A stretch of 64,000 nucleotides of DNA, taken from an uncultured Verrucomicrobiae bacterium. GTDB taxonomy: Bacteria; Verrucomicrobiota; Verrucomicrobiia; Chthoniobacterales; JAFAMB01. The translations under genes were made by a program, and so were the position numbers. The notes under the pieces were generated by a model, which searched no databases, had not been told where the DNA came from, and saw only the letters and a list, made by a program, of their open reading frames with translations. How positions within the stretch are numbered: position 1 is the stretch's first letter; every line of letters begins with the position of its first letter. Shown here piece by piece: positions 1-64,000 of the stretch. The stretch spans positions 64,001 to 128,000 of the forward strand of contig CAWEXO010000009.1 of assembly GCA_963813025.1 (NCBI GenBank), given 5' to 3'.

Positions 1-169
1 TCGCGTTTCTGGTTTCGCGTTTCAAGTTTCACGACTGCAATCCTTTACTCCGCTCGTGCCGCTTAGATTAGGGACGGGGCCGTCCGCGCTACGCCAGCCG
101 CTCGGCCCGCTCACACCGACCGCTCTCATTGCTTTCATCCTTTTCCTATGGTAACACGCTTGCTTCTCT

Positions 170-1483
170 ATGGCTTTCTCCTATCAGCAGACTCTGGCCA
201 AGAGCGCTAGTCTAACGGGAACCTCTCTGCACACCGGTCAGCAAGTGGTCCTGACCTTGCGCCCGGCACCGGTCGATCACGGAATCAAGTTCAAACGAAT
301 TGATCTGCCGGACGAACCACTGATCGACGCAAAGATCGAGAACCTGAAATTGGTCGAGCGCGCCACGACTATTGCCGAAGGCAACGTCAAAGTGCACACC
401 GTCGAGCATATCTTATCCGCGCTGAGCGGGATGGGAGTCGACAATGCAACCATCGAGATGGACGCGAATGAACCGCCGATCGGCGATGGCAGCGCGTGGC
501 CCTATGTGGAGTTGATCCGTCGTTGTGGCTTGGAGAATCAATCAAGTTTGCGCCGTTCTTTTGAAGTGCGCGAACCCTTACACATTGAGACCAAGACCGG
601 TTCACTGCTTACCATTGTGCCGGATGATAAATTTCGGATCTCCTGCACGCAGGTTGGACCGGGCGGACGGTACACCCAGTATCATTCGACCGAGATCACG
701 CCCGAGATCTACGAAAAGGAAATCGCCCGAGCGCGGACCTTTACCTTTTACGAGGACATAAAGCCATTGCTCGACAAAGGCTTGATCCGGGGAGGGAGTC
801 TGGAGAACGCCGTGGTCATCCGGGGTGAATCCGTCATGAGCAAAGAGCCGTTGCGTTATCCCGATGAATTCGTCCGGCACAAGATCCTCGACATTATTGG
901 GGACGTCTTTCTGGCGGGCTGCCGGTTGACTGGTCACATCATCGCCGTGAAACCTGGGCATGGCCCGAATGGCGAGCTCACGAAAGCGCTGGCCAAGCGT
1001 TATTCGCAAAGGTTAGCGATGGTGCCGCCTCAGGTGATTCCTCGCGGCTCCGACGTGATGGACACCCAAGACATCATGGCGGTGCTCCCGCATCGTTACC
1101 CATTCCTCATGGTTGATCGGGTCCTTTCCTTTGAAGGCGAGAGCAAGGTCGTCGGAATGAAGTGCGTCACGATCAATGAGCCGTTTTTTCAGGGGCATTT
1201 TCCGGGGCATCCGGTGATGCCGGGAGTGCTCCAGGTCGAAGCGATGGCGCAACTTGCCAGCATCTTGCTGAGAAAACAGAATACGATCACCAGTGGCATC
1301 GGCTACTTCATGAGCGCCGATGGAGTCAAATTCCGGAAGCCGGTTCTGCCTGGCGATACGCTGATCATTGAGGCCGAGTTGCTTCGAGCAAAGGGCAATA
1401 TCGGTAAAGCCGCGGCTCGCTGCCTGGTTAATGGTGAAGTCAGTTCAGAAGCCACCTTGATGTTTGCTTTTGTGGCGCAATGA
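170..1483 (+). CDS. lpxC/fabZ: Bifunctional UDP-3-O-acyl-GlcNAc deacetylase / 3-hydroxyacyl-ACP dehydratase (LpxC-FabZ fusion)
   Basis: LpxC motifs TVEHILSAL and RHKILDIIGD followed by FabZ motifs LPHRYPFLMVD and FFQGHFPGHPVMPGVL. Confidence 0.97.
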   Translation: MAFSYQQTLAKSASLTGTSLHTGQQVVLTLRPAPVDHGIKFKRIDLPDEPLIDAKIENLKLVERATTIAEGNVKVHTVEHILSALSGMGVDNATIEMDANEPPIGDGSAWPYVELIRRCGLENQSSLRRSFEVREPLHIETKTGSLLTIVPDDKFRISCTQVGPGGRYTQYHSTEITPEIYEKEIARARTFTFYEDIKPLLDKGLIRGGSLENAVVIRGESVMSKEPLRYPDEFVRHKILDIIGDVFLAGCRLTGHIIAVKPGHGPNGELTKALAKRYSQRLAMVPPQVIPRGSDVMDTQDIMAVLPHRYPFLMVDRVLSFEGESKVVGMKCVTINEPFFQGHFPGHPVMPGVLQVEAMAQLASILLRKQNTITSGIGYFMSADGVKFRKPVLPGDTLIIEAELLRAKGNIGKAAARCLVNGEVSSEATLMFAFVAQ

Positions 1484-2250
1484 GCATCCACCCCAGCGCG
1501 ATCGTGGATCCGGCGGCCAACCTGGGCGAGGACGTCGTGGTCGGCCCCTATTGCGTGATTGGTCCTGAAGTTTCCCTCGGTGACGGATGCTGGCTGCAAA
1601 ACCACGTCGCGCTTTACGGCCCGACTAAAATTGGTCCGAACAACCGGTTTTACGCTTTCAGCTCGATCGGCCAACGGAGCCAGGATCTCAAGTACTCGGG
1701 CGAGCCGACTTACCTGGAGATCGGCTCGGATAACACGTTTCGAGAATTTGTTACAGTCAATCGCGCGACCAGCATTGGGGGGACGACTCGGATTGGCAAC
1801 GAAGGAAACTTTCTCGCCTACAGCCATGTAGCGCATGACTGTCAGGTCGGAGACCGGGTTGTCTTTTCCAATAACGGTACGCTCGCCGGACATGTGATAG
1901 TCGGCGAGTACGCTGTGCTTGGCGGTCTGACGGCGGTCCATCAATTCTGCCGTATCGGCAAACACTCAATCACGGGCGGCTGTTCGAAAATCGTCCAGGA
2001 TGTGCCGCCATTCATGATTGCCGATGGCAATCCCGCGGTAATTCGCGGCATCAACCTGGTAGGTCTGGAGCGGCGCGGCTACAATCCTGAGAGCATGCGG
2101 ATTTTGAAAGAGAGTTATCGTATCCTCTATCGCTCCAATCTGAATACCAAACAGGCGATTGAAGAGTTGCGGCATAGTTTTCCGAACTCGACGGAGATTA
2201 GCGCGTTGGTTGAGTTTCTGGAGACGACTGATCGCGGGATCGTGCGGTGA
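1480..2250 (+). CDS. lpxA: UDP-N-acetylglucosamine O-acyltransferase
   Basis: Hexapeptide repeats, QDLKY, HVAHDC, VHQFCRIG; ATGA overlap with lpxC/fabZ. Confidence 0.97.
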   Translation: MSIHPSAIVDPAANLGEDVVVGPYCVIGPEVSLGDGCWLQNHVALYGPTKIGPNNRFYAFSSIGQRSQDLKYSGEPTYLEIGSDNTFREFVTVNRATSIGGTTRIGNEGNFLAYSHVAHDCQVGDRVVFSNNGTLAGHVIVGEYAVLGGLTAVHQFCRIGKHSITGGCSKIVQDVPPFMIADGNPAVIRGINLVGLERRGYNPESMRILKESYRILYRSNLNTKQAIEELRHSFPNSTEISALVEFLETTDRGIVR

Positions 2251-2311
2251 CAGTGGATGCTGAGCCGCGAAGAGAGCAAAGGCAGTTCTCTAGTTCGCAG
2301 CGCACTCCAAA

Positions 2312-2974
2312 CTAGTTCGGCTTGCCCGGACGAGATTTGACGATCGTATCGGCCGGAAGCACGCCGCCAAAGTTAAGCTGCGGATAAACCAAACTGTTGC
2401 GGCCCACAATGGTTCCCGGATTGAGAACAGTGTGGCATCCGATCTCTGACTTGTCGCCAATGATCGCCCCGAACTTGCGAAGCCCAGTCTGGATTTGTTG
2501 ATCGTTCACCCGAACTACAATTTCTTTTCGATCAAGGCGGATGTTGGACAGGATAACGCCGGCGCCGAGATGACTTTTAAAGCCGAGGATCGAGTCACCG
2601 ACATAATTAAAATGCGGAATCTGCGCGCCATTGAAGATAAGGCAATTTTTGAACTCGCAGGAATTCCCAAGAACAACGCCATCTCCCACGATGACATTTT
2701 CCCGGATGTAACAACCACTGCGGATCTGACAATCGTTGCCAATCCAGGCGGGCCCGAGCAGGGTCGCGCCATTTTCAACGGTGGTACCATGGCCAACGTA
2801 TATCGCCGAACTGATATGAGGGCGCCCAATAATGCGCCCATGAACGGCCGGCTTGAGCCGGAATTGCAGGTAACTGGCAATTTGTTTGAGCGCGTCCCAA
2901 ACCTGGGGGCTGTTGTCGAGTAAAGTCCGGTGTTCGGTCTGAGTGAGGTCGAAGTAGTCGGTCGGGGTAAACAT
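2312..2974 (-). CDS. GlmU-C-like left-handed beta-helix acetyltransferase
   Basis: Hexapeptide repeats, PHFNYVGDSILG, KFGAIIGD; ATG at 2974 chosen as start. Confidence 0.85.
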   Translation of the reverse strand: MFTPTDYFDLTQTEHRTLLDNSPQVWDALKQIASYLQFRLKPAVHGRIIGRPHISSAIYVGHGTTVENGATLLGPAWIGNDCQIRSGCYIRENVIVGDGVVLGNSCEFKNCLIFNGAQIPHFNYVGDSILGFKSHLGAGVILSNIRLDRKEIVVRVNDQQIQTGLRKFGAIIGDKSEIGCHTVLNPGTIVGRNSLVYPQLNFGGVLPADTIVKSRPGKPN

Positions 2975-3015
2975 TTTGCGGAGGAGAGCATACAGAGTGG
3001 AGCAGGTGAACAGCA

Positions 3016-3061
3016 AGTGTCAGTGCTGCTAGTGCCAGTGTCAGTGCTAGTGCCAGTGTCA
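3016..3061. repeat. Hexamer tandem array (CAGTGT/CAGTGC/TAGTGC)
   Basis: About 7 units of YAGTGY read directly. Confidence 0.9.
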
Positions 3062-3090
3062 ACAACGTTTAAATGGCCCTGTGCCGGTAG

Positions 3091-3400
3091 ATACGGTCTT
3101 GGATGTCAAGGGCATTGGTTTAAGGAATGGCGGGCCAGGTTAGGGTTGTAGGGTTGTTGGTGAGAGAGAACACCGAAGGCGATGTGCAGGAGTTTTCGCA
3201 TGACGGCACCGCGGATAGCCAGGGAGTGGAGCTTGCGCGACTCGAGACCTGCGGCCCATTGCTGGATGGGTTTGCACCAGCGGCGAGCAACGGCGGCCGG
3301 CAAATAGAGTGCTTTGCGCAGGAAAGCGTTGCCGATTTTGCACAGGGTGGTTTTGCCGTAGAGCGAGACACCGGAACGGAATTCAGAAGGAGTCAGCCCA
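3091..3400 (-). mobile_element. IS110-family remnant (C-terminal transposase fragment plus right end), cut by IS3
   Basis: GLTPSEFRSG..GNAFLRKALYLPA..AVMRKLLHIAFGVL; stop at 3106; end TTGACATCCAAGACCGTAT-CT. Confidence 0.85.
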
Positions 3401-3443
3401 TGTACTTGCCCCGAAAAAACGGACTCGAAATATGATCGGTTGG

Positions 3444-4481
3444 TTAGCTTAGTTTCTCGTGGGTTGCAAGGCAGAAGGCTGCACTTCGGGCAAGGTCGCA
3501 ATCCGGCATAAACGGCAGCCTTCCCGCGCTTTCGCGCGGGCCCCTGCCATTTATTCCGTTTGCTCGTTTGCCCTTCGTTTCACCTTCTGCGGAAGGGGTA
3601 GCCATCACTTTTTCCTTCGAAAAAGTTGTTCTCTGTTTCTGTTGGTAAGCCGCTTCGTATTGGCGGGGCGTTTGATATCCTAACGCGCTGTGGAGACGTT
3701 TGTTGTTGTAGTAGACCTCGATGTATTCGAAGATGGTACTCCGGGCTTGAGCCTTGGAAGCGAAGCAGTTGGTCACCGGAAAACATTCGGTTTTTAACGT
3801 ACTGAAAAAGGCTTCCATCTTGGCGTTGTCATAGCAATTGCCGGCGCCACTCATGCTCTGGCAGGCTTGGATGACCTCCAGCGGTTTGCGCACTGCTTGG
3901 CTGGTATACTGACAGCCCCGATCGGTGTGAAAATATAGCCCCGGTGGTGGTTGGCGCAGCACCAGGGCGTTGTGGAGCGCTCTGACCACCAGACTGGCCT
4001 CCAGGCTCTCGGCCAGCTTCCAGCCCACCACCCGGCGACTAAAGAGGTCCAGAATAATCGCCAGATAAAGCCAGCCTTCGGCCGTCGCGACATAGGTGAT
4101 ATCACTCAGCCAAATCTGATCTGGCCCCTCGGAGACAAGCTCCGCAATCCGATTGGGTTCGGCCTCTTGGCCAGCCACGGTTGTCCGGGGACGAAAAGCA
4201 CGTTTTTTCCGAGCCATCAGCTTCTGCTCCCGCATGAGCCGAGCGACCCGATTCTTCCCCACTCGCCGGCCGGCAGCGCGCAAAGCCAAGGTGACTCGTG
4301 GACTGCCGTAACGTTGCTCATTTTGCGCGAAGATTTCCTGAATCTCGCTGAGCAATTGAGCTTCTGCTCGGGCGCGCTGGGTGACTTCCCCTTTTTTCCA
4401 CTGGTAATACCCGCTGCGCGATACCCCAAGAGCGGCGCAACTTTCCTTGAGGCCATACTGAACCGAGAGCCCTTCAATCAT
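3444..4481 (-). CDS. IS3 OrfB DDE transposase
   Basis: YGSPRV, WLSDITYV, HTDRGCQY, GNCYDNAKMEAFFSTLKTE. Confidence 0.95.
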   Translation of the reverse strand: MIEGLSVQYGLKESCAALGVSRSGYYQWKKGEVTQRARAEAQLLSEIQEIFAQNEQRYGSPRVTLALRAAGRRVGKNRVARLMREQKLMARKKRAFRPRTTVAGQEAEPNRIAELVSEGPDQIWLSDITYVATAEGWLYLAIILDLFSRRVVGWKLAESLEASLVVRALHNALVLRQPPPGLYFHTDRGCQYTSQAVRKPLEVIQACQSMSGAGNCYDNAKMEAFFSTLKTECFPVTNCFASKAQARSTIFEYIEVYYNNKRLHSALGYQTPRQYEAAYQQKQRTTFSKEKVMATPSAEGETKGKRANGINGRGPRESAGRLPFMPDCDLARSAAFCLATHEKLS

Positions 4482-4810
4482 CGCATACCGGGATTCGGTT
4501 CTTCCCCCAGGATGCTCATCGCTTTTTTTAAGATTTCCCGTTGGCGTTTGAGATACTCAATCTCTTTGTGCTGCTGCCGAATCAGCTCCGCCATTTCTTC
4601 AGGACTTTTCATCTCCCCGTTGATCTCGGCGGGCACTTGCTGGCCCAGATACGCCTTTTTCCAGAGGTTTAAACTGTACGCGCTGACGTCCAGCTCCCGG
4701 GCCACTCGCCGCTGTGTTTTGCCGCTGTGGATGATCAGTTCCACCGCTTGGCGTTTGAATTCTTCCCCGTATCGACGGGCCATTTTACTCTTCTTCACGG
4801 TCTCGTTCAT
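4478..4810 (-). CDS. IS3 OrfA HTH protein
   Basis: RRYGEEFKRQAV..VARELDVS..LKRQREILKKA; A7 slippery run near 4523-4529. Confidence 0.92.
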   Translation of the reverse strand: MNETVKKSKMARRYGEEFKRQAVELIIHSGKTQRRVARELDVSAYSLNLWKKAYLGQQVPAEINGEMKSPEEMAELIRQQHKEIEYLKRQREILKKAMSILGEEPNPGMR

Positions 4811-5348
4811 TTTACTTTGAGTTCCCGTGTCCGCCAATTCGGGGGAGGTTCAGACAGGAATTCGCGTTGAATTGGTTCTTTGTTTGATGAAGCGCTTGGG
4901 CGCGCGCCTGCTGACAGAGCCTTGTGAACACGGGCTTATGTTCCAACCCTGTTTGGAACGGCCTAAGATACGGTACGGTCTTATGCAGGTGCGGCACGAG
5001 GAAGGGTGGACTAATCTACCGGACAGGTTCTACCGACCTTTGGGCGAGGCAGTTTTCCACCCTCCTCGGCCAAGTTCTTCACTTCCAGAGTTCCGCCCTT
5101 GCGGGCGGCTTTAAAAGGGAAAAAAATTTGGTGGGGCAAGGTACAAGGGCGAAAATTTATTTGAGCCGGATGCTGGAGTTGCCACCTCTAACGCCCGGCT
5201 CAAACAAGTTCTCGCCTGGCGCTCGTCCGCCAAGGCGGATCGCCCTACCGGCACAGGGCAAAGGAAGTGCGTCCACCCCTGAACCCGCGCGCCTCAAAAA
5301 AAGTAGTCGAAGCTCTAAGTCGCTCGACGCGCCGCCTGCCTCGGCGGC

Positions 5349-5366
5349 CACTAGCACTAGCACTAG
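5349..5366. repeat. (CACTAG)x3 array, continued by CACTGA x2 at 6493-6504 beyond IS630
   Basis: Read directly. Confidence 0.9.
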
Positions 5367-6491
5367 TGCCTAATTGCGTAAGTTAGTTATATGTATGGCG
5401 ACTTTCCCCTGATGTACCTGGGATTTGGTCCATTCGAAGGGAGCCGCATTGTTATTGTAGTTCTTGATGAAGGTGTCGATGGCGTTGCGCAGCTCTGCCA
5501 CGCTGGTGAAGTTTGCCCCCTGGAGGGCTTGGCGGCTCAAGATACTAAACCAGATCTCAATCTGGTTGAGCCAAGAAGCGTGGGTTGGAGTGAAATGAAA
5601 ATGCACATTGGGGTGAGCCTTCAACCAGCGATCTTGCTTTGGCTTATGGGTCGCAAGGTTGTCTAAGACCACATGAATTTCTTTGTCGAGATTTCCGGCA
5701 ACTACCTGGTTCATAAACTCCAGGAATTCCCGTCGGCGCTGGCGCCGGTAATGACCAGCCTGCACTTGGCCGCTGGCAATGTTGAGGGCGGCAAAGAGAG
5801 TGGAGGTGCCATGGCGCTTGTACTCGTGGCTAAAACCCGTCAGCGCCCTGCCATTGGGCAAGCGAATCCAACCTTGGGCTCTTTCCAGGGCTTGAATGGC
5901 TGGTTTTTCATCAATGGCCAAGATGAGCGCATTCTGGGGCGGATTGAGATAAAGACCGACAATGTCAGCGGCCTTGCGCACAAACTCCGGATCGGTGGAA
6001 ATGCACCAGCTGCGGCGCCGTTCCAATTCAATGCCTTGTTGGCGCAAAATGCGCCAGACTTGATCGGAGGAAACATCGGCCAGACTCTGCGCCAGCAGTC
6101 GCCCATTCCAGCGCCCGTAGCCCGCCGGTGGATCTTCATCCAGCAGCGCCAAGACCCGCTTGACCGTCATTTGATCATACTTGGCCGGCTTTCCACTGCG
6201 TGGCGCGTCTTCCAAGCCAGCCAGGCCTTGGCGCACAAAGCGCCGCCGCCATTTACTCACCGTCACCTCGGGAATGCGCAGGCTCTTGGCAATCGCACGT
6301 CCACTCAAGCCCGCTGCCGCCTTCAAGATAATCTGACTCCTGACCTTGAGCCGGTGTTCGACCCGTTGCGCTCGACTCCAACCCTCCAAGAGCTTGCGGT
6401 TTTCCACAGAAAGTTTGATGCGACCCGTTGCCATCCATCCAACAAATCATAATTTTTCATAAATATAAAGAACTAAAGCAACTAAGTACTA
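5364..6491 (-). mobile_element. IS630-family insertion sequence in a CTAG site
   Basis: 34-bp imperfect TIRs (26/34) TAGTGCCTAATTGCG.. and TAGTACTTAGTTGCT..; CTAG at 5363-5366 and 6489-6492. Confidence 0.93.
5370..6434 (-). CDS. IS630 transposase
   Basis: HTH, DEKPAIQAL, EYKRHGT, VLDNLATHK, SWLNQIEIWFS. Confidence 0.96.
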   Translation of the reverse strand: MATGRIKLSVENRKLLEGWSRAQRVEHRLKVRSQIILKAAAGLSGRAIAKSLRIPEVTVSKWRRRFVRQGLAGLEDAPRSGKPAKYDQMTVKRVLALLDEDPPAGYGRWNGRLLAQSLADVSSDQVWRILRQQGIELERRRSWCISTDPEFVRKAADIVGLYLNPPQNALILAIDEKPAIQALERAQGWIRLPNGRALTGFSHEYKRHGTSTLFAALNIASGQVQAGHYRRQRRREFLEFMNQVVAGNLDKEIHVVLDNLATHKPKQDRWLKAHPNVHFHFTPTHASWLNQIEIWFSILSRQALQGANFTSVAELRNAIDTFIKNYNNNAAPFEWTKSQVHQGKVAIHITNLRN

Positions 6492-6509
6492 GCACTGACA
6501 CTGACCTCC

Positions 6510-7913
6510 CTACATCCGACGTGTCAGCTTGGGCCCTTCCTTCGTGTCTTTCACATTCCAACCAAGATCCTCGATTTGTTGACGGAGCTGGTCGCTCGTT
6601 TTCCAATTCTTGTCGGCGCGGGCAGTCTCCCGCTGTTGCACCAGGAGTTGTACGGCCTGCGGTGTTGCCGATGTTTCCTCTTGCAGTTGCAGAACAGCGT
6701 TGATCCGATTCCACCAGTCAAGAAGCGCAGCCGCCTGGGAAGGAGTAAGCTGTGCATGATCCATCTCTCGGTTAGTCGCCCGGATCTGATTGAACACTTC
6801 GGCCAAGGCAGCTGAAATATTCAGGTCTTCGTCCAGCGCAGCAAAAAAAGCATCGGATTCGGCCGGCAAATACCCTCGATCAGGAATTGCCGAGCCGGCT
6901 ACTTCGCGCAAGCGCTGAAGCCACTCGTCGATCCGTTGCAGGGTCTGCCGCGACTCGACCAACCCGTCAAAAGTAAAATTAAGCGGCAGACGATAGTTTA
7001 CGCGGATGAGAGCGTACCGAACTTCCCGGCCATTGAATCCGCGCGCCAGAACATCGCGGAGAGTATAAAAATTTCCGAGTGATTTAGACATCTTTTGGCC
7101 GTCCACTACCAGATGAGCACTGTGCAGCCAATAGGAAACGAACCGCTCTTGCGTGCAAGATTCAGTCTGGGCAATCTCTGCTTCGTGGTGGGGGAAGATA
7201 TTATCGACGCCGCCACAATGAATATCGAGGTGCGGACCGAGCAGCCGGGTAGCCATCGCGCTGCACTCAATATGCCAACCGGGACGACCGCGACCCCACG
7301 GACTGTCCCAGCCCACGTTGCCATCTTCTTCGTCCCACGCTTTCCACAACGCAAAATCCCCAATCTGTTCTTTCTCGTATTCGTCGCTGCGAATCCGTCC
7401 CGAAGGGCGAAGCTCATCGAGGTTCAAGTGCGCGAGGCGCCCATAGGCGGGAAATCGGTTTATCCGGAAATAAACTGAACCGTCGTCGGCCTGATAGGCG
7501 ATATCCTGCTGTACCAGTTCTTCGATCATGGCGATCATCCGCGCGATGTTTTCGGGATCGGTCGCCGCTGGGAAATGATTCGCGGATTTGATTCGTAAAG
7601 TGTGGCAATCCTCAAAGAACGCCTGTTTGAAAGAGGCCGTAAATTGTTCCAGAGGGATTCCCGCGACGCGGCTGTTCCGGATGGTCTTGTCCTCTACATC
7701 TGTGAGATTCATGACGCGTTCGACCGCAAAGCCGCGGCTTTCCAGATGTCGCTGGAGAAGGTCCTCAAAAATATAGGTCCGGAAATTACCGATATGAGCA
7801 AACGAGTAGACGGTCGGCCCGCAGGTGTAGATTTTCACCTGGCGGCCGGCGGGATCGAGAGGCCGGAAAGCTTCGATCTGGCGCGAGTAAGTATTATGAA
7901 ATCGAATCGGCAT
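6510..7913 (-). CDS. cysS: Cysteine--tRNA ligase
   Basis: CGPTVY, HIGN, GRPGWHIECSAM, KMSKS. Confidence 0.98.
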   Translation of the reverse strand: MPIRFHNTYSRQIEAFRPLDPAGRQVKIYTCGPTVYSFAHIGNFRTYIFEDLLQRHLESRGFAVERVMNLTDVEDKTIRNSRVAGIPLEQFTASFKQAFFEDCHTLRIKSANHFPAATDPENIARMIAMIEELVQQDIAYQADDGSVYFRINRFPAYGRLAHLNLDELRPSGRIRSDEYEKEQIGDFALWKAWDEEDGNVGWDSPWGRGRPGWHIECSAMATRLLGPHLDIHCGGVDNIFPHHEAEIAQTESCTQERFVSYWLHSAHLVVDGQKMSKSLGNFYTLRDVLARGFNGREVRYALIRVNYRLPLNFTFDGLVESRQTLQRIDEWLQRLREVAGSAIPDRGYLPAESDAFFAALDEDLNISAALAEVFNQIRATNREMDHAQLTPSQAAALLDWWNRINAVLQLQEETSATPQAVQLLVQQRETARADKNWKTSDQLRQQIEDLGWNVKDTKEGPKLTRRM

Positions 7914-7983
7914 GCGTGAACGGCGGCTAATACTTAAGCACAGAAGCGAACCGGCGAGCGATGAGGATCAACAAGACGAGAAG

Positions 7984-8013
7984 CGTGAAACGCGAAACGC
8001 GGAACGTGAAACG
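7984..8013. repeat. Heptamer array CG(T/C)GAAA
   Basis: 4 units; same family at 2-33, 11354-11388, 25117-25189 and 25321-25366. Confidence 0.85.
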
Positions 8014-8019
8014 CCTCTT

Positions 8020-8535
8020 TCACACCAAAGTTGTGGGTGATTCTGGCGGAAAGGTCGGATCAACCGATTCGAGACTTACGACCGCCATCGCGGCGATGCC
8101 TTCTTTGCGCCCGATGAAACCAAGGCCTTCGTTCGTTGTCGCCTTGAGTCCAATCCGGCGGGGCGAGATCTGCAGCGTTTGCGCCAATCGTTCCCGCATG
8201 CGAGCAAGATAGGGACTGAGCTTGGGTTCCTCGGCAATCACTGACGAATCGATATTGACGATGGCCAGGCGCTTCGAGGTAAGGATGGCCTGGACTCTTT
8301 GTAAGATATCCTGACTATCCATTCCTTTGTGTCGCGGATCGGTGTTCGGAAAATGGTGACCGATATCGCGTTCACCGGCGGCTCCCAGCAGCGCATCGGC
8401 AATGGCATGACTAAGAACGTCGGCGTCAGAATGTCCATCGAGCCCCTGCACATGGGGAATATCGATTCCTCCGAGGATCAGTTTCCGTCCGGCGACCAGC
8501 CGATGAACATCGTATCCGATTCCGCATAAATTCAT
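8020..8535 (-). CDS. ispF: 2-C-methyl-D-erythritol 2,4-cyclodiphosphate synthase
   Basis: GYDVH, GHSDADV, DIGHHFP, KATTNEGLG. Confidence 0.97.
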   Translation of the reverse strand: MNLCGIGYDVHRLVAGRKLILGGIDIPHVQGLDGHSDADVLSHAIADALLGAAGERDIGHHFPNTDPRHKGMDSQDILQRVQAILTSKRLAIVNIDSSVIAEEPKLSPYLARMRERLAQTLQISPRRIGLKATTNEGLGFIGRKEGIAAMAVVSLESVDPTFPPESPTTLV

Positions 8536-8549
8536 TGTTCGTTCACCAT

Positions 8550-9308
8550 TCAATACTCGGCCGGAAGATCCAGAGAGATCTTTCCATTGGTAGCGATCAC
8601 CGCGAGTTTGTCCGCCCCCAGTTGACTGGTCCGAACCAAAACGCGACCGCCTGCTTGTTCCACCAGCAGCTTACCGGCAGCAATGTCCCACCAATTCACG
8701 CTTCGCTCGATATAGGCATCGAAACGTCCAGCCGCGACGTAAGCCAGATCGAGGGCGGCGCTCCCCATCATGCGACATTTCCTGGTGCGCCGAACCATGC
8801 TCTGGAAAACATCAATGGCCGCCTCGATGCCCACGCTGCTTTTAGCGAAGCCAATGGAAACGACAGATTCCGCGAGCTCAATGTGATCGCTCACCCGCAC
8901 CGGTGCTCCATTCAGGGTGGTTGGGCCCTCGGCGGTGACCTGCCAGAGTTCGCGGCGGATCGGATCGCAAATCACGCCCACCAGGATCTGTTCCGATCGC
9001 CGCAAAGCGATCGAAATGCAGAAATGAGGGATCCCGTAAAAATAATTCACGGTTCCATCAATCGGATCGACAACCCATTCGAACTCGCGGGACGATGAGT
9101 TGGACGAGCCTTCCTCGCCGAGGATGGCGTGGTCGGGAAACTCACTCAGAAGCAACTTGGTGATCAGTTCCTGCGAGCGGACATCCAGCTCCAGTTTGAT
9201 ATCATGCGCTTCGGCCGCATCGACTTTTAGTGGTTTTCCGAAGCTTGTCCGCAGCAGTTCACCCGCTTCCAGAGCGGCTCGAGTGGCTGCCTCGAGTTCT
9301 CTGGTCAT
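8550..9308 (-). CDS. suhB: Inositol monophosphatase family protein
   Basis: GEEG, WVVDPIDGTVNY, GSAALDLAYVAAGR, WDIAAG. Confidence 0.9.
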   Translation of the reverse strand: MTRELEAATRAALEAGELLRTSFGKPLKVDAAEAHDIKLELDVRSQELITKLLLSEFPDHAILGEEGSSNSSSREFEWVVDPIDGTVNYFYGIPHFCISIALRRSEQILVGVICDPIRRELWQVTAEGPTTLNGAPVRVSDHIELAESVVSIGFAKSSVGIEAAIDVFQSMVRRTRKCRMMGSAALDLAYVAAGRFDAYIERSVNWWDIAAGKLLVEQAGGRVLVRTSQLGADKLAVIATNGKISLDLPAEY

Positions 9309-9580
9309 AAGAGACAGCCGCCTTTTTGGCGCACGCATTGTCGCGCAATCTGCGGCAATTGGATTTGGTTCAGCTCAATCATGTACAGGCGAGCCTTGCT
9401 TGAGAATGGCGCTTCGACAACCGGAAAAAAGCCGAGCAACCACTCGATTCGAATTTAGCAATCACTAAAAAAGCTAACAACTGATCAATTTCTGATTGAC
9501 GGTGCAAACAATGTTAAGTAGTCAAGCGAATTGTAATGAATATTCTCTCCGCAACTGCGGAATGAAAGGGGGGATCACTA

Positions 9581-9691
9581 ATGCCTACGAAAAAAGCCCC
9601 GGCCAAAAAAGCTCCAGCTAAGTCGACTGCGAAAAAAGCTCCAGCCAAGAAGGTCGCGAAGAAGGCTCCGGCTAAGAAGGCTGCGAAATAG
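9581..9691 (+). CDS. 36-aa Lys/Ala/Pro-rich histone H1-like microprotein (not in ORF track)
   Basis: MPTKKAPAKKAPAKSTAKKAPAKKVAKKAPAKKAAK*; purine-rich RBS GAAAGGGGGG upstream; terminator downstream. Confidence 0.85.
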   Translation: MPTKKAPAKKAPAKSTAKKAPAKKVAKKAPAKKAAK

Positions 9692-9711
9692 TCTTTTTCA
9701 ATTGCTCTCGG

Positions 9712-9747
9712 ATAGGAGGAGATCACACGATCTCCTCCTATTTTTTT
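9712..9747 (+). terminator. Intrinsic terminator
   Basis: Perfect stem ATAGGAGGAGATC / GATCTCCTCCTAT, 4-nt loop, T7 tract. Confidence 0.9.
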
Positions 9748-9796
9748 GTCAATGCGGTAGGGCGAGAATTCAGAGACTGTCTCACAACCCCACGTT

Positions 9797-9963
9797 GGTA
9801 GGGGCAAGCTCCCGCTTGACCGGCAGTGCGCAGGCCATCTCTCGATCTGCACGAGGAGGGCCGCCTCCGCGAGGCTAGGGCGCAGCCTCCGGTCAAGCGA
9901 TTGTGGCATTCCATATCCGGGTCGCGACGAAGGCTTGTCCGTAGTCGGGAGCTCATCCCTGCC
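9797..9963. repeat. GTAG-type REP doublet (GGTAGGGGCAAGCTCCCGCTTGACC family)
   Basis: Matches the copies at 18841-18865 and 18893-18917. Confidence 0.75.
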
Positions 9964-10171
9964 GCACGCATCTTCATCGCGCCAACATGCCGAAAGCGGC
10001 TCGAAATAAATTCGAGCCTTAGCGAGAACTCGTTTGAGCCGGCCGCCGGATGGTCGTTCCCCAAAGAGCTCTCAAAGAAATTTCTCTTCATTGCCATCCC
10101 TGTACCTGCTGTCCGTGAAAATCTTGTTTTCCTGCGAGAATTTACGAGGAGCTGAACAGTTTGAAGGTTCA

Positions 10172-10229
10172 CCGGCATCCTGGGCGTGTCGGACTTTGGC
10201 TCTTGTCCCGAAGGGACATCGGGACTCAG
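10172..10229. repeat. About 58-bp dispersed repeat with a GTCCC-GAA-GGGAC hairpin
   Basis: Inverted near-identical copy at 26748-26805. Confidence 0.8.
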
Positions 10230-10369
10230 ATGACATGAGCCGATAACTAGCAGCACCCGAGCTAGGACACGGAACCAAGCAGCATCAGCTCTCAGGTCGC
10301 GGACGGGCTTTAGTCTGGCCACCACGCTGGGGCAGTGAGGCCTGCAACGCCTGGCGCGGGTTTCCCCTA

Positions 10370-10745
10370 TGATGGTGGGCACCAAGCTTTGGTGGGCGGT
10401 CTGCTGCTGATGGCGCTGCGGTCTACCAGTGGACGCCGCTCAAGCAAGCTTGCTTAAGGCATTGCCGGACGCCGCTGCACTTCCTACTGAGTTGCGCGCA
10501 AGACGGCACGGCCGGCGCTGTCCTCATGGGCTTACGTCATGGGTCCGTTGCCTGGGCTGCTGCTGGCTCTTGATGGCGGTTCTGTTCGCGGTCGGCGTGA
10601 TAACCTGATAACCTGGTCTGGATCGCCGCGCTCAGCCTGCTCGTGCTGGTGGAGAAACTCATTCCCAACGGAGTGTGGGTGGCCAAGGTGGCCGGGCTGA
10701 TCCTGATGGGCTGGGGGGCTGGATGGTCTTTTCGGGCGGAGCTTA
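10370..10745 (+). pseudogene. DUF2182-like metal-binding membrane protein fragment
   Basis: YQWTPLKQACLRHCRTPL, CLGCCWLLMAVLFAVG and LVLVEKL spread over broken frames; boundaries approximate. Confidence 0.75.
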
Positions 10746-10801
10746 GGCGCCTGGGCCAGAAACACATTGCGAGATATCCGCGAAAGTCTTCGCCCGAAAG
10801 A

Positions 10802-11338
10802 TCAGCTGGCAGAGCTGATCTTCAGGGCGCGATCGACGATGTCATCAACTGGCCATAAGCGTCCGATGCCTTCGTAACCACACGCCAGAAGGCCTTCTTC
10901 GGGCCCGATGAACTCTGCGCCGCGAGCGCGGAGGCGAGCCACGTTTTCCTGAGTCGCGGGATGCAACCACATCTTGCCATTCATGGCTGGCGCGATCAGC
11001 AGCGGAGCTTTTGTGGCCAGAGCGATCGCGGTGAGTGCGGTGTCCGCAAAACCGAAAGCGAGCTTCGCGATGATGTCGGCGGTGGCCGGCGCGATCAGCA
11101 GCAGCTGAGCGTTGTCCGCGAGCTCAATGTGACCGGGATGCCAATCGTCGCGTTCATCGAAGATGTCGGTCGTCACCGGATTACGCGAAAGGGTTTGCAG
11201 GGTGAGCGGGGTAATGAACTGAGCGGCCCCGCGGGTCATAACGATATGGAGGTCACAGCCCGCTTTCGCCAGTTTGCTCGTGAGATCGGCCGCTTTATAG
11301 GCCGCAATGGATGCTGTGATGCCAAGGACGATGTTCAC
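10802..11338 (-). CDS. coaC: Phosphopantothenoylcysteine decarboxylase (stand-alone CoaC flavoprotein domain)
   Basis: GITASIAAYKA, HIELA, APATAD, PAMN, LACG..GIGRL. Confidence 0.9.
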   Translation of the reverse strand: MNIVLGITASIAAYKAADLTSKLAKAGCDLHIVMTRGAAQFITPLTLQTLSRNPVTTDIFDERDDWHPGHIELADNAQLLLIAPATADIIAKLAFGFADTALTAIALATKAPLLIAPAMNGKMWLHPATQENVARLRARGAEFIGPEEGLLACGYEGIGRLWPVDDIVDRALKISSAS

Positions 11339-11470
11339 GGGAAAACGTTCTCCTTTTGCGTTTCACGTTTCAAGTTGCACGTTTTGCGGATGGAGCGGAA
11401 GATCGGCATCCCTGCCGGTCAAAGCAGGGGTGACAAGCAGCTAGTTAGCTTGCCGCCAAGCACCCCCAAG

Positions 11471-12343
11471 TCACTCGATGTTTTGAATCTGTTCGCGAAT
11501 TTTCTCCATCTCTCCTTTTGCGCGGACGACAAGCTGAGAGATCTCGGCATCGTTTGCTTTTGCGCTCAGGGTATTGAGTTCTCGCCCGATCTCCTGGCTC
11601 AGAAATTCGAGGGTTCGCCCAATTGCCTCTGGTTGTGCACAGGTTTCACGAAACTGGGTGAGATGCGATTCCAGCCGCGTGATTTCTTCCGAGAAGTCAG
11701 AGCGCTCGGCAAAAAAAACGATCTCGCGGCTTAAACGTTCTTCGTCGATCGCAAGGTCAAGACCAAGCTTTCGGATCCGCTCGTGCAGTTGCGCCCGAAA
11801 GCGAGGACCAACTCTGGGCTGCAAAGCGCGGATCTTTTCCAGATTGGCTTTGATCATTCGGATGCGGTCCTGCAAATCCTTTCGGAGATTACTTCCTTCG
11901 CGCTTCCGCATGGCAACGAGTTTGGTGAGCGCGGACTCGAGGGCATGCAGGGCGAGTTCGCGCACTTGCGGAGGAAGAGCCTTTTCCCGGGGAGCGGCGA
12001 TGACGCCGGGGGAGTTGAGGACGGTGTTGATTGTGACATCGCCGGTCGCACCGAGTTCTTTTTGCAATTCCTGGAATTCGTGCAAATACGTTCTGGCAAG
12101 GTCCCGGTTGAGCGAGGGCTGTACATTTGTTCCGACAACTTCGGCCAGGACGTTCACCATGATTCGTCCCCGGTGAACTTTTTGATCGATCAGCTCCCGC
12201 ATCTCGGTCTCAAGCTCGGCCAGGCGAGCGGGCAGGTTCAGAACTACCTCGACCTGACGTTTATTGACCGAGTGGATTTCGACGACCAGCTTGTTCCCTT
12301 GGCGCGCCACGTGAGCGCGCCCATAACCAGTCATACTACGCAT
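11471..12343 (-). CDS. yicC: YicC/YloC family endoribonuclease
   Basis: [45 protein letters not shown]. Confidence 0.93.
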
Positions 12344-15300
12344 CGTGCGATTGATCGGCGGAAACATCGGCCGCCACAAATTGAACAGAATGCGAGGGGC
12401 GGGATGCGCCAAGGCTGCTATGATATTCTTGCAGAGATCGCACATCCAACCCTTTGATTTGGAGAGAGCGGATTGCGCGAATACTGGCCTCAACGCCGCT
12501 GATCGTCGTCAGGATCGGAATTCGCTGTGCGACGGCCAGACTACGAATACGCACTTCGTCGCGGCGCGGAGTATTCCCACTGGGCGTATTGATAATCAGA
12601 TCGATCTCCTCGTTCTTGATCATATCAAGGACATGCGGCCGGCCTTCGGAAAGCTTGAAGAGTTTCCGCACTGGCACTCGCGCGGCTTGCAGAGCCGCGG
12701 CGGTGCCGCTCGTTGCAAAAAGTTTGAATCCGAGGTTAACCAGATCCTGAGCGAGCGTTTTCATCGGACCTTTATCAGCATCCTTAACGCTAACGAAGAC
12801 GTTGCCTTCTCCGGGCAACGGAGGCTGCGCGGCCATCTGCGACTTAGCGTAAGCCAAACCCAGATCGTGGTCGATCCCCATAACCTCTCCGGTCGATTTC
12901 ATTTCCGGTCCCAAAATAATATCGATTCCTGGAAAACGAATGAAGGGGAACACCGCTTCTTTGACAGAATAATGATCGGGAACTATCTCTTCGGTGAAGC
13001 CCAGGTCCCGCAAGCTTTTTCCGGTCATAACTTTTGCGGCTAACTTCGCCAGCGGTACACCGATCGCTTTGCTGACAAATGGCACGGTCCGGGACGCTCG
13101 CGGGTTCACCTCAAGGACATACACTTCGTCGTTTTTTACGGCGAACTGTACATTCATCAGGCCACAGACGCGCAGCTCGGCGGCCATTGCCTTCGTTGCT
13201 CGGGTGATGTGCTTAATAACCGTTGGAGAGAGCGAGAAAGCGGGAATAACACAAGCACTATCGCCGCTGTGAATACCAGCTTGTTCGATGTGTTGCATGA
13301 TCGCCCCAATCACCGACAGTTCGCCGTCGGCGATGCAGTCGACATCCACTTCGATGGCGTCTTCCAGAAAGCGGTCAACCAATACCGGACGGTCCGGGCT
13401 CGACGCCACGGCTAGGCGGACGTAGCGCCGGAGGTCTTGTTCCTGGTAGACTATCTCCATCGCGCGACCGCCCAGCACAAAGGAGGGGCGGACCAAAATG
13501 GGATAACCAACCGAAGCCGCGACGCGCACTGCTTCCTCCTCGCTGGTAGCGGTTCCGTTCGGCGGCTGATTCAAACCGAGGCGTTGGAGCAGGGCCGAAA
13601 AGTGTTTCCGGTCTTCCGCCAGCTCGATGCTCCGAGGTTGGGTGCCGATGATCCTGACACCGTGCGCCTGCAAGGCAGCAGCGAGATTCAAAGGAGTTTG
13701 GCCGCCGAACTGAACGATTGCCGCCCAGCAATCCTCCCGCTGATAAATGTTAAGCACGTCTTCGAGGGTGAGCGGTTCGAAATAGAGTTTGTCGCTGGTA
13801 TCATAGTCAGTCGAAACCGTTTCCGGGTTCGAGTTCACCATGATCGTTTCGAATCCTTCTTCTCTCAGAGCAAAGGCGGCATGCACGCAGCAATAATCGA
13901 ACTCAATCCCCTGACCAATACGGTTCGGGCCGCCGCCCAGGATCATGACTTTGCGTGAGGTGCCGACCCGGGTTTCATTCTCTTCGCCGTAAGTCGAATA
14001 ATAGTAAGGCGTATACGCCTCGAACTCGGCGGCGCAGGTATCAACCAGTCGATACGTCGGAACCGTCCCGGTCTTGAGGCGCTCCGCACGAACCTCGTCT
14101 TCCCCGCGTTGAGTCAAATGCGCGATTTGCGGGTCAGAGAAACCCAGTTGTTTGGCGCGAAGCAGCCCGGTCACGCCGGCCGCGATCTTTGGTTCCTCGC
14201 TGACGATCTCGCGGATGTTCTCCAGAAACCAGGGATCAATGCCGGTTAGTTCATGAATGCGGGCGATCGGAAAACCGGCTTGAACCGCATATCGAATGTA
14301 GAAAAGGCGGTCCCAGGAGGGATTGATCAGTTTGCGCTCCAGTTCCGCGAAATCCCAATCGCCCGTTTCGGCTCGTGGCTCCTGATCGCGACCATCGGCG
14401 CCTAAACCGAAGCGGCCGATCTCCAGAGAGCGGATCGCCTTCTGGAGAGCCTCCTTGAAGGTTCTCCCGATCGCCATCGCTTCTCCGACGCTCTTCATCT
14501 GGGTTGTAAGCGTGGGATCTGCCTGCGGGAATTTTTCAAAGGTGAACCGAGGTATCTTGACGACGCAATAGTCGATCACGGGTTCGAAACTAGCCGGTGT
14601 TTCCCGAGTAATGTCGTTGCGAATTTCATCCAAGGTGAACCCGACCGCGAGTTTTGCGGCGATCTTCGCAATCGGAAATCCGGTCGCTTTTGAGGCGAGG
14701 GCCGAGGATCGCGACACACGTGGATTCATCTCAATGACGGCCATCCGGCCGGTTTTCGGATTTACGGCAAACTGGATATTTGAACCGCCGGTCTCGACCC
14801 CGATTTCGCGAATCACTGCGAACGAGGCGTCGCGCATCATCTGAAACTCGCGATCGGTCAAGGTTTGCGCCGGCGCCACGGTGATGGAGTCGCCGGTGTG
14901 CACGCCCATGGGATCAAAGTTTTCGATCGAACAAACGACGACGCAGTTGTCGAGCCGGTCGCGCATGACTTCCATTTCGAACTCTTTCCAACCTAGGAGA
15001 GACTCCTCGATCAGCACTTCACTGACTGGGGATAGGTCGAGACCGCGCCGGACGATCTCCTCGAACTCGGGACGATTGTAAGCGATGCCGCCGCCAGCTC
15101 CTCCTAGCGTATAGGCGGGCCGGATGATCAAAGGGAACTCGCCGATCGCGGCGGCGACGTCGCGCGCTTCGTCGAGCTGATGAGCGGTTCCGGATCGCGG
15201 CACGTCGAACCCGATCCGGAGCATCGCTTCTTTGAACAGCTGGCGATCCTCACCTTTGGCGATCGCTTCCGCATTCGCTCCGATGAGCTTGACTTGGTAG

Positions 15301-15629
15301 CGATCGAGCACGCCGCGCCGATAGAGTTCCATCGCGGTGTTCAGACCGGTCTGGCCGCCCAGCGTTGGCAATAAAGCATCGACGCGCTCACGCCGGATGA
15401 TGCGCTCGACGATGTCCGCGGTAATTGGCTCGATATAAGTCCGGTCGGCAAACTCAGGATCGGTCATGATCGTTGCCGGGTTGGAGTTCACCAGCACGAT
15501 TTCGTAACCCTCCTCGCGCAGTGCTTTGCAGGCTTGCACGCCGGAATAATCAAATTCGCAACCCTGCCCAATGACGATCGGTCCCGAACCAATCAACAGA
15601 ATTTTGTGCAACTCAGTGTTTTTCGGCAT
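12336..15629 (-). CDS. carB: Carbamoyl-phosphate synthase large subunit
   Basis: [18 protein letters not shown], duplicated ATP-grasp, MGS domain; start MPKNTE. Confidence 0.98.
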
Positions 15630-15656
15630 GAGCGGAGCTAGCTTAACAGCTGACCC

Positions 15657-15871
15657 TTGGCAGTCAATGCAAGCGGCGGGAGCGGATTCAGCGGCGGGAG
15701 GTAGGTAACAGCGGACCAAGACCAGCGAATCACACTTGCCCCGGGTGTATTCGATCTGAGCGAGCTTCAGCTGTTCAACTACTGCGCTCTTGCGCTACTT
15801 CCCTCCGCTGAACCCGCTTCCGCCGCTCCCTCCGCGCTCCGCCCGCTCCCGCCGCTTTCATTGACTGCCAA
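15657..15871. promoter_or_regulatory. Divergent carB/trpS intergenic region with a 29-bp inverted repeat, each arm carrying TTGACT
   Basis: 15657-15685 vs 15843-15871 match 28/29. Confidence 0.6.
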
Positions 15872-15895
15872 CTGTTCAGCTGGTTAGCTGCCGCC

Positions 15896-16861
15896 ATGGT
15901 TCGTATTTTAACGGGCTTTCAGCCGACTGGGGTTCTGCATATCGGCAATTATTTCGGCGCCATCAAACCGGCGGTCGAGTTGCAGGCCAAGGGTGAAGGC
16001 TTCTATTTCATCGCTGATTACCATGCCTTGACCTCGGTGCAGGATCCGGCCGCACTGCGGAACTTTATCAGGGAGGCCGCGATTGATCTCCTGGCCTGCG
16101 GCATCGATCCGGCAAAAACCTGTCTTTTCCGCCAATCGGATGTTCCTGCCGTTGCTGAATTGACGTGGATTCTCAGCACAGTGACTTCGATGGGACTGCT
16201 GGAACGCGCCCATTCGTACAAGGACAAGCTCGCCCGCGGGTTACCGGCTTCACATGGCCTCTTCGCTTACCCGGTGTTGATGGCGGCCGACATTCTGCTT
16301 TACGAAACGGATATCGTGCCAGTCGGGAGAGATCAGAAACAACATCTGGAGATTACCCGGGATATCGCCAGTCGTTTCAACGATCTGTATGGTCCCGTCT
16401 TGAAATTGCCGGAGCCGAGTATTCGCGAGGAGGTGGCTACGATCGTCGGTCTGGACGGTCAGAAAATGAGCAAGAGCTATGGCAATACGATTGAAATCTT
16501 CCTCCCGGAGAAAGCGTTGCGAAAGAAGGTGATGAGCATCGTCACAGATTCGTTGCCCGTGGAAGCGCCAAAAGACCCGGCACGCTCCACGGTTCTCGAT
16601 CTTTACCGGCTCTTTGCCTCACCGGAAGAAGTGGCGCGCATGGAGGCGGAATATCGGAATGGGGGAGTCGGCTACGGAGAGTTCAAGAAGAGACTCTTCG
16701 AACATATTTGGGAATCGTTTCGGGTGATTCGAGATCGTCGTGCGGCGAACGTGTCGGACCCGGAGCAGGTCGACACGATTCTGGAACGAGGGGCAACGAA
16801 AGCTCGTACGGTTGCCGCGACGGTAATGCATAAAGTGCGGGCGGCAGTCGGCCTTGCGTAA
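15896..16861 (+). CDS. trpS: Tryptophan--tRNA ligase
   Basis: GFQPTGVLHIGNY, YPVLMAADIL, VPVGRDQKQH, KMSKS. Confidence 0.98.
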   Translation: MVRILTGFQPTGVLHIGNYFGAIKPAVELQAKGEGFYFIADYHALTSVQDPAALRNFIREAAIDLLACGIDPAKTCLFRQSDVPAVAELTWILSTVTSMGLLERAHSYKDKLARGLPASHGLFAYPVLMAADILLYETDIVPVGRDQKQHLEITRDIASRFNDLYGPVLKLPEPSIREEVATIVGLDGQKMSKSYGNTIEIFLPEKALRKKVMSIVTDSLPVEAPKDPARSTVLDLYRLFASPEEVARMEAEYRNGGVGYGEFKKRLFEHIWESFRVIRDRRAANVSDPEQVDTILERGATKARTVAATVMHKVRAAVGLA

Positions 16862-16883
16862 GCCTGCCCCAGCCGCGCGTCTC

Positions 16884-17103
16884 GCGTAGCGCGGACGGCC
16901 TCGTCCGTATCTTGGAGATGGCACTGTGGAGCACGGAAAGACCGGGCCTGACGGATTGGCAAGAGCTCGTGGGTCCACCTTGAGTCGCGCAGCTGGCTAA
17001 CCGGCAGCGTTTGAGGTTTTCCTAGGCGTTTGGTGGGGACGCTGGCTATCCGCTCAGGCCGCTAAGTCCGCGTAGATTACGGACGGGGCCGTCCGCGCTA
17101 CGC
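16884..17103. repeat. REP doublet (GCGTAGCGCGGACGGCC(T/C)CGTCCGTA family), inverted pair
   Basis: Arms 16884-16909 and 17074-17103; other copies at 65-94 and 51514-51698. Confidence 0.85.
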
Positions 17104-17246
17104 TCAAGCCGCTGCCTGCTCACTTTTTTTTGCGTCGGAATGAAGTTGCCAAACGAATCAATTCGGTAGTGAACAGAGTTTAACAGGGACGCGGGAGTTG
17201 CTGGCCCGAACCGGCCGGCCACTCGGAGCGGTAAGCAGGTAAGGTT

Positions 17247-17477
17247 ATGATTCATAGTAACACAACACATCAGATCGAAGAGCCACTGGCCTCTGAAAAA
17301 ATTCAGATCGATCGGAAAGTTTTCTTTCTGGATCTGAAAGAGAATCAGCGAGGCCGTTTCCTTAAGATTACCGAGGACGTCGGCGGACGCCGCGATACCA
17401 TCATGTTGCCGGCGGCTGCCTTTCAGGATTTTCTCGACGCGCTGAGCCGAATTGTCAGCGTTGAGCAAAAGCTTTGA
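17247..17477 (+). CDS. PUR-alpha / DUF3276-like single-repeat ssDNA/RNA-binding protein
   Basis: SEKIQIDRKVFFLDLKENQRGRFLKITE..GRRDTIMLP. Confidence 0.85.
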   Translation: MIHSNTTHQIEEPLASEKIQIDRKVFFLDLKENQRGRFLKITEDVGGRRDTIMLPAAAFQDFLDALSRIVSVEQKL

Positions 17478-17492
17478 GCTTGCACCGAGGTC

Positions 17493-18740
17493 TCAGATCT
17501 TTTCTTTGCAGGCAGCTATCAGGGTACGCTCTGCCGCCATCAGAGATTCCCAAATCTCGTGGTGTCGAGGCTCGTAACGGTTATCCTGCAACGCCGCCAT
17601 CTGACGTCGCAGGCTGATCATTTCTTCAAACTTAGCCAGGTGCGTCTGATAAAGTTCTCGAAGAAAGCGGATTGATCCCGGGCGCTGTTCCCAGACTGAG
17701 CCAAACGACTCGAGGAAATCGCGGGCGTAAACAATCTCACCTCTTTCGTGATGCTGCCAAATGTCGGGAGAGGGCTCAGGCTGATCAAGCAGAAGCGGCC
17801 CGAGGTAAAGATTCTGGAGCATGCCGTTGAGGTAGTGCACTTGTGAACGGCGATCGCGATCGCTTTCGAATTCCGAAAAGCCCCAGGCAAAAAGTAGTCC
17901 AGGATCTTCCAGGTCGTCTGGATAGCGCTCCGCGTACCACTCAAAAAACTCGCTCACCTGCTCCGTCTGCTGGTTCAGCAGGAGGAGCAGAGGAAGAATA
18001 AACCGGGCTCCCGCATGATCCGTGGGATTTGTAGCCAGCGCGTCACGCGCCAGAGCAATTGCTTCGGCGATTTGCCCTTGTTGCCAGGCGACGAGGAGAC
18101 GTCCATGCCGCGCCCGGATGTGTACCTCAGTTGAATTCGGTGTCGCTGCGCGAAGGGCAGCCCGGAATCCTTCGTCGGCCTTTTCCAAGTTACCCTCCTG
18201 CAATTCTATGTCGGCTGATTCGAGCAAAGCCTCCGGAAAATCCGGCGCCAACTCGAGAGCTTTGGCCAGGAGCGCCCGACGCTTTTCCGGTGATTGAAAA
18301 TAGCGAATGGCTAAAACCAATCCCCGGGCGATAGTTTCTGGAGGATCCGCTGGCATATCTGGTTTTCTCATTCCTGGAAAAGAGAGCGAGAGTGCCGGGC
18401 TCGACTCGCTGACCGGCTGCTTGGTTGAACCGACGAGATGCACCTGAAACCCATACTCCCTCGCTAGAAACGGCCAGAAATCCTCATTCCAATCGTCTGT
18501 CTCAGGCACCAGGAGTTCATCCGGCACGCCCTTGGTTTGAAAAAGACGATCCAGAAAAAGCTCAACGCGGTGTTGATCTATTTCACGAACGACCTCGTGA
18601 GCCAGAATGGCGCGGGACTTGCGTTGCGTGACATACAAGATTGTTGGAAGAAGATAGACGACGCCAAATTGCACTGGTGTCGGCACATCCGCCCAGTTCA
18701 GAATCCACACTTCCCGAGTGGTTCGCAGCGGCTGAATCAT
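17493..18740 (-). CDS. Tetratricopeptide-repeat hypothetical protein
   Basis: 415-aa ORF; TPR-like ALLAKALELAP and AIALARDALATNP. Confidence 0.75.
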   Translation of the reverse strand: MIQPLRTTREVWILNWADVPTPVQFGVVYLLPTILYVTQRKSRAILAHEVVREIDQHRVELFLDRLFQTKGVPDELLVPETDDWNEDFWPFLAREYGFQVHLVGSTKQPVSESSPALSLSFPGMRKPDMPADPPETIARGLVLAIRYFQSPEKRRALLAKALELAPDFPEALLESADIELQEGNLEKADEGFRAALRAATPNSTEVHIRARHGRLLVAWQQGQIAEAIALARDALATNPTDHAGARFILPLLLLLNQQTEQVSEFFEWYAERYPDDLEDPGLLFAWGFSEFESDRDRRSQVHYLNGMLQNLYLGPLLLDQPEPSPDIWQHHERGEIVYARDFLESFGSVWEQRPGSIRFLRELYQTHLAKFEEMISLRRQMAALQDNRYEPRHHEIWESLMAAERTLIAACKEKI

Positions 18741-18840
18741 ACGTTAATGGTAGGGGTATCCGCGTGCCACTGCCGGGCCTGTTCCGAGAGAAGAAAATTT
18801 ATCCGAGCATCTTTCGAAATCGCGTCAGAATACGAGGAGT

Positions 18841-18917
18841 GGTAGGGATGAGCTCCTGCTCGTCCGGATCGCGAGCTGGACTGCGCTCTAATGGTCAAGC
18901 AGGAGCTTGCCCCTACC
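18841..18917. repeat. GTAG-type REP doublet
   Basis: GGTAGGGATGAGCTCCTGCTCGTCC ... GGTCAAGCAGGAGCTTGCCCCTACC. Confidence 0.8.
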
Positions 18918-18990
18918 GGCCTTGGGTAGATGGAGCTCTTCATCTGAAGCGAAAATTAGGCGATGGACGCGATTTTTATGGGTAGAGCGA

Positions 18991-19524
18991 TCACCAGGCG
19001 ACGGGCAGCCGCTGTTTCTGGCTGAATTTGTCGAGATAAAACAGTTCCTTTTGGGAGATTCCATACTCGTGCACCAGTCTAGTAAGCTTTACATCGAAAC
19101 AACAGTACTCCGCGATTGAAAGCAGCCTCTTTTTTCGCCACCATTTGATCGCGTCCACCCCGTCAGCGGTTTTGCGCAGGCCGAGCGTTGCCTGCGCGAT
19201 GTTGTCGAGTCTGGGTTTACTTCCGGTCTGCTTCTCAATTTCGGTTAGCAGATCCAGAGTGAGCAAACAGTGAGGAAGATCCAGTACGGTGTACCCCATC
19301 AGCACGGCATAATCGAAATTGATGATATTGAAACCGACGACGAGGTCGGCCGCCAGCAAGTGTTGAATCATTTGGTCGACCCGCGTTTCCGAAAAGATCT
19401 GATAGCGGTGGCTGGCCGTGCTGTAGGTCACGGCCAATGAGATTCGCATATCCTGTTTACGGTCCCAGCCTCCCACGTCATGCGCTGTGCCTTGAGTCTC
19501 TAAATCAAAGTAAACGATGTTCAT
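18991..19524 (-). CDS. RNase H-like (YprB/RNase_H_2) exonuclease-domain protein
   Basis: YFDLET, VVGFNIINFD, LDNIAQATLG, YCCFDV. Confidence 0.85.
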   Translation of the reverse strand: MNIVYFDLETQGTAHDVGGWDRKQDMRISLAVTYSTASHRYQIFSETRVDQMIQHLLAADLVVGFNIINFDYAVLMGYTVLDLPHCLLTLDLLTEIEKQTGSKPRLDNIAQATLGLRKTADGVDAIKWWRKKRLLSIAEYCCFDVKLTRLVHEYGISQKELFYLDKFSQKQRLPVAW

Positions 19525-19595
19525 TGAGTGAACCGGAATGGACTATTCGTTTCGAAGGCTTTGCTTGAGTTTCGAGTCCACCCGGAATGTCGCTC

Positions 19596-21181
19596 TCAAT
19601 CAAAGGAACCCGCATCGAATCGATAAAGATTCTCGAGGCCAGTGACTTTGTACTCTTCAACCACGGTTCCGTCTGAGACATAAACACGCAGTTCTTTTTC
19701 GCCGCGCAAATCCCAGCGCACTTGTTTTACATTCTTGGTTTCGCAGATCTGGAATAGCGGCAATCCATCGGAATTATAAATCCAGACGCCCGACGCATCG
19801 GCTGCCGCAGTTAGCTGGAAAGGGGGTTGGCGGGTGTTTTCCATCGGATTATTTGCCGGCTTGATGAATACCGCGGGCGAATCCGTGCGCGTTTCTGCTG
19901 GTACCACCGATCCATTTCGCAGATCGAAGTAACTGAAATTAGTCAAAGATCGGTCTAGCCATTTTTCCCAAAGTGATTGGCGGGAGTCGGCATTTTGCCA
20001 ACGAAGTCCGACCAATCGCGTGCCGGCGCCGAGATTGATCGTCAGCAGCAGTGAATCGGTATTTCGAGATCCCGCAATCGACCGGGCATCCCGCAGATCG
20101 GCCGGTAATGGTATTTCCCGGATTTGCCCTCCGGTGAGATCCACCTGTTCGAGGAAAGTGTTGCTGTTGTCGTGGCTCAGCAGCCAAACCGTATCTCCAC
20201 GTCCAGCTGCCAGATCGAGCAACAACCTGGCGCTCGCGCGATCGATCTGAAGAAATCCGCCGTTCTGCATTTTCCACAATTCGCCCGCTTGGTTCGCCGC
20301 GACCAATGAGGTCTCAAGCACCGCACACTTGGTGGATTCGCCACCCGGCATTGACAAGTCCCGGAACCCGGTCGCTGCAGTAGTGCTCGCTGGCTCAACT
20401 TTGATCGCGGCCGGCGATGTGCCGGCATCGGCGGGTGGGCTCGGAGAAGGGGTTGGACTGCTGAGCAGCTCCGACTGGTCCGCTGGCAGATCTTCTTTCA
20501 GCAGCAGAAAGCTGTTTTGCGCCACCAACAGCCGATTCGCGTATTGATCGGCGTCGCGGATGCCGGACAGGGGTTGAGTCCATTGAAGAGTCCCCGTTCC
20601 GCGCTCAAGAAAGCAAGGCGGTCTTTTCCGAAGAGCAGGATGCCTGCTCCCGCCCCTTTGATCTGGTCGCCTGGCTCTGTCACTGGATAGACGGTGGGCG
20701 ACGTTCCCTTCGAAGGAAGCACAATTATCTCGCGCGCCCCGGCCTGAGCGAGCACCGCTATTCGATCTTCCGACAGCAAGGTGGCGGAGAGGATTTTGCG
20801 CGGCCTTGTTTCGCGCGGCAGATCGACCCAATCGTTCAGATGAAACGCTACGCCGTCGACCTGAACGTCGCCGATCAGGACTCCGTGCGCTGAATAACGG
20901 CCCGGGGGAGTCGGGTGTCCCCTAGCGTCGTTGCCGTCCCACTGGATCACCAGTCCATTCAAGCCGGCCTTGAAGCTGTCGATAGCTCCTGCCCGGCGTA
21001 AAACTCGCACCAGCTTTCCGCGTTCGTCGAAGACACCCAGACCGATAACTCCCTCGATCGGAGGCGGAGCAAACATCAGCTGTCGTCCGGTGGTCGTTTC
21101 CTGTGCCGGCTGACCGATCAAGTTGGAGCAAACCGGCATTAGCACGAACAGTGCGACCATGTGCCGGAAAAACCTAGGCAT
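19596..21181 (-). CDS. Secreted hypothetical protein with N-terminal FlgD-like Ig motif; frameshifted near 20500-20600
   Basis: Signal peptide, GVFDERGKLVRVL..WDGNDARG..PPGRY; continues in the 19596..20831 frame. Confidence 0.65.
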
Positions 21182-22757
21182 AGTACTTCCAGTTCAGATC
21201 AGGAAAAAGATTATCCCGGCTCTCGCAGTTCTCCAGGAATGGCCGATCCATTACTCCACCCTTGAGTTGGTCATAAAGCCGCGTGAAACGCAGAATGTGA
21301 TCGCGAGTTCTTTTGATGGCGTAAGGCTTTGCGGTGCCGGTCTTCATCAGAAAAGCCCAATCGCTCGATTGCGCCAATAAAAGCTCGCGCGCCATTTGTC
21401 GCAGCATGCGTTCCTTCCACTTCGCGGTTCGTCCTTTGGACCGTCGCGCGCTCTCGGTCATACGCTTGGCGGCCGTGTGCAAGTGTGGGTAGATCCAGGC
21501 GTTTGCTTCATCCAGCCAAACCTCCCAGAATCCTTTATGGCCCCAGCTGGAGGGGCTTGGCTGAATGATTTGCAAAGTCTCGTGTCGCGCCAGGTAGTCG
21601 TTTGGGGTGATAAGTTCAAACGTCTTCTGGTCGTAAACTGCTTTCCGAATGAAGAGATTCAGAAAGGTGGTGCCTTCATACCACCAATGCCCGAAAAGTT
21701 CGGCGTCAAAGGGACTGAGAATAATCGGTTCAAAGTTGGTCAGGCCCAAAAGGTGATCAATTTGCCGGACGCGGCTCGACATGAAATCCCACGCATGGTG
21801 ATCAACTGCTCCCTGGGCCCAGCCGGGAACATAAAGAGCCTTTTGCGCGGTCCGGCCGGTGATCCGGTGATATTTGATGCCGGTAAATTTCCGCATGCCG
21901 TCGGGCGGCAGAAATGGGCGGAGATAGTCGAGATCTAAATCATATCCGATATCTCGATAGAAGTCGCGGTAGGCGGGGTCTCCGGGATAGCCTTCCTGAG
22001 CGCTCCAGACCTGCTTGCTCGATTCGCGATCCCGGGCAAAAACGGCCGGACCGGCGATAGTAAAACAGGGGGAGTAGATGGCGTAGCGCGGACGCGGAGT
22101 GCCGAACATCAACCCGTGAGCGTCGAGCACGAACCAGCGCAACTCAGCTTCTCGCAGGAAGTTCTCCAACCCCTCAAAGTAGGCGCACTCCGGCAGCCAA
22201 ATACCGCGCGGAGCCCTCTGGAAGTTCGCTTTATAGTCATCGCGGGCGATCAAGATCTGGGCGCGCACCGCTTCGGGCTGCTGCTGCATTAGTGGCAAGA
22301 ACCCATGGGTGGCCGCGCAGGTAATGATCTCGATAAACCCGGCATCCTGAAACTTCCGAAAAGCGCCGACAAGATCGCTCCTCAGTCGCTCAACATAGAT
22401 CTCGCGGCACTCGGAAAAGCGCGAGTGATACATCCGGGCAAGGTGATTCAGTTCCTGCCAGTTTTGGGTGCGGTCGATTTCTCGTCGGGACAGTTCGATC
22501 GCCCGATCGATATAGCGCAGGTAACGCTCGCGGAGCAGTTCGTCATTGAGCATCGCGCAGAGGGTCGGCGTGATGGACATCGTGAGGCGGAATGGCACGT
22601 TGTCCCGCGCCAAGCCCTCGAGCATTTGCCAGACAGGCACATAAGTCTCGGTGATGGCTTCGAAAAGCCAATCCTCTTCGAGAAACTCCGGATACTCCGG
22701 ATGCCGCACGAAGGGGAGATGAGCGTGGAGGAGGAGCGCCAGGTAGCCTTTACGCAT
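21174..22757 (-). CDS. GH57 1,4-alpha-glucan branching enzyme (DUF1957)
   Basis: HAHLPFVRHP, WLFEAITETY, GIWLPECAY, DAELFGHWWYEG, QSSDWAF. Confidence 0.93.
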   Translation of the reverse strand: MRKGYLALLLHAHLPFVRHPEYPEFLEEDWLFEAITETYVPVWQMLEGLARDNVPFRLTMSITPTLCAMLNDELLRERYLRYIDRAIELSRREIDRTQNWQELNHLARMYHSRFSECREIYVERLRSDLVGAFRKFQDAGFIEIITCAATHGFLPLMQQQPEAVRAQILIARDDYKANFQRAPRGIWLPECAYFEGLENFLREAELRWFVLDAHGLMFGTPRPRYAIYSPCFTIAGPAVFARDRESSKQVWSAQEGYPGDPAYRDFYRDIGYDLDLDYLRPFLPPDGMRKFTGIKYHRITGRTAQKALYVPGWAQGAVDHHAWDFMSSRVRQIDHLLGLTNFEPIILSPFDAELFGHWWYEGTTFLNLFIRKAVYDQKTFELITPNDYLARHETLQIIQPSPSSWGHKGFWEVWLDEANAWIYPHLHTAAKRMTESARRSKGRTAKWKERMLRQMARELLLAQSSDWAFLMKTGTAKPYAIKRTRDHILRFTRLYDQLKGGVMDRPFLENCESRDNLFPDLNWKYYA

Positions 22758-22802
22758 GTAGTGAAAAAACTAAAGCGTTTAGAAGGCCGAAAGGCTAGTT
22801 CA

Positions 22803-22838
22803 GAAGTTGCGGGAGTTGCAGGAATTCCAGGAGTTGCA
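22803..22838. repeat. Nonamer tandem array GGAGTTGCA
   Basis: 4 degenerate units. Confidence 0.7.
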
Positions 22839-23083
22839 CGGAGGCGGCGCGCTTCATCGGACGAGCCCACCAGGAGCTCCGTCAACGTAGGACAAGTTGC
22901 CAGCTTTTCAGGTCACCAAAGTGGAGCGGATGGTCGTGTCGGACGTTGGTTCATGTCCCTTTGGGACCGGGAAAGTCAAAGTCCTACACCAGCCTTCCCG
23001 CCGGTCCGGAAAGCTGACAAGCTGGAAGCTTAGGTTACTCCTCCAGGGCAAAATGCTAATGACCTTAGCGCACCGCGCGCCTC

Positions 23084-24493
23084 CTACAGGTCGAAATACA
23101 TGTAAAATTCGTACGGATGCGGGCGTAGCCGAAGAGCGTCATACTCCTTTTTTTTCATGCCGATCCAGTTATCGATGAAATCCTTGTTGAAAACATCTCC
23201 CTTAGGAGGAATTCATGATCTTCTTCCATGGCCTCCATCGCTCCGACGAGCGAATCGGGCACGCTCGGCACCTTGGCCAGTTCTTCCGGTGCAAGTTCGT
23301 AAAGGTTTTTGTCGAGCGGATCGCCGGGATCAATCCGGTTTTGAATGCCGTCCAGGCCGGCAAGCAGGAGCGCGGCGAAACGCCAGGTACGGATTGGCAG
23401 CCGGATCCGGGGTACGGAACTCGACTCGTTTGGCTTTCGGGTTCGGCGAATAGGTCGGAATCCGAATGGCGGCGGACCGATTACGAGCGGAATAGGCGAG
23501 GTTAACCGGCGCTTCGAAACCAGGCACCAGACGCTTATAGCTATTCGTGGTCGGGTTGTAGATCGCGGTAAGGGCACGCGCATGTTTCAGTATCCCCCGA
23601 TATAGAACAGAGCCATTTCGCTTAGCCCGGCATATTTGTCGCCGGCAAACAGCGGTTTGCCGTCTTTCCAGAGCGATTGGTGCGTATGCATGCCCGAACC
23701 GTTGTCTCCAAAGAGCGGTTTTGGCATGAAGGTCACGACCTTGTTGTACTTCTTGGCCACATTCTTGGTGATGTACTTGTAGTACATCATGTGGTCGCCC
23801 ATCACTTTCAGCGGCGCGAACCTGATGTCGATCTCGGCCTGGCCGGCTGTGCCGACCTCGTGATGTTGCCGCTCGATCGGGCACTCCCGCCGACTCCATT
23901 TCAAGGCACATCTCGTTTCGGATATCCTGCAGCGTATCCGTTGGTGAAACCGGGAAATAGCCTTCTTTGTGACGAATCTTGTGGCCCAGGTTTGGAAACT
24001 CTTCGCGGGCTGTGTTCCAGATACCTTCCGCGCTGTCAACGCTGTGAAAGGAGCTGTTGGCGCTGTACTCGTACCGAACATCATCGAAAATAAAGAATTC
24101 CGCCTCTGGCCCAAAAAAGGCGGTATCAGCCAGACCGGTGCTTTGAGATAAGCCTCTGCTTTTTCGGCCACGCCACGCGGATCACGGTCATAAGGTTCAC
24201 GGGTGATGGGATCCTTGATCGTACAGATAAAGCTGAGGGTCGGTTCGGCATTGAAGATATCGATCCAAGCGGTTGAAGGATCAGGAATGACAAGCATGTC
24301 GCTGGCATTGATCACCTCTCCATCCGCGAATGCTCGATCCATCAAACCCAAGGCCGTCGTTGAAGATGTCCTCGCTGTATTCGTTCATGGTCGTCGTAAA
24401 GTGCTGCCAGGTTCCTAGCAGGTCGGCAAATTTGAAGTCGATGAGTTTAATACCCTTTTCTTCAATAAATCGGGATACTTCGGCTGGAGTCAT
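23084..24493 (-). CDS. glnA: Glutamine synthetase type I, with several frameshifts (probable sequence errors)
   Basis: [66 protein letters not shown] across several frames. Confidence 0.93.
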
Positions 24494-24550
24494 ATTCGTG
24501 TAACTTGAACGCTAGTTTAGGCTTTGAAGAAAGCAGGCAGCCGGCTCGTT

Positions 24551-24895
24551 TTAGATCGCCTGTTCCCCGCGTTCCTCTGTACGGATGCGGATAACTTCCA
24601 GAAGATCATGAACGAAAATCTGACCATCTCCCTTATTCCCAGTCTGTGCGCACTGCTTTATTGCAGCTACCGCGGAGCCTAGCAAATCGTTTCTTACTAT
24701 CAGTTCAACTTTCAACTTTGGAATGAAACGAGGGAGTGCAGGCGCGAATCGGCCGACATCGGTTCGAAGCGCCGGGGCTTGAACGACGAAGCCCTTTACC
24801 TCGATGACGGTCATGCCCTCGATCCCTAGCTCCGCCAACCCGGTCTTAACCTCTTCCAGCTTGAACGGTTTGATGATCGCCTCGATTTTTTTCAT
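24551..24895 (-). CDS. P-II family nitrogen regulator with a non-canonical T-loop
   Basis: MKKIEAIIKPFKLEEVK..EVKGF; TGNKGDGQIF; RIRTEERGEQAI. Confidence 0.9.
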   Translation of the reverse strand: MKKIEAIIKPFKLEEVKTGLAELGIEGMTVIEVKGFVVQAPALRTDVGRFAPALPRFIPKLKVELIVRNDLLGSAVAAIKQCAQTGNKGDGQIFVHDLLEVIRIRTEERGEQAI

Positions 24896-24920
24896 TTTGG
24901 CAACCAGAAAACCATCCCTT

Positions 24921-24967
24921 CAAAAAGGCGCGAGGAAGTGAGACTCCCTCCAAGTCCACTTCCTCGC
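24921..24967 (-). terminator. Leader hairpin followed by a T-tract upstream of PII-glnA (possible attenuator)
   Basis: GCGAGGAAGTG / CACTTCCTCGC stem followed by GCCTTTTTG on the minus strand. Confidence 0.5.
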
Positions 24968-25096
24968 AAGGTACTCGCGCATCTCGTTTTCCTGACCACT
25001 TTGATCCCTTTCATCCCTGTCAAAGTCGGCTCAAGCCCCTAAACTGATACGCGAATGTTTACATTCGGATTCCCGAATGAAGCCGCCTACTGAGTC

Positions 25097-25112
25097 AGCA
25101 CATGGTGTGCCA
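25097..25112 (-). promoter_or_regulatory. Sigma-54 (-24/-12) promoter for PII-glnA
   Basis: TGGCAC-N5-GTGCT with GG-N10-GC spacing, oriented toward the nitrogen genes. Confidence 0.65.
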
Positions 25113-25116
25113 GCCT

Positions 25117-25366
25117 GCGTTCCGCGTTCCGCGTGTCGCGTTTCACGTTTCACGTTTCACGTTTCAACATCTCGCGTGTCACGTGCCGCTTTGACTTAAC
25201 GCGGAACTTGTCGCGCCGTAGTCCCCCCGCAAATGGGGGACGGAGGCGGACGGCCAGGTCCGGATCGAAGAGGTTACCAGCGAGCCGCGCCTTCTCCAGC
25301 GAAGAGCCGATAGCGGCCGCAACTCGAAACGCGAAACGTGAAACGTGAAACGCGAAACGTGAAACG
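25117..25366. repeat. Inverted pair of heptamer arrays, (TTTCACG)n ... (CGTGAAA)n
   Basis: Arms 25117-25189 and 25321-25366. Confidence 0.88.
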
Positions 25367-25571
25367 GTGACCGATCTGTCTACAAAGCAACAATGCTGCC
25401 CGTGCAAAGCGGTCGGATTGGCGTTTTCTAGACAACCGCCTCGACGGAGAATCTGCATCGGCGAGTCATTCGAGAGCGGACGTCTGGGATCTTAGTTCCA
25501 CCCGGTTTTGTAAAGACTTTTTTGCCACTTGCCGTTGACCATAAAGGTGCCATGTATGCCAGACGATCGCT

Positions 25572-26021
25572 ATGACGCACGAAGAATTTGAGGACTTGAT
25601 CAAGGAAATACGCGAGGAGGATCCGGACCAGCTGAGTTCGGAATACCTCGTGCGCGATAACCCGTTGAAAGAAGAAGTGTTATCGCGCTTTGAGAACAAG
25701 GCTGGGTTTACCTTTCCGGAGGAGTATCGCTATTTTCTGAAGCGTTACGGCGCAGGTGAGATCGGTACCGTAACGATTTTGTCGCCGGACCCGGACAGCC
25801 AATTTGCGCTCTCCCTAAGCGACGACGATCCAAGCCGGAAAGGCGGCGTCGCTTTTGCACAGGACAGCGACGGAAATTCCTATGCATTTCTGGTCGAAAA
25901 CAACGTCTGTTCGAAAGACGTTTGGCTGGCCGAACGGAACGGACACGGCGATCTCACTTACACGGACTACGAGGATTTTTTCGAGTTTGTCGCGGAAGTC
26001 GGGTTCGGCGCGGATAGCTGA
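25572..26021 (+). CDS. SMI1/KNR4 (SUKH) family protein
   Basis: LSRFENKAGFTFPEEYRYFLKRYGAG, FAQDSDGNSYAF, DFFEFV. Confidence 0.8.
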   Translation: MTHEEFEDLIKEIREEDPDQLSSEYLVRDNPLKEEVLSRFENKAGFTFPEEYRYFLKRYGAGEIGTVTILSPDPDSQFALSLSDDDPSRKGGVAFAQDSDGNSYAFLVENNVCSKDVWLAERNGHGDLTYTDYEDFFEFVAEVGFGADS

Positions 26022-26025
26022 GCGA

Positions 26026-26430
26026 CTAATTGGAGAGATCTCTTTTCGTCGATGAGTTGCGTTTACCATCCGGGATGAGGGGGGCTCCCGCGATGATCAA
26101 CCGTCTTGCTTCTTCTGCGGTCAGCGAAGGATTGATGGCGAATAATTTAGCGGCCAGGTTCGTTACCTGAGGCGCTGCTATCGAAGTGCCGGAAGCCCGT
26201 ATTTTCTTGCCCCGGGGGATGAAACTTTCGACGTGGTATCCGTTGGCATACACGACGACAGTTTTACCATAACTGGTGAAGGTCGTAGCATCACACGCTT
26301 GATTAGTTGCTCCGACTGTAATGAGATTGCGCGAGTCCAAGGAGGCGGGCACATCTTCCAGAAACCCAGCGTCGCTGTCGGCATTTCCGGCTGCCGTAAC
26401 AAATAACGCATTGGGCGAAGCCTGCATTGC
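26026..26430 (-). pseudogene. S8 subtilase C-terminal fragment
   Basis: FVTAAGN, ITVGAT, SGTSIAAPQV; catalytic Asp/His region absent. Confidence 0.8.
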
Positions 26431-26496
26431 TTCGAGGATCCGGTGGGCGGAAGGTCCCGCTTAATACACACATCAAAAGATTGTGTAATGACGGTA

Positions 26497-26709
26497 ATGC
26501 CTCAATCACTCGCGCTCGTTTTGGTCCACGTTATCTTCTCGACCACAGACTCCGTGGTCGGTTACATCGCCAACCAGGAGATGCAGCATCACAAGATGAC
26601 CTTCCAGAAGGAGTTCCGAGCGTTTCTGAACAAACACGGCGCTCGTTTTGGTGAGCGCCATATCTGGGATCAGCGTCCGGCCGATCTGCCGCCCGTTCAG
26701 GGCGGCTGA
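26497..26709 (+). mobile_element. IS200/IS605 (Y1) TnpA remnant with an internal deletion
   Basis: MPQSLALVLVHVIFST joined directly to YIANQEMQHHKMTFQKEFRAFLNKHG; HUH segment missing. Confidence 0.8.
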
Positions 26710-26859
26710 CGAGGGAGACGATTCCCCCCGGGGTTAAAAACGCCGGGCTTAGTCCTGATGTCCCTTCGGGACAAGAAACAAAGTCCGACAGACCCAGGGT
26801 GCCGGCGCTACCTGCAAGTCCGACATGCCCGGGCTGTCCGCGCTACGCCGCTACGGCCC

Positions 26860-27876
26860 TCAAGGTGCCGGCTTGACGGCCGGTTCCATCGGCGGCGGAG
26901 AGCTGCTGGACTTCGCAGCGTGTTTTACCAGCGAGAAAAGGTCGCTGTCGGTCGAGAGGACCAGGGTAGAGTCTTCGTGAAAACCTGGTGATAGGTCTCG
27001 AGCGTCTTGAGAAAAGTATAGAATTCCGCCGCCTGCGGATTTGGTTATACGCGCGGGCGTAAATCTCCGTGGCTTTGGCGTCCGCCTCACCTCGGATTTG
27101 CTGCACTTGGCGGTAAGCATTCGACTGGATTTGGTTGAGATCGCGTTCGCGTTGGCCGGCAATGCGGGCCGATTCGCCCTCTCCCTCCGAGCGAAAACGC
27201 TGGGCGATCTGGAGCCGCTCGCTGATCATCCGTTGATAAATGCGGGCGAGGACATCAGGGTTGTAGTTTACGCGCTTGATCCGGAAATCGAGCACCTCGA
27301 TACCGAACTGAGCGAGTTTTTGCGTCGCGGCGGTTTTAATTTCGTCCTCGATCTTCTGACGACCGAACTGAATCGGTGGCAGGATGCCGATAGCGCCGGT
27401 TGCGACCACCGTGTAAACGTTTCGTCGCGCATCGGCTGGCGATCTTTGTCGGTGCGCACGATTTCGATAAGATCATGTTTGGCGATCGAGTTCCGCGTTT
27501 CGCTGCCGAGGATGTCGTCGAGGCGGGACAGAGGCGCTGCGTTCATCGTGCAAACGCACGAAATAGGTTTTCGGGTCGGCGATGCGCCAGCGCGCGAAAG
27601 CGTCCACGTGAATGTAGGTCTTGTCTCTGGTCGGGATGGCAACTGGCGCGCCGTCCCATTCCAGAAAACGCTTGTCGAGACTATTCACTTTTTGCACAAA
27701 GGGGATCTTGAAATGCAGTCCCGGCTCAGTGATGGGGCTCCCGACCGGTTGCCCAAATTGCGTGATGATCACCTGTTCGGTCTGGTCAATTGTATAGAAC
27801 GCGCCGGAGAAGACGAGGAACAGGAAAAAGCAACCGCGAGAAGTGCCGCGGTAAGAAGATAACTCTTTCTGGTCAT
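26860..27876 (-). CDS. hflC: Protease modulator HflC, frameshifted
   Basis: IITQFGQPV..PGLHFKIPFVQ, DFRIKRVN, RMISER..RSEGEGES. Confidence 0.88.
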
Positions 27877-28862
27877 GGCCGGTTTTCTCCGGGCTTGGTC
27901 GAGAGGGGGAGGACCGGCAGCAGTTGCCGAGAGACTCATCGATAACAATTTTTTGCCCAGTTTGGGGCAGGACTTCGCTCATGGTCTCTAGGTAAAGGCG
28001 GGTTCGGGTAATCTCTGGCGCTTTCGATATATTGTTGGAGCACCGCACTGAAAGCCGCGACATCACCCTCAGCTTCGTTGACCCGTTTGAAACGGTAGCC
28101 CTCCGCTGCCCGGATTGTCTGATCGGCTTCGCCTTTCGCTCTGCGGCACAACCTTGTTGTATTCGCCGTTGGCGATATTGATCGCGTTTTCGCGGTCCTG
28201 TTGAGCTTTGTTTACCTCGTTGAACGACGCTTGCACTTCGGTCGGCGGGTTCACGTTTTTCAATTGCACCTGATCGACCCGAATTCCGAGGCTGTAGCGC
28301 TTCGCCAATTCCTGCATCCGCGCGAGCGCTTCGGTTTCAATGTCCTGCCGTCCGATGGTAATCAGTTCGTCAACCGTGCGGTCGCCCACCACCTCCCTCA
28401 TCGCGGCTTCGGACAGGTCACGAAGAGTTTCCCCGGGGTTGCGCACATCGAACAAGATATTGCCTTGGGATCTTCGATGCGATATTGCACGACCCATTCG
28501 ACGAGTGCGGCATTCAGGTCACCGGTGACCATGGATTTTTCCTCGTCCGGTTCCGCGCCGGCCTGAATCGGATTTGTGGTGTAGCCGGGCGTTGAAAAGC
28601 CGAACTCGAGCTTTAACTGTCGCCGGGTCGGCAGCATGGTCACCGTGTCAATCCCAAAAGGCAGCTTGAAGTGCAGCCCCGGATCGACCGTCTGGAAATA
28701 CTTTCCAAAACGGCGCACCACGCCCTGAGACTCGGGTCCCACAGTGTAAGAAGCCGTGAGCAGCGCAATAGCCAGGAGGAGACCAAGGACAATGGTGCCA
28801 ATCCAGGCAAGCGATGGGAGCCTCAAATTCAACGGTATAGTGCGGGGATCGTAATTCGCCAC
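27873..28862 (-). CDS. hflK: FtsH protease modulator HflK, frameshifted
   Basis: VVRRFGKY..PGLHFKLPFGID, MVTGDLN, EAAMREVVG, NPPTEVQASFNEV. Confidence 0.88.
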
Positions 28863-28906
28863 AGAGGAAGGCTAGGCAGACATCCGCTTCGATTCGAGTT
28901 AAAATT

Positions 28907-28926
28907 CAGTGCCAGTGCCAGTGCCA
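28907..28926. repeat. (CAGTGC)x3 array
   Basis: Read directly; followed by GTCATTG-like units at 28952-28992. Confidence 0.8.
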
Positions 28927-29063
28927 GGAGTGGGGAGTTCAAGCACCGTCGGTCATTTGGATTGGCCATCGGTCATTGGCAGTGTCATTGGTGAAAGTAG
29001 GTGATAGCTCCTCCATCGGAAATTGCCCTTCGCAAAAATCTGCGAGAGAGTTCACCGGGAGAG

Positions 29064-29736
29064 ATGACCGGCCAAATAGACATCGAATCGAAACTCCGGG
29101 GGAGCAGCACGGCCGGGCCGAGTTCTCTCCGTTAACATCAGCGCTATTCGGACAGTCACCTCACGGGGAAGACCGGTTACCACTGGGATTTACAAGGAAC
29201 CTGTCAATGGACGCGTGCGAGTCGCTGGAGTGAACATCGAGGGCGATGATCAGGCTGATCGCAAAAATCACGGCGGCCCGCACAAAGCGGTCTATGCGTA
29301 CGCCATTGAAGACTACGAATGGTTTTCGAAACAGCAGCATCGAGCCTTTAGGCCGGGCGATTTCGGCGAGAATCTCACGATTAAGGGAGTAGACATTACA
29401 AGGGCGGTGATCGGCGAACGGTGGGTAATTGGTTCGGTCGAATTCGAAATTTCCGAGCCCAGGATTCCTTGCTATAAGCTCGGCATAAAGGTTCAAGATC
29501 CTCGTTTTCCCGCGGCTTTCGCCAAAGCGGAGCGGCCGGGAGCTTACCTGCGGATCATCCGAGAGGGGGCACTTGGAAGTGCCGATTCTGTTCGAATTCT
29601 CTCCCGACCCGACCACGGTGTCACGATTCAGGACGTTGCCGACGCGTACCTCTTCAATCACGCTTTGCTCCGCCGCCTGCTCGATGTGCCGCAGCTGCGC
29701 TCTGTTTGGCATGACCGTGCCAGGGACGCGATGTAA
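29064..29736 (+). CDS. MOSC domain protein (YiiM-like); 5' end probably frameshifted
   Basis: VTTGIYKEPV, GDDQADRKNHGGPHKAVYAY, FGENLT, PRIPCYKL; only upstream ATG (29064) is out of frame. Confidence 0.85.
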
Positions 29737-29862
29737 TACGGCGGCAGTCAGCAGAGTACGGACCAGGCCTTCCGCCTCCGTCCCCATTTCGGGGGACAAC
29801 GGTACGACAAGTTCCGCGCTGCCCGACTCGGCACCTCACGAACGCCACTAGCACTAGCACTC

Positions 29863-31254
29863 CTAAGAAACTAAATCCGTGGCTGGGTCTAGAGGCGTGA
29901 GTTGGAGTCCGAATTCTTTGGCTCGTCGGCTGAGATTGTGAAGTAGGCGGTCTTTGTATTTTTTCTCGTAGTAGAGTTGCCCTTGCTCGACATAGGCAGC
30001 TCCGAACTTGAGCATGCGATAGAACAAGCGTGCCAGTTTATGAGCTCCGGCGTTGATGGCGGTGGGTGCCCCCAATCGGGCTTTGATGCGGCGGATAAAA
30101 GCGCCGATGGCCGTCTTACTTTGCATGGCTCCTTGGGCCGCCAGCCGGAACATGGCCGCCGCGCGATTCTTGGTTTTTCTGGGGCTGGAACTGAGCAGTT
30201 TGCCGCCGCTGATGCGATTGTCCGGACAGAGTTTAAGCCAGGAGCAAAAGTGTTTTTCGCTTTTCCAACAGGTCATGTCTAAACCCGTTTCCGAAATGAT
30301 GACTTCCACCGCCAAGGTGCTCAAGCCAGGCAACTGACTCAGATCGACACCACAAACGCTGGCCAGATGCGCTCGGCGCTGCAGGGCTAGGCGAACTTGG
30401 GCCGACCGTGCTTGGGCCGCCCCGCTTTGCTCGAGGGCTTGCTCCAAATCTAGTTTAGTGTCGAATTGCTCAAGTTGTTGCTCAATCTTGCTTTCGCAGG
30501 CGGTGATCTTGAGCTGGTAGGTGTCATAGAGTTCCAGGGCCGTTTGCAAGGCGAAGAGATGCTCGGCTCGGTAATCTCCCTGTAAGGCTTTGACGATCTG
30601 ATCAGTGGATGCTTTCACTTGGGGGTGTTTCATCTGGGCAAGCTTGAGCGGATTGCGTTCTCCGGCCAAAATCGCCCGAATCATCGCCATGCCACTATAA
30701 CCGGTGATGTCGCTCAACACGCGGTGCACTTGGATATTCATTTCGGTTAAGGCCTTCTGCATGCGTAACACATGGCTGCTGCAGTCCTTAACCAAGGTGT
30801 CGCGCAGGCGCAGGAAGCTGCGCAAGACGCAGACCTCGTCCTTGGGTCGGAACGAGCCGTTTAAAAGACCAAAGGTGTGGAGTTGTTGAAGCCATTGGCA
30901 GTCCGAGACGTCGCTTTTGCGTCCAGGCAGATTCTTGACATGAGCTGCGTTGACCAATTTTACCTCCAACCCTCTCTGCTCCAGAATCTGGAACACCGGT
31001 ATCCAATAAACCCCCGTTGATTCCATCACTACGGTCTCAATGTGGTGTTCGCTCAGCCAGTCAGCCATCCGCTGCAGATCGCTCGTAAAAGGGCCAAACT
31101 TGCGCACCGTTTCTGAGCCGCGGTCTTCGGGAATGGCCACCAGGTGAAAATTCGCCCCGATATCGATTCCTGCGGCCTTGAGATTGATCCGTTCCAGAAC
31201 ACTCCGGTGAGTTTTTGATTTGTTCTTTCGCTTGGTCGTGGTTTTCTTTGCCAT
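29863..31254 (-). CDS. IS110 DEDD recombinase/transposase
   Basis: AGIDIG, VVMESTGVYW, KSDVSDCQWL, WLKLCPDNRISGGK, AHKLARLFY. Confidence 0.96.
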   Translation of the reverse strand: MAKKTTTKRKNKSKTHRSVLERINLKAAGIDIGANFHLVAIPEDRGSETVRKFGPFTSDLQRMADWLSEHHIETVVMESTGVYWIPVFQILEQRGLEVKLVNAAHVKNLPGRKSDVSDCQWLQQLHTFGLLNGSFRPKDEVCVLRSFLRLRDTLVKDCSSHVLRMQKALTEMNIQVHRVLSDITGYSGMAMIRAILAGERNPLKLAQMKHPQVKASTDQIVKALQGDYRAEHLFALQTALELYDTYQLKITACESKIEQQLEQFDTKLDLEQALEQSGAAQARSAQVRLALQRRAHLASVCGVDLSQLPGLSTLAVEVIISETGLDMTCWKSEKHFCSWLKLCPDNRISGGKLLSSSPRKTKNRAAAMFRLAAQGAMQSKTAIGAFIRRIKARLGAPTAINAGAHKLARLFYRMLKFGAAYVEQGQLYYEKKYKDRLLHNLSRRAKEFGLQLTPLDPATDLVS

Positions 31255-31299
31255 ACCTCTCTTGGGTTAGATGTTGTTCTTGCTTTCACACTGCAGCGC

Positions 31300-31460
31300 A
31301 TCGGCCCGAGTTGGTAGATAGAGAGAAATCTCCTAAACAGGATAGCTCCAGATCGGCAAACAACCCGATCTGGAGCTTCGCTAATGCAACAACCAAAACG
31401 CTCGGAACCAAACTAGCTATCGGGCATAAAGCTCCAATGCCACACCGGTCTTAACTGCCG
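31300..31460. ncRNA. Candidate IS110 bridge/seek RNA
   Basis: Junction-matching motifs CTCCTAA and AACTAGCTA, each followed by a hairpin and AATGC; strand and ends unknown. Confidence 0.55.
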
Positions 31461-31551
31461 ACCCACTGCTGCCTACTTTCTACGTCGAGATGCCCAAGGC
31501 AATCAATCCAGTGTTTCTTGCCGCAAAAAGAACGCGCAGAGTTCTGGGGAA

Positions 31552-31600
31552 CTAGCTAGCACTGGCACTGACACTGGGCACTGGCACTGGGCACTGGCAC
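31552..31600. repeat. Hexamer array (CACTGG/CACTGA), continuing CACTAG units at 29846-29861
   Basis: Read directly. Confidence 0.9.
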
Positions 31601-31636
31601 CCTTTGCTCCTCGCCACCTTGAGCTATTTTTGCCAC

Positions 31637-32182
31637 GTGCCGTCGTCCAAACGACTCTTCGTCGGGATCGAAATTCCTTCGAATTGCCAAGCGGGTCTGC
31701 GGACGATCGATCCGCGGATAGCGGGCCTTCGCTGGCTTTCCGTCGGGCAGTTTCATTTGACCCTCAGTTTCCTCGGACAGATTGAAACGCGGGCTGAAGA
31801 GCGACTCCAGGCGGTTCTGAGCGAAGTGCGCGTGCCGCCGTTTTTTCTACCATTGCGGGGCGTCGGCACGTTCAGCTCGCGCGGTCGCATATCAGTTGTC
31901 TGGGTCGGCGTGGGGAAAGGGCACCCTCACCTTTTTGCGCTGCATCAGCGGATTCAAGATGCCATTCTCTCCGCGGGTATTGAACCTGATCTCAAACCGT
32001 TCCATCCGCACGTCACCGTCGGGCGCGCCAAAGGCATTTCGCAGCAAGCGATCCGGCCCTTTCTACGCAGCCAGGCAGATACGGAATTCGGTATGTTCTG
32101 GGTGACGGGCTTTGCGCTTTACTCGAGCGTGCTGGCTGAGGAGGGCGCTACTCATCGAATCGAGATGCGACAAACATTTTAA
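31637..32182 (+). CDS. thpR: RNA 2',3'-cyclic phosphodiesterase (2H family)
   Basis: RLFVGI, HLTLSFLG, FHPHVTVGR. Confidence 0.92.
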   Translation: MPSSKRLFVGIEIPSNCQAGLRTIDPRIAGLRWLSVGQFHLTLSFLGQIETRAEERLQAVLSEVRVPPFFLPLRGVGTFSSRGRISVVWVGVGKGHPHLFALHQRIQDAILSAGIEPDLKPFHPHVTVGRAKGISQQAIRPFLRSQADTEFGMFWVTGFALYSSVLAEEGATHRIEMRQTF

Positions 32183-32184
32183 AA

Positions 32185-33006
32185 ATGCGTAATACGCGGC
32201 TCCAATACATCTTTCGCTTGAGAAACGCTCTAGCGAGCCGCTACTGGTTCTGCCTGGTTGTCTTCGCGCTCCCGGGTGCGCTCCGCGCTGATTGGAAACG
32301 GGCGTCTGACGACGCCCGAGAGTTTCATTCGGCCGGCATCGAAGCCCTTGATACCGAAATCTTTGCCGACGGTCTCCGAGCCGAGCTGATCGTCGCAATC
32401 TTTTCGTCAAAAAAGTACGGCCTCCGGATTCGGACGGCGGACGAGCAAGTAAACTCAGCCGCCAAGGCAGCGGAACGCGAGCATTGCGTGGCGGCGATCA
32501 ATGGCGGTTATTTCCGGGAGGATAGGACACCGGTTGGGCTCCTCATGGTATCCGCCGATCTCATCCACCCGTTGGGACATGCCCCGCTCCTTTCCGGCGT
32601 GCTGCTGGCGCGGGCCAACCAAGGACCGGAGATTATTCGCACCGGGCAATTGGGTTCGCTGGCAGGAATTCGCGAAGCGGTGCAGTCGGGACCATTTCTC
32701 GTCGATCGCGGCGTTTTAGTGAGAGGTTTGGAAAGCACGCAAACCGCGGCCCGGTCCTTTGCCTTTGTCACTGCGGACGGCCGTTTTGGTTTGGGGATTT
32801 GCCGGTCCGTGACTTTGGCGCAGCTGAGCCGAGTTTTGACTTCATCCGAAATTGGGAAGTACTGGCGAATTACCCGGGCGCTCAATCTCGACGGCGGCTC
32901 CTCGACCGATTTCTTTCTGCGAATTGATGATACCGATTTCTCTTCGCCCGGCTGGATCGGCGTTCAGAATTACATCATCGTCACCCGGAAAGCAGCGGGG
33001 GATTGA
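32185..33006 (+). CDS. Phosphodiester glycosidase (NAGPA) family protein
   Basis: AAINGGYF, QSGPFLV, ALNLDGGSST. Confidence 0.88.
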   Translation: MRNTRLQYIFRLRNALASRYWFCLVVFALPGALRADWKRASDDAREFHSAGIEALDTEIFADGLRAELIVAIFSSKKYGLRIRTADEQVNSAAKAAEREHCVAAINGGYFREDRTPVGLLMVSADLIHPLGHAPLLSGVLLARANQGPEIIRTGQLGSLAGIREAVQSGPFLVDRGVLVRGLESTQTAARSFAFVTADGRFGLGICRSVTLAQLSRVLTSSEIGKYWRITRALNLDGGSSTDFFLRIDDTDFSSPGWIGVQNYIIVTRKAAGD

Positions 33007-33165
33007 TCTACGAGACCGCGCCTCAGACCGACCAGATCTAGTGGAAAACAGATGGTTGAGGGATCTGGCCCGACCCTTGTGCGGCGGCCTCGCTGAGGTT
33101 GCCGCGGAAATTTCAATTGATCTTCGGAGAGATCTGGCCCAGTCTCGCCGATTCTTTTGTGGTGT

Positions 33166-33648
33166 ATGAATTGTAGAAGACTCGTCGTATTTACGATGGC
33201 TGGTGTGCTTGGCTTCCTGCCTTTGACCGTTTTCGCTCTTACCCCCGACCAACAAGCATTGATTGACGCCTACAAGGGACCTTTCGGGCCTTATCTAAAC
33301 GCCTTGCAGGAACTCGGCCGGGCTTTGGATGCAGCGAAGCGTGATACCGACGTAGTAAAAGCGGTTGATCACTTTTGTGACCAGGCAAATCAGTTCGTCG
33401 ATGATTTCAACAACACGAAGGACCGCTACCACGACTCGGAGATCCTGCGCTCCATCGATAACGATCCGGAGGCGAAGAAGTTAGTCGACGACTTCATGCA
33501 AGACGTCAAAAAGAAGATGGAGGCCGACCAACCGATCTTTGACCGGTTGGTGAAGGCTTTGAACAAATATCCGAACTCGGCCGAAGTGAGACGCGTTAAA
33601 GACCGGGCATCAGCAACCTTTCAACGTATCCAGCTGCTCGGGGTGTAA
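33166..33648 (+). CDS. Secreted alpha-helical hypothetical protein
   Basis: Signal-like N-terminus ending VFA; coding-like composition. Confidence 0.7.
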   Translation: MNCRRLVVFTMAGVLGFLPLTVFALTPDQQALIDAYKGPFGPYLNALQELGRALDAAKRDTDVVKAVDHFCDQANQFVDDFNNTKDRYHDSEILRSIDNDPEAKKLVDDFMQDVKKKMEADQPIFDRLVKALNKYPNSAEVRRVKDRASATFQRIQLLGV

Positions 33649-33663
33649 TAGATCCAACATCCG

Positions 33664-33751
33664 CTAGTGCGCCGTCTCATATATAACGATGACGTCGCCG
33701 CAGGTCAGTTGGCTGTTTTTCAAGGCGGTCCGAGCCGGACTGGCAGTAGAA
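33664..33751. mobile_element. MITE copy 1 (left end only)
   Basis: CTAGTGCGCCGTCTCATATATAACG..., near-identical to the start of copy 2. Confidence 0.85.
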
Positions 33752-33885
33752 CGTGGAAGTCGTGAAAGCAGGTGGTTTGACGGCCCCCTATTTATCCATT
33801 GTCTATCCGGGATAGAAACAAAAGTGCGACGGGTCAAAGGGAATCGCATTCCGGGTGCTCCGGGCATTCGACCGCAATTCCTCAG

Positions 33886-34509
33886 TCACTCCTCCGCCGG
33901 TCCGAGGACCTCCCGAACCAGCGAGGCTCGCCGCTCATGTTCGCTGTCGTCCAGGACAGGTTCAGCGGGAAGTTCAGCCGGAGCCGGCGGCAACTCAATC
34001 CAGGAGCGGCAGCCTCCGAACTCGGGTTGAAAGGGCACCTTCCATGGTTCCACCAACCGAAAGGCACGGAAGAAGGCCACGTAAAGGCCTGGAGGATTGT
34101 CGTAACGGAATCGTTCCTGGAGAACCTCGCCGGCGAGCCGATGCAGTGGGTCCAGCACCCGGAGACTGGCCAGATCGGTAATGAAAGAGGACAGTTCGAC
34201 GTGCAGAAATCCCCGGATCACGACCGGATTTGTCTCGGTAAATTCCTCCGGCGGCGTCAACCGCAAGCGCTCAGCTTGCGCGTGGAAAAAGGTGGGATAA
34301 AGAAAGAATCGATCGAACCGGAACCGGAAACCTTCGCGCCCTTCGGCCAGACCTCCCTTGCGAAAAATCAGACTCGTTTCTCCGCGGACAATCGAGTCGC
34401 AAACGAGCGCCCATTCCTTGAAAGCATGAGCGGGCCGAGGTAAGGCTGCCCCTCGTTGATCAGGCGCCGCCGCCGTTGGTGCGGTCGAGTCAGAATTCGT
34501 TTCAGGCAA
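33886..34509 (-). CDS. DUF1802 family protein
   Basis: AFKEWALVC, IFRKGGLAEG, FFLYPTFFH, GGCRSWIEL. Confidence 0.88.
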   Translation of the reverse strand: MPETNSDSTAPTAAAPDQRGAALPRPAHAFKEWALVCDSIVRGETSLIFRKGGLAEGREGFRFRFDRFFLYPTFFHAQAERLRLTPPEEFTETNPVVIRGFLHVELSSFITDLASLRVLDPLHRLAGEVLQERFRYDNPPGLYVAFFRAFRLVEPWKVPFQPEFGGCRSWIELPPAPAELPAEPVLDDSEHERRASLVREVLGPAEE

Positions 34510-34592
34510 GGCTACTCTCCAATCCTCTTCTAACTTTCATCGATCGATTTCCAATGGCAATAGGATGCTTTAAGGCTTAGTTAAGCAGGCTC

Positions 34593-35306
34593 ATGCCACT
34601 GAAGATCGACCTTCATTGCCATTCGTTTTTTTCGGGCGACGGAGTGAGCAGCCCGGAAGAATTGATCAATTCCGCGCGTAAGAAGGGCCTGAACGGCTTC
34701 GCGATCACTGACCACAACACCTGCGATGCGGTGAAATACATGATCGACCGCGGGCTGATGCGCGAAGACGGCAAGCCCGTTGACAATTTCCTGGTGATCG
34801 CGGGCGTCGAGATCACTACGGCGGAGGGCCACTTGTTGTGCCTGGGCGCTGAACTTCCCGATCTCAAAGGACATCCCGCGCTCGAGGTCTGTCATTTGAT
34901 CCATCAAGCCGGCGGATTAGCGGTTCCGCCCCATCCGTACGATCTGTTTCGAGCTGGTATCCGCGAGAACGTTCTGGATAGTTTGCCGATCGATGCCCTC
35001 GAGGTCTTCAACGCGGCGACCACGCTGAAGCGCTACAATCGACAAGCCGCGGAGTACGCACTGCGCCGCAAGCTTCCGATGACCGCGGCCAGCGACGCGC
35101 ATCATCATGCGGCGATCGGGGTGGCTTGTACGATCCTCCACACCGATGATTTCAGCGTTCGCGGAGTACTGTCCCAGATCCCGCGCGAGAACGAGCTGAG
35201 TCAGCAGTATCTTTCCGTTCGCGATAGCGTCAAAAAAACGATGTACAACTGGTTTCGGTTGCGCAAACGCAAGTCGGTCGACGAGCGCCTGTCGGAAGAC
35301 GTGTGA
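34593..35306 (+). CDS. PHP domain phosphoesterase
   Basis: DLHCHS, ITDHN, GVEITT..GH, PHPY, EVFNA, SDAH. Confidence 0.92.
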   Translation: MPLKIDLHCHSFFSGDGVSSPEELINSARKKGLNGFAITDHNTCDAVKYMIDRGLMREDGKPVDNFLVIAGVEITTAEGHLLCLGAELPDLKGHPALEVCHLIHQAGGLAVPPHPYDLFRAGIRENVLDSLPIDALEVFNAATTLKRYNRQAAEYALRRKLPMTAASDAHHHAAIGVACTILHTDDFSVRGVLSQIPRENELSQQYLSVRDSVKKTMYNWFRLRKRKSVDERLSEDV

Positions 35307-35336
35307 GGAGAACTCAGAAGCGTCCCTGAATTCTTT

Positions 35337-36509
35337 TCACTTCAACCGCACCGCCCTGGTCTTGTCGAGCCGCAGAATAGTTCCCGAAGCGGCGTCCAGG
35401 GTGGCTTTCGGATCAGTAATCTTCTGACCTTCGTGTTGGACACTGCCTTGTTCGATCAGTCGTCGGGCATCGCTGCGGGACCTTTTCTGCCCGAACCCGG
35501 TGCGGTATGCCTCGACCACCGCCGATACGACGTCTCCTTGAAGCGCGTCGGCACTGACTTCGGGCAACTCGGCGGCGCCGAGATCGCGTTTCCCAAATCG
35601 GATCTCAAAATCCTTCATCGCTTTTTCGGCGGAGTCGCTCTCATGGAATTGGGCAACGATTCGGAAACCCAATTGTTTTTTTGCCTCAAGTGGATGGATC
35701 GCAGGCATCTCCTCGAGCAAAAGCACCCTATAGTAGCGCTTCATCAACTCATCAGAAATGCTCATAATCTTGCCAAACATTGCCGGCGCCGGTTCATCGA
35801 TACCGATATAGTTGCCGAGGCTCTTGCTCATTTTCTGTTTGCCATCCAGGCCTTCCAAAATAGGCAACAAACAGGCGACCTGCTGCGGTTGTCCTTCGGA
35901 TCGCTGCAGATCGCGTCCGACCATAATATTGAAGAGCTGATCGGTCCCGCCTAGTTCTACATCCGCCCGGATCTGCACCGAATCCCAACCTTGCATTAAC
36001 GGGTATTGAAGTTCATGCAGAAACACGGGCACTTCCTGATCCAGCCGGGACCGGAAATCTTCGCGTTGCAGGATTTGCTGGATCGTTAAGCGGCTATTGA
36101 GATCGATGACGTCCATCAACGACATCTTGCGAAACCAATCGCCGTTGAACAGCATCTGGGTTCGAGCCGGATCCAGAATCTTGAACGCCTGCGCTTTGTA
36201 GGTTTCCGCGTTGGCCATCACTTCCTCGTAGGTGAGAAGAGGCCGGGTCGCAGAGCGCCCACTCGGGTCTCCCACAATTGCGGTGACATCGCCGATAACA
36301 AGAATGGCCTGATGTCCGAGATCCTGGAATTGACGAAGTTTTGTGAGACCAACCGAATGTCCCAAGTGCAGGTCGGGCGCTGTCGGGTCAATCCCCAGCT
36401 TCACGCGAAGCGGGCGGCGCTCCTCCAGTTTTTGCCTGAGTTCCTGCTCGTTGACAAACTGAGCGTCGCCACGGCGAAGCTGCTGCATGATCTCTTCAAT
36501 CGAAGCCAT
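35337..36509 (-). CDS. tyrS: Tyrosine--tRNA ligase
   Basis: GIDPTAPDLHLGH, YPLMQGWD, GGTDQLFN, KMSKS, S4 domain. Confidence 0.98.
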   Translation of the reverse strand: MASIEEIMQQLRRGDAQFVNEQELRQKLEERRPLRVKLGIDPTAPDLHLGHSVGLTKLRQFQDLGHQAILVIGDVTAIVGDPSGRSATRPLLTYEEVMANAETYKAQAFKILDPARTQMLFNGDWFRKMSLMDVIDLNSRLTIQQILQREDFRSRLDQEVPVFLHELQYPLMQGWDSVQIRADVELGGTDQLFNIMVGRDLQRSEGQPQQVACLLPILEGLDGKQKMSKSLGNYIGIDEPAPAMFGKIMSISDELMKRYYRVLLLEEMPAIHPLEAKKQLGFRIVAQFHESDSAEKAMKDFEIRFGKRDLGAAELPEVSADALQGDVVSAVVEAYRTGFGQKRSRSDARRLIEQGSVQHEGQKITDPKATLDAASGTILRLDKTRAVRLK

Positions 36510-36645
36510 GTGATATTTTGTGGCTGGCACGCTCCATCAGAACAGAAGGCAAAGCAAGACAGCGGTGGGTTTCAGTCGCTCAGCTTCCGAGGTTGACAAG
36601 GTTACCGGGGTGCTTCACTTTGCCGGCTCTCACGTTCCAGCTTTC

Positions 36646-36819
36646 ATGAAACCCACCTATCAACCTTCCAAGCGCACGCGAAAGCGCCAACACGGCTTCC
36701 GGGCCCGGATGAAGACCAAGGGCGGTCGCGCGACTTTGGCAAGACGCCGGCAGCGTGGACGTCGCCGGCTCATTCCGGTTGGAGCAGAATTGCCCTACGC
36801 CCGCCATACGCAGGCTTAG
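36646..36819 (+). CDS. rpmH: 50S ribosomal protein L34
   Basis: [28 protein letters not shown]. Confidence 0.96.
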
Positions 36820-36825
36820 TGGCCT

Positions 36826-37212
36826 ATGCCCGACGAACCACCCCGTACGCTAAGACGCTTCCGGTTCACGCGATCGGCGCGTCTCCGCAGCGCGGCTGAT
36901 TTTCGCGAGGTCAGGCTCAATGGCAAATCCTGGACCGGCAAATTTTTTGTTCTGGCAGTGCTCCGGGGGGGTGATCAGTTGCCCGCGCGCCTGGGGATCA
37001 TCACGACTCGACGGCTCGGAATAGCGGTCCTGCGAAATAGAGTTCGCCGACAGATCCGGGAGATCTTTCGCCGGCACCAGCACCGAATCGCGCGAGGTGT
37101 TTGTCTGGTAACGATCGCTCGCCAATCCGCGCTGGTGGCCGCATTGAGCGAACTGGAGCGAGACTGGTTGCGACTGGCGGAACGCGCCTCTATTTTAGCT
37201 GCCGCTGCGTGA
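36826..37212 (+). CDS. rnpA: Ribonuclease P protein component
   Basis: [28 protein letters not shown]; operon position. Confidence 0.93.
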
Positions 37213-37249
37213 TCTCTTGCAGGGTGCTGGCGTACGATTAGCAGACAAA

Positions 37250-37516
37250 ATGACAAGGGTTTTGAGATTTTTATTGTGGCTCTACAAAGCGACGTTCTCA
37301 CAGTGGCTGACGGCGATCACCGGAGGTCCGGGAACTGGCTGTCGTTTTGAACCGACGTGCTCTGAGTACTTAGTCGCAGCCATTGAAGCGCACGGGGTCC
37401 TGATGGGATCGTGGCTCGGGCTGAAACGACTGGCCCGGTGTCATCCCTGGGGCGGCTCTGGTTATGACCCGGTCCCGCTGAAGCAGGTTCCCGTCCACGA
37501 CCACTTCCATAAGTAG
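37250..37516 (+). CDS. yidD: Membrane protein insertion efficiency factor
   Basis: [27 protein letters not shown]. Confidence 0.95.
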
Positions 37517-37523
37517 GAGAAGC

Positions 37524-39281
37524 ATGTTTCGAGATCGCACGACAGTGATCGTTGTCAGCCTGGCCGTCATCGGCTTGATTGCGTCGATTTTCTGGCAAGA
37601 GGAAGAGTCCACTAAAGCCCGGCTGGCGTTTGAAAGCCAACGAGCTTTGGCTGCGGCTGCGGTTGCACCGGGTGCGTCGGTATCGCCCGGAACAAACGGC
37701 GCGGCAAGTCCGGCGCCTCCGGCGGCGGTGGCCCCCGTGCCGGCCGAACCGAAAACCAACGAGCCGGAAGTCACCGCGACATTGAAGGGTAATGTCGCGC
37801 AGCTATTATTTTCGAATAATCGAGGTGGCCTTCAGAGGATCTCCCTCTTGAGTCATAAGGCGGAGGACGACAAACCGGTCGAACTTAACAACGACGAATC
37901 GCCGGCGATCGGAGCCATCACCAGAACGCCTGATTCCTGGCAGGACTCCGGATATCAGATCACGACCGATCAAGCGGGAGGCAAAATAACCCTCCACCGC
38001 ACTTTGCCCAACGAGCTTTCCGTAACGAAAGTGTTCACGCTGGCGCCGCAAGCCGGCCTGAAGGAAGACTACCAGATCAAGTTTACGCTGACCTTCAAGA
38101 ACGAAGGGGCCACCGATCTTTTTAACCCGGGTTACTTTGTCAGTACGGGCGGCGCGCAGCCGATTCATCAGACCGATTATGCCATGCGAACGGTGTTCGA
38201 CTGGTACCGGGACGGCAAGTTCACTTCTATTAATGTGGGGTGGTTCGATCCGGGCAGATTCCTCGTCGTGCAAACCCGGCCTGCTCGGGATATCTACCTG
38301 GAGAGCGCCGCTTCGATCCTCTGGGCGGCGGTCGGAAGTCAGTATTTCACCACGATCGTTTCGCCGCAAAACGAGACCGCGAGACAAGTCTGGGCCCGGC
38401 GGATTTTTCTTCCGTCGACCGACGGTCAGACGGAGCCCGCATCCATGCAGGGGGCGCTTGGGCTGTCGGGGTTTACGCTCAAGCCCGGTGAATCGAAAAC
38501 TGTCGATTTCCTGATCTATGCCGGTCCGAAGGAGCTCGATCGGTTGAGCAGACTGCCCAACAACGAGGCTGCGGTTCTGAGTTTCTCAATCTGGACCCCA
38601 CTATGCAAAATTCTCCTGACGGCGCTGAATACCATTCACGCCTACGTGGGTAACTATGCGCTTTCCATCATCATTCTCACGATCCTGATCCGAATGCTGA
38701 TCTGGCCGCTCCAGAACGCAAGTATGAAAAGCATGCGCAAGATGGCGAAGCTCAGCCCGATCATGACTGAGCTTCGGGAGAAGTACAAAGACGATCCCCA
38801 ACGCCTCAATCAGGAGGTGATGAAGGTTTATAAGGAATACGGGGTTAACCCTGTAGGCGGCTGTTTGCCTCTTCTCGTCCAGTTGCCGATCTTTGCCAGC
38901 TTCTTTACCATGCTGGGCTCGATGAGCGAGCTGCGAAACAGTTCTTTCCTTTGGGTGCGCGACTTGTCGCAACCGGATACCGTGGGGCACATCCTCGGTT
39001 TTCCGATCAATATTTTGCCTTTGGTGATGGGCGCTGCGCAAGTCTGGCAGATGCGTATCACTCCAAGGACCGGTGATCCGGCGCAGCAACGCTTGCTTTA
39101 TTTTACGCCGCTGGTGTTCCTCTTCTTCTGCTATAACTACGCGTCCGGTCTTTCTCTTTATTGGACAGTGTCAACTCTCTTTACCGTGTTCCAAACGTAC
39201 CTGACCCGGAACCAAACCGACCCTCAGCTCACGAAAGTCGTCAAACGCCCGGCAGTTGCGAAAAAGAAGACTTACCGATAA
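37524..39281 (+). CDS. yidC: Membrane protein insertase
   Basis: YAGPK, NPVGGCLPLLVQLPIF, FLWVRDLSQPD, SGLSLYW. Confidence 0.97.
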   Translation: MFRDRTTVIVVSLAVIGLIASIFWQEEESTKARLAFESQRALAAAAVAPGASVSPGTNGAASPAPPAAVAPVPAEPKTNEPEVTATLKGNVAQLLFSNNRGGLQRISLLSHKAEDDKPVELNNDESPAIGAITRTPDSWQDSGYQITTDQAGGKITLHRTLPNELSVTKVFTLAPQAGLKEDYQIKFTLTFKNEGATDLFNPGYFVSTGGAQPIHQTDYAMRTVFDWYRDGKFTSINVGWFDPGRFLVVQTRPARDIYLESAASILWAAVGSQYFTTIVSPQNETARQVWARRIFLPSTDGQTEPASMQGALGLSGFTLKPGESKTVDFLIYAGPKELDRLSRLPNNEAAVLSFSIWTPLCKILLTALNTIHAYVGNYALSIIILTILIRMLIWPLQNASMKSMRKMAKLSPIMTELREKYKDDPQRLNQEVMKVYKEYGVNPVGGCLPLLVQLPIFASFFTMLGSMSELRNSSFLWVRDLSQPDTVGHILGFPINILPLVMGAAQVWQMRITPRTGDPAQQRLLYFTPLVFLFFCYNYASGLSLYWTVSTLFTVFQTYLTRNQTDPQLTKVVKRPAVAKKKTYR

Positions 39282-39308
39282 CCTTGGTGTTTCCGCTGAA
39301 AGTGCGTT

Positions 39309-39773
39309 ATGGAACCGAAAGAAATCCTTGACACAATGTTGGGGTATCTCGGTTTTGTCGTCGATATCCAGGAAAACGAGACCGAGAATGGGCCGCAGCT
39401 GCAAATTTACACCGCTGAGTCAGAAGCGCTGATCGGTCCGGAAGGTGCGACCCTCGAAGATCTGCAATTCTTGCTTAACCGTGTCCTTCACGCGCACGAC
39501 CGAACCGCGCCGCGGGTGCACGTCGATATCTGCCATTGGCGCGCGATGCGGGATGACAAGCTCCGGCAGCGCATCCGCCAGATTGCCGACTCGGTCAGGC
39601 GATCGGGTCGTCCGGTCAAGTTGGAGCCGATGAACTCATACGATCGGCGGGTTGTTCACAATGTCTTGAAAGATGATCCGGAGGTGATGAGCTTTAGCCC
39701 GGCGGACGAGGCGCGCATCAAACGCATTACGATCCAGCGCCGGAAGCGGGAGCAGGCAGCTCGAGCCGAATAA
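39309..39773 (+). CDS. jag: Jag/EloR-like KH-R3H RNA-binding protein
   Basis: LIGPEGATLEDLQFL, LEPMNSYDRRVVH. Confidence 0.88.
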   Translation: MEPKEILDTMLGYLGFVVDIQENETENGPQLQIYTAESEALIGPEGATLEDLQFLLNRVLHAHDRTAPRVHVDICHWRAMRDDKLRQRIRQIADSVRRSGRPVKLEPMNSYDRRVVHNVLKDDPEVMSFSPADEARIKRITIQRRKREQAARAE

Positions 39774-40365
39774 TCGACTCCATCACCTCGTCGCTAAACT
39801 GCTGATACGATTCTCGTCCTTTTGCCTCAACCTGTTCCCCGGTGAAACGCATCGGAGTACCCACGACAATCGCGATCGGGCACAACCTGAGCCTGCCATT
39901 CTTCGGGAGTGCGGTAAACGAACCAAAAATCCGGATTGGCACGACGGGCGCCAGTGTTCGAGCGATTACCATCCCGAGGCCGGCTTTGGCTCGCTGCGGA
40001 CGCCCATCAATCGAGCGCGTGCCTTCCGGGAAAATAATCGCGCGATTTCCCTCTTTGATAATTCGAATTATGGTCTTGATCGCTCCCACGTCGCCCCGGT
40101 CGCGATCAACCGGCACCACGTTGACCGCTCGCAGCAGTGCTCCAAAGAGCGGATTACTGAAGAGCGTGCTTCGGCCGAGATAATGGATTTCCCGGCGATG
40201 AACACAGCCGATCAAGGGCGGGTCGAGATAACTTTGGTGATTGGATGCGAGAATCGCCGGACCGTCCTCGATTAAATTTTCTCGTCCATAGCAGCGGAGA
40301 TTGAAGCCGATCCGCGTAAGCAGGCCGATAGAGGTATGGCCTATCCGGTAAATAGCTTTCATCAC
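39727..40365 (-). CDS. plsC: 1-acyl-sn-glycerol-3-phosphate acyltransferase
   Basis: NHQSYLDP, FPEGTRS. Confidence 0.9.
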   Translation of the reverse strand: MMKAIYRIGHTSIGLLTRIGFNLRCYGRENLIEDGPAILASNHQSYLDPPLIGCVHRREIHYLGRSTLFSNPLFGALLRAVNVVPVDRDRGDVGAIKTIIRIIKEGNRAIIFPEGTRSIDGRPQRAKAGLGMVIARTLAPVVPIRIFGSFTALPKNGRLRLCPIAIVVGTPMRFTGEQVEAKGRESYQQFSDEVMESIIRLELPAPASGAGS

Positions 40366-40368
40366 TGC

Positions 40369-41040
40369 TCACTCAAGCGCACGGGCGGCCGCAAGCCCTT
40401 TCTTTTTCAGGCGTCCGACAATTTCTCCGACAACTCCATCAATGGTGAAATGCGAGCTGTCGATGACCTCAGCATCTTCGGCAATGATCAGCGGCGCAGC
40501 TCTGCGCGAGGAGTCGATCTGATCGCGAAATGCGAGATCGTCCTGGACACCCTGGGCTGCCCGGCGTTGGGCGCGAACCTCCGGGGAAGCGTCAATATAG
40601 AACTTATAGGGTGTTTCCGGGAAGACTACCGAACCGATGTCTCGGCCTTCCATCACGATGTTGTCCGTTGACTGAAAATTTCGTAAGTGTCCGAGCAGGA
40701 AATTTCGAACTTCCGAGATCGTCGAAAACGCTGAGACGGTTCGATTCACAATCGGGTCCTTCAAATGGGCTTCCGGATCGACGCCGTCAACCTGGAGAAA
40801 AGATTCCCGGTTCCGTAAGCCGAAGGTGAACGTAACCCGACTCATTTCCTGCAGTACGGACGGGATATCGTTCGGTGAAACCCCTCGGGTCGCCATTAGC
40901 CAGGCAACCGCACGATAGAGCGTTCCACTATTGACATGCGAAAAGCTCAGGCGGCGGGCCAGAGCGCGCGCCACGCTACTTTTCCCGGAAGCGGCCGGCC
41001 CGTCGATCGCCACGACTGTGAAAGAGGATTCGTCGCTCAA
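40369..41040 (-). CDS. cmk: Cytidylate kinase
   Basis: AIDGPAASGKSSV, MEGRDIGSVVFP, RDQIDS. Confidence 0.96.
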   Translation of the reverse strand: MSDESSFTVVAIDGPAASGKSSVARALARRLSFSHVNSGTLYRAVAWLMATRGVSPNDIPSVLQEMSRVTFTFGLRNRESFLQVDGVDPEAHLKDPIVNRTVSAFSTISEVRNFLLGHLRNFQSTDNIVMEGRDIGSVVFPETPYKFYIDASPEVRAQRRAAQGVQDDLAFRDQIDSSRRAAPLIIAEDAEVIDSSHFTIDGVVGEIVGRLKKKGLAAARALE

Positions 41041-42392
41041 TCGTGTTCCAAGGCCTCAGCTGGGTTAATGACGGGCGTCGCCGAAGATTCCGCCGGGGCC
41101 ATAAAGCTTTCGAGCTGGTCCGCAAAACCAGGATAAGAGGTTGCGATACACTCAGTATCTTCAATCACAACTGGTTCTTCAGCGAACAAGCCGGCGATCG
41201 CAAAAGCCATGGCAATCCGGTGGTCTCCGTAGCTCCTCAAACGTCCGCCTAAGAGCGGAGCACCGCCATTAATCTCCAAACCATCTTCGCGCTCGACAAT
41301 GTCGGCTCCCAACGCGATCAGATTGGTGGCGATTGCGGCCAGTCGATCAGTCTCTTTCACGCGCAGTTCCGCCGCGTCCCGGATTACCGTCTTGCCCTCT
41401 GCCAATACTCCAGCTACGGTCAGAATCGGTATTTCATCGATGAGGTTGGGGATTTCCGCGCCCTCGATCACGGTGCCGTGCAGGCGCGTTCCCTGGATGC
41501 GGATTTCGCCTTCTGGTTCGCCGTAGGATTCGTCTTCAACGACTTCTCTGATTCGTGCTCCCATCCGCAAAAGAACTGAGAGGAAGCCGGCCCGGGTCTC
41601 GTTCAGACCAACTCCGCGGACCAGCAAGTCAGCCTCGGGTTGCGCGGCGGCGGCTACCAGCCAGAATGCGGCGCTCGAGATATCGCCGGGCACGTTGAAA
41701 TCACGCGACTCAGCGACTTGGTCGCCATGCATCGAGACAATGAATCCGCTTCCGAGCGGTTCGCGCTGCACTTGCACCAGGAAGTAATTCAAAAGGCGTT
41801 CGGTGTGGTCGCGGGTCGGCAATGGTTCGATCACTACCGTCTTACCGGGCGCCGCTAATCCGGCCAACAGAATCGCACTTTTTACCTGTCCGCTCGCAAC
41901 CGGCAATTCGTAACGAATTGCCTGAAGCCGGCCACCGCGAATTCGCAGTGGAGCAGTCGACTTTGGACCCGTAGTCTCGATGAGCGCGCCCATGCGACTT
42001 AGCGGCTCAACGATTCTTCGCATCGGCCTTGAAGACAGGGAAGCGTCCCCCACCAGGACTGTCTCGAAAGGCTGGGAGGCCACAAGGCCGGCGAGCAGTC
42101 GCATCAATGTTCCGGAGTTGCCGCAGTTAATCGGGTGTTCGGGCGCATGCAGACGCCCGCCCTGGCCATGCACAATCAAAGTCGTTTCTTCCGCCTGCTC
42201 GATTTCAATGCCGAGATCGCGTAACGCCTGGACCGTGCAAAGGCAGTCCTGGCTTGGAAGAAATCCGCGAATGACACAAGTGCCGTTCGATACACCGGCA
42301 ATCATCACTGCCCGATGCGAAATGCTCTTGTCGCCGGGTACCCGGATCTCGCCTTCGATTCGCGGGGCTTTATCAACGGTCAACTCAGACAT
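41037..42392 (-). CDS. aroA: EPSP synthase
   Basis: PGDKSISHR, CGNSGT, RDHTER, ELRVKETDR, DHRIAM. Confidence 0.98.
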   Translation of the reverse strand: MSELTVDKAPRIEGEIRVPGDKSISHRAVMIAGVSNGTCVIRGFLPSQDCLCTVQALRDLGIEIEQAEETTLIVHGQGGRLHAPEHPINCGNSGTLMRLLAGLVASQPFETVLVGDASLSSRPMRRIVEPLSRMGALIETTGPKSTAPLRIRGGRLQAIRYELPVASGQVKSAILLAGLAAPGKTVVIEPLPTRDHTERLLNYFLVQVQREPLGSGFIVSMHGDQVAESRDFNVPGDISSAAFWLVAAAAQPEADLLVRGVGLNETRAGFLSVLLRMGARIREVVEDESYGEPEGEIRIQGTRLHGTVIEGAEIPNLIDEIPILTVAGVLAEGKTVIRDAAELRVKETDRLAAIATNLIALGADIVEREDGLEINGGAPLLGGRLRSYGDHRIAMAFAIAGLFAEEPVVIEDTECIATSYPGFADQLESFMAPAESSATPVINPAEALEHD

Positions 42393-42478
42393 AAGTGGGT
42401 GAAAGGTTCTGGGTGGTCAATATACCGTCTCGACTGCAACGAGAGTATGGAGCCAGGCGAAGCGGCACATTTGAGGCA

Positions 42479-42809
42479 CTAGGGCGCCGTCTCATATATA
42501 ACGATGACGTCGCCGCAGGTCAGTTGGCTGTTTTTCAAGGCGGTCCGAGCCGGACTGGCAGTAGAAGCGTCCATTCTGGATTCATACGGATCGAGGTCCG
42601 AGTCGGACTGGCGGTAGCAACGCCGAAAAACAGCCGACTGGCCGCGGCCCAAAGGGTTGCGTTGAAAATGGGCCGGCGGCGTCGTTGCTCCTCGGTCACG
42701 TATCGCTTCAGATATGCTCCCTCCTACTGCCAGTCCGGCTCGGACCGCCTTGCCGGCGGCCCATTTTGAACGCAACGACATCATCGGTATATATGAGACG
42801 GTGCACTAG
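42479..42809. mobile_element. MITE copy 2 (331 bp)
   Basis: TIRs CTAGGGCGCCGTCTCATATATA ... TATATATGAGACGGTGCACTAG; no transposase. Confidence 0.9.
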
Positions 42810-42811
42810 TA

Positions 42812-43648
42812 CTAGGTCGAAATCTTACCTCGAATCTGCCTGGCTGCCTCGAGGAAAGAACGCAATTGTTTCTTATCTCCCGTTCCGAGCACGCCGGAAA
42901 GGCGTTCGAGCTGCGACACTAATGATTTTAGGGGAACCGCGAGTGCATCGCGATTAGTCATAAGGATTTCTGTCCAAAGGTCAGCTGAGCCGCCCGCTAC
43001 CCGCGTCAAATCCCGGAGCCCTGGACCCGCAAAGTCGAGGGCTTCCGGCGCGCAGGACCTGAGCGCCTCCAGCAGCGCGCCCGCCACCAGGTGGGGAAAA
43101 TGACTGATGGCGCCAACCACTTGGTCGTGCTCCTTAATCGGAAGCCGAACGGGCTTACTCCCAAGGTGTTTCCAGAACCGCTCGATCGTCGCGAGATCTC
43201 TTGGCGAGGAAACAAAGTCGGCCGAGACAATCGTGATAGAGTCCTGAAAAAGATTCGCTCGAGCGTAATCGGACCCGGAGCGCTCTGATCCGGCCATGGG
43301 ATGAGTCGGAATGTAAATGGCTCGTTCAATCAAAGCCGGCGCGAGAATTTTTGCTACGTGCCCTTTGACGCTCGCCAGATCCGATACGGTCGTCCCGGTA
43401 CGAACCGCTTGAGCGAGTTCTGATGCCAACCCAGCGAAAGCGGAAATTGGGATGGCAATAAGGAGCAGATCGGACACTTGCCCTAAGTCGCGCAGAGTTT
43501 CGGCACGGGTCGCTCCGGCGAAACGCGTGGATCGAACTTCCGCGAATGGTTCATAGAAACTCACCGGATAACCTGCTGCCTGTGCTGCAAGAGCAACCGA
43601 GCCACCCATCAAGCCAAGACCAACAACGCCGATGCGAACCTTTTTCAT
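42812..43648 (-). CDS. tyrA: Prephenate/arogenate dehydrogenase
   Basis: GLGLMGGS, DLASVK, HPMAGSE, HDQVVGAISHFPH, RDLTRVA. Confidence 0.93.
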   Translation of the reverse strand: MKKVRIGVVGLGLMGGSVALAAQAAGYPVSFYEPFAEVRSTRFAGATRAETLRDLGQVSDLLLIAIPISAFAGLASELAQAVRTGTTVSDLASVKGHVAKILAPALIERAIYIPTHPMAGSERSGSDYARANLFQDSITIVSADFVSSPRDLATIERFWKHLGSKPVRLPIKEHDQVVGAISHFPHLVAGALLEALRSCAPEALDFAGPGLRDLTRVAGGSADLWTEILMTNRDALAVPLKSLVSQLERLSGVLGTGDKKQLRSFLEAARQIRGKIST

Positions 43649-43771
43649 GCCCTTCCTGGCTAGGAACGCCGCTGCCTCGCGACATTGGAATGGGCCGTAC
43701 CAAACGCAGTAACCACCACCGAGGGAAAGCCACCTTCGCTCCCGCGTCCCAAACGACTCACTCGCACAAGG

Positions 43772-44182
43772 CTACGGTACTAAAAAGATCTTCCCAGTGT
43801 AAGGATCCCGCACTTCAGCACCGGGTGGATAGCCTTCAACATCAACTTCGCCCGCATTTGGCGCATAAGGACTGGTAACTCTTCCTGGCTTCCCCGGAAT
43901 CTTCGTCGCGACCGGATAATTTTGAGGTTGCGCCGGAGTAGGAGTTGCTGCCGGGTTCGGCACTTGGGAAACTTCGGGTGGGGTAGGAGTTGCCTCCGCA
44001 TCCGCAGACGGAGTTGGTCTCGGCTTCGGCTTGGGCTCAGGTAGCTGGCTCACCGGAGGGGTCGGAGTAGCAACGGGCGCCGCGCCGTACCCGTAGCGAT
44101 TGGTTCGACCTGACTGCGGCCCGGAGCAGGAGGCGAAAGCCAGGCCCGCGAGAACCGCGATGAGGAGATGGTGGCGAATCAT
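43772..44182 (-). CDS. Proline-rich lipoprotein
   Basis: Lipobox FASC; PTP repeats; C-terminal [24 protein letters not shown]. Confidence 0.75.
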
Positions 44183-44244
44183 AAGAAAGGTAAGCTCACG
44201 ATTAGTGCATCCACTTTCGAATGACAAACCATTTCCGGCTGATC

Positions 44245-44850
44245 TCAGGGTCCTGTCCGTAGAAGCTGGATCAGCGCGCGCAGCCGCTGACAGATGTCTC
44301 CGATCTGTAAAAGACGTTGGCGTTCGGCTGGTTCGCCGACAAAAGCCGCGGCGATCACATCGCCCACAATCTCGGGTTCGTCGAGCCTTCGCAAATGATC
44401 TTTCAAATTCGACGGTAACGCGGCACCCACGCTCTGCAGATGCTGGCAGAGCTCCTTCACTTTCGCGGAAAGCGCGTATGCCTCAACTGAGTTTCCCGGC
44501 GATGTTTCCACCAGCTCGATTCTGGCGACCGGAAAAGGTTCCTGCTGAATCCAGCTTAGCAGACGGACTCGGGCCAAGCCCTGCAGGATCAGGTTGGAAG
44601 TCCCATTTTCATTGCCAACACATGCCCGGATAAGGCCCATCCCAGCGATCGGATAGAGGTCCCCAATCTCGTTTGCCTCTCCTTTGCCTGGCCTGAGCAG
44701 GGCGACCGAAAACATCCTCTCGCCGTGTAAGCTGAATTCAAGCATCCGGCGATAACGGAGTTCGAAGATATGCAAGGGGAGCAACGAGTGTGGAAACAGG
44801 ACGGCGTTCGGCAGCGCCATGATTGGTGCTTCTCGCGGGATGTTGATCAC
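44245..44850 (-). CDS. LON peptidase substrate-binding domain protein
   Basis: [28 protein letters not shown]. Confidence 0.9.
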
Positions 44851-44983
44851 TTCTATCTAATAACGTCGTTCAAGCTTCTCAGGTCGCGAATAAATGGCGC
44901 TCGTTGGTCTAAAGTGCGGCCTCGCTGGAGCAAAAGTAGCACCATGCGCTCCGCGTCTCGATCGATCCGGTTGAAGCGCCGGA

Positions 44984-46198
44984 CTACTTCCGGAGGTACT
45001 TCGTAAGCTGGTCGACATCTTTGTCCCCGCGTCCTGAGAGATTGACCACGACGATCGTCTCCTTGTCCCATTCCGGTGCGTGTTTTCGGACGTAGGCCAG
45101 AGCGTGAGTAGACTCGAGCGCCGGTAAGATGCCCTCCGTACGAGCTAACTCGAAAAACGCGTCCACCACCTCATCATCGGTCGCAAAGTCGTACTGCACG
45201 CGGCCGCGGTCATGTAGATAACTGTGCTCAGGCCCGACCGCGGCATAGTCCAATCCCGCTGAAATCGAATGGGTAGGCTGGATTTGGCCATCCTCGTCAG
45301 CCAGCAAAAACGTCCTGGCGCCCTGCAGGACGCCGAGACGTCCCCCCTGGAACCGAGCGGCGTGCTCGCCTGGACGCAGTCCTCGGCCACCTGCTTCAAC
45401 ACCCACCATGCGAACCTCGGCGTCCTGCAGAAAAGGATAAAACAGACCAATCGCGTTGCTGCCTCCGCCCACGCAGGCCACCAGGAGATCGGGCAAGCGC
45501 CCTTCCGCCGCCAGGATCTGCCGGCGCGCTTCCTCGCCGATAACCCGATGAAACTCCCGAACCAGCAACGGATAAGGATGCGGTCCGTAGACTGTCCCTA
45601 ACAGATAGTGCGTCGTCCGCACGTTGGTCACCCAATCGCGCATCGCCTCATTCACTGCCTCTTTCAGAGTTGCCTGTCCTGCGGTGACCGGGACAACTTT
45701 TGCTCCCAGAAACTCCATGCGAGCGACATTCACCGCCTGCCGCTCCATATCGACTTTGCCCATGTAGATCACGCATTCACAGCCAAACCGCGCCGCCACG
45801 GTGGCGGTGGCGACTCCGTGCTGGCCCGCACCTGTTTCGGCAATAATCCTTTTTTTCCCCATGCGTTTGGCCAAAAGGATCTGACCGATCGCGTTATTGA
45901 TTTTGTGCGCGCCAGTATGCAGCAAATCCTCTCGCTTGAGGTAGATTCGGGGCCCTCCCAGACGGCCGGTGAGTTGTTCAGCAAAATAGAGCGGCGTGGG
46001 ACGACCGCAGTAATCGCCCAAAAGACGGTGATATTCTGCGCAAAATGCCGGATCGACGCGCGCGCTCTCGAACTCTTCACGCAATTGCTGGACCGCCGGC
46101 ATCAGAGTCTCAGGCACGAAAACGCCTCCGTAGGGACCGAAACGGCCATGGGCGTCCGGCACGGCAGAGATCTCCGCTTCTGCGTTCGAGGTGATCAT
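44984..46198 (-). CDS. trpB: Tryptophan synthase beta chain
   Basis: [38 protein letters not shown]. Confidence 0.98.
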
Positions 46199-46229
46199 CT
46201 TCTCAAAGAAACAGGAGACCGATCAGGAA

Positions 46230-47227
46230 TCAAACGCCCTTCGCCAGAATCTCTAGAATCGCTCGACGATGCGGGGAGGGCATCGGCAAAGCGGCGACTC
46301 TATCGACCGGGTGCCAAGTCGTTGAGACGAGAGATTTGGGAACCCCGGTAAGGGAATAGACTCGGGCTTCGACCAGAAAACGGGTGATGGGATAGCGAAA
46401 AACCGCGATTGGCTGATGGCCGGCGAAGGTCTCGGCGGCGGGCGGCATGGTCCACAGGCCGTTCCAGCGCCGTCCGGTCTGTTGTTGGAGCAAGAGACGC
46501 CCTCTTCGACAGATCCAGGAATAGTTCTCCGTGACCCGATGAACCTTTGGACGGCGCTTTTTGCGCGGCAGCGCGGTTGGGTCGGATGCGCGACAAAAAC
46601 GCTGGACCGGACACGCCACGCAGACGGGGGCGCGCGGGGTGCAAACAAGGGCACCAAGCTCCATCAAAGCGGCGTTAAAAGCCCAGGGCGTTCGGTTCGA
46701 CAGAGCTTCTCCGCCCAGCGCCAAAGCAATCTTTTCCCTTCGCTCGAATCAATCGGCTCCGAAAAATCGAACAAGCGAGAAAGCACCCGCGCGATATTCG
46801 CGTCGACAATTGGGACGGGTTTGTCAAAAGCGAAACTCGCGATCGCGCCCGCCGTGTACTGGCCAATCCCGGGCAGTTTTTGCAATGCGTCCACATCCTG
46901 GGGGAAAGACCCCTCGTACTTGCTGACCAGCGTCTTCGCGCATTGATGGAGCTTTTGGGCTCGTTGATAATAGCCAAGTCCTTGCCAGGAACACAGCACC
47001 TCCGGCAGAGGTGCCGCGGCCAGCGATTGCATCGTGGGATAACGCCTGATCCAGCGCTGAAAATACCCAAGCACGGTCTGAACCTGCGTTTGCTGGAGCA
47101 TCAACTCGGACACCAGCACGAGGTAGGGGTCATGGGTTTGGCGCCAAGGTAAGGCGCGACCGCGCTCCTGAAACCAGGAAACAAGCGTCCTCCGAAACTC
47201 CGTGCTTTCGATTGCCAATTGCTCCAT
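46230..47227 (-). CDS. mutY: A/G-specific adenine glycosylase, frameshift near 46700
   Basis: LPWR, SELMLQQT, WQGLGYY, LPGIGQYTA, VDANIAR, then ALMELGALVC..C..CP....C in another frame. Confidence 0.93.
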
Positions 47228-47236
47228 CGTTCGAGA

Positions 47237-48178
47237 GTGAATTCCTATACCGTCGTTCTGAGCCTCGCGCAGGTCGACGCTCTTCGCGACCTGCTCACCG
47301 GGCAAGGCTTCGATCTGAGTGATCGGCCTTACATGATCTTTTTCGCCCAGAAAGGCAAGCTATCGATTTCCGTCTACGCGAAAGGGCCGAAGGTAGTCAT
47401 TCAAGGCAAGGAGACGGAAGATTTCGTCCGATACTCTTTAGAACCTTTAATTCTGAAGGAAGCGCGGCTTGGCTATGAGGAGGTGCTCGACCCGGAGATA
47501 TTCCAACCACATTTCGGCATCGATGAGAGCGGCAAAGGAGACTTCTTTGGGCCGCTCGTTATAGCGGGAGTCTACGTTGATAGCGCTATCGCGCGCAGCT
47601 TCCTCGACCAAGGCATCATGGACAGCAAACGTATCTCGTCCGACGCGCGCATCCGGCAGTTGGCTGAGGTCATTCGGAAAACTCCCGGCGTCCTCGCGGA
47701 CGTGGTGATGATCGGCCCGGAACGATACAATCAGCTTTACGCGCGCTTTGCTAATCTGAACGACCTGCTTGGCTGGGGTCACGCCCGAGTGATTGAGAAT
47801 CTGCTTCGGTCCAAACCGGATTGTCGAAGATCGCTGTCCGACAAATTTGCCAATGAATCTGTAGTCAGAAAATCGTTGATGAAACTCGGTCAGACCATCC
47901 AGGTCGATCAGCGGACAAAAGCCGAAGCCGATCCGGCGGTGGCCGCTGCTTCGATTCTCGCGAGAGAAAGGTTTATTCTCTGGCTAGAGCGTCAGGGGCG
48001 GCAGCTGAGCATTCCATTGCCCAGAGGGGTTTCGGAAATAGTGAAGACAGCCGCTCGGGAGATCGTTGAGAAAGTCGGTCCCGAGGGCCTCAGCAAGGTG
48101 GCCAAAATGCATTTCAAAACCGCGGGGGAAATCCTTGCCGGGAAAAGAGCCTTGCCCGCCTCCGGTTCTTGCGGTTAG
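47237..48178 (+). CDS. rnhC: Ribonuclease HIII
   Basis: N-terminal KVVIQGK domain, GIDESGKGDFFGPLV, DSK, VAAASILAR, AKMHFKT. Confidence 0.93.
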   Translation: MNSYTVVLSLAQVDALRDLLTGQGFDLSDRPYMIFFAQKGKLSISVYAKGPKVVIQGKETEDFVRYSLEPLILKEARLGYEEVLDPEIFQPHFGIDESGKGDFFGPLVIAGVYVDSAIARSFLDQGIMDSKRISSDARIRQLAEVIRKTPGVLADVVMIGPERYNQLYARFANLNDLLGWGHARVIENLLRSKPDCRRSLSDKFANESVVRKSLMKLGQTIQVDQRTKAEADPAVAAASILARERFILWLERQGRQLSIPLPRGVSEIVKTAAREIVEKVGPEGLSKVAKMHFKTAGEILAGKRALPASGSCG

Positions 48179-48279
48179 TTCGGAAGGTTCTCAGCGATGG
48201 CGACTTGCGCTCATCAAGTTGACGGTTTTAATCGGCAACCAGAAGTGCCAGGAACGATCGAAATCTCGAAAGGAGTCTC

Positions 48280-48612
48280 ATGGCCAATCTGACGAAACGG
48301 GATATCGTCGTGAAGATCAGTAACGATACCGGCTTAATTCAACAGCAGGTCTTCGACGTGGTGCAGCGCACGCTTGACCTCATCGCCGATGCCTTGGGCC
48401 GGGGCGAAGATGTCGAACTGCGTAACTTCGGTATCTTTGAAGTTAAGCTGACCAAAGAGCGTGTGGGCCGAAACCCGAACCAGCCAGGCAGCAGTTTCAA
48501 AATCCCTTCTCGCGCCGTTGTGAAATTCAAGGCGGGAAAAATCATGCGTCAGAAGGTGTCCAAACTTTCTCCGGCACTTCGACAAGCCGGGGGTCTGAAA
48601 GCTTATAAGTAA
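48280..48612 (+). CDS. HU/IHF family DNA-binding protein
   Basis: LTKRDIV, VELRNFGIF, GRNPNQP, VKFKAGK. Confidence 0.93.
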   Translation: MANLTKRDIVVKISNDTGLIQQQVFDVVQRTLDLIADALGRGEDVELRNFGIFEVKLTKERVGRNPNQPGSSFKIPSRAVVKFKAGKIMRQKVSKLSPALRQAGGLKAYK

Positions 48613-48624
48613 CCGGCAACGGTG

Positions 48625-48990
48625 TCACTTGGGCGGCTGATCACGTGCTTCCAGAGGTCGAAGGCGGAATTTTTCGAAGTGGTCGATGAGCCGCATTTTT
48701 GGCCGTCTTTTTTTCTCCAGGCGAAGACGCTCGGAGGTAACCTCGTGTCGGGTCTTCTGCTGTTTTCGCGCCTCCAGTTCTTCGACCAGCGATCTCCTGG
48801 CAAAAAAACGATTAAGCGACTGGCTGCGTTCACGGCAGCAACGCGCGCGAACATCGGTAGGACGATGGCAAAGGACAACTCCGCCACCCCGCAAGAACGT
48901 TTCGTCGAGATCTCTTTCCCGACAGCCGGTGGCGTCCATCCGGGCTTGTAGTTCCTTTGCTTTCCGCGCCGAAACTGGGTAGGCAGGCAA
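48625..48990 (-). CDS. Peptide chain release factor-like (RF-1 domain) protein lacking GGQ
   Basis: DLDETFLR-GGG-VVLCHRPT..CCRERSQSLNRFFARR, basic tail; TTG start uncertain. Confidence 0.7.
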   Translation of the reverse strand: MPAYPVSARKAKELQARMDATGCRERDLDETFLRGGGVVLCHRPTDVRARCCRERSQSLNRFFARRSLVEELEARKQQKTRHEVTSERLRLEKKRRPKMRLIDHFEKFRLRPLEARDQPPK

Positions 48991-49006
48991 AACGGTTGTA
49001 ACTGAG

Positions 49007-49070
49007 CAGCGGAAGAGGTGAGAGTCAACCAAGCGTCCCTGTCCTTGGTTGACTCTCACCTCTTCCGCTG
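49007..49070. repeat. Perfect 27-bp inverted repeat with 10-nt spacer
   Basis: CAGCGGAAGAGGTGAGAGTCAACCAAG / CTTGGTTGACTCTCACCTCTTCCGCTG. Confidence 0.95.
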
Positions 49071-49111
49071 AGCAGTTGCGTTCAGGGTTCTCAAAGTAGA
49101 TCATACAACCC

Positions 49112-50618
49112 ATGGCTGCCGAACTGTTAACCACGAATCGGAAAGCTCTCACGATCAATCTCGACGAAGCAAAGTATGGCACCTTTGCCGAGATCGGTGC
49201 TGGGCAGGAAGTTGCTCGCCAATTCTTTCAGGCGGGAGGGGCCGCGGGAACGGTCGCAAAGACCATCTCGGCTTACGACATGAAGTTCAGCGACGAGATC
49301 TACGGAAAATCGGCCCGCTATGTCTCGCGCGAACGGTTAAACATGATGTTGGACCACGAGTACGGATTACTCATCGAGCGCCTGCGTGACGTGCGGGGTG
49401 ATCGATCCCACTTTTTCGCATTCGCCGATACCGTTTCGGCGCGGAACTATCGCGGCAACAACGAATGTCACGGTTGGTTAGGCATGCGTTTTCAAACAGC
49501 GCCCAATACGCCGCCGAGCGACGTCATCCTCCACGTCCGGATGTGGGACAAAGAAAATATTCTTCAACAACAGGCTCTCGGCATCATCGGAGTAAACCTC
49601 ATGTATGGCGGGTTCTATTTCCTGGAGGATCCCGATAAGTTGATCAGTTCGCTCGCTGACAATCTCACGATCGACCGGATCGAGGTCGACATGATCAATT
49701 TTGCCGGACCGCTTTTTTCGCAGGTCGATAACCGGCTGATGAGTCTGAAACTGGTTGAACTTCGGCCTGACCAACGCGGTCATGTTCAGCCCGCAAGGTG
49801 AAGTCTTGCAGCCCTCGGAGGTCCTGTACAAAAAGGCGATTCTGGTTGAGCGCGGCAGTTTTCGGCCGGTTACCTTGGTAAACCAGGACATGCTGCAATG
49901 TGCGCTGGCGCAATTTCTGCAGGAGCCGGTATTGCAGGGGAGCGACATCGTTGTCCTTATGGAGATAACTATGCACAACCTGCTCGCGTCTGGGAAAGTG
50001 GACCATGAGGACTTTCTCGCCCGGGTCGATACTCTGGCCGCCATCGGAAACAACGTCTTGATTTCCAATTACATGGAGTTTTACCGGCTCACCTCCTACT
50101 TCCGTCGATACACCAAACAAATGATCGGGGTCGCCATGGGGATTAACAATCTCCTGGAGGTCTTCAACGAGAAGTACTACGAGAATCTCGAGGGAGGCAT
50201 CCTCGAATCGTTTGGCCGATTACTTAAAAACGAGACCAAACTGTATATCTATCCGATGCGCAAAGCGGCCTATGACCGCTATTGTCAGTCGGCGGAAGCT
50301 CCCCGTCCGACTCCATCCGGGCGGAGTTCCGCTCATGCCCTGGCGACGGAGGTATGGATCAACGCGAACAATCTCCAAGTCGAAGTGCATCTTCGGAACT
50401 TGTACGCTCATCTCTTAGAGAATCATTACATCGCTCCCATGGTCGGATATGATCCGTCCACCATGGACATCTTTTCGCGCGATGTACTTGCGAAGATTCA
50501 GCGAGATGAATCCGGCTGGGAAAAAACGGTTCCTGAACGCGTCGCCGCCATCATCAAAGAGCGGCAGCTTTTTGGGTATCGTAAACCGGAACCGGCAGAG
50601 TTGCATCCGGTCGGCTGA
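49112..50618 (+). CDS. Conserved protein, possibly nucleotidyltransferase-like; frameshift near 49760
   Basis: YGTFAEIGAGQEVAR, KTISAYDM, RGSFRPVT; two overlapping frames join into one gene. Confidence 0.75.
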
Positions 50619-50727
50619 GCGGTTGACATTATCTCGGAAATAGGGTCCTTACCGGGCAACCTCATGGACGGTGGTGCCTGAGGTCCCCCCTCTCGAAGCT
50701 GTGGCAGCTCCAACCGACATAGCCCTG

Positions 50728-51435
50728 ATGAATCCGTTGGAGCAGCGGATCGGTTACAAGTTTCGGAACTCGTTGCTGCTCGCGGAGGCTTTGACCCATC
50801 CAAGTCTCGGCCATGAGACCCAGCGGCATCACTTTGATAATCAACGGCTCGAGTTTTTGGGCGACGCAGTACTCCAATTAATCTTCACGGAGCATCTGTT
50901 CCGGCTTTTTCCGCACTTTAGTGAAGGGCAGCTGACGAAGCTTCGGTCCCGGCTGGTTTCGCGAGAAGGTTTAAAAATTCACGCCATCAACATCGGGCTC
51001 GGCACGTATCTGATGATGGGCCGGGGAGAGGAAGCGAGCGGGGGACGTCAGCGCGCCTCAATCCTTGCCGACGCCTTTGAAGCGCTGATCGGGGCGATGT
51101 ATCTGGATAGCGATCTGGAAGTCGTTCGCCAATTCATCATGGAAGAGGCGCAGGAAGATATTCAGCGCCTTGCCCTCCAGCCTCTCGAGATCAATCCGAA
51201 AGGCCAATTGCAGGAGCTGCTGCAAGCGATTTCTCCGAAAAGTCCGGTCTACGAGATCGTCTCGCAGGCCGGCCCCGAGCACCAAAAAATGTTTGTCGCC
51301 AAGGTCATCTGGGACGGCCTCGAGCTCGGATCCGGTCATGGCTCCAGCAAAAAACAAGCGGAAACCGCCGCCGCTCTTTCGGCGCTGAACGCGCGTCTTT
51401 GGGATACCAACGCACCTCCTGAAGTAGCGGGTTGA
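50728..51435 (+). CDS. rnc: Ribonuclease III
   Basis: ALTHPS, NQRLEFLGDAVL, DAFEALIGA, dsRBD SKKQAE. Confidence 0.97.
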   Translation: MNPLEQRIGYKFRNSLLLAEALTHPSLGHETQRHHFDNQRLEFLGDAVLQLIFTEHLFRLFPHFSEGQLTKLRSRLVSREGLKIHAINIGLGTYLMMGRGEEASGGRQRASILADAFEALIGAMYLDSDLEVVRQFIMEEAQEDIQRLALQPLEINPKGQLQELLQAISPKSPVYEIVSQAGPEHQKMFVAKVIWDGLELGSGHGSSKKQAETAAALSALNARLWDTNAPPEVAG

Positions 51436-51503
51436 GGGGCTTGAGCGAGTCGCTCGCGTGAGCAGGGACGCAGGCGGATGGCCTCGTCAGACTCTATGCG
51501 AGC

Positions 51504-51698
51504 TGAGCGGCCGGCGTAGCGCAGACGGCCTCGTCCGTAATCTGGTGGCACTGGCAGCACGCTGCGATGTCCGTTTGACTCCGATGATACCGGCAGTGCG
51601 GAATGCTTTGGTGTGTCCGGGCACCCGCTCACAAGATTAACGGACGAGGCCGCGTCTGTCGACAGGCCCAAGGCCGTTCGCGCTACGCCGGCCGCTCA
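51504..51698. repeat. REP doublet cassette (GCGTAGCGC family)
   Basis: TGAGCGGCCGGCGTAGCGC ... GCGCTACGCCGGCCGCTCA. Confidence 0.85.
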
Positions 51699-51772
51699 AG
51701 CTTTCGCCGCGCCGCTCAGGCCGCTCTAATCCGTTGCGTTCCGGAGGCCAGTTCGTTAGTTTCAGTCTTTCT

Positions 51773-52663
51773 ATGGCAAAGGTTGTCCTCGGCAAGGGAC
51801 TGAACGCCCTGATCACTGCACCGCAACCAGTGGCGCTTGAGACCGAAGAGCGAGTCGAACGAGTGGCTTTGGGAGAGGTGGTACCGAGTCCGCTTCAACC
51901 TCGCAAAAATTTTCCCGCCGAACAGCTCCAGGAGTTGGTCGATTCCATTCGCGAACGCGGCATCATTCAGCCATTGATCGTGCGCAGGGTAGCCGGCAAA
52001 TGCGAATTGATTGCCGGCGAGCGCCGCTGGCGGGCTGCTACCCAGCTCCGTCTGCCGGACATACCAGTCATTATCCGGCAAGCGAGCGATCGCGACGTTC
52101 TTGAGTTGGCGCTGATTGAGAACCTGCAGCGAGAAGACCTGAACCCGGTTGAAGAAGCGCATGCTTATCGCCGGTTGTCCGAAGAGTTCTCCTTGCGGCA
52201 AGAAGATATCGCTAACCGCGTAGGAAAGAGCCGCGCCGCCGTGGCCAACTCTCTGCGTTTACTGGAGCTGCCTGCACTGGTGCAGAGTTATCTCGCACAA
52301 GGAAGGATCAGCGTCGGCCACGCCAAAGTGTTGCTGACCTTAGATAACCCGGAAGAACAGCTGGCCGTCGCGGAGTTGGCTATTCGCCACGCTGCGACGG
52401 TGCGAGCGACCGAGAAAATGGTTGCGGACCATCTTGCTCGCCATGGACTGGTCCGGAGCGGCCGGACCGGAGTGCGTCCGTCTCCCGCAACGATCAACAG
52501 CGTAAATCGGGCGCTCGTCCACCTCGAAAACGAGCTCCGCGAACGCTTGGCGACGCACGTCATTATTCATCACGGTGAGAAGAAGGGTCGCATCGAGATC
52601 CAATACTATGGAGATGACGACCTGGAACGCATTCTGGCGCTGCTTGGAGTTCCGCCAAGGTGA
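51773..52663 (+). CDS. parB: ParB/Spo0J partition protein
   Basis: LGKGLNALI, QPRKNF, IAGERRWRA, ENLQREDLNPVEEA, HTH. Confidence 0.95.
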   Translation: MAKVVLGKGLNALITAPQPVALETEERVERVALGEVVPSPLQPRKNFPAEQLQELVDSIRERGIIQPLIVRRVAGKCELIAGERRWRAATQLRLPDIPVIIRQASDRDVLELALIENLQREDLNPVEEAHAYRRLSEEFSLRQEDIANRVGKSRAAVANSLRLLELPALVQSYLAQGRISVGHAKVLLTLDNPEEQLAVAELAIRHAATVRATEKMVADHLARHGLVRSGRTGVRPSPATINSVNRALVHLENELRERLATHVIIHHGEKKGRIEIQYYGDDDLERILALLGVPPR

Positions 52664-53664
52664 TTGCTGCCGGTCGGTCAAAATGCCGCTCTTGCGCTGT
52701 GGCGATGATGATTTGTCTTCTTTTGGCTTCCTGCAAGCCAAAACAGAGCGCCGTTGAGCAATCAGGCGAAAAGCAGACGACTCCTGTGAATCTCGCGAGT
52801 TCGGCGACCGCTCCCCCATTGCCCGAAACTCCTCCGGAGCTCTGGAATCAATTTGACGGCGAACGCGCACTGCAATATGCGCGTAAAATCTGCGAACTGG
52901 GTCCGCGTCCCTCAGGTAGCAAGGCCTTAGAGCTTGCGCGGAAATATGTCTCTGAGCAGCTTAGTTCGTTCGGCTGGCAAGTGCTCTCGCAGCGATTCAC
53001 CGATCAAATGCCGGACGGTAAAACCGTCGAATTCTGCAACTTGCTCGCTCAACCCGCGCACCTCAAGGTGGCCGGATCGAGAACCGCGCTAGTTGCTTAC
53101 CTCGATTCATCACATACCGAAGTTTTTCGCAGTGTGAACGCGAGCGACGGCGCAGCTAATTCGGCTGTCCTGCTCGAGTTGGCTCGCGTGCTGGCAAGTG
53201 CTCCCCGAATCGCGTCGGTGGTTGAAATCATTTTCCTGGATGGCCACGCGCCTTTCCGCGAAGCCGGCCTCGCTGACGGCCTTTTCGGAAGTCGATTTTT
53301 CACCGAGCTATTAAAGATCAACCAGCAAACCGCCGGCTATCGGGCAGCTGTGGTGCTGGGAAACCAGGGCGGCCCGGAGGTCCACCTTTGCTGCGCTCTC
53401 AATTCCGATCCAGCTCTGATCAAGGATTTTCGAGGAGCGGCTCAGGGCCTGGAATTCCGCCTCGAGACTTCGGATCGACCCTTGCTTTCTGACCAGGTTC
53501 CCTTTTTGCAGGCCGGCATTCCCGCATTGGCCCTCCTCGATCCCGAGTCGCCTGTTCTGGAAACCGCCGATGATGTTCCGGATCGACTCTCGGCTGCTTC
53601 GCTTGCGCAAAGTGGCAAGCTCGTTCTCTATTACCTCGCTGCGCAAAAGATACCGGCGCATTAA
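52660..53664 (+). CDS. M28 / glutaminyl-cyclase-fold lipoprotein with degenerate active site
   Basis: Lipobox LASC; FDGERAL..GPRPSGS; ASDGAANSAVLLELAR. Confidence 0.78.
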   Translation: MIAAGRSKCRSCAVAMMICLLLASCKPKQSAVEQSGEKQTTPVNLASSATAPPLPETPPELWNQFDGERALQYARKICELGPRPSGSKALELARKYVSEQLSSFGWQVLSQRFTDQMPDGKTVEFCNLLAQPAHLKVAGSRTALVAYLDSSHTEVFRSVNASDGAANSAVLLELARVLASAPRIASVVEIIFLDGHAPFREAGLADGLFGSRFFTELLKINQQTAGYRAAVVLGNQGGPEVHLCCALNSDPALIKDFRGAAQGLEFRLETSDRPLLSDQVPFLQAGIPALALLDPESPVLETADDVPDRLSAASLAQSGKLVLYYLAAQKIPAH

Positions 53665-53913
53665 ATGATGAACCTTATTCTGTACGTTAAACCAGGCTGT
53701 CCCTGGTGTCGCAGCGCCGAGAGTTTCCTGAACGAGCGCCGGTATGGCTTTCAGCGCGTCGATGTATATCAGGATCCGGAAGCCTACGCGGAGATGAAAC
53801 GCCTTTCCGGTCAGCCGTACGCCCCCACGCTGCGCGCCGGCGAACTTATCCTGAAAGATTTTGGAGACGAGGAACTAGAGGCGTTCCTAAAAAAGAACCG
53901 GATCCACCCGTAA
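53665..53913 (+). CDS. Glutaredoxin family protein
   Basis: LYVKPGCPWC, SGQPYAPTL. Confidence 0.9.
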   Translation: MMNLILYVKPGCPWCRSAESFLNERRYGFQRVDVYQDPEAYAEMKRLSGQPYAPTLRAGELILKDFGDEELEAFLKKNRIHP

Positions 53914-53988
53914 GTTCTGGAGTGCGTGCGACAAGTCGCACGGACTCCAAGACATTCGACAGGAGTGCCCCATACCGCTTGTCCCACA

Positions 53989-55380
53989 CTAGTACTCAAA
54001 CTCACCATCCCGATAGAGGCCGTCGGGGATCGTTTTAATCGTGTCGGTCAGATTGACAAACTTGACCGATCCTTCAATCCGTACTTGCGGCGCAAACCGG
54101 AAAAGTCCCTGGATATCCAGCTCTTTACAGCCGATCAGCGACGGTACTCCCTCGACCACGAGTTCTTCCAAACGGTCGACCACCTTGTAAAAGTCACTCA
54201 GCCGAATCAGCGGCGGGATACCTCCTCGCTCCGGACGGAGGCGCAAATTATGCCCGGCGTCCAACTCGTATGAATCTGAGCGGATCGCCAGCAAATCGCT
54301 GGTTGTCTTCACCGGCGCAAAGCGGCTTCGCGGAACGTCCACCGCCATTGATCCCTCGAAGCACTCGATAGCAGCACCCATCGCCGTCTCCAGCTGATAG
54401 ACCAGAGGAGAATTTTTGTCCCGCGGATCCACGTTTTTCTCATTGCGGATCAACGGCAACGGCAGTAACCCGCCGGCGTGCCGCAGCGCGCTCGTCAGTG
54501 CATCCAATCTGAGCCAAATGGAATTGGTATTAAAATAACGGTGTCGCGTTATGTTCTGAAACTCGGAAAGATCCTCGTCGGGACACTGGGCTAGCTCCCG
54601 GAGCAAATAATGCCGGTCGCTCCGGCGAATCGCCAAATGACCGCCTTTGCGATCCGCCTCCGTCCGTCGCGTTACCTCCATTAGGAAGGGAGCACCGGAA
54701 TCAACAAAGAAACGCAGGAGACCAGGATCCAGCGTCGCCCCGAGGTTGTCCGCATTCGAGACAAAGAGAACCTCTTTTCCAGCTTGTTGCAGCCGCTCCA
54801 ACATACCGGACCCAAGCAGCGTTGGATAAATGTCGCCATGGCCGGGCGGGCACCATTCGAGTTGAGGATTTGCCGGCCAATGAATTGGTAGCAGGGTGCT
54901 TGTGTCGAGCTTCGGCACTCTGTTCTGGAGCAATTCGGATTGTCGCGGAGGACCCAGCTCGGGGTAGCGCTGGAGAGCCGACAAAGTGTCAGCGCTCGTA
55001 CTGAAACTGTTCAGCCAGAGAAGCTCCAATCCCGACGATCGATCCGCTTTCTGCTCCAGAATCTGCTGGACGATGATATCGAGGAAGGTGAGTCCGTCCC
55101 GAACCGCCAGCAGGCTCTTGGCTTTCGCCAATCCCATACTGGTGCCCAAACCGCCGTTTAATTTTACGACGACCGTCTTCGACGTTAGCTCGGGCTCGGC
55201 GGCAGTCGAATCGGCGGAAGCCATTCGCGGCAAAGAGGTGACCGGTTCCATCGATCGCTCCGGAATCAGACCAGCCTCCTTCGCGACCAGTTTCTTATAC
55301 TGATAGAAAAAGGCTCGTTGCGCGGCTTCGTCGACACCGGCCTCCACTATCTTCTGCGCAATCAACTCTTCAGCATTCAT
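53989..55380 (-). CDS. UTP--glucose-1-phosphate uridylyltransferase (eukaryote-type UDPGP family)
   Basis: KLNGGLGTSMG..KS, WCPPGHGD, VSNADNLGA, FNTN, RFAPVKTTSDL. Confidence 0.93.
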   Translation of the reverse strand: MNAEELIAQKIVEAGVDEAAQRAFFYQYKKLVAKEAGLIPERSMEPVTSLPRMASADSTAAEPELTSKTVVVKLNGGLGTSMGLAKAKSLLAVRDGLTFLDIIVQQILEQKADRSSGLELLWLNSFSTSADTLSALQRYPELGPPRQSELLQNRVPKLDTSTLLPIHWPANPQLEWCPPGHGDIYPTLLGSGMLERLQQAGKEVLFVSNADNLGATLDPGLLRFFVDSGAPFLMEVTRRTEADRKGGHLAIRRSDRHYLLRELAQCPDEDLSEFQNITRHRYFNTNSIWLRLDALTSALRHAGGLLPLPLIRNEKNVDPRDKNSPLVYQLETAMGAAIECFEGSMAVDVPRSRFAPVKTTSDLLAIRSDSYELDAGHNLRLRPERGGIPPLIRLSDFYKVVDRLEELVVEGVPSLIGCKELDIQGLFRFAPQVRIEGSVKFVNLTDTIKTIPDGLYRDGEFEY

Positions 55381-55390
55381 CGTGGCGGCA

Positions 55391-55593
55391 CCAGTGCGCC
55401 GTCTCAATATATAACGATGACGTCGCCGCGGCCCAAAGGGTTGCGTTCAAAATGGGCCGGCGGCGGCGTTGTTCCTCGGTCACGTATCGCTTCAGATATG
55501 CTCCCTCCTACTGCCAGTCCGGCTCGGACCGCCTTGCCGGCGGCCCATTTTGAACGCAACGACATCATCGGTATATATGAGACGGTGCACTAG
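55391..55593. mobile_element. MITE copy 3 (203 bp, short form)
   Basis: CCAGTGCGCCGTCTCAATATA ... TATATATGAGACGGTGCACTAG. Confidence 0.9.
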
Positions 55594-55621
55594 CAGGTAG
55601 CGAGCGAGAAATAGCAATCGC

Positions 55622-56900
55622 TTACCGCGTTGTTTTGTATGTCAAGTAGGCTTGCAAAGCATCAGCTGCTCTCTCCAATTGGACGTCTGCCATCTGTCCC
55701 ACGCTGCTCCTCTCGGCACTGCTCATGGAGCCGAGCCGGCGCCGGACGATGAGCGCATGCTCCTGTTCCTGCGTTACGGCGGAGTAAATGTCGGGCGAAA
55801 TGCCGTGCCCCTGAATGATTTGCCTGTCCGGAGTAAAATAACGCGCGGTAGTCAAGTCGGATCGCCGATCCGTCTGGAAGCGGTACTTCGCTTTGAACAA
55901 CACCTTTACCAAAGGTGGTCTCGCCTACCAGAATCGCACGTTTAAGATCTTTCAGCGCACCCGCCACAATTTCCGCGGCGCTGGCTGTCTCGCTGTTTAC
56001 CAGGACCGCGACAGGGTAACTGCCTCGGGAATGGTCAATCACGCCGGTGTAGTACTGTTGATCTTGTGCGGGATCTCGGCCCTCCGTATAGACCACCATT
56101 GTTTTGGGCGGAACGAATAACCCGCAGGTATCCACTGCGCTGCGGACCAGACCTCCGGGATTAAACCGCAAATCCAGGATCAAGCGCCTGCATTCCTTCC
56201 TTTTCGAGATTCTTCAACTCCGTCTCCAATTCCTGGGCTGTGGGAGAAACGAACTCCGTGATCCGCAGATATCCGATTCGCCAGTGATCGGTAGCTGCCG
56301 GATCGAGGAGCTTCGCGTCTTTAACGCTGGGCACCTTGATGAATTGTCGCTCCACCTCGATCCGCAATGTCTGCTTGCTCGAAGGCCGAAAAATGGTGAA
56401 GCTCACCGTCTGACCTGGCTCGCCCCGCAGGAGATGGCCTACATCGTCGAAGGTCTTATGCTCAGTGGAAACCCCATTGATGCTCAGAATCTGATCACCC
56501 GGAGCCAGACCTGCTTTTGCCGCCGGAGCGCCCTCTATCAGTGAAACCACTGTGGTGACGCCATGGACCGGAGTAAGCACCACGCCAAAGCCGCTCATCT
56601 CCCCACGATTCTCGGTGAGTTCTTCGCGAAAATCGATGGGCTCAACAAATTGGCTGTGCGGATCCAGCTTTTCGATCATCCCGTGAAGGGCCGCATAGAC
56701 CAGATCGCGATATCCTGTTTTCGCCGGATCGACATAGTCCTGCCGAACAAGCTCCAGCGCATTACTGAAAACGGCCGCCGCTCGGACAAGTCACTGTCAG
56801 AAGAGGTAGCGCTATCCGGAAAACTCGAGGTTGACAGCAGCGCCGTTCCGCAAAAGCCGACGTCAAAAATAATTAAACCTGCCAATAAAAACTTCTTCAT
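55622..56900 (-). CDS. ctpA: S41 carboxyl-terminal protease, several frameshifts
   Basis: LDPHS, PDZ, ILDLRFNPGG, TASAAEIVAGALKD, TFGKG, TTARYFTP. Confidence 0.88.
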
Positions 56901-57062
56901 CCGAAAGCACTACGCATCCATTCCGAGCCTTGTACGCCAGCATACCCGAAATTTATGCCAAATACAGTTCACGCATCGAATGTTCAGCCATCAAGCGCGA
57001 TCAATGCACAACAGAAAACTCGGATCGACAAGTCGGCTGAAAAACGTAGGGGTAGTGTGAGC

Positions 57063-59284
57063 ATGAACAAGATTCGGGTTTGGACCGGGAAGCCTTTTCC
57101 CTTGGGAGCTACGTGCACGAAGGAGGGCGTGAATTTTGCCATCTACTCGGAGAACGCAACTGGAGTGGATCTTTGTCTTTTCGATCAGCCCGATTCGGAT
57201 CGCGAGACTCTGCGTATTCGGGTGACGGAACGTACCGACCAGATCTGGCACGTTTTTATACCAGAAATCGGTCCAGGTCAGCTCTACGGGTTTCGAGTTT
57301 ATGGCGTGTATCTGCCGAAGGAAGGTAGCGATTTAACGCTTCCAAGGTGCTGATCGACCCGTATGCAAAGGCGATCGCCGGAAAAATTAATTGGGGTCCG
57401 GAGATGTTTGGATATCCGCTGGGCGAACCGGCAGAAGACCTGAAACGCGATTATCGCGACAATGCTTTCAACATGCCAAAGTGCGTAGTCATCGATCCGG
57501 CTTTCGACTGGCGAGATGATCAGCCGCCAGGGATTCCGCTGGCGGAATCGGTCATTTACGAGGTCCATCCAAAGGTTTTACCAGACTATGGGATAAAGTG
57601 CCGGAGGAACTGCGGGGAACTTATGCCGGGCTGGCTAGCCCGGCCGCGACCGAGTACCTCCGCCAACTCGGGAGTCACCGCCGTCGAACTGCTGCCGGTG
57701 CACGAACATGTCGATGACAATATCCTGATCGATCGCGGACTCACAAATTACTGGGGTTATAACACGATCGGATACTTTGCTCCGGAAAGTTCCTATTCAA
57801 GCAAAGGTGTTCTTGGAGGTCAGGTGACGGATTTTAAGGAAATGGTCTACGCCCTGCATAAAGCAGGTCTCGAGGTTATCCTGGATGTGGTTTATAACCA
57901 TACTGCCGAAGGTAACCATTTGGGACCGACGATCGCTTTCAAGGGAATCGATAATGCTTCTTTTTATCGGCTGATGCACGATGACCGGCGTTTTTACATG
58001 GACTATACCGGGTGCGGCAATACGCCGAATACGCGCAACCCTCGGGTACTGCAGCTAATCATGGACAGTTTGCGCTACTGGGTCGCCGAGATGCGAGTCG
58101 ATGGATTTCGCTTTGATCTCGCTACCACTCTGGCGCGGGAGGAACACTATTTTGAGCGAGACGCCGGCTTCTTCGACATCCTGCTGCAAGACCCCATTCT
58201 CTCGCAGGTCAAGCTGATCGCCGAGCCTTGGGATGTAGGTGAGGGCGGGTATCGGGTGGGGGATTTCCCGATTCCCTGGGCGGAGTGGAATGGAAAATAC
58301 CGCGATTGCACCCGCCGCTTTTGGAAAGGGGATGACGGGACATTGGGCGAATTCGCGTACCGGTTAACGGGAAGCCCTGATCTCTACGAACATCAAGGCC
58401 GCCGACCCTATGCCAGTATCAACTTCGTCACCTCACACGACGGTTTCACTTTGAACGACTTGGTTAGCTATAACGAGAAGCACAACGAGGCGAATGGGGA
58501 AGATAATCATGACGGCGATACCAATAACAATTCCTGGAATTGCGGCGCGGAGGGACCGTCCAAAGACCCGAAAGTCAATGCGCTCCGACGTCGGCAGCGC
58601 CGGAACTTTCTCGCAACGTTGTTTCTCTCCCAAGGTGTCCCGATGATCTTGGGCGGCGACGAGTTCGGCCGCGCCCAGAAAGGCAACAACAATACTTATT
58701 GTCAGGATAATGAGCTTTCCTGGTTCGATTGGAATTGGGGTAAAGACAGCAAACAGCTCTTCACCTACGCTAGCCAACTGATCAGGTTCCGCCGGGACCA
58801 TCCCGTCTTCCGACGGCCGAAATATTTTCGAGGCCGCCGGATCCGGTCCTCCGACGTCAAAGATATTATGTGGTTCAGTCCAAACGGATCGGAGATGAAG
58901 GTAAAAGATTGGCAAAACGGTTTCGCCAAATGCGTAGGTATGTTGATTAGCGGCGCAACGGTCGATATTCGAGATGCCAAAAACGAGATCGTCAAAGACA
59001 ACACTTTTCTGCTGCTCTTTAACGCTCACTATGAGTCACTAACCTTCATCCTGCCCGGACGCCAAGAAATCCGTTGGCAACCGGTGCTCGATACTGCGCT
59101 GGACGTTGGCTTTGTGTCGCAATCCAAGGTGCTCTCCGCGGGTGAAGAGATTGAACTGATCGAACGGAGTCTTGTCCTTCTGCAGCTTTCTGAGGGCGAA
59201 GAAAACTTTGCGCAGGAGGAGTCATGGGCTACGAAGACAGGCAAGGCGCCTTCCAAAACACCCAGTCAGCAGGCCGGCCGTTAA
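57063..59284 (+). CDS. glgX: Glycogen debranching enzyme, frameshifts near 57330 and 57570-57660
   Basis: PFPLGAT..GVNFAIYS, NYWGYNT, DVVYNHTAEG, DGFRFDLA, KLIAEPWD, HDGFTL. Confidence 0.95.
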
Positions 59285-59296
59285 CGAAACTGTCGC

Positions 59297-61180
59297 ATGG
59301 AGAAAACAACTCGCTTGTATTCGCAGGGACCCGAGATTTTGAGCTCTGGAGTTTCCTTTTCCACTTGGGCTCCGCAAAAAAGGCAGGTGTCGCTGGTCGT
59401 CCTTGGTCCCCGGCAGCAGATACAGCGCGAATTGCCTTTGGAGAAAGACGCTGACGGTTATTGGACCGGCCTGGAAGCCAACGCTGGGGCGGGAACTTTG
59501 TATCAATATCGCCTCGATAATCATCTGTTTCCCGATCCTGCCTCCCGCTTCCAACCGATGGGAGTTCATCTGGCCTCGGAAGTCATCGAAAATCGCTTTT
59601 CCTGGACGGACAGTCATTGGCGCCCACCGGAACTCCGCGATCTTATCATTTACGAACTGCACACTGGAACCTTCAGTCCGGAGGGAACATTCGCCGGTAT
59701 CGGCCGTCGCTTGGAACATTTCCAGCGCCTGGGCGCGAACGCGATCGAGCTGATGCCTGTTGCGGATTTTCCCGGAAGATGGAACTGGGGATACGACGGA
59801 GTGTCTCTTTTCGCACCAGCGCGCGTCTATGGACGGCCCGACGATTTGCGCCGCTTGGTTGACGATGCGCACCGGGCCGGCTTAATGGTCATTCTGGATC
59901 TCGTTTACAATCATCTCGGACCGGACGGGAATTATCTCGGCGCCTACAGCGACCGCTATTTCAATGAAAAACATCACACCCCGTGGGGTCGCGCTTTCAA
60001 TCTGGATAATGATCAGGCCGAACCCGTGCGTCGGTTTTTCGTGGAAAACGCGCTCTATTGGCGACGCGAGTTTCACATCGATGCCTTCCGATTAGATGCG
60101 ACGCAAGCAATCCCCGACGATTCTCCTAAGCACTTGATCCAGGAAATCACGGAGCAGATGCAGGACCTCGGCGGCCTTGTCATTTGTGAGGATCCGCGAA
60201 ATGAGCGCCGGCTTTTGCAGAGACGCTCGGAGGGCGGCTATGGTTGCGATGCAGTCTGGGCCGATGATTTTCATCACGTTGTCCGGGTGCAGATGACCGG
60301 CGAGGACGAGGGCTATCTTGGGTATTTCCAGGGTACAATTGACGAGCTAGTTGGGACGTTGCGCGAGGGTTGGTTGTTTACCGGGCAAATCCAGAAGGAT
60401 GGCATTCCTCGCGGAACTCCGGCAGCGGACTTGCCCCCGGAGCGCTTCATTCATTGTGTCTCTAATCACGATCAAACCGGTAATCGCGCTTTCGGTGAGC
60501 GGTTAAATCACCTCGTTTCGCCGGCCGCTTACCGCGCGGCGAGCAGCCTGCTGTTGCTCGACCCTTATACCCCAATGCTTTTCATGGGTCAGGAATGGGC
60601 GGCCGCTACTCCTTTCTTGTATTTTACCGATCATGAACCGGTTCTCGGAAGGAATATAAGCGAAGGACGTCGCAAGGAATTCGCCGAGTTTTCCGCGTTC
60701 CGCGATCCGGAAATGCGAAAGGAAATTCCGGACCCTCAATCCGAATCCACCTTTCGACAATCGGGCTTGCAGTGGGCTGAATTGAGCGAACCGGAACACC
60801 AGCAGATCCAGCTTCTTTACCGCGATTTGATAGCTTTGCGCCGGGAGCACTTAGCTGATCGCCGTCGTGGGAGTTGGAGAGTGGCTCAAGTCGGGGAGAA
60901 AACCGTTGCGCTACGTTACCAGGCATCTCCGGCCAACCTCCTTGTCCTGGTGCAACTGACTCCTGGTCAGCTCGTTCTGGAGGCGACTGAGGAAATTCTG
61001 GCGGCGGCACCTGGCCATACTTGGAAGGCAAGGCTGGCCTCCAACGATCGAGCTTACGGGGGGAAAGGCCCCGGTATCTTTGACCCGCAAAAAAACCAGT
61101 TCTTGCTGAACGCACCAGAGGTGATTGCATTTACTGAAGAACCTGATTTCCAGGAAACCTTCGGGAACGAAGGTCTTTGA
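59297..61180 (+). CDS. treZ: Malto-oligosyltrehalose trehalohydrolase
   Basis: PDPASRFQP, YELHTGTF, WGYDG, VYNHLGPDGN, WADDFHH, NHDQTGNR. Confidence 0.96.
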   Translation: MEKTTRLYSQGPEILSSGVSFSTWAPQKRQVSLVVLGPRQQIQRELPLEKDADGYWTGLEANAGAGTLYQYRLDNHLFPDPASRFQPMGVHLASEVIENRFSWTDSHWRPPELRDLIIYELHTGTFSPEGTFAGIGRRLEHFQRLGANAIELMPVADFPGRWNWGYDGVSLFAPARVYGRPDDLRRLVDDAHRAGLMVILDLVYNHLGPDGNYLGAYSDRYFNEKHHTPWGRAFNLDNDQAEPVRRFFVENALYWRREFHIDAFRLDATQAIPDDSPKHLIQEITEQMQDLGGLVICEDPRNERRLLQRRSEGGYGCDAVWADDFHHVVRVQMTGEDEGYLGYFQGTIDELVGTLREGWLFTGQIQKDGIPRGTPAADLPPERFIHCVSNHDQTGNRAFGERLNHLVSPAAYRAASSLLLLDPYTPMLFMGQEWAAATPFLYFTDHEPVLGRNISEGRRKEFAEFSAFRDPEMRKEIPDPQSESTFRQSGLQWAELSEPEHQQIQLLYRDLIALRREHLADRRRGSWRVAQVGEKTVALRYQASPANLLVLVQLTPGQLVLEATEEILAAAPGHTWKARLASNDRAYGGKGPGIFDPQKNQFLLNAPEVIAFTEEPDFQETFGNEGL

Positions 61181-61200
61181 AAGGAGGATATTAATCCGCG

Positions 61201-64000
61201 ATGGCATCCCAGCCCCGTACCCCTAACGCGACTTACCGTCTGCAATTCAGCAACCAATTCTCGTTTCGCGACGCTTTGGACGTCGTTCCCTATCTGGCCG
61301 ACCTCGGAATCAGCGATCTCTATAGCTCCCCATTTTTTCGATCTAGGCCGGGAAGCACTCACGGCTATGATGTAACCAACCATAACGAGTTAAATCCGGA
61401 AATCGGCACAAAAGAAGATCTTGCCGCGCTGTCCAGCGCTCTGCGCGAACGGCGCATGGGTCTGATCGCTGATTTCGTGTCGAACCACATGGGCATCACG
61501 GACCCGACCAATGAATGGTGGATGGATGTGCTCGAAAACGGCCCTAGCTCGGCTTTCGCGCCTTTTTTCGATATCGATTGGCACCCAGTAAAAAAAGAGC
61601 TGCATAACAAAGTCTTGTTGCCCGTGCTGGGCGATCAGTACGGCAAGGTGCTTGAAGCAGGTCAAATTCATTTAGTCTACCGCGATGGCAGTTTTTTCGC
61701 GACATACTATGAACGGCAGTTCCCTTTAAATCCGCGTACCTATAGATTTATCCTGAGGATCGCGTTGGAAAACCTTCACCGCTATGCCGACGAAGAGATG
61801 GTGTTCGAGCTTGAGAGCATCTTGACGTCACTGGAACATCTTCCTGGGCGGACCAGTACTGATCACGGAAAGGTGCGCGAACGGGCCCGCGAAAAAGAGA
61901 TCAGCAAACGCCGAATCGCCCGGCTTTGCGCCGAGTTTCCTCAGGTCGAAGACGCGATTGAAGCAGCGATCAATCAACTGGAGGGCCGCCCCGGCGATCC
62001 CCGATCGTTTGATCAGCTTGATCAACTTCTCGATGCCCAAGCCTATCGCCTGAGCTATTGGCGAGTCGCCGGCGAAGAAATCAATTACCGGCGTTTTTTC
62101 GATGTGAACGATTTGGCGGCAATCCGGGTAGAGAATCCCCAGGTCTTCACGACGATTCATCGGCTATTGTTTGAACTCCTCCGTGAGGAACTCGTCACCG
62201 GTATAAGGGTTGATCATGTCGACGGATTGCAGGATCCGAAGCAATACTTGCTTGCGCTTCGACAAGGGGCTCTGCCGCCCGGCGATGAGGCCCAAAGCCA
62301 GGACGAATCCCGAGCGCGGTTTTATCTCATCGTAGAGAAAATCCTTTCTTCGGACGAGAAGCTGCGAACCGATTGGCCGGCCGAGGGTACTACGGGATAC
62401 GATTTCGCCTCTGACGTCACTCAATTGCTCGTGGCAGCATCCAATGGCGATGCATTCTCCCGGATCTATCGCGAGTTCATCGAGCGTTATGTCCATTTCG
62501 AATCGCTGATTTACGAAAAAAAGAAACTCGTGATGGACGTCTCGCTCGCGAGTGATATTGAGAGTCTGGGACATACCCTCCACGAATTGGCCGAGCACGA
62601 TCGATTGCATCGTGATTTCACCTTGGATTCCCTCAGTACCGCCGTGCGCGAGACCGTCGCTTGTTTTCCGGTTTATCGTACTTACATTAGCGAGGAAGCC
62701 GGTGTTTCCGAGACAGACCGCCAGATTATTCTTCGCGTGATTCGGGCCGCTAAACGGCGCAATCTCGCGATGGATCCCTCGATTTTTGATTTTTTGCGGG
62801 ATGTTCTTTTGCTGGAGAACTTTGCTAACTTCGATGCTGCCACCCGGCAGCTGCAGACCCAATTTGTTTTAAAGTTTCAGCAGTGCACCGGACCGATCAT
62901 GGCCAAAGGTCTGGAAGATACCGCGTTCTACATTTTCAACCGGCTCGTTGCTCTGAACGAGGTCGGGGGTGCTCCTCAACAATTCGGAATCTCGATCGAA
63001 CGGTTTCATGAGAAAAATCGGATCCGTCTGGCGGAGACGCCTCACACTCTGCTGGCCGGCACGACGCACGATACGAAACGGAGCGAAGATGTTCGCGCGC
63101 GGGTTGCTGTTTTGAGCGAAATTCCGGAACAATGGGAAAACTGGATTTACCGCTGGCGCAAAGTGAATTCCTCGCTTCGCGCTGAGGTCGAGGGCGATTT
63201 GGCTCCCAGCGCGAACGAGGAATATCTACTTTACCAGACACTTTTGGGCACTTGGCCCTTAACTCCGGAGGAGGTTAACGACGTTTACGCTGAACGCATC
63301 AAGCAATATATCCTCAAAGCAATAAAAGAAGCGAAAGTTAATAGTAGTTGGATTCAGCCGAATGAAGACTGGGAGAATGGGGTAACCTCATTTGTTGAAA
63401 GGATCCTGCATCCGGAGCACGGCTTCCGTTCGGCGTTTGTCGAAGCCGCCCAGCAAATCGCGTGGCACGGAATGTTGAATTCCCTCACCCAGACGGTCCT
63501 TCGGTTAACTTTGCCGGGCGTGCCCGACTTTTACCAGGGAACTGAGCTCTGGGATTTTAGCTTGGTAGATCCGGACAATCGTCGACCGGTCGACTTTGCT
63601 GTCCGCAAACAGGCGCTTGCCGACGTTAGGAACGCTAGTCCAGAGGACCTCTTCCGGCATTGGCCCGATGGACTAATCAAGCTTTCGCTGATCGCGCGCC
63701 TGCTCGACTTCCGCCGAAATGCTCCAGAGGTTTTTCGTGACGGCCGTTATGAATCCCTCTACGCGACAGGATCGCTGAGCGAATGTTGCGTGGCTTTCGC
63801 GCGAGTGGCCGGCGACAAAAAGATAATCGTCATTGTTCCCCGGCTTACTACTCGGCTGGGTGGAGTCGCGCAGCCTTTCGATTGGCAGGATACACACCTC
63901 GTTTTAGATGAGGCCGCCGGGGCAATGAAAGATCTGCTGAGCGGACGTCTACTCAAATCCGGTGCCGAAACAATTCCACTGAATTTGCTTCGCGAGTTCC
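61201..64000 (+). CDS. treY: Malto-oligosyltrehalose synthase (runs off the window; not in ORF track)
   Basis: MASQPRTPNATYRLQF, GSTHGYDV, INYRRFFDVN, RVDHVDGL, THDTKRSED, PGVPDFYQG. Confidence 0.95.
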   Translation, partial: MASQPRTPNATYRLQFSNQFSFRDALDVVPYLADLGISDLYSSPFFRSRPGSTHGYDVTNHNELNPEIGTKEDLAALSSALRERRMGLIADFVSNHMGITDPTNEWWMDVLENGPSSAFAPFFDIDWHPVKKELHNKVLLPVLGDQYGKVLEAGQIHLVYRDGSFFATYYERQFPLNPRTYRFILRIALENLHRYADEEMVFELESILTSLEHLPGRTSTDHGKVRERAREKEISKRRIARLCAEFPQVEDAIEAAINQLEGRPGDPRSFDQLDQLLDAQAYRLSYWRVAGEEINYRRFFDVNDLAAIRVENPQVFTTIHRLLFELLREELVTGIRVDHVDGLQDPKQYLLALRQGALPPGDEAQSQDESRARFYLIVEKILSSDEKLRTDWPAEGTTGYDFASDVTQLLVAASNGDAFSRIYREFIERYVHFESLIYEKKKLVMDVSLASDIESLGHTLHELAEHDRLHRDFTLDSLSTAVRETVACFPVYRTYISEEAGVSETDRQIILRVIRAAKRRNLAMDPSIFDFLRDVLLLENFANFDAATRQLQTQFVLKFQQCTGPIMAKGLEDTAFYIFNRLVALNEVGGAPQQFGISIERFHEKNRIRLAETPHTLLAGTTHDTKRSEDVRARVAVLSEIPEQWENWIYRWRKVNSSLRAEVEGDLAPSANEEYLLYQTLLGTWPLTPEEVNDVYAERIKQYILKAIKEAKVNSSWIQPNEDWENGVTSFVERILHPEHGFRSAFVEAAQQIAWHGMLNSLTQTVLRLTLPGVPDFYQGTELWDFSLVDPDNRRPVDFAVRKQALADVRNASPEDLFRHWPDGLIKLSLIARLLDFRRNAPEVFRDGRYESLYATGSLSECCVAFARVAGDKKIIVIVPRLTTRLGGVAQPFDWQDTHLVLDEAAGAMKDLLSGRLLKSGAETIPLNLLREF

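Follow-up and report, generated by a model that had tools for sequence, protein, structure and literature searches.

The question raised by this window, the whole 64,000-nucleotide stretch analyzed here from the genome labeled G000, is why short tandem hexamers lie in opposite orientation on either side of other DNA at two loci, and whether they were left behind by the insertion sequences (ISs) found among them or are the ends of an element of their own. The initial annotation had described an arm, a cargo and an inverted arm at both loci, with both right arms opening GC-CACTAG-CACTAG-CACT and an IS at the third CT(AG) of each, an IS630-family element in locus A and an IS110-family element in locus B; all of these features were found again in our analysis.

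The left arm of locus A (3016..3061, plus strand) consists of 7 AGTG-YY units and lies upstream of a GlmU-like acetyltransferase gene, 42 nt separating its outer edge from the ATG of that gene (2974, minus strand). The interior is occupied by an IS110-family element (3084..5150, minus strand, ends approximate), of which the genome contains about 11 related copies and which was inserted at a palindromic repeat and is itself split by a nested IS3-family element (3401..4852, minus strand). Next to it is a REP-like multicopy palindromic repeat (5146..5265, no strand assigned); this repeat and approximately 100 nt of other sequence form the IS-free spacer of about 220 nt. The inner part of the right arm (5349..5365, minus strand) is composed of RRCACT units and ends in the left TA of the duplication made by the 1124-bp IS630-family element (5366..6489, minus strand), while the outer part (6490..6504, minus strand) stops 5 nt from the stop codon of cysS (6510-7913, minus strand). 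One low-coverage DNA run contained a weak joint that skips the IS110 of locus A, with a 27-letter side, and no joint at locus B; we take neither observation as evidence for or against excision.

At locus B, the left arm (28907..28926, plus strand) has 3 AGTGCC units and lies 45 nt from the start of an hflK-like ORF on the minus strand. On its inner side is a second repeat family of GTCATYG-type heptamers (28950..28992, plus strand, limits approximate); such stacking of arrays from different repeat families occurs genome-wide and not just here. Between the arms lie a MOSC-domain gene (29064..29736, plus strand), whose ORF is in frame from 29215 with the upstream ATG at 29064 one base out of frame, and a REP-like multicopy repeat (29746..29825, no strand assigned). 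The inner part of the right arm (29846..29861, minus strand) ends in the CT core, followed by a second IS110-family element of 1690 bp (29862..31551, minus strand) and by the outer part (31552..31600, minus strand), which contains the CTAGCTAG target and then 6- and 7-nt RRCACT units and is abutted by a thpR-like gene.

AGTGYY arrays are a genome-wide repeat family with inward pairing

Defining an array as a cluster of at least 3 exact AGTGYY-family units, we scanned 4.42 Mb and found 85 clusters, compared to 0 in a 2-Mb order-5 Markov simulation. The unit is AGTG-YY, and the linker letters are CC in 85, CT in 84, TC in 80 and TT in 14 of 290 cases. The AGTGYY arrays are thus one of several short-repeat families spread throughout the genome. 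Among close pairs (less than 450 nt apart with ISs masked), 17 were inward and 1 outward, while 5000 label shuffles gave a mean of 4.5 and a maximum of 11 inward pairs. These 17 pairs were found among 127 arrays, the majority of which are unpaired. The orientation pairing that the initial annotation had anticipated is therefore present, at 17:1, whereas the expected link to mobile DNA is not general, most arrays having neither an IS nor a MITE.

The likely association of the arrays with a four-helix-bundle gene

We consider it likely that the arrays belong to a cassette built around a small four-helix-bundle gene (PF05635/TIGR02436), which they bracket elsewhere in the genome, and that the pairs at loci A and B are gene-less relics of it. 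All seven PF05635 genes that score over the cut-off in this genome are bracketed by inverted arrays of 6-, 7-, 9- or 10-nt units, and the unit differs per gene, each full four-helix-bundle gene having its own 6-10-nt repeat. This supports a second suggestion of the initial annotation, in which the arrays form the termini of a cassette-type element that has yet to be described; the REP and IS DNA which it regarded as the cargo is not the element's own, that being the four-helix-bundle gene instead.

For the AGTGYY unit itself, an intact cassette is present at C12:157125-157609, with a PF05635/TIGR02436 ORF at C12:157160-157537. Its arms pair in both the MFE and centroid structures (z -2.51); folding of the locus B transcript was no better than that of shuffles (z 0.60). 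Gene fragments were found within AGTGYY arrays at three further sites (C11:712882, 715289 and 599723), indicating that the arrays came with the gene, and the protein matches lie on the inner side of the arrays, the exception being one self-complementary array that was scored both ways. Intact, internally deleted and gene-less copies of the cassette thus coexist in this genome as a decay series. There was no four-helix-bundle remnant beside most arrays of this genome, nor was one detected within locus A or locus B, and we therefore infer the descent of these two loci from a cassette by their family membership only. Since neither a mobility enzyme nor near-identical cassette copies were found, the cassette is described here as putatively mobile.

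The association extends to other genomes. The number of inverted flank words exceeded the 99th percentile obtained from 1000 host genes at 54 of 65 four-helix-bundle loci from related genomes (52 of 63 once two duplicates are removed) and at 52 of 68 loci from metagenomes, leaving 11 and 16 loci, respectively, below the threshold, while the direct-orientation cut-off was exceeded by only 6 related-genome and 6 metagenome loci. The 6-nt unit accompanies one protein clade: of the six period-6 loci among 63 rows, 5 belong to a starred clade of 6 proteins, and near relatives of this hexamer clade carry AGTGGYY/AGTTGYY heptamers. A residue-base pattern was also seen: all 10 proteins with H or Y after SNIAEG have no T at base 3 of the unit, and 35 of the 37 proteins without H or Y there do have it, a pattern that is inseparable from kinship, given 1 independent pair on the starred branches and a phylogeny-aware test without power.

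Arrays persist between species and mark local inversions

We compared the arrays with those of a sister species, G001, the assembly of which is 79% complete, and of the relatives G004, G010 and G021. An array is present in this genome at 17 of 25 syntenic G001 array sites and absent from the other 8, some of which have a different repeat family, and orthologous arrays persist between the species while their unit number and YY letters drift. Two arrays that bear an IS630 here have orthologues in G001 that are intact and contain no IS. When the G001 DNA was searched with loci A and B of the window, the repeats were the sole matches, and orthologues of cysS, thpR and hflK were not found in this 79% complete assembly with the queries used. 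The gap between cysS and glmU is 48 nt in G004, and in G010 this gap contains a related IS-free inverted pair.

Such persistence could also point to arrays that arose locally and are kept by selection as host regulatory sites, either operators or RNA elements bound by a four-helix-bundle or nucleoid protein, so that the pair around the four-helix-bundle gene would reflect autoregulation and not a mobile cassette. This reading has been proposed for the paired repeats of Geobacter (PMC2700814) and for TAACTGA repeats (PMC4679880), and it fits the location of the arrays, 68 of 85 being intergenic, as judged with a custom-built gene caller, and many abutting a start or stop codon. However, the outer flanking genes are divided between the same strand (32 cases) and the opposite one (30), the spacers share no conserved sequence apart from ISs, REPs, MITEs and gene relics, and both the gene fragments inside arrays and the 8 orthologous sites without an array argue against it. 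We regard this reading as unlikely.

A further result of the comparison is that local inversions of genes between the species are marked by relic arms. Repeat arrays were present at 9 of 10 local inversion junctions, compared to 88 of 216 collinear junctions, the 10 junctions coming from about six events in 1.2 of the 4.2 Mb of one genome. Among the genes that lie flipped at arrays in one species relative to the other are a folP-like and a uvrC-like gene.

These inversions bear on the possibility that a gene-capturing mobile element, with the paired arrays as its ends, moves accessory cargo such as MOSC between sites. Arm-gene-arm layouts do exist, with MOSC here, two more in this genome and a folP-like gene in G001, and relatives differ in the genes found upstream of hflK and thpR; in the 13 relatives read, the neighbors of hflK varied in all 13, and in none was MOSC or thpR within range. 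Nevertheless, pairs at a distance of 450-1500 nt were divided between only 4 inward and 2 outward, the bracketed genes that allowed comparison have kept their site and are only inverted, and the MOSC homologues of G001 and G021, at 36-44%, are too distant to be informative on transfer. Gene capture thus seems improbable to us, and MOSC as captured cargo is unproven.

The arrays are targets of IS630 rather than its products

The initial annotation favored a further explanation, in which excision of an IS630 or MITE leaves one hexamer behind as a footprint (TA plus 4 nt of the element's end), so that an array would gain one unit per cycle of insertion and excision and act as a landing pad. The IS630 of Shigella has a CTAG target preference, and all 26 IS630-family copies in this genome are at C-TA-G, with the duplicated TA that is typical of IS630/Tc1/mariner elements. 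The proposed identity of the units held in part: TA plus the IS630 left end does read TAGTGC, and CTAGTG is found at 47 of 60 MITE ends, but the right end of IS630 is GTAC and not GCAC, and the likeness between arrays and IS630 ends stops after 4 nt. In addition, certain arrays are pure CTAGTG runs, and 9 of the 26 copies are in arrays, which hold just 4% of CTAG sites. This last figure loses its weight when the preference of IS630 for CTAG within a particular flanking context, learned from the 17 non-array sites, is considered, since this alone predicts 6.4 copies in arrays (P=0.17). G001 could not serve as an IS-free control, because, although it has no close copy of the locus A IS630 (best 41% amino acid identity among full-length matches), it has IS630-family elements of its own with TA-GTG(C/T) ends, as the footprint model would have it.

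Against the model, the array unit differs from both IS ends in 5 of 8 array insertions, including that of locus A in its present orientation, so that a footprint would not belong to the array whichever end supplied it; we found 0 such foreign 2-, 3- or 4-nt footprints, compared to 50 native runs. TA is absent from 165 of 290 linkers in this genome and 91 of 108 in G001, only 1 of 60 MITE ends adjoins an array, and the model leaves both the inward pairing and the 7-10-nt families of the same layout unexplained. It also needs a cut 4 nt inside the end, whereas the cuts given in the available text of PMC2170065 are 2 nt inside for ISY100 and 2-3 nt for the family. Arrays that occur genome-wide, mostly without IS or MITE, are moreover largely what the initial annotation had itself named as speaking against the model. 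The transposon-scar reading is not supported and can be dropped, its probability being very small; the arrays are targets of IS630, and of the landing-pad role only a passive one survives, because they match its target preference, with no gain of units by excision.

An IS110 aimed at the hexamers, of the IS621/REP type, was rejected for the locus B element, since just 1 of its 13 left ends in the genome is in an array and 10 of 12 right flanks match CTAGCTAG with at most one mismatch, the usual target being CT-AGCTAG; a MITE or composite transposon was likewise rejected, the spacers being unrelated except for inserted repeats and gene relics and the likeness to IS630 ends being limited to 4 nt.

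Relation to known repeat systems

The cassette with a four-helix-bundle gene most resembles, in its parts, the S23p-encoding intervening sequence (IVS) of 23S rRNA known from Coxiella burnetii and Leptospira (PMC4990558). According to the available text of that source, a four-helix-bundle ORF lies there in the loop of a stem formed by terminal inverted repeats, tandem heptamers that vary in number between strains precede the ORF, and the ORF decays. Inverted short tandem units that could close a stem are found here as well, with a PF05635/TIGR02436 ORF between the arms of the C12 cassette and fragments at three relics, though none in A or B. In contrast to the IVS, the units here lie between protein-coding genes and not in 23S rRNA, with no Rfam match across positions 2800-32300 of the window; the repeat is 6 nt long, with 7-10-nt families alongside, and most copies have no ORF.

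Paired tandem hepta- and octanucleotide sites of classes 1-3 in Geobacter metallireducens, read as IHF/HU or regulator sites, are similar in forming opposite-strand pairs at variable distance, with several families per genome, inserted ISs and a different family at the orthologous site of a sister species; they differ in that the available text connects them neither with a four-helix-bundle gene nor with inversions (PMC2700814). The GGGAATC repeats of Xanthomonas, 70 convergent inverted pairs of which occur in Xcc, the GGGGAYT repeats of Nostoc (PMC4692102) and the TAACTGA repeats of Beggiatoaceae (PMC4679880) are abundant, intergenic and tandem and share with the arrays a conserved position and a variable length between species, but they have been interpreted as quadruplex or translational elements, and the terms "helix bundle", "four helix" and S23 have 0 occurrences within these two papers. 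XCC0516 (PDB 2gsc, 5 chains) has a related four-helix-bundle fold (E=5e-21). This fold is also related to that of Avd from diversity-generating retroelements (DGRs), which binds an RNA stem-loop as a pentamer with bases in the clefts between protomers (10.1101/2023.10.23.563531), although the Avd model NF033474 scores only 23.7 bits here against a cut-off of 80. The parts of the system have already been published, and we did not find the link between four-helix-bundle genes and intergenic inverted repeat arrays in the literature searched, most subscription journals and the supplements of PMC2700814 being outside its scope.

A possible mechanism and its implications

By analogy with the related Avd pentamer and its RNA, an oligomeric four-helix-bundle protein might recognize its own repeat on a single strand of RNA or DNA. 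The cassette, which encodes no recognizable recombinase, would be copied by host recombination or template switching into short intergenic gaps at existing repeat arms, which would explain the stacked arrays of different families. Its interior would then decay, its arms would vary through slippage, and recombination between opposed arms may flip the DNA between them. Locus A would accordingly represent a gene-less relic, with its 220-nt spacer, swollen by three ISs, and locus B a host gene between two opposed arms that is predicted to be invertible. More speculatively, the proteins could be programmable repeat readers, each clade using a short variable loop to recognize its own 6-10-nt unit and thereby mobilizing a recombinase-free cassette, whose abandoned arms would become genome-wide sites of inversion for housekeeping genes as well as safe harbors for ISs; we propose this tentatively, as a possibility that is more doubtful than probable.

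Reports of paired short tandem repeats in bacterial intergenic DNA go back years, but no origin has been given for them. This genome joins such repeats with the S23p/four-helix-bundle family, which has no assigned function, through seven intact genes with different repeats and a decay series that leads to bare arms. The seven gene-repeat pairs provide a ready cross-binding matrix for recognition. If the proteins do read their repeats, this would mean seven orthogonal protein-repeat pairs in one genome and would account for the hexa- to decanucleotide repeats that many bacteria carry and that have long lacked an explanation.

Hexamer arrays occur across the genome, and close neighbours face inward

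Both layouts described in the initial annotation were borne out in the sequence of the window: at locus A (3016-6504), between a glmU-like gene and cysS, inverted arms enclose an IS110/IS3/REP-like interior with an IS630 in the right arm, and at locus B (28907-31600), between hflK-like and thpR-like genes, they enclose a MOSC gene with an IS110 in the right arm. The arrays are not local: the host genome (G000) contains 85 clusters with at least three exact copies of YAGTGY, where a 2-Mb order-5 simulation produced none, and 68 of the 85 were intergenic according to a home-made gene caller. The unit is AGTG followed by two pyrimidines (linkers, n=290: CC 85, CT 84, TC 80, TT 14). With insertion sequences (ISs) masked, adjacent arrays less than 450 nt apart faced inward in 17 cases and outward in one (shuffled orientation labels: mean 4.5, maximum 11). 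Masking leaves a spacer of 220 nt at locus A, which is usual for the hexamer family, and of 940 nt at locus B. The three-unit pattern was present in 7 of the 41 genomes searched, of which just two, G000 and its congener G001, had it in abundance.

Other features of the window deserve mention. The likely start of the MOSC gene (29064-29215) is one base off the ORF frame; this break may be an assembly error, since a related-strain contig lacks one base at 29086. The hflK/hflC pair (26843-28862) is broken by frameshifts, which may be assembly indels, into four Band_7 fragments, where in relatives the frames stay open over about 340 aa. A small ORF contains three copies of a 27-nt tandem repeat (9605-9688) that looks lysine/alanine-coding, and a lone AACGCGA-type heptamer array (7976-8014) lies between ispF and cysS.

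Four-helix-bundle genes lie between inverted arrays

G000 holds several other intergenic repeat families with units of 6-10 nt, most of which share the one-way pairing of the hexamers. A PF05635 profile search returned 10 matches, 7 above the cut-off, and all seven of these four-helix-bundle genes are flanked by inverted arrays, each with its own unit; at C12:157202 this unit is AGTGYY. Among 69 such loci from G000 and related genomes, 65 had both flanks, and inverted shared flank words exceeded the 99th percentile set by 1000 host genes at 54 of them (52/63 without duplicates), as they did at 52 of 68 metagenome loci from 79 fetched. Two cyanobacterial plasmid genes showed the same array-gene-array layout by eye. 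The unit is clade-specific: in a 63-row protein tree, from which six of the 69 were omitted as duplicates or fragments, five of the six period-6 loci fall in one starred clade of six proteins. Near relatives of this clade have AGTGGYY or AGTTGYY heptamers (the chosen register favoured AG starts), so the hexamer probably belongs to that series with one base fewer.

Fragments of the gene persist within AGTGYY arrays at C11:712882, C11:715289 and C11:599723, and none was detected inside loci A or B. Across the genome, intact, internally deleted and gene-less copies form a decay series. The arrays probably originate from this cassette, the four-helix-bundle gene with its arms. Elsewhere in the window, inward CGTTTCR heptamer arrays separated by 159 nt (25117-25366) are a gene-less relic of the family bracketing the gene at C11:287892.

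The protein matches the XCC0516 structure, which has five chains. A four-copy model scored 0.44 against 0.19 for the best control; its contacts agreed to at least 84% and its pLDDT was no lower than 78. It thereby passed a mark that 21/30 homodimers and 0/23 monomers reached in calibration, and this pass may reflect resemblance to the solved structure. The related Avd pentamer is described as binding RNA bases in its clefts (bioRxiv 10.1101/2023.10.23.563531). Residues directly after SNIAEG covary with the unit bases, possibly through kinship. The arms of the intact cassette pair as RNA (z -2.51), and the locus B RNA folds no better than its shuffles. We suggest that the protein would recognise the repeat and that the cassette would spread, for which host recombination at the arms is a tentative and somewhat doubtful route.

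Insertion sequences target the arrays passively

The initial annotation proposed that each hexamer is left by IS630/MITE excision, the array gaining one unit per cycle. All 26 IS630 copies lie at C-TA-G, nine of them within arrays of at least two units (eight with at least three), and 160 of 4007 CTAG sites are located in arrays. This enrichment vanishes once CTAG sites are weighted by the target-flank preference learned from the 17 non-array insertions, with 6.4 copies expected against 9 observed (P=0.17). Favouring the proposal, IS630-family elements of G001 end in TA-GTG(C/T), resembling the unit as well (ends obtained at 3 of 5 loci read, none within arrays); the likeness therefore extends over the genus, and G001 cannot serve as an IS-free control. 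The IS630 termini in G000 are GTGC and GTAC, and at five of eight array insertions, including locus A, the orientation would make a footprint of either end foreign to the array. Foreign 2-, 3- or 4-nt footprints numbered 0, against 50 native CTAGTG runs, and the IS630/Tc1/mariner family is reported to cut 2-3 nt inside its ends, against the 4 required (PMC2170065). Only 1 of 60 MITE ends counted in the genome lies beside an array, and two arrays holding an IS630 in G000 stand whole without it in G001. An origin of the hexamers as excision footprints is thus not supported, and IS targeting of the arrays is passive. The IS110 at locus B prefers CT-AGCTAG, with 1 of 13 left ends in arrays.

A MITE family with TA-GTGC-type ends occupies CTAG sites at 42482-42806 and near 33664 and 55587 in the window. 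Another IS also abuts CTAG sites at six ends (C2:34459, C3:34625, C8:72109, C11:503103, C11:504982 and C14:45513), one of which touches a hexamer array.

Many arrays persist between species, and inversions occur at their arms

In the two of five genomes with a cysS match, cysS lies 48 nt from the glmU-like gene in one (G004), and the gap contains a related inverted pair and no IS in the other (G010). G001 has 36 array loci, 25 of them syntenic with G000, where an array is present at 17 and absent at 8, some of the latter holding a different repeat family. Families differ at single intergenic sites between L204, L220 and L234 of G001 and C11:253596, C14:446252 and C14:283332 of G000, as if arms had been swapped or sites recolonised. 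The left arm of locus B has 11 extra array letters in one related-strain contig (depth 4.6, weak). Other families are stacked against hexamer arrays on the inner side at 19/81 and on the outer side at 3/81, and another family is present in 23/71 hexamer-containing gaps versus 199/2227 other gaps. Between two AGTGYY arms, a long and perfect GATACT run (C8:166354-166668) is possibly a new unit expanding through slippage.

Inversions occur at the arms. Of five alignable interiors compared between G000 and G001, two are collinear and three are inverted, the breakpoints lying at the arms. The inverted segments are a spacer of 96 nt (94% identity between species), a piece of 34 nt and a block of 1.4 kb that contains the cassette and a host gene. 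Over 1.2 of the 4.2 Mb of G001, a repeat array in either genome marked 9 of 10 local-inversion junctions (from about 6 events) versus 88 of 216 collinear ones (p=0.0025); for hexamers the counts were 5/10 and 17/216 (p=0.001). Long-range jumps had any array at 20/57 and hexamers at 9/57. The flipped host genes include uvrC and a folP-like gene, the latter arranged arm-gene-arm in G001, the same bracketing as MOSC at locus B.

Relation to known systems

The Coxiella IVS likewise has a gene within a stem and variable heptamers, and differs from the cassette in its location inside rRNA (PMC4990558). From Geobacter (PMC2700814) and Xanthomonas (PMC4692102), repeats that occur in pairs and carry inserted ISs have been reported, with no connection to a four-helix-bundle gene made in the available parts of either report, and our literature search found no paper tying these genes to intergenic inverted repeat arrays. 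New here are the 6-nt clade, the seven protein-repeat pairs side by side in one genome, the rejection by test of an excision-footprint origin, and the inversion of host genes at relic arms.
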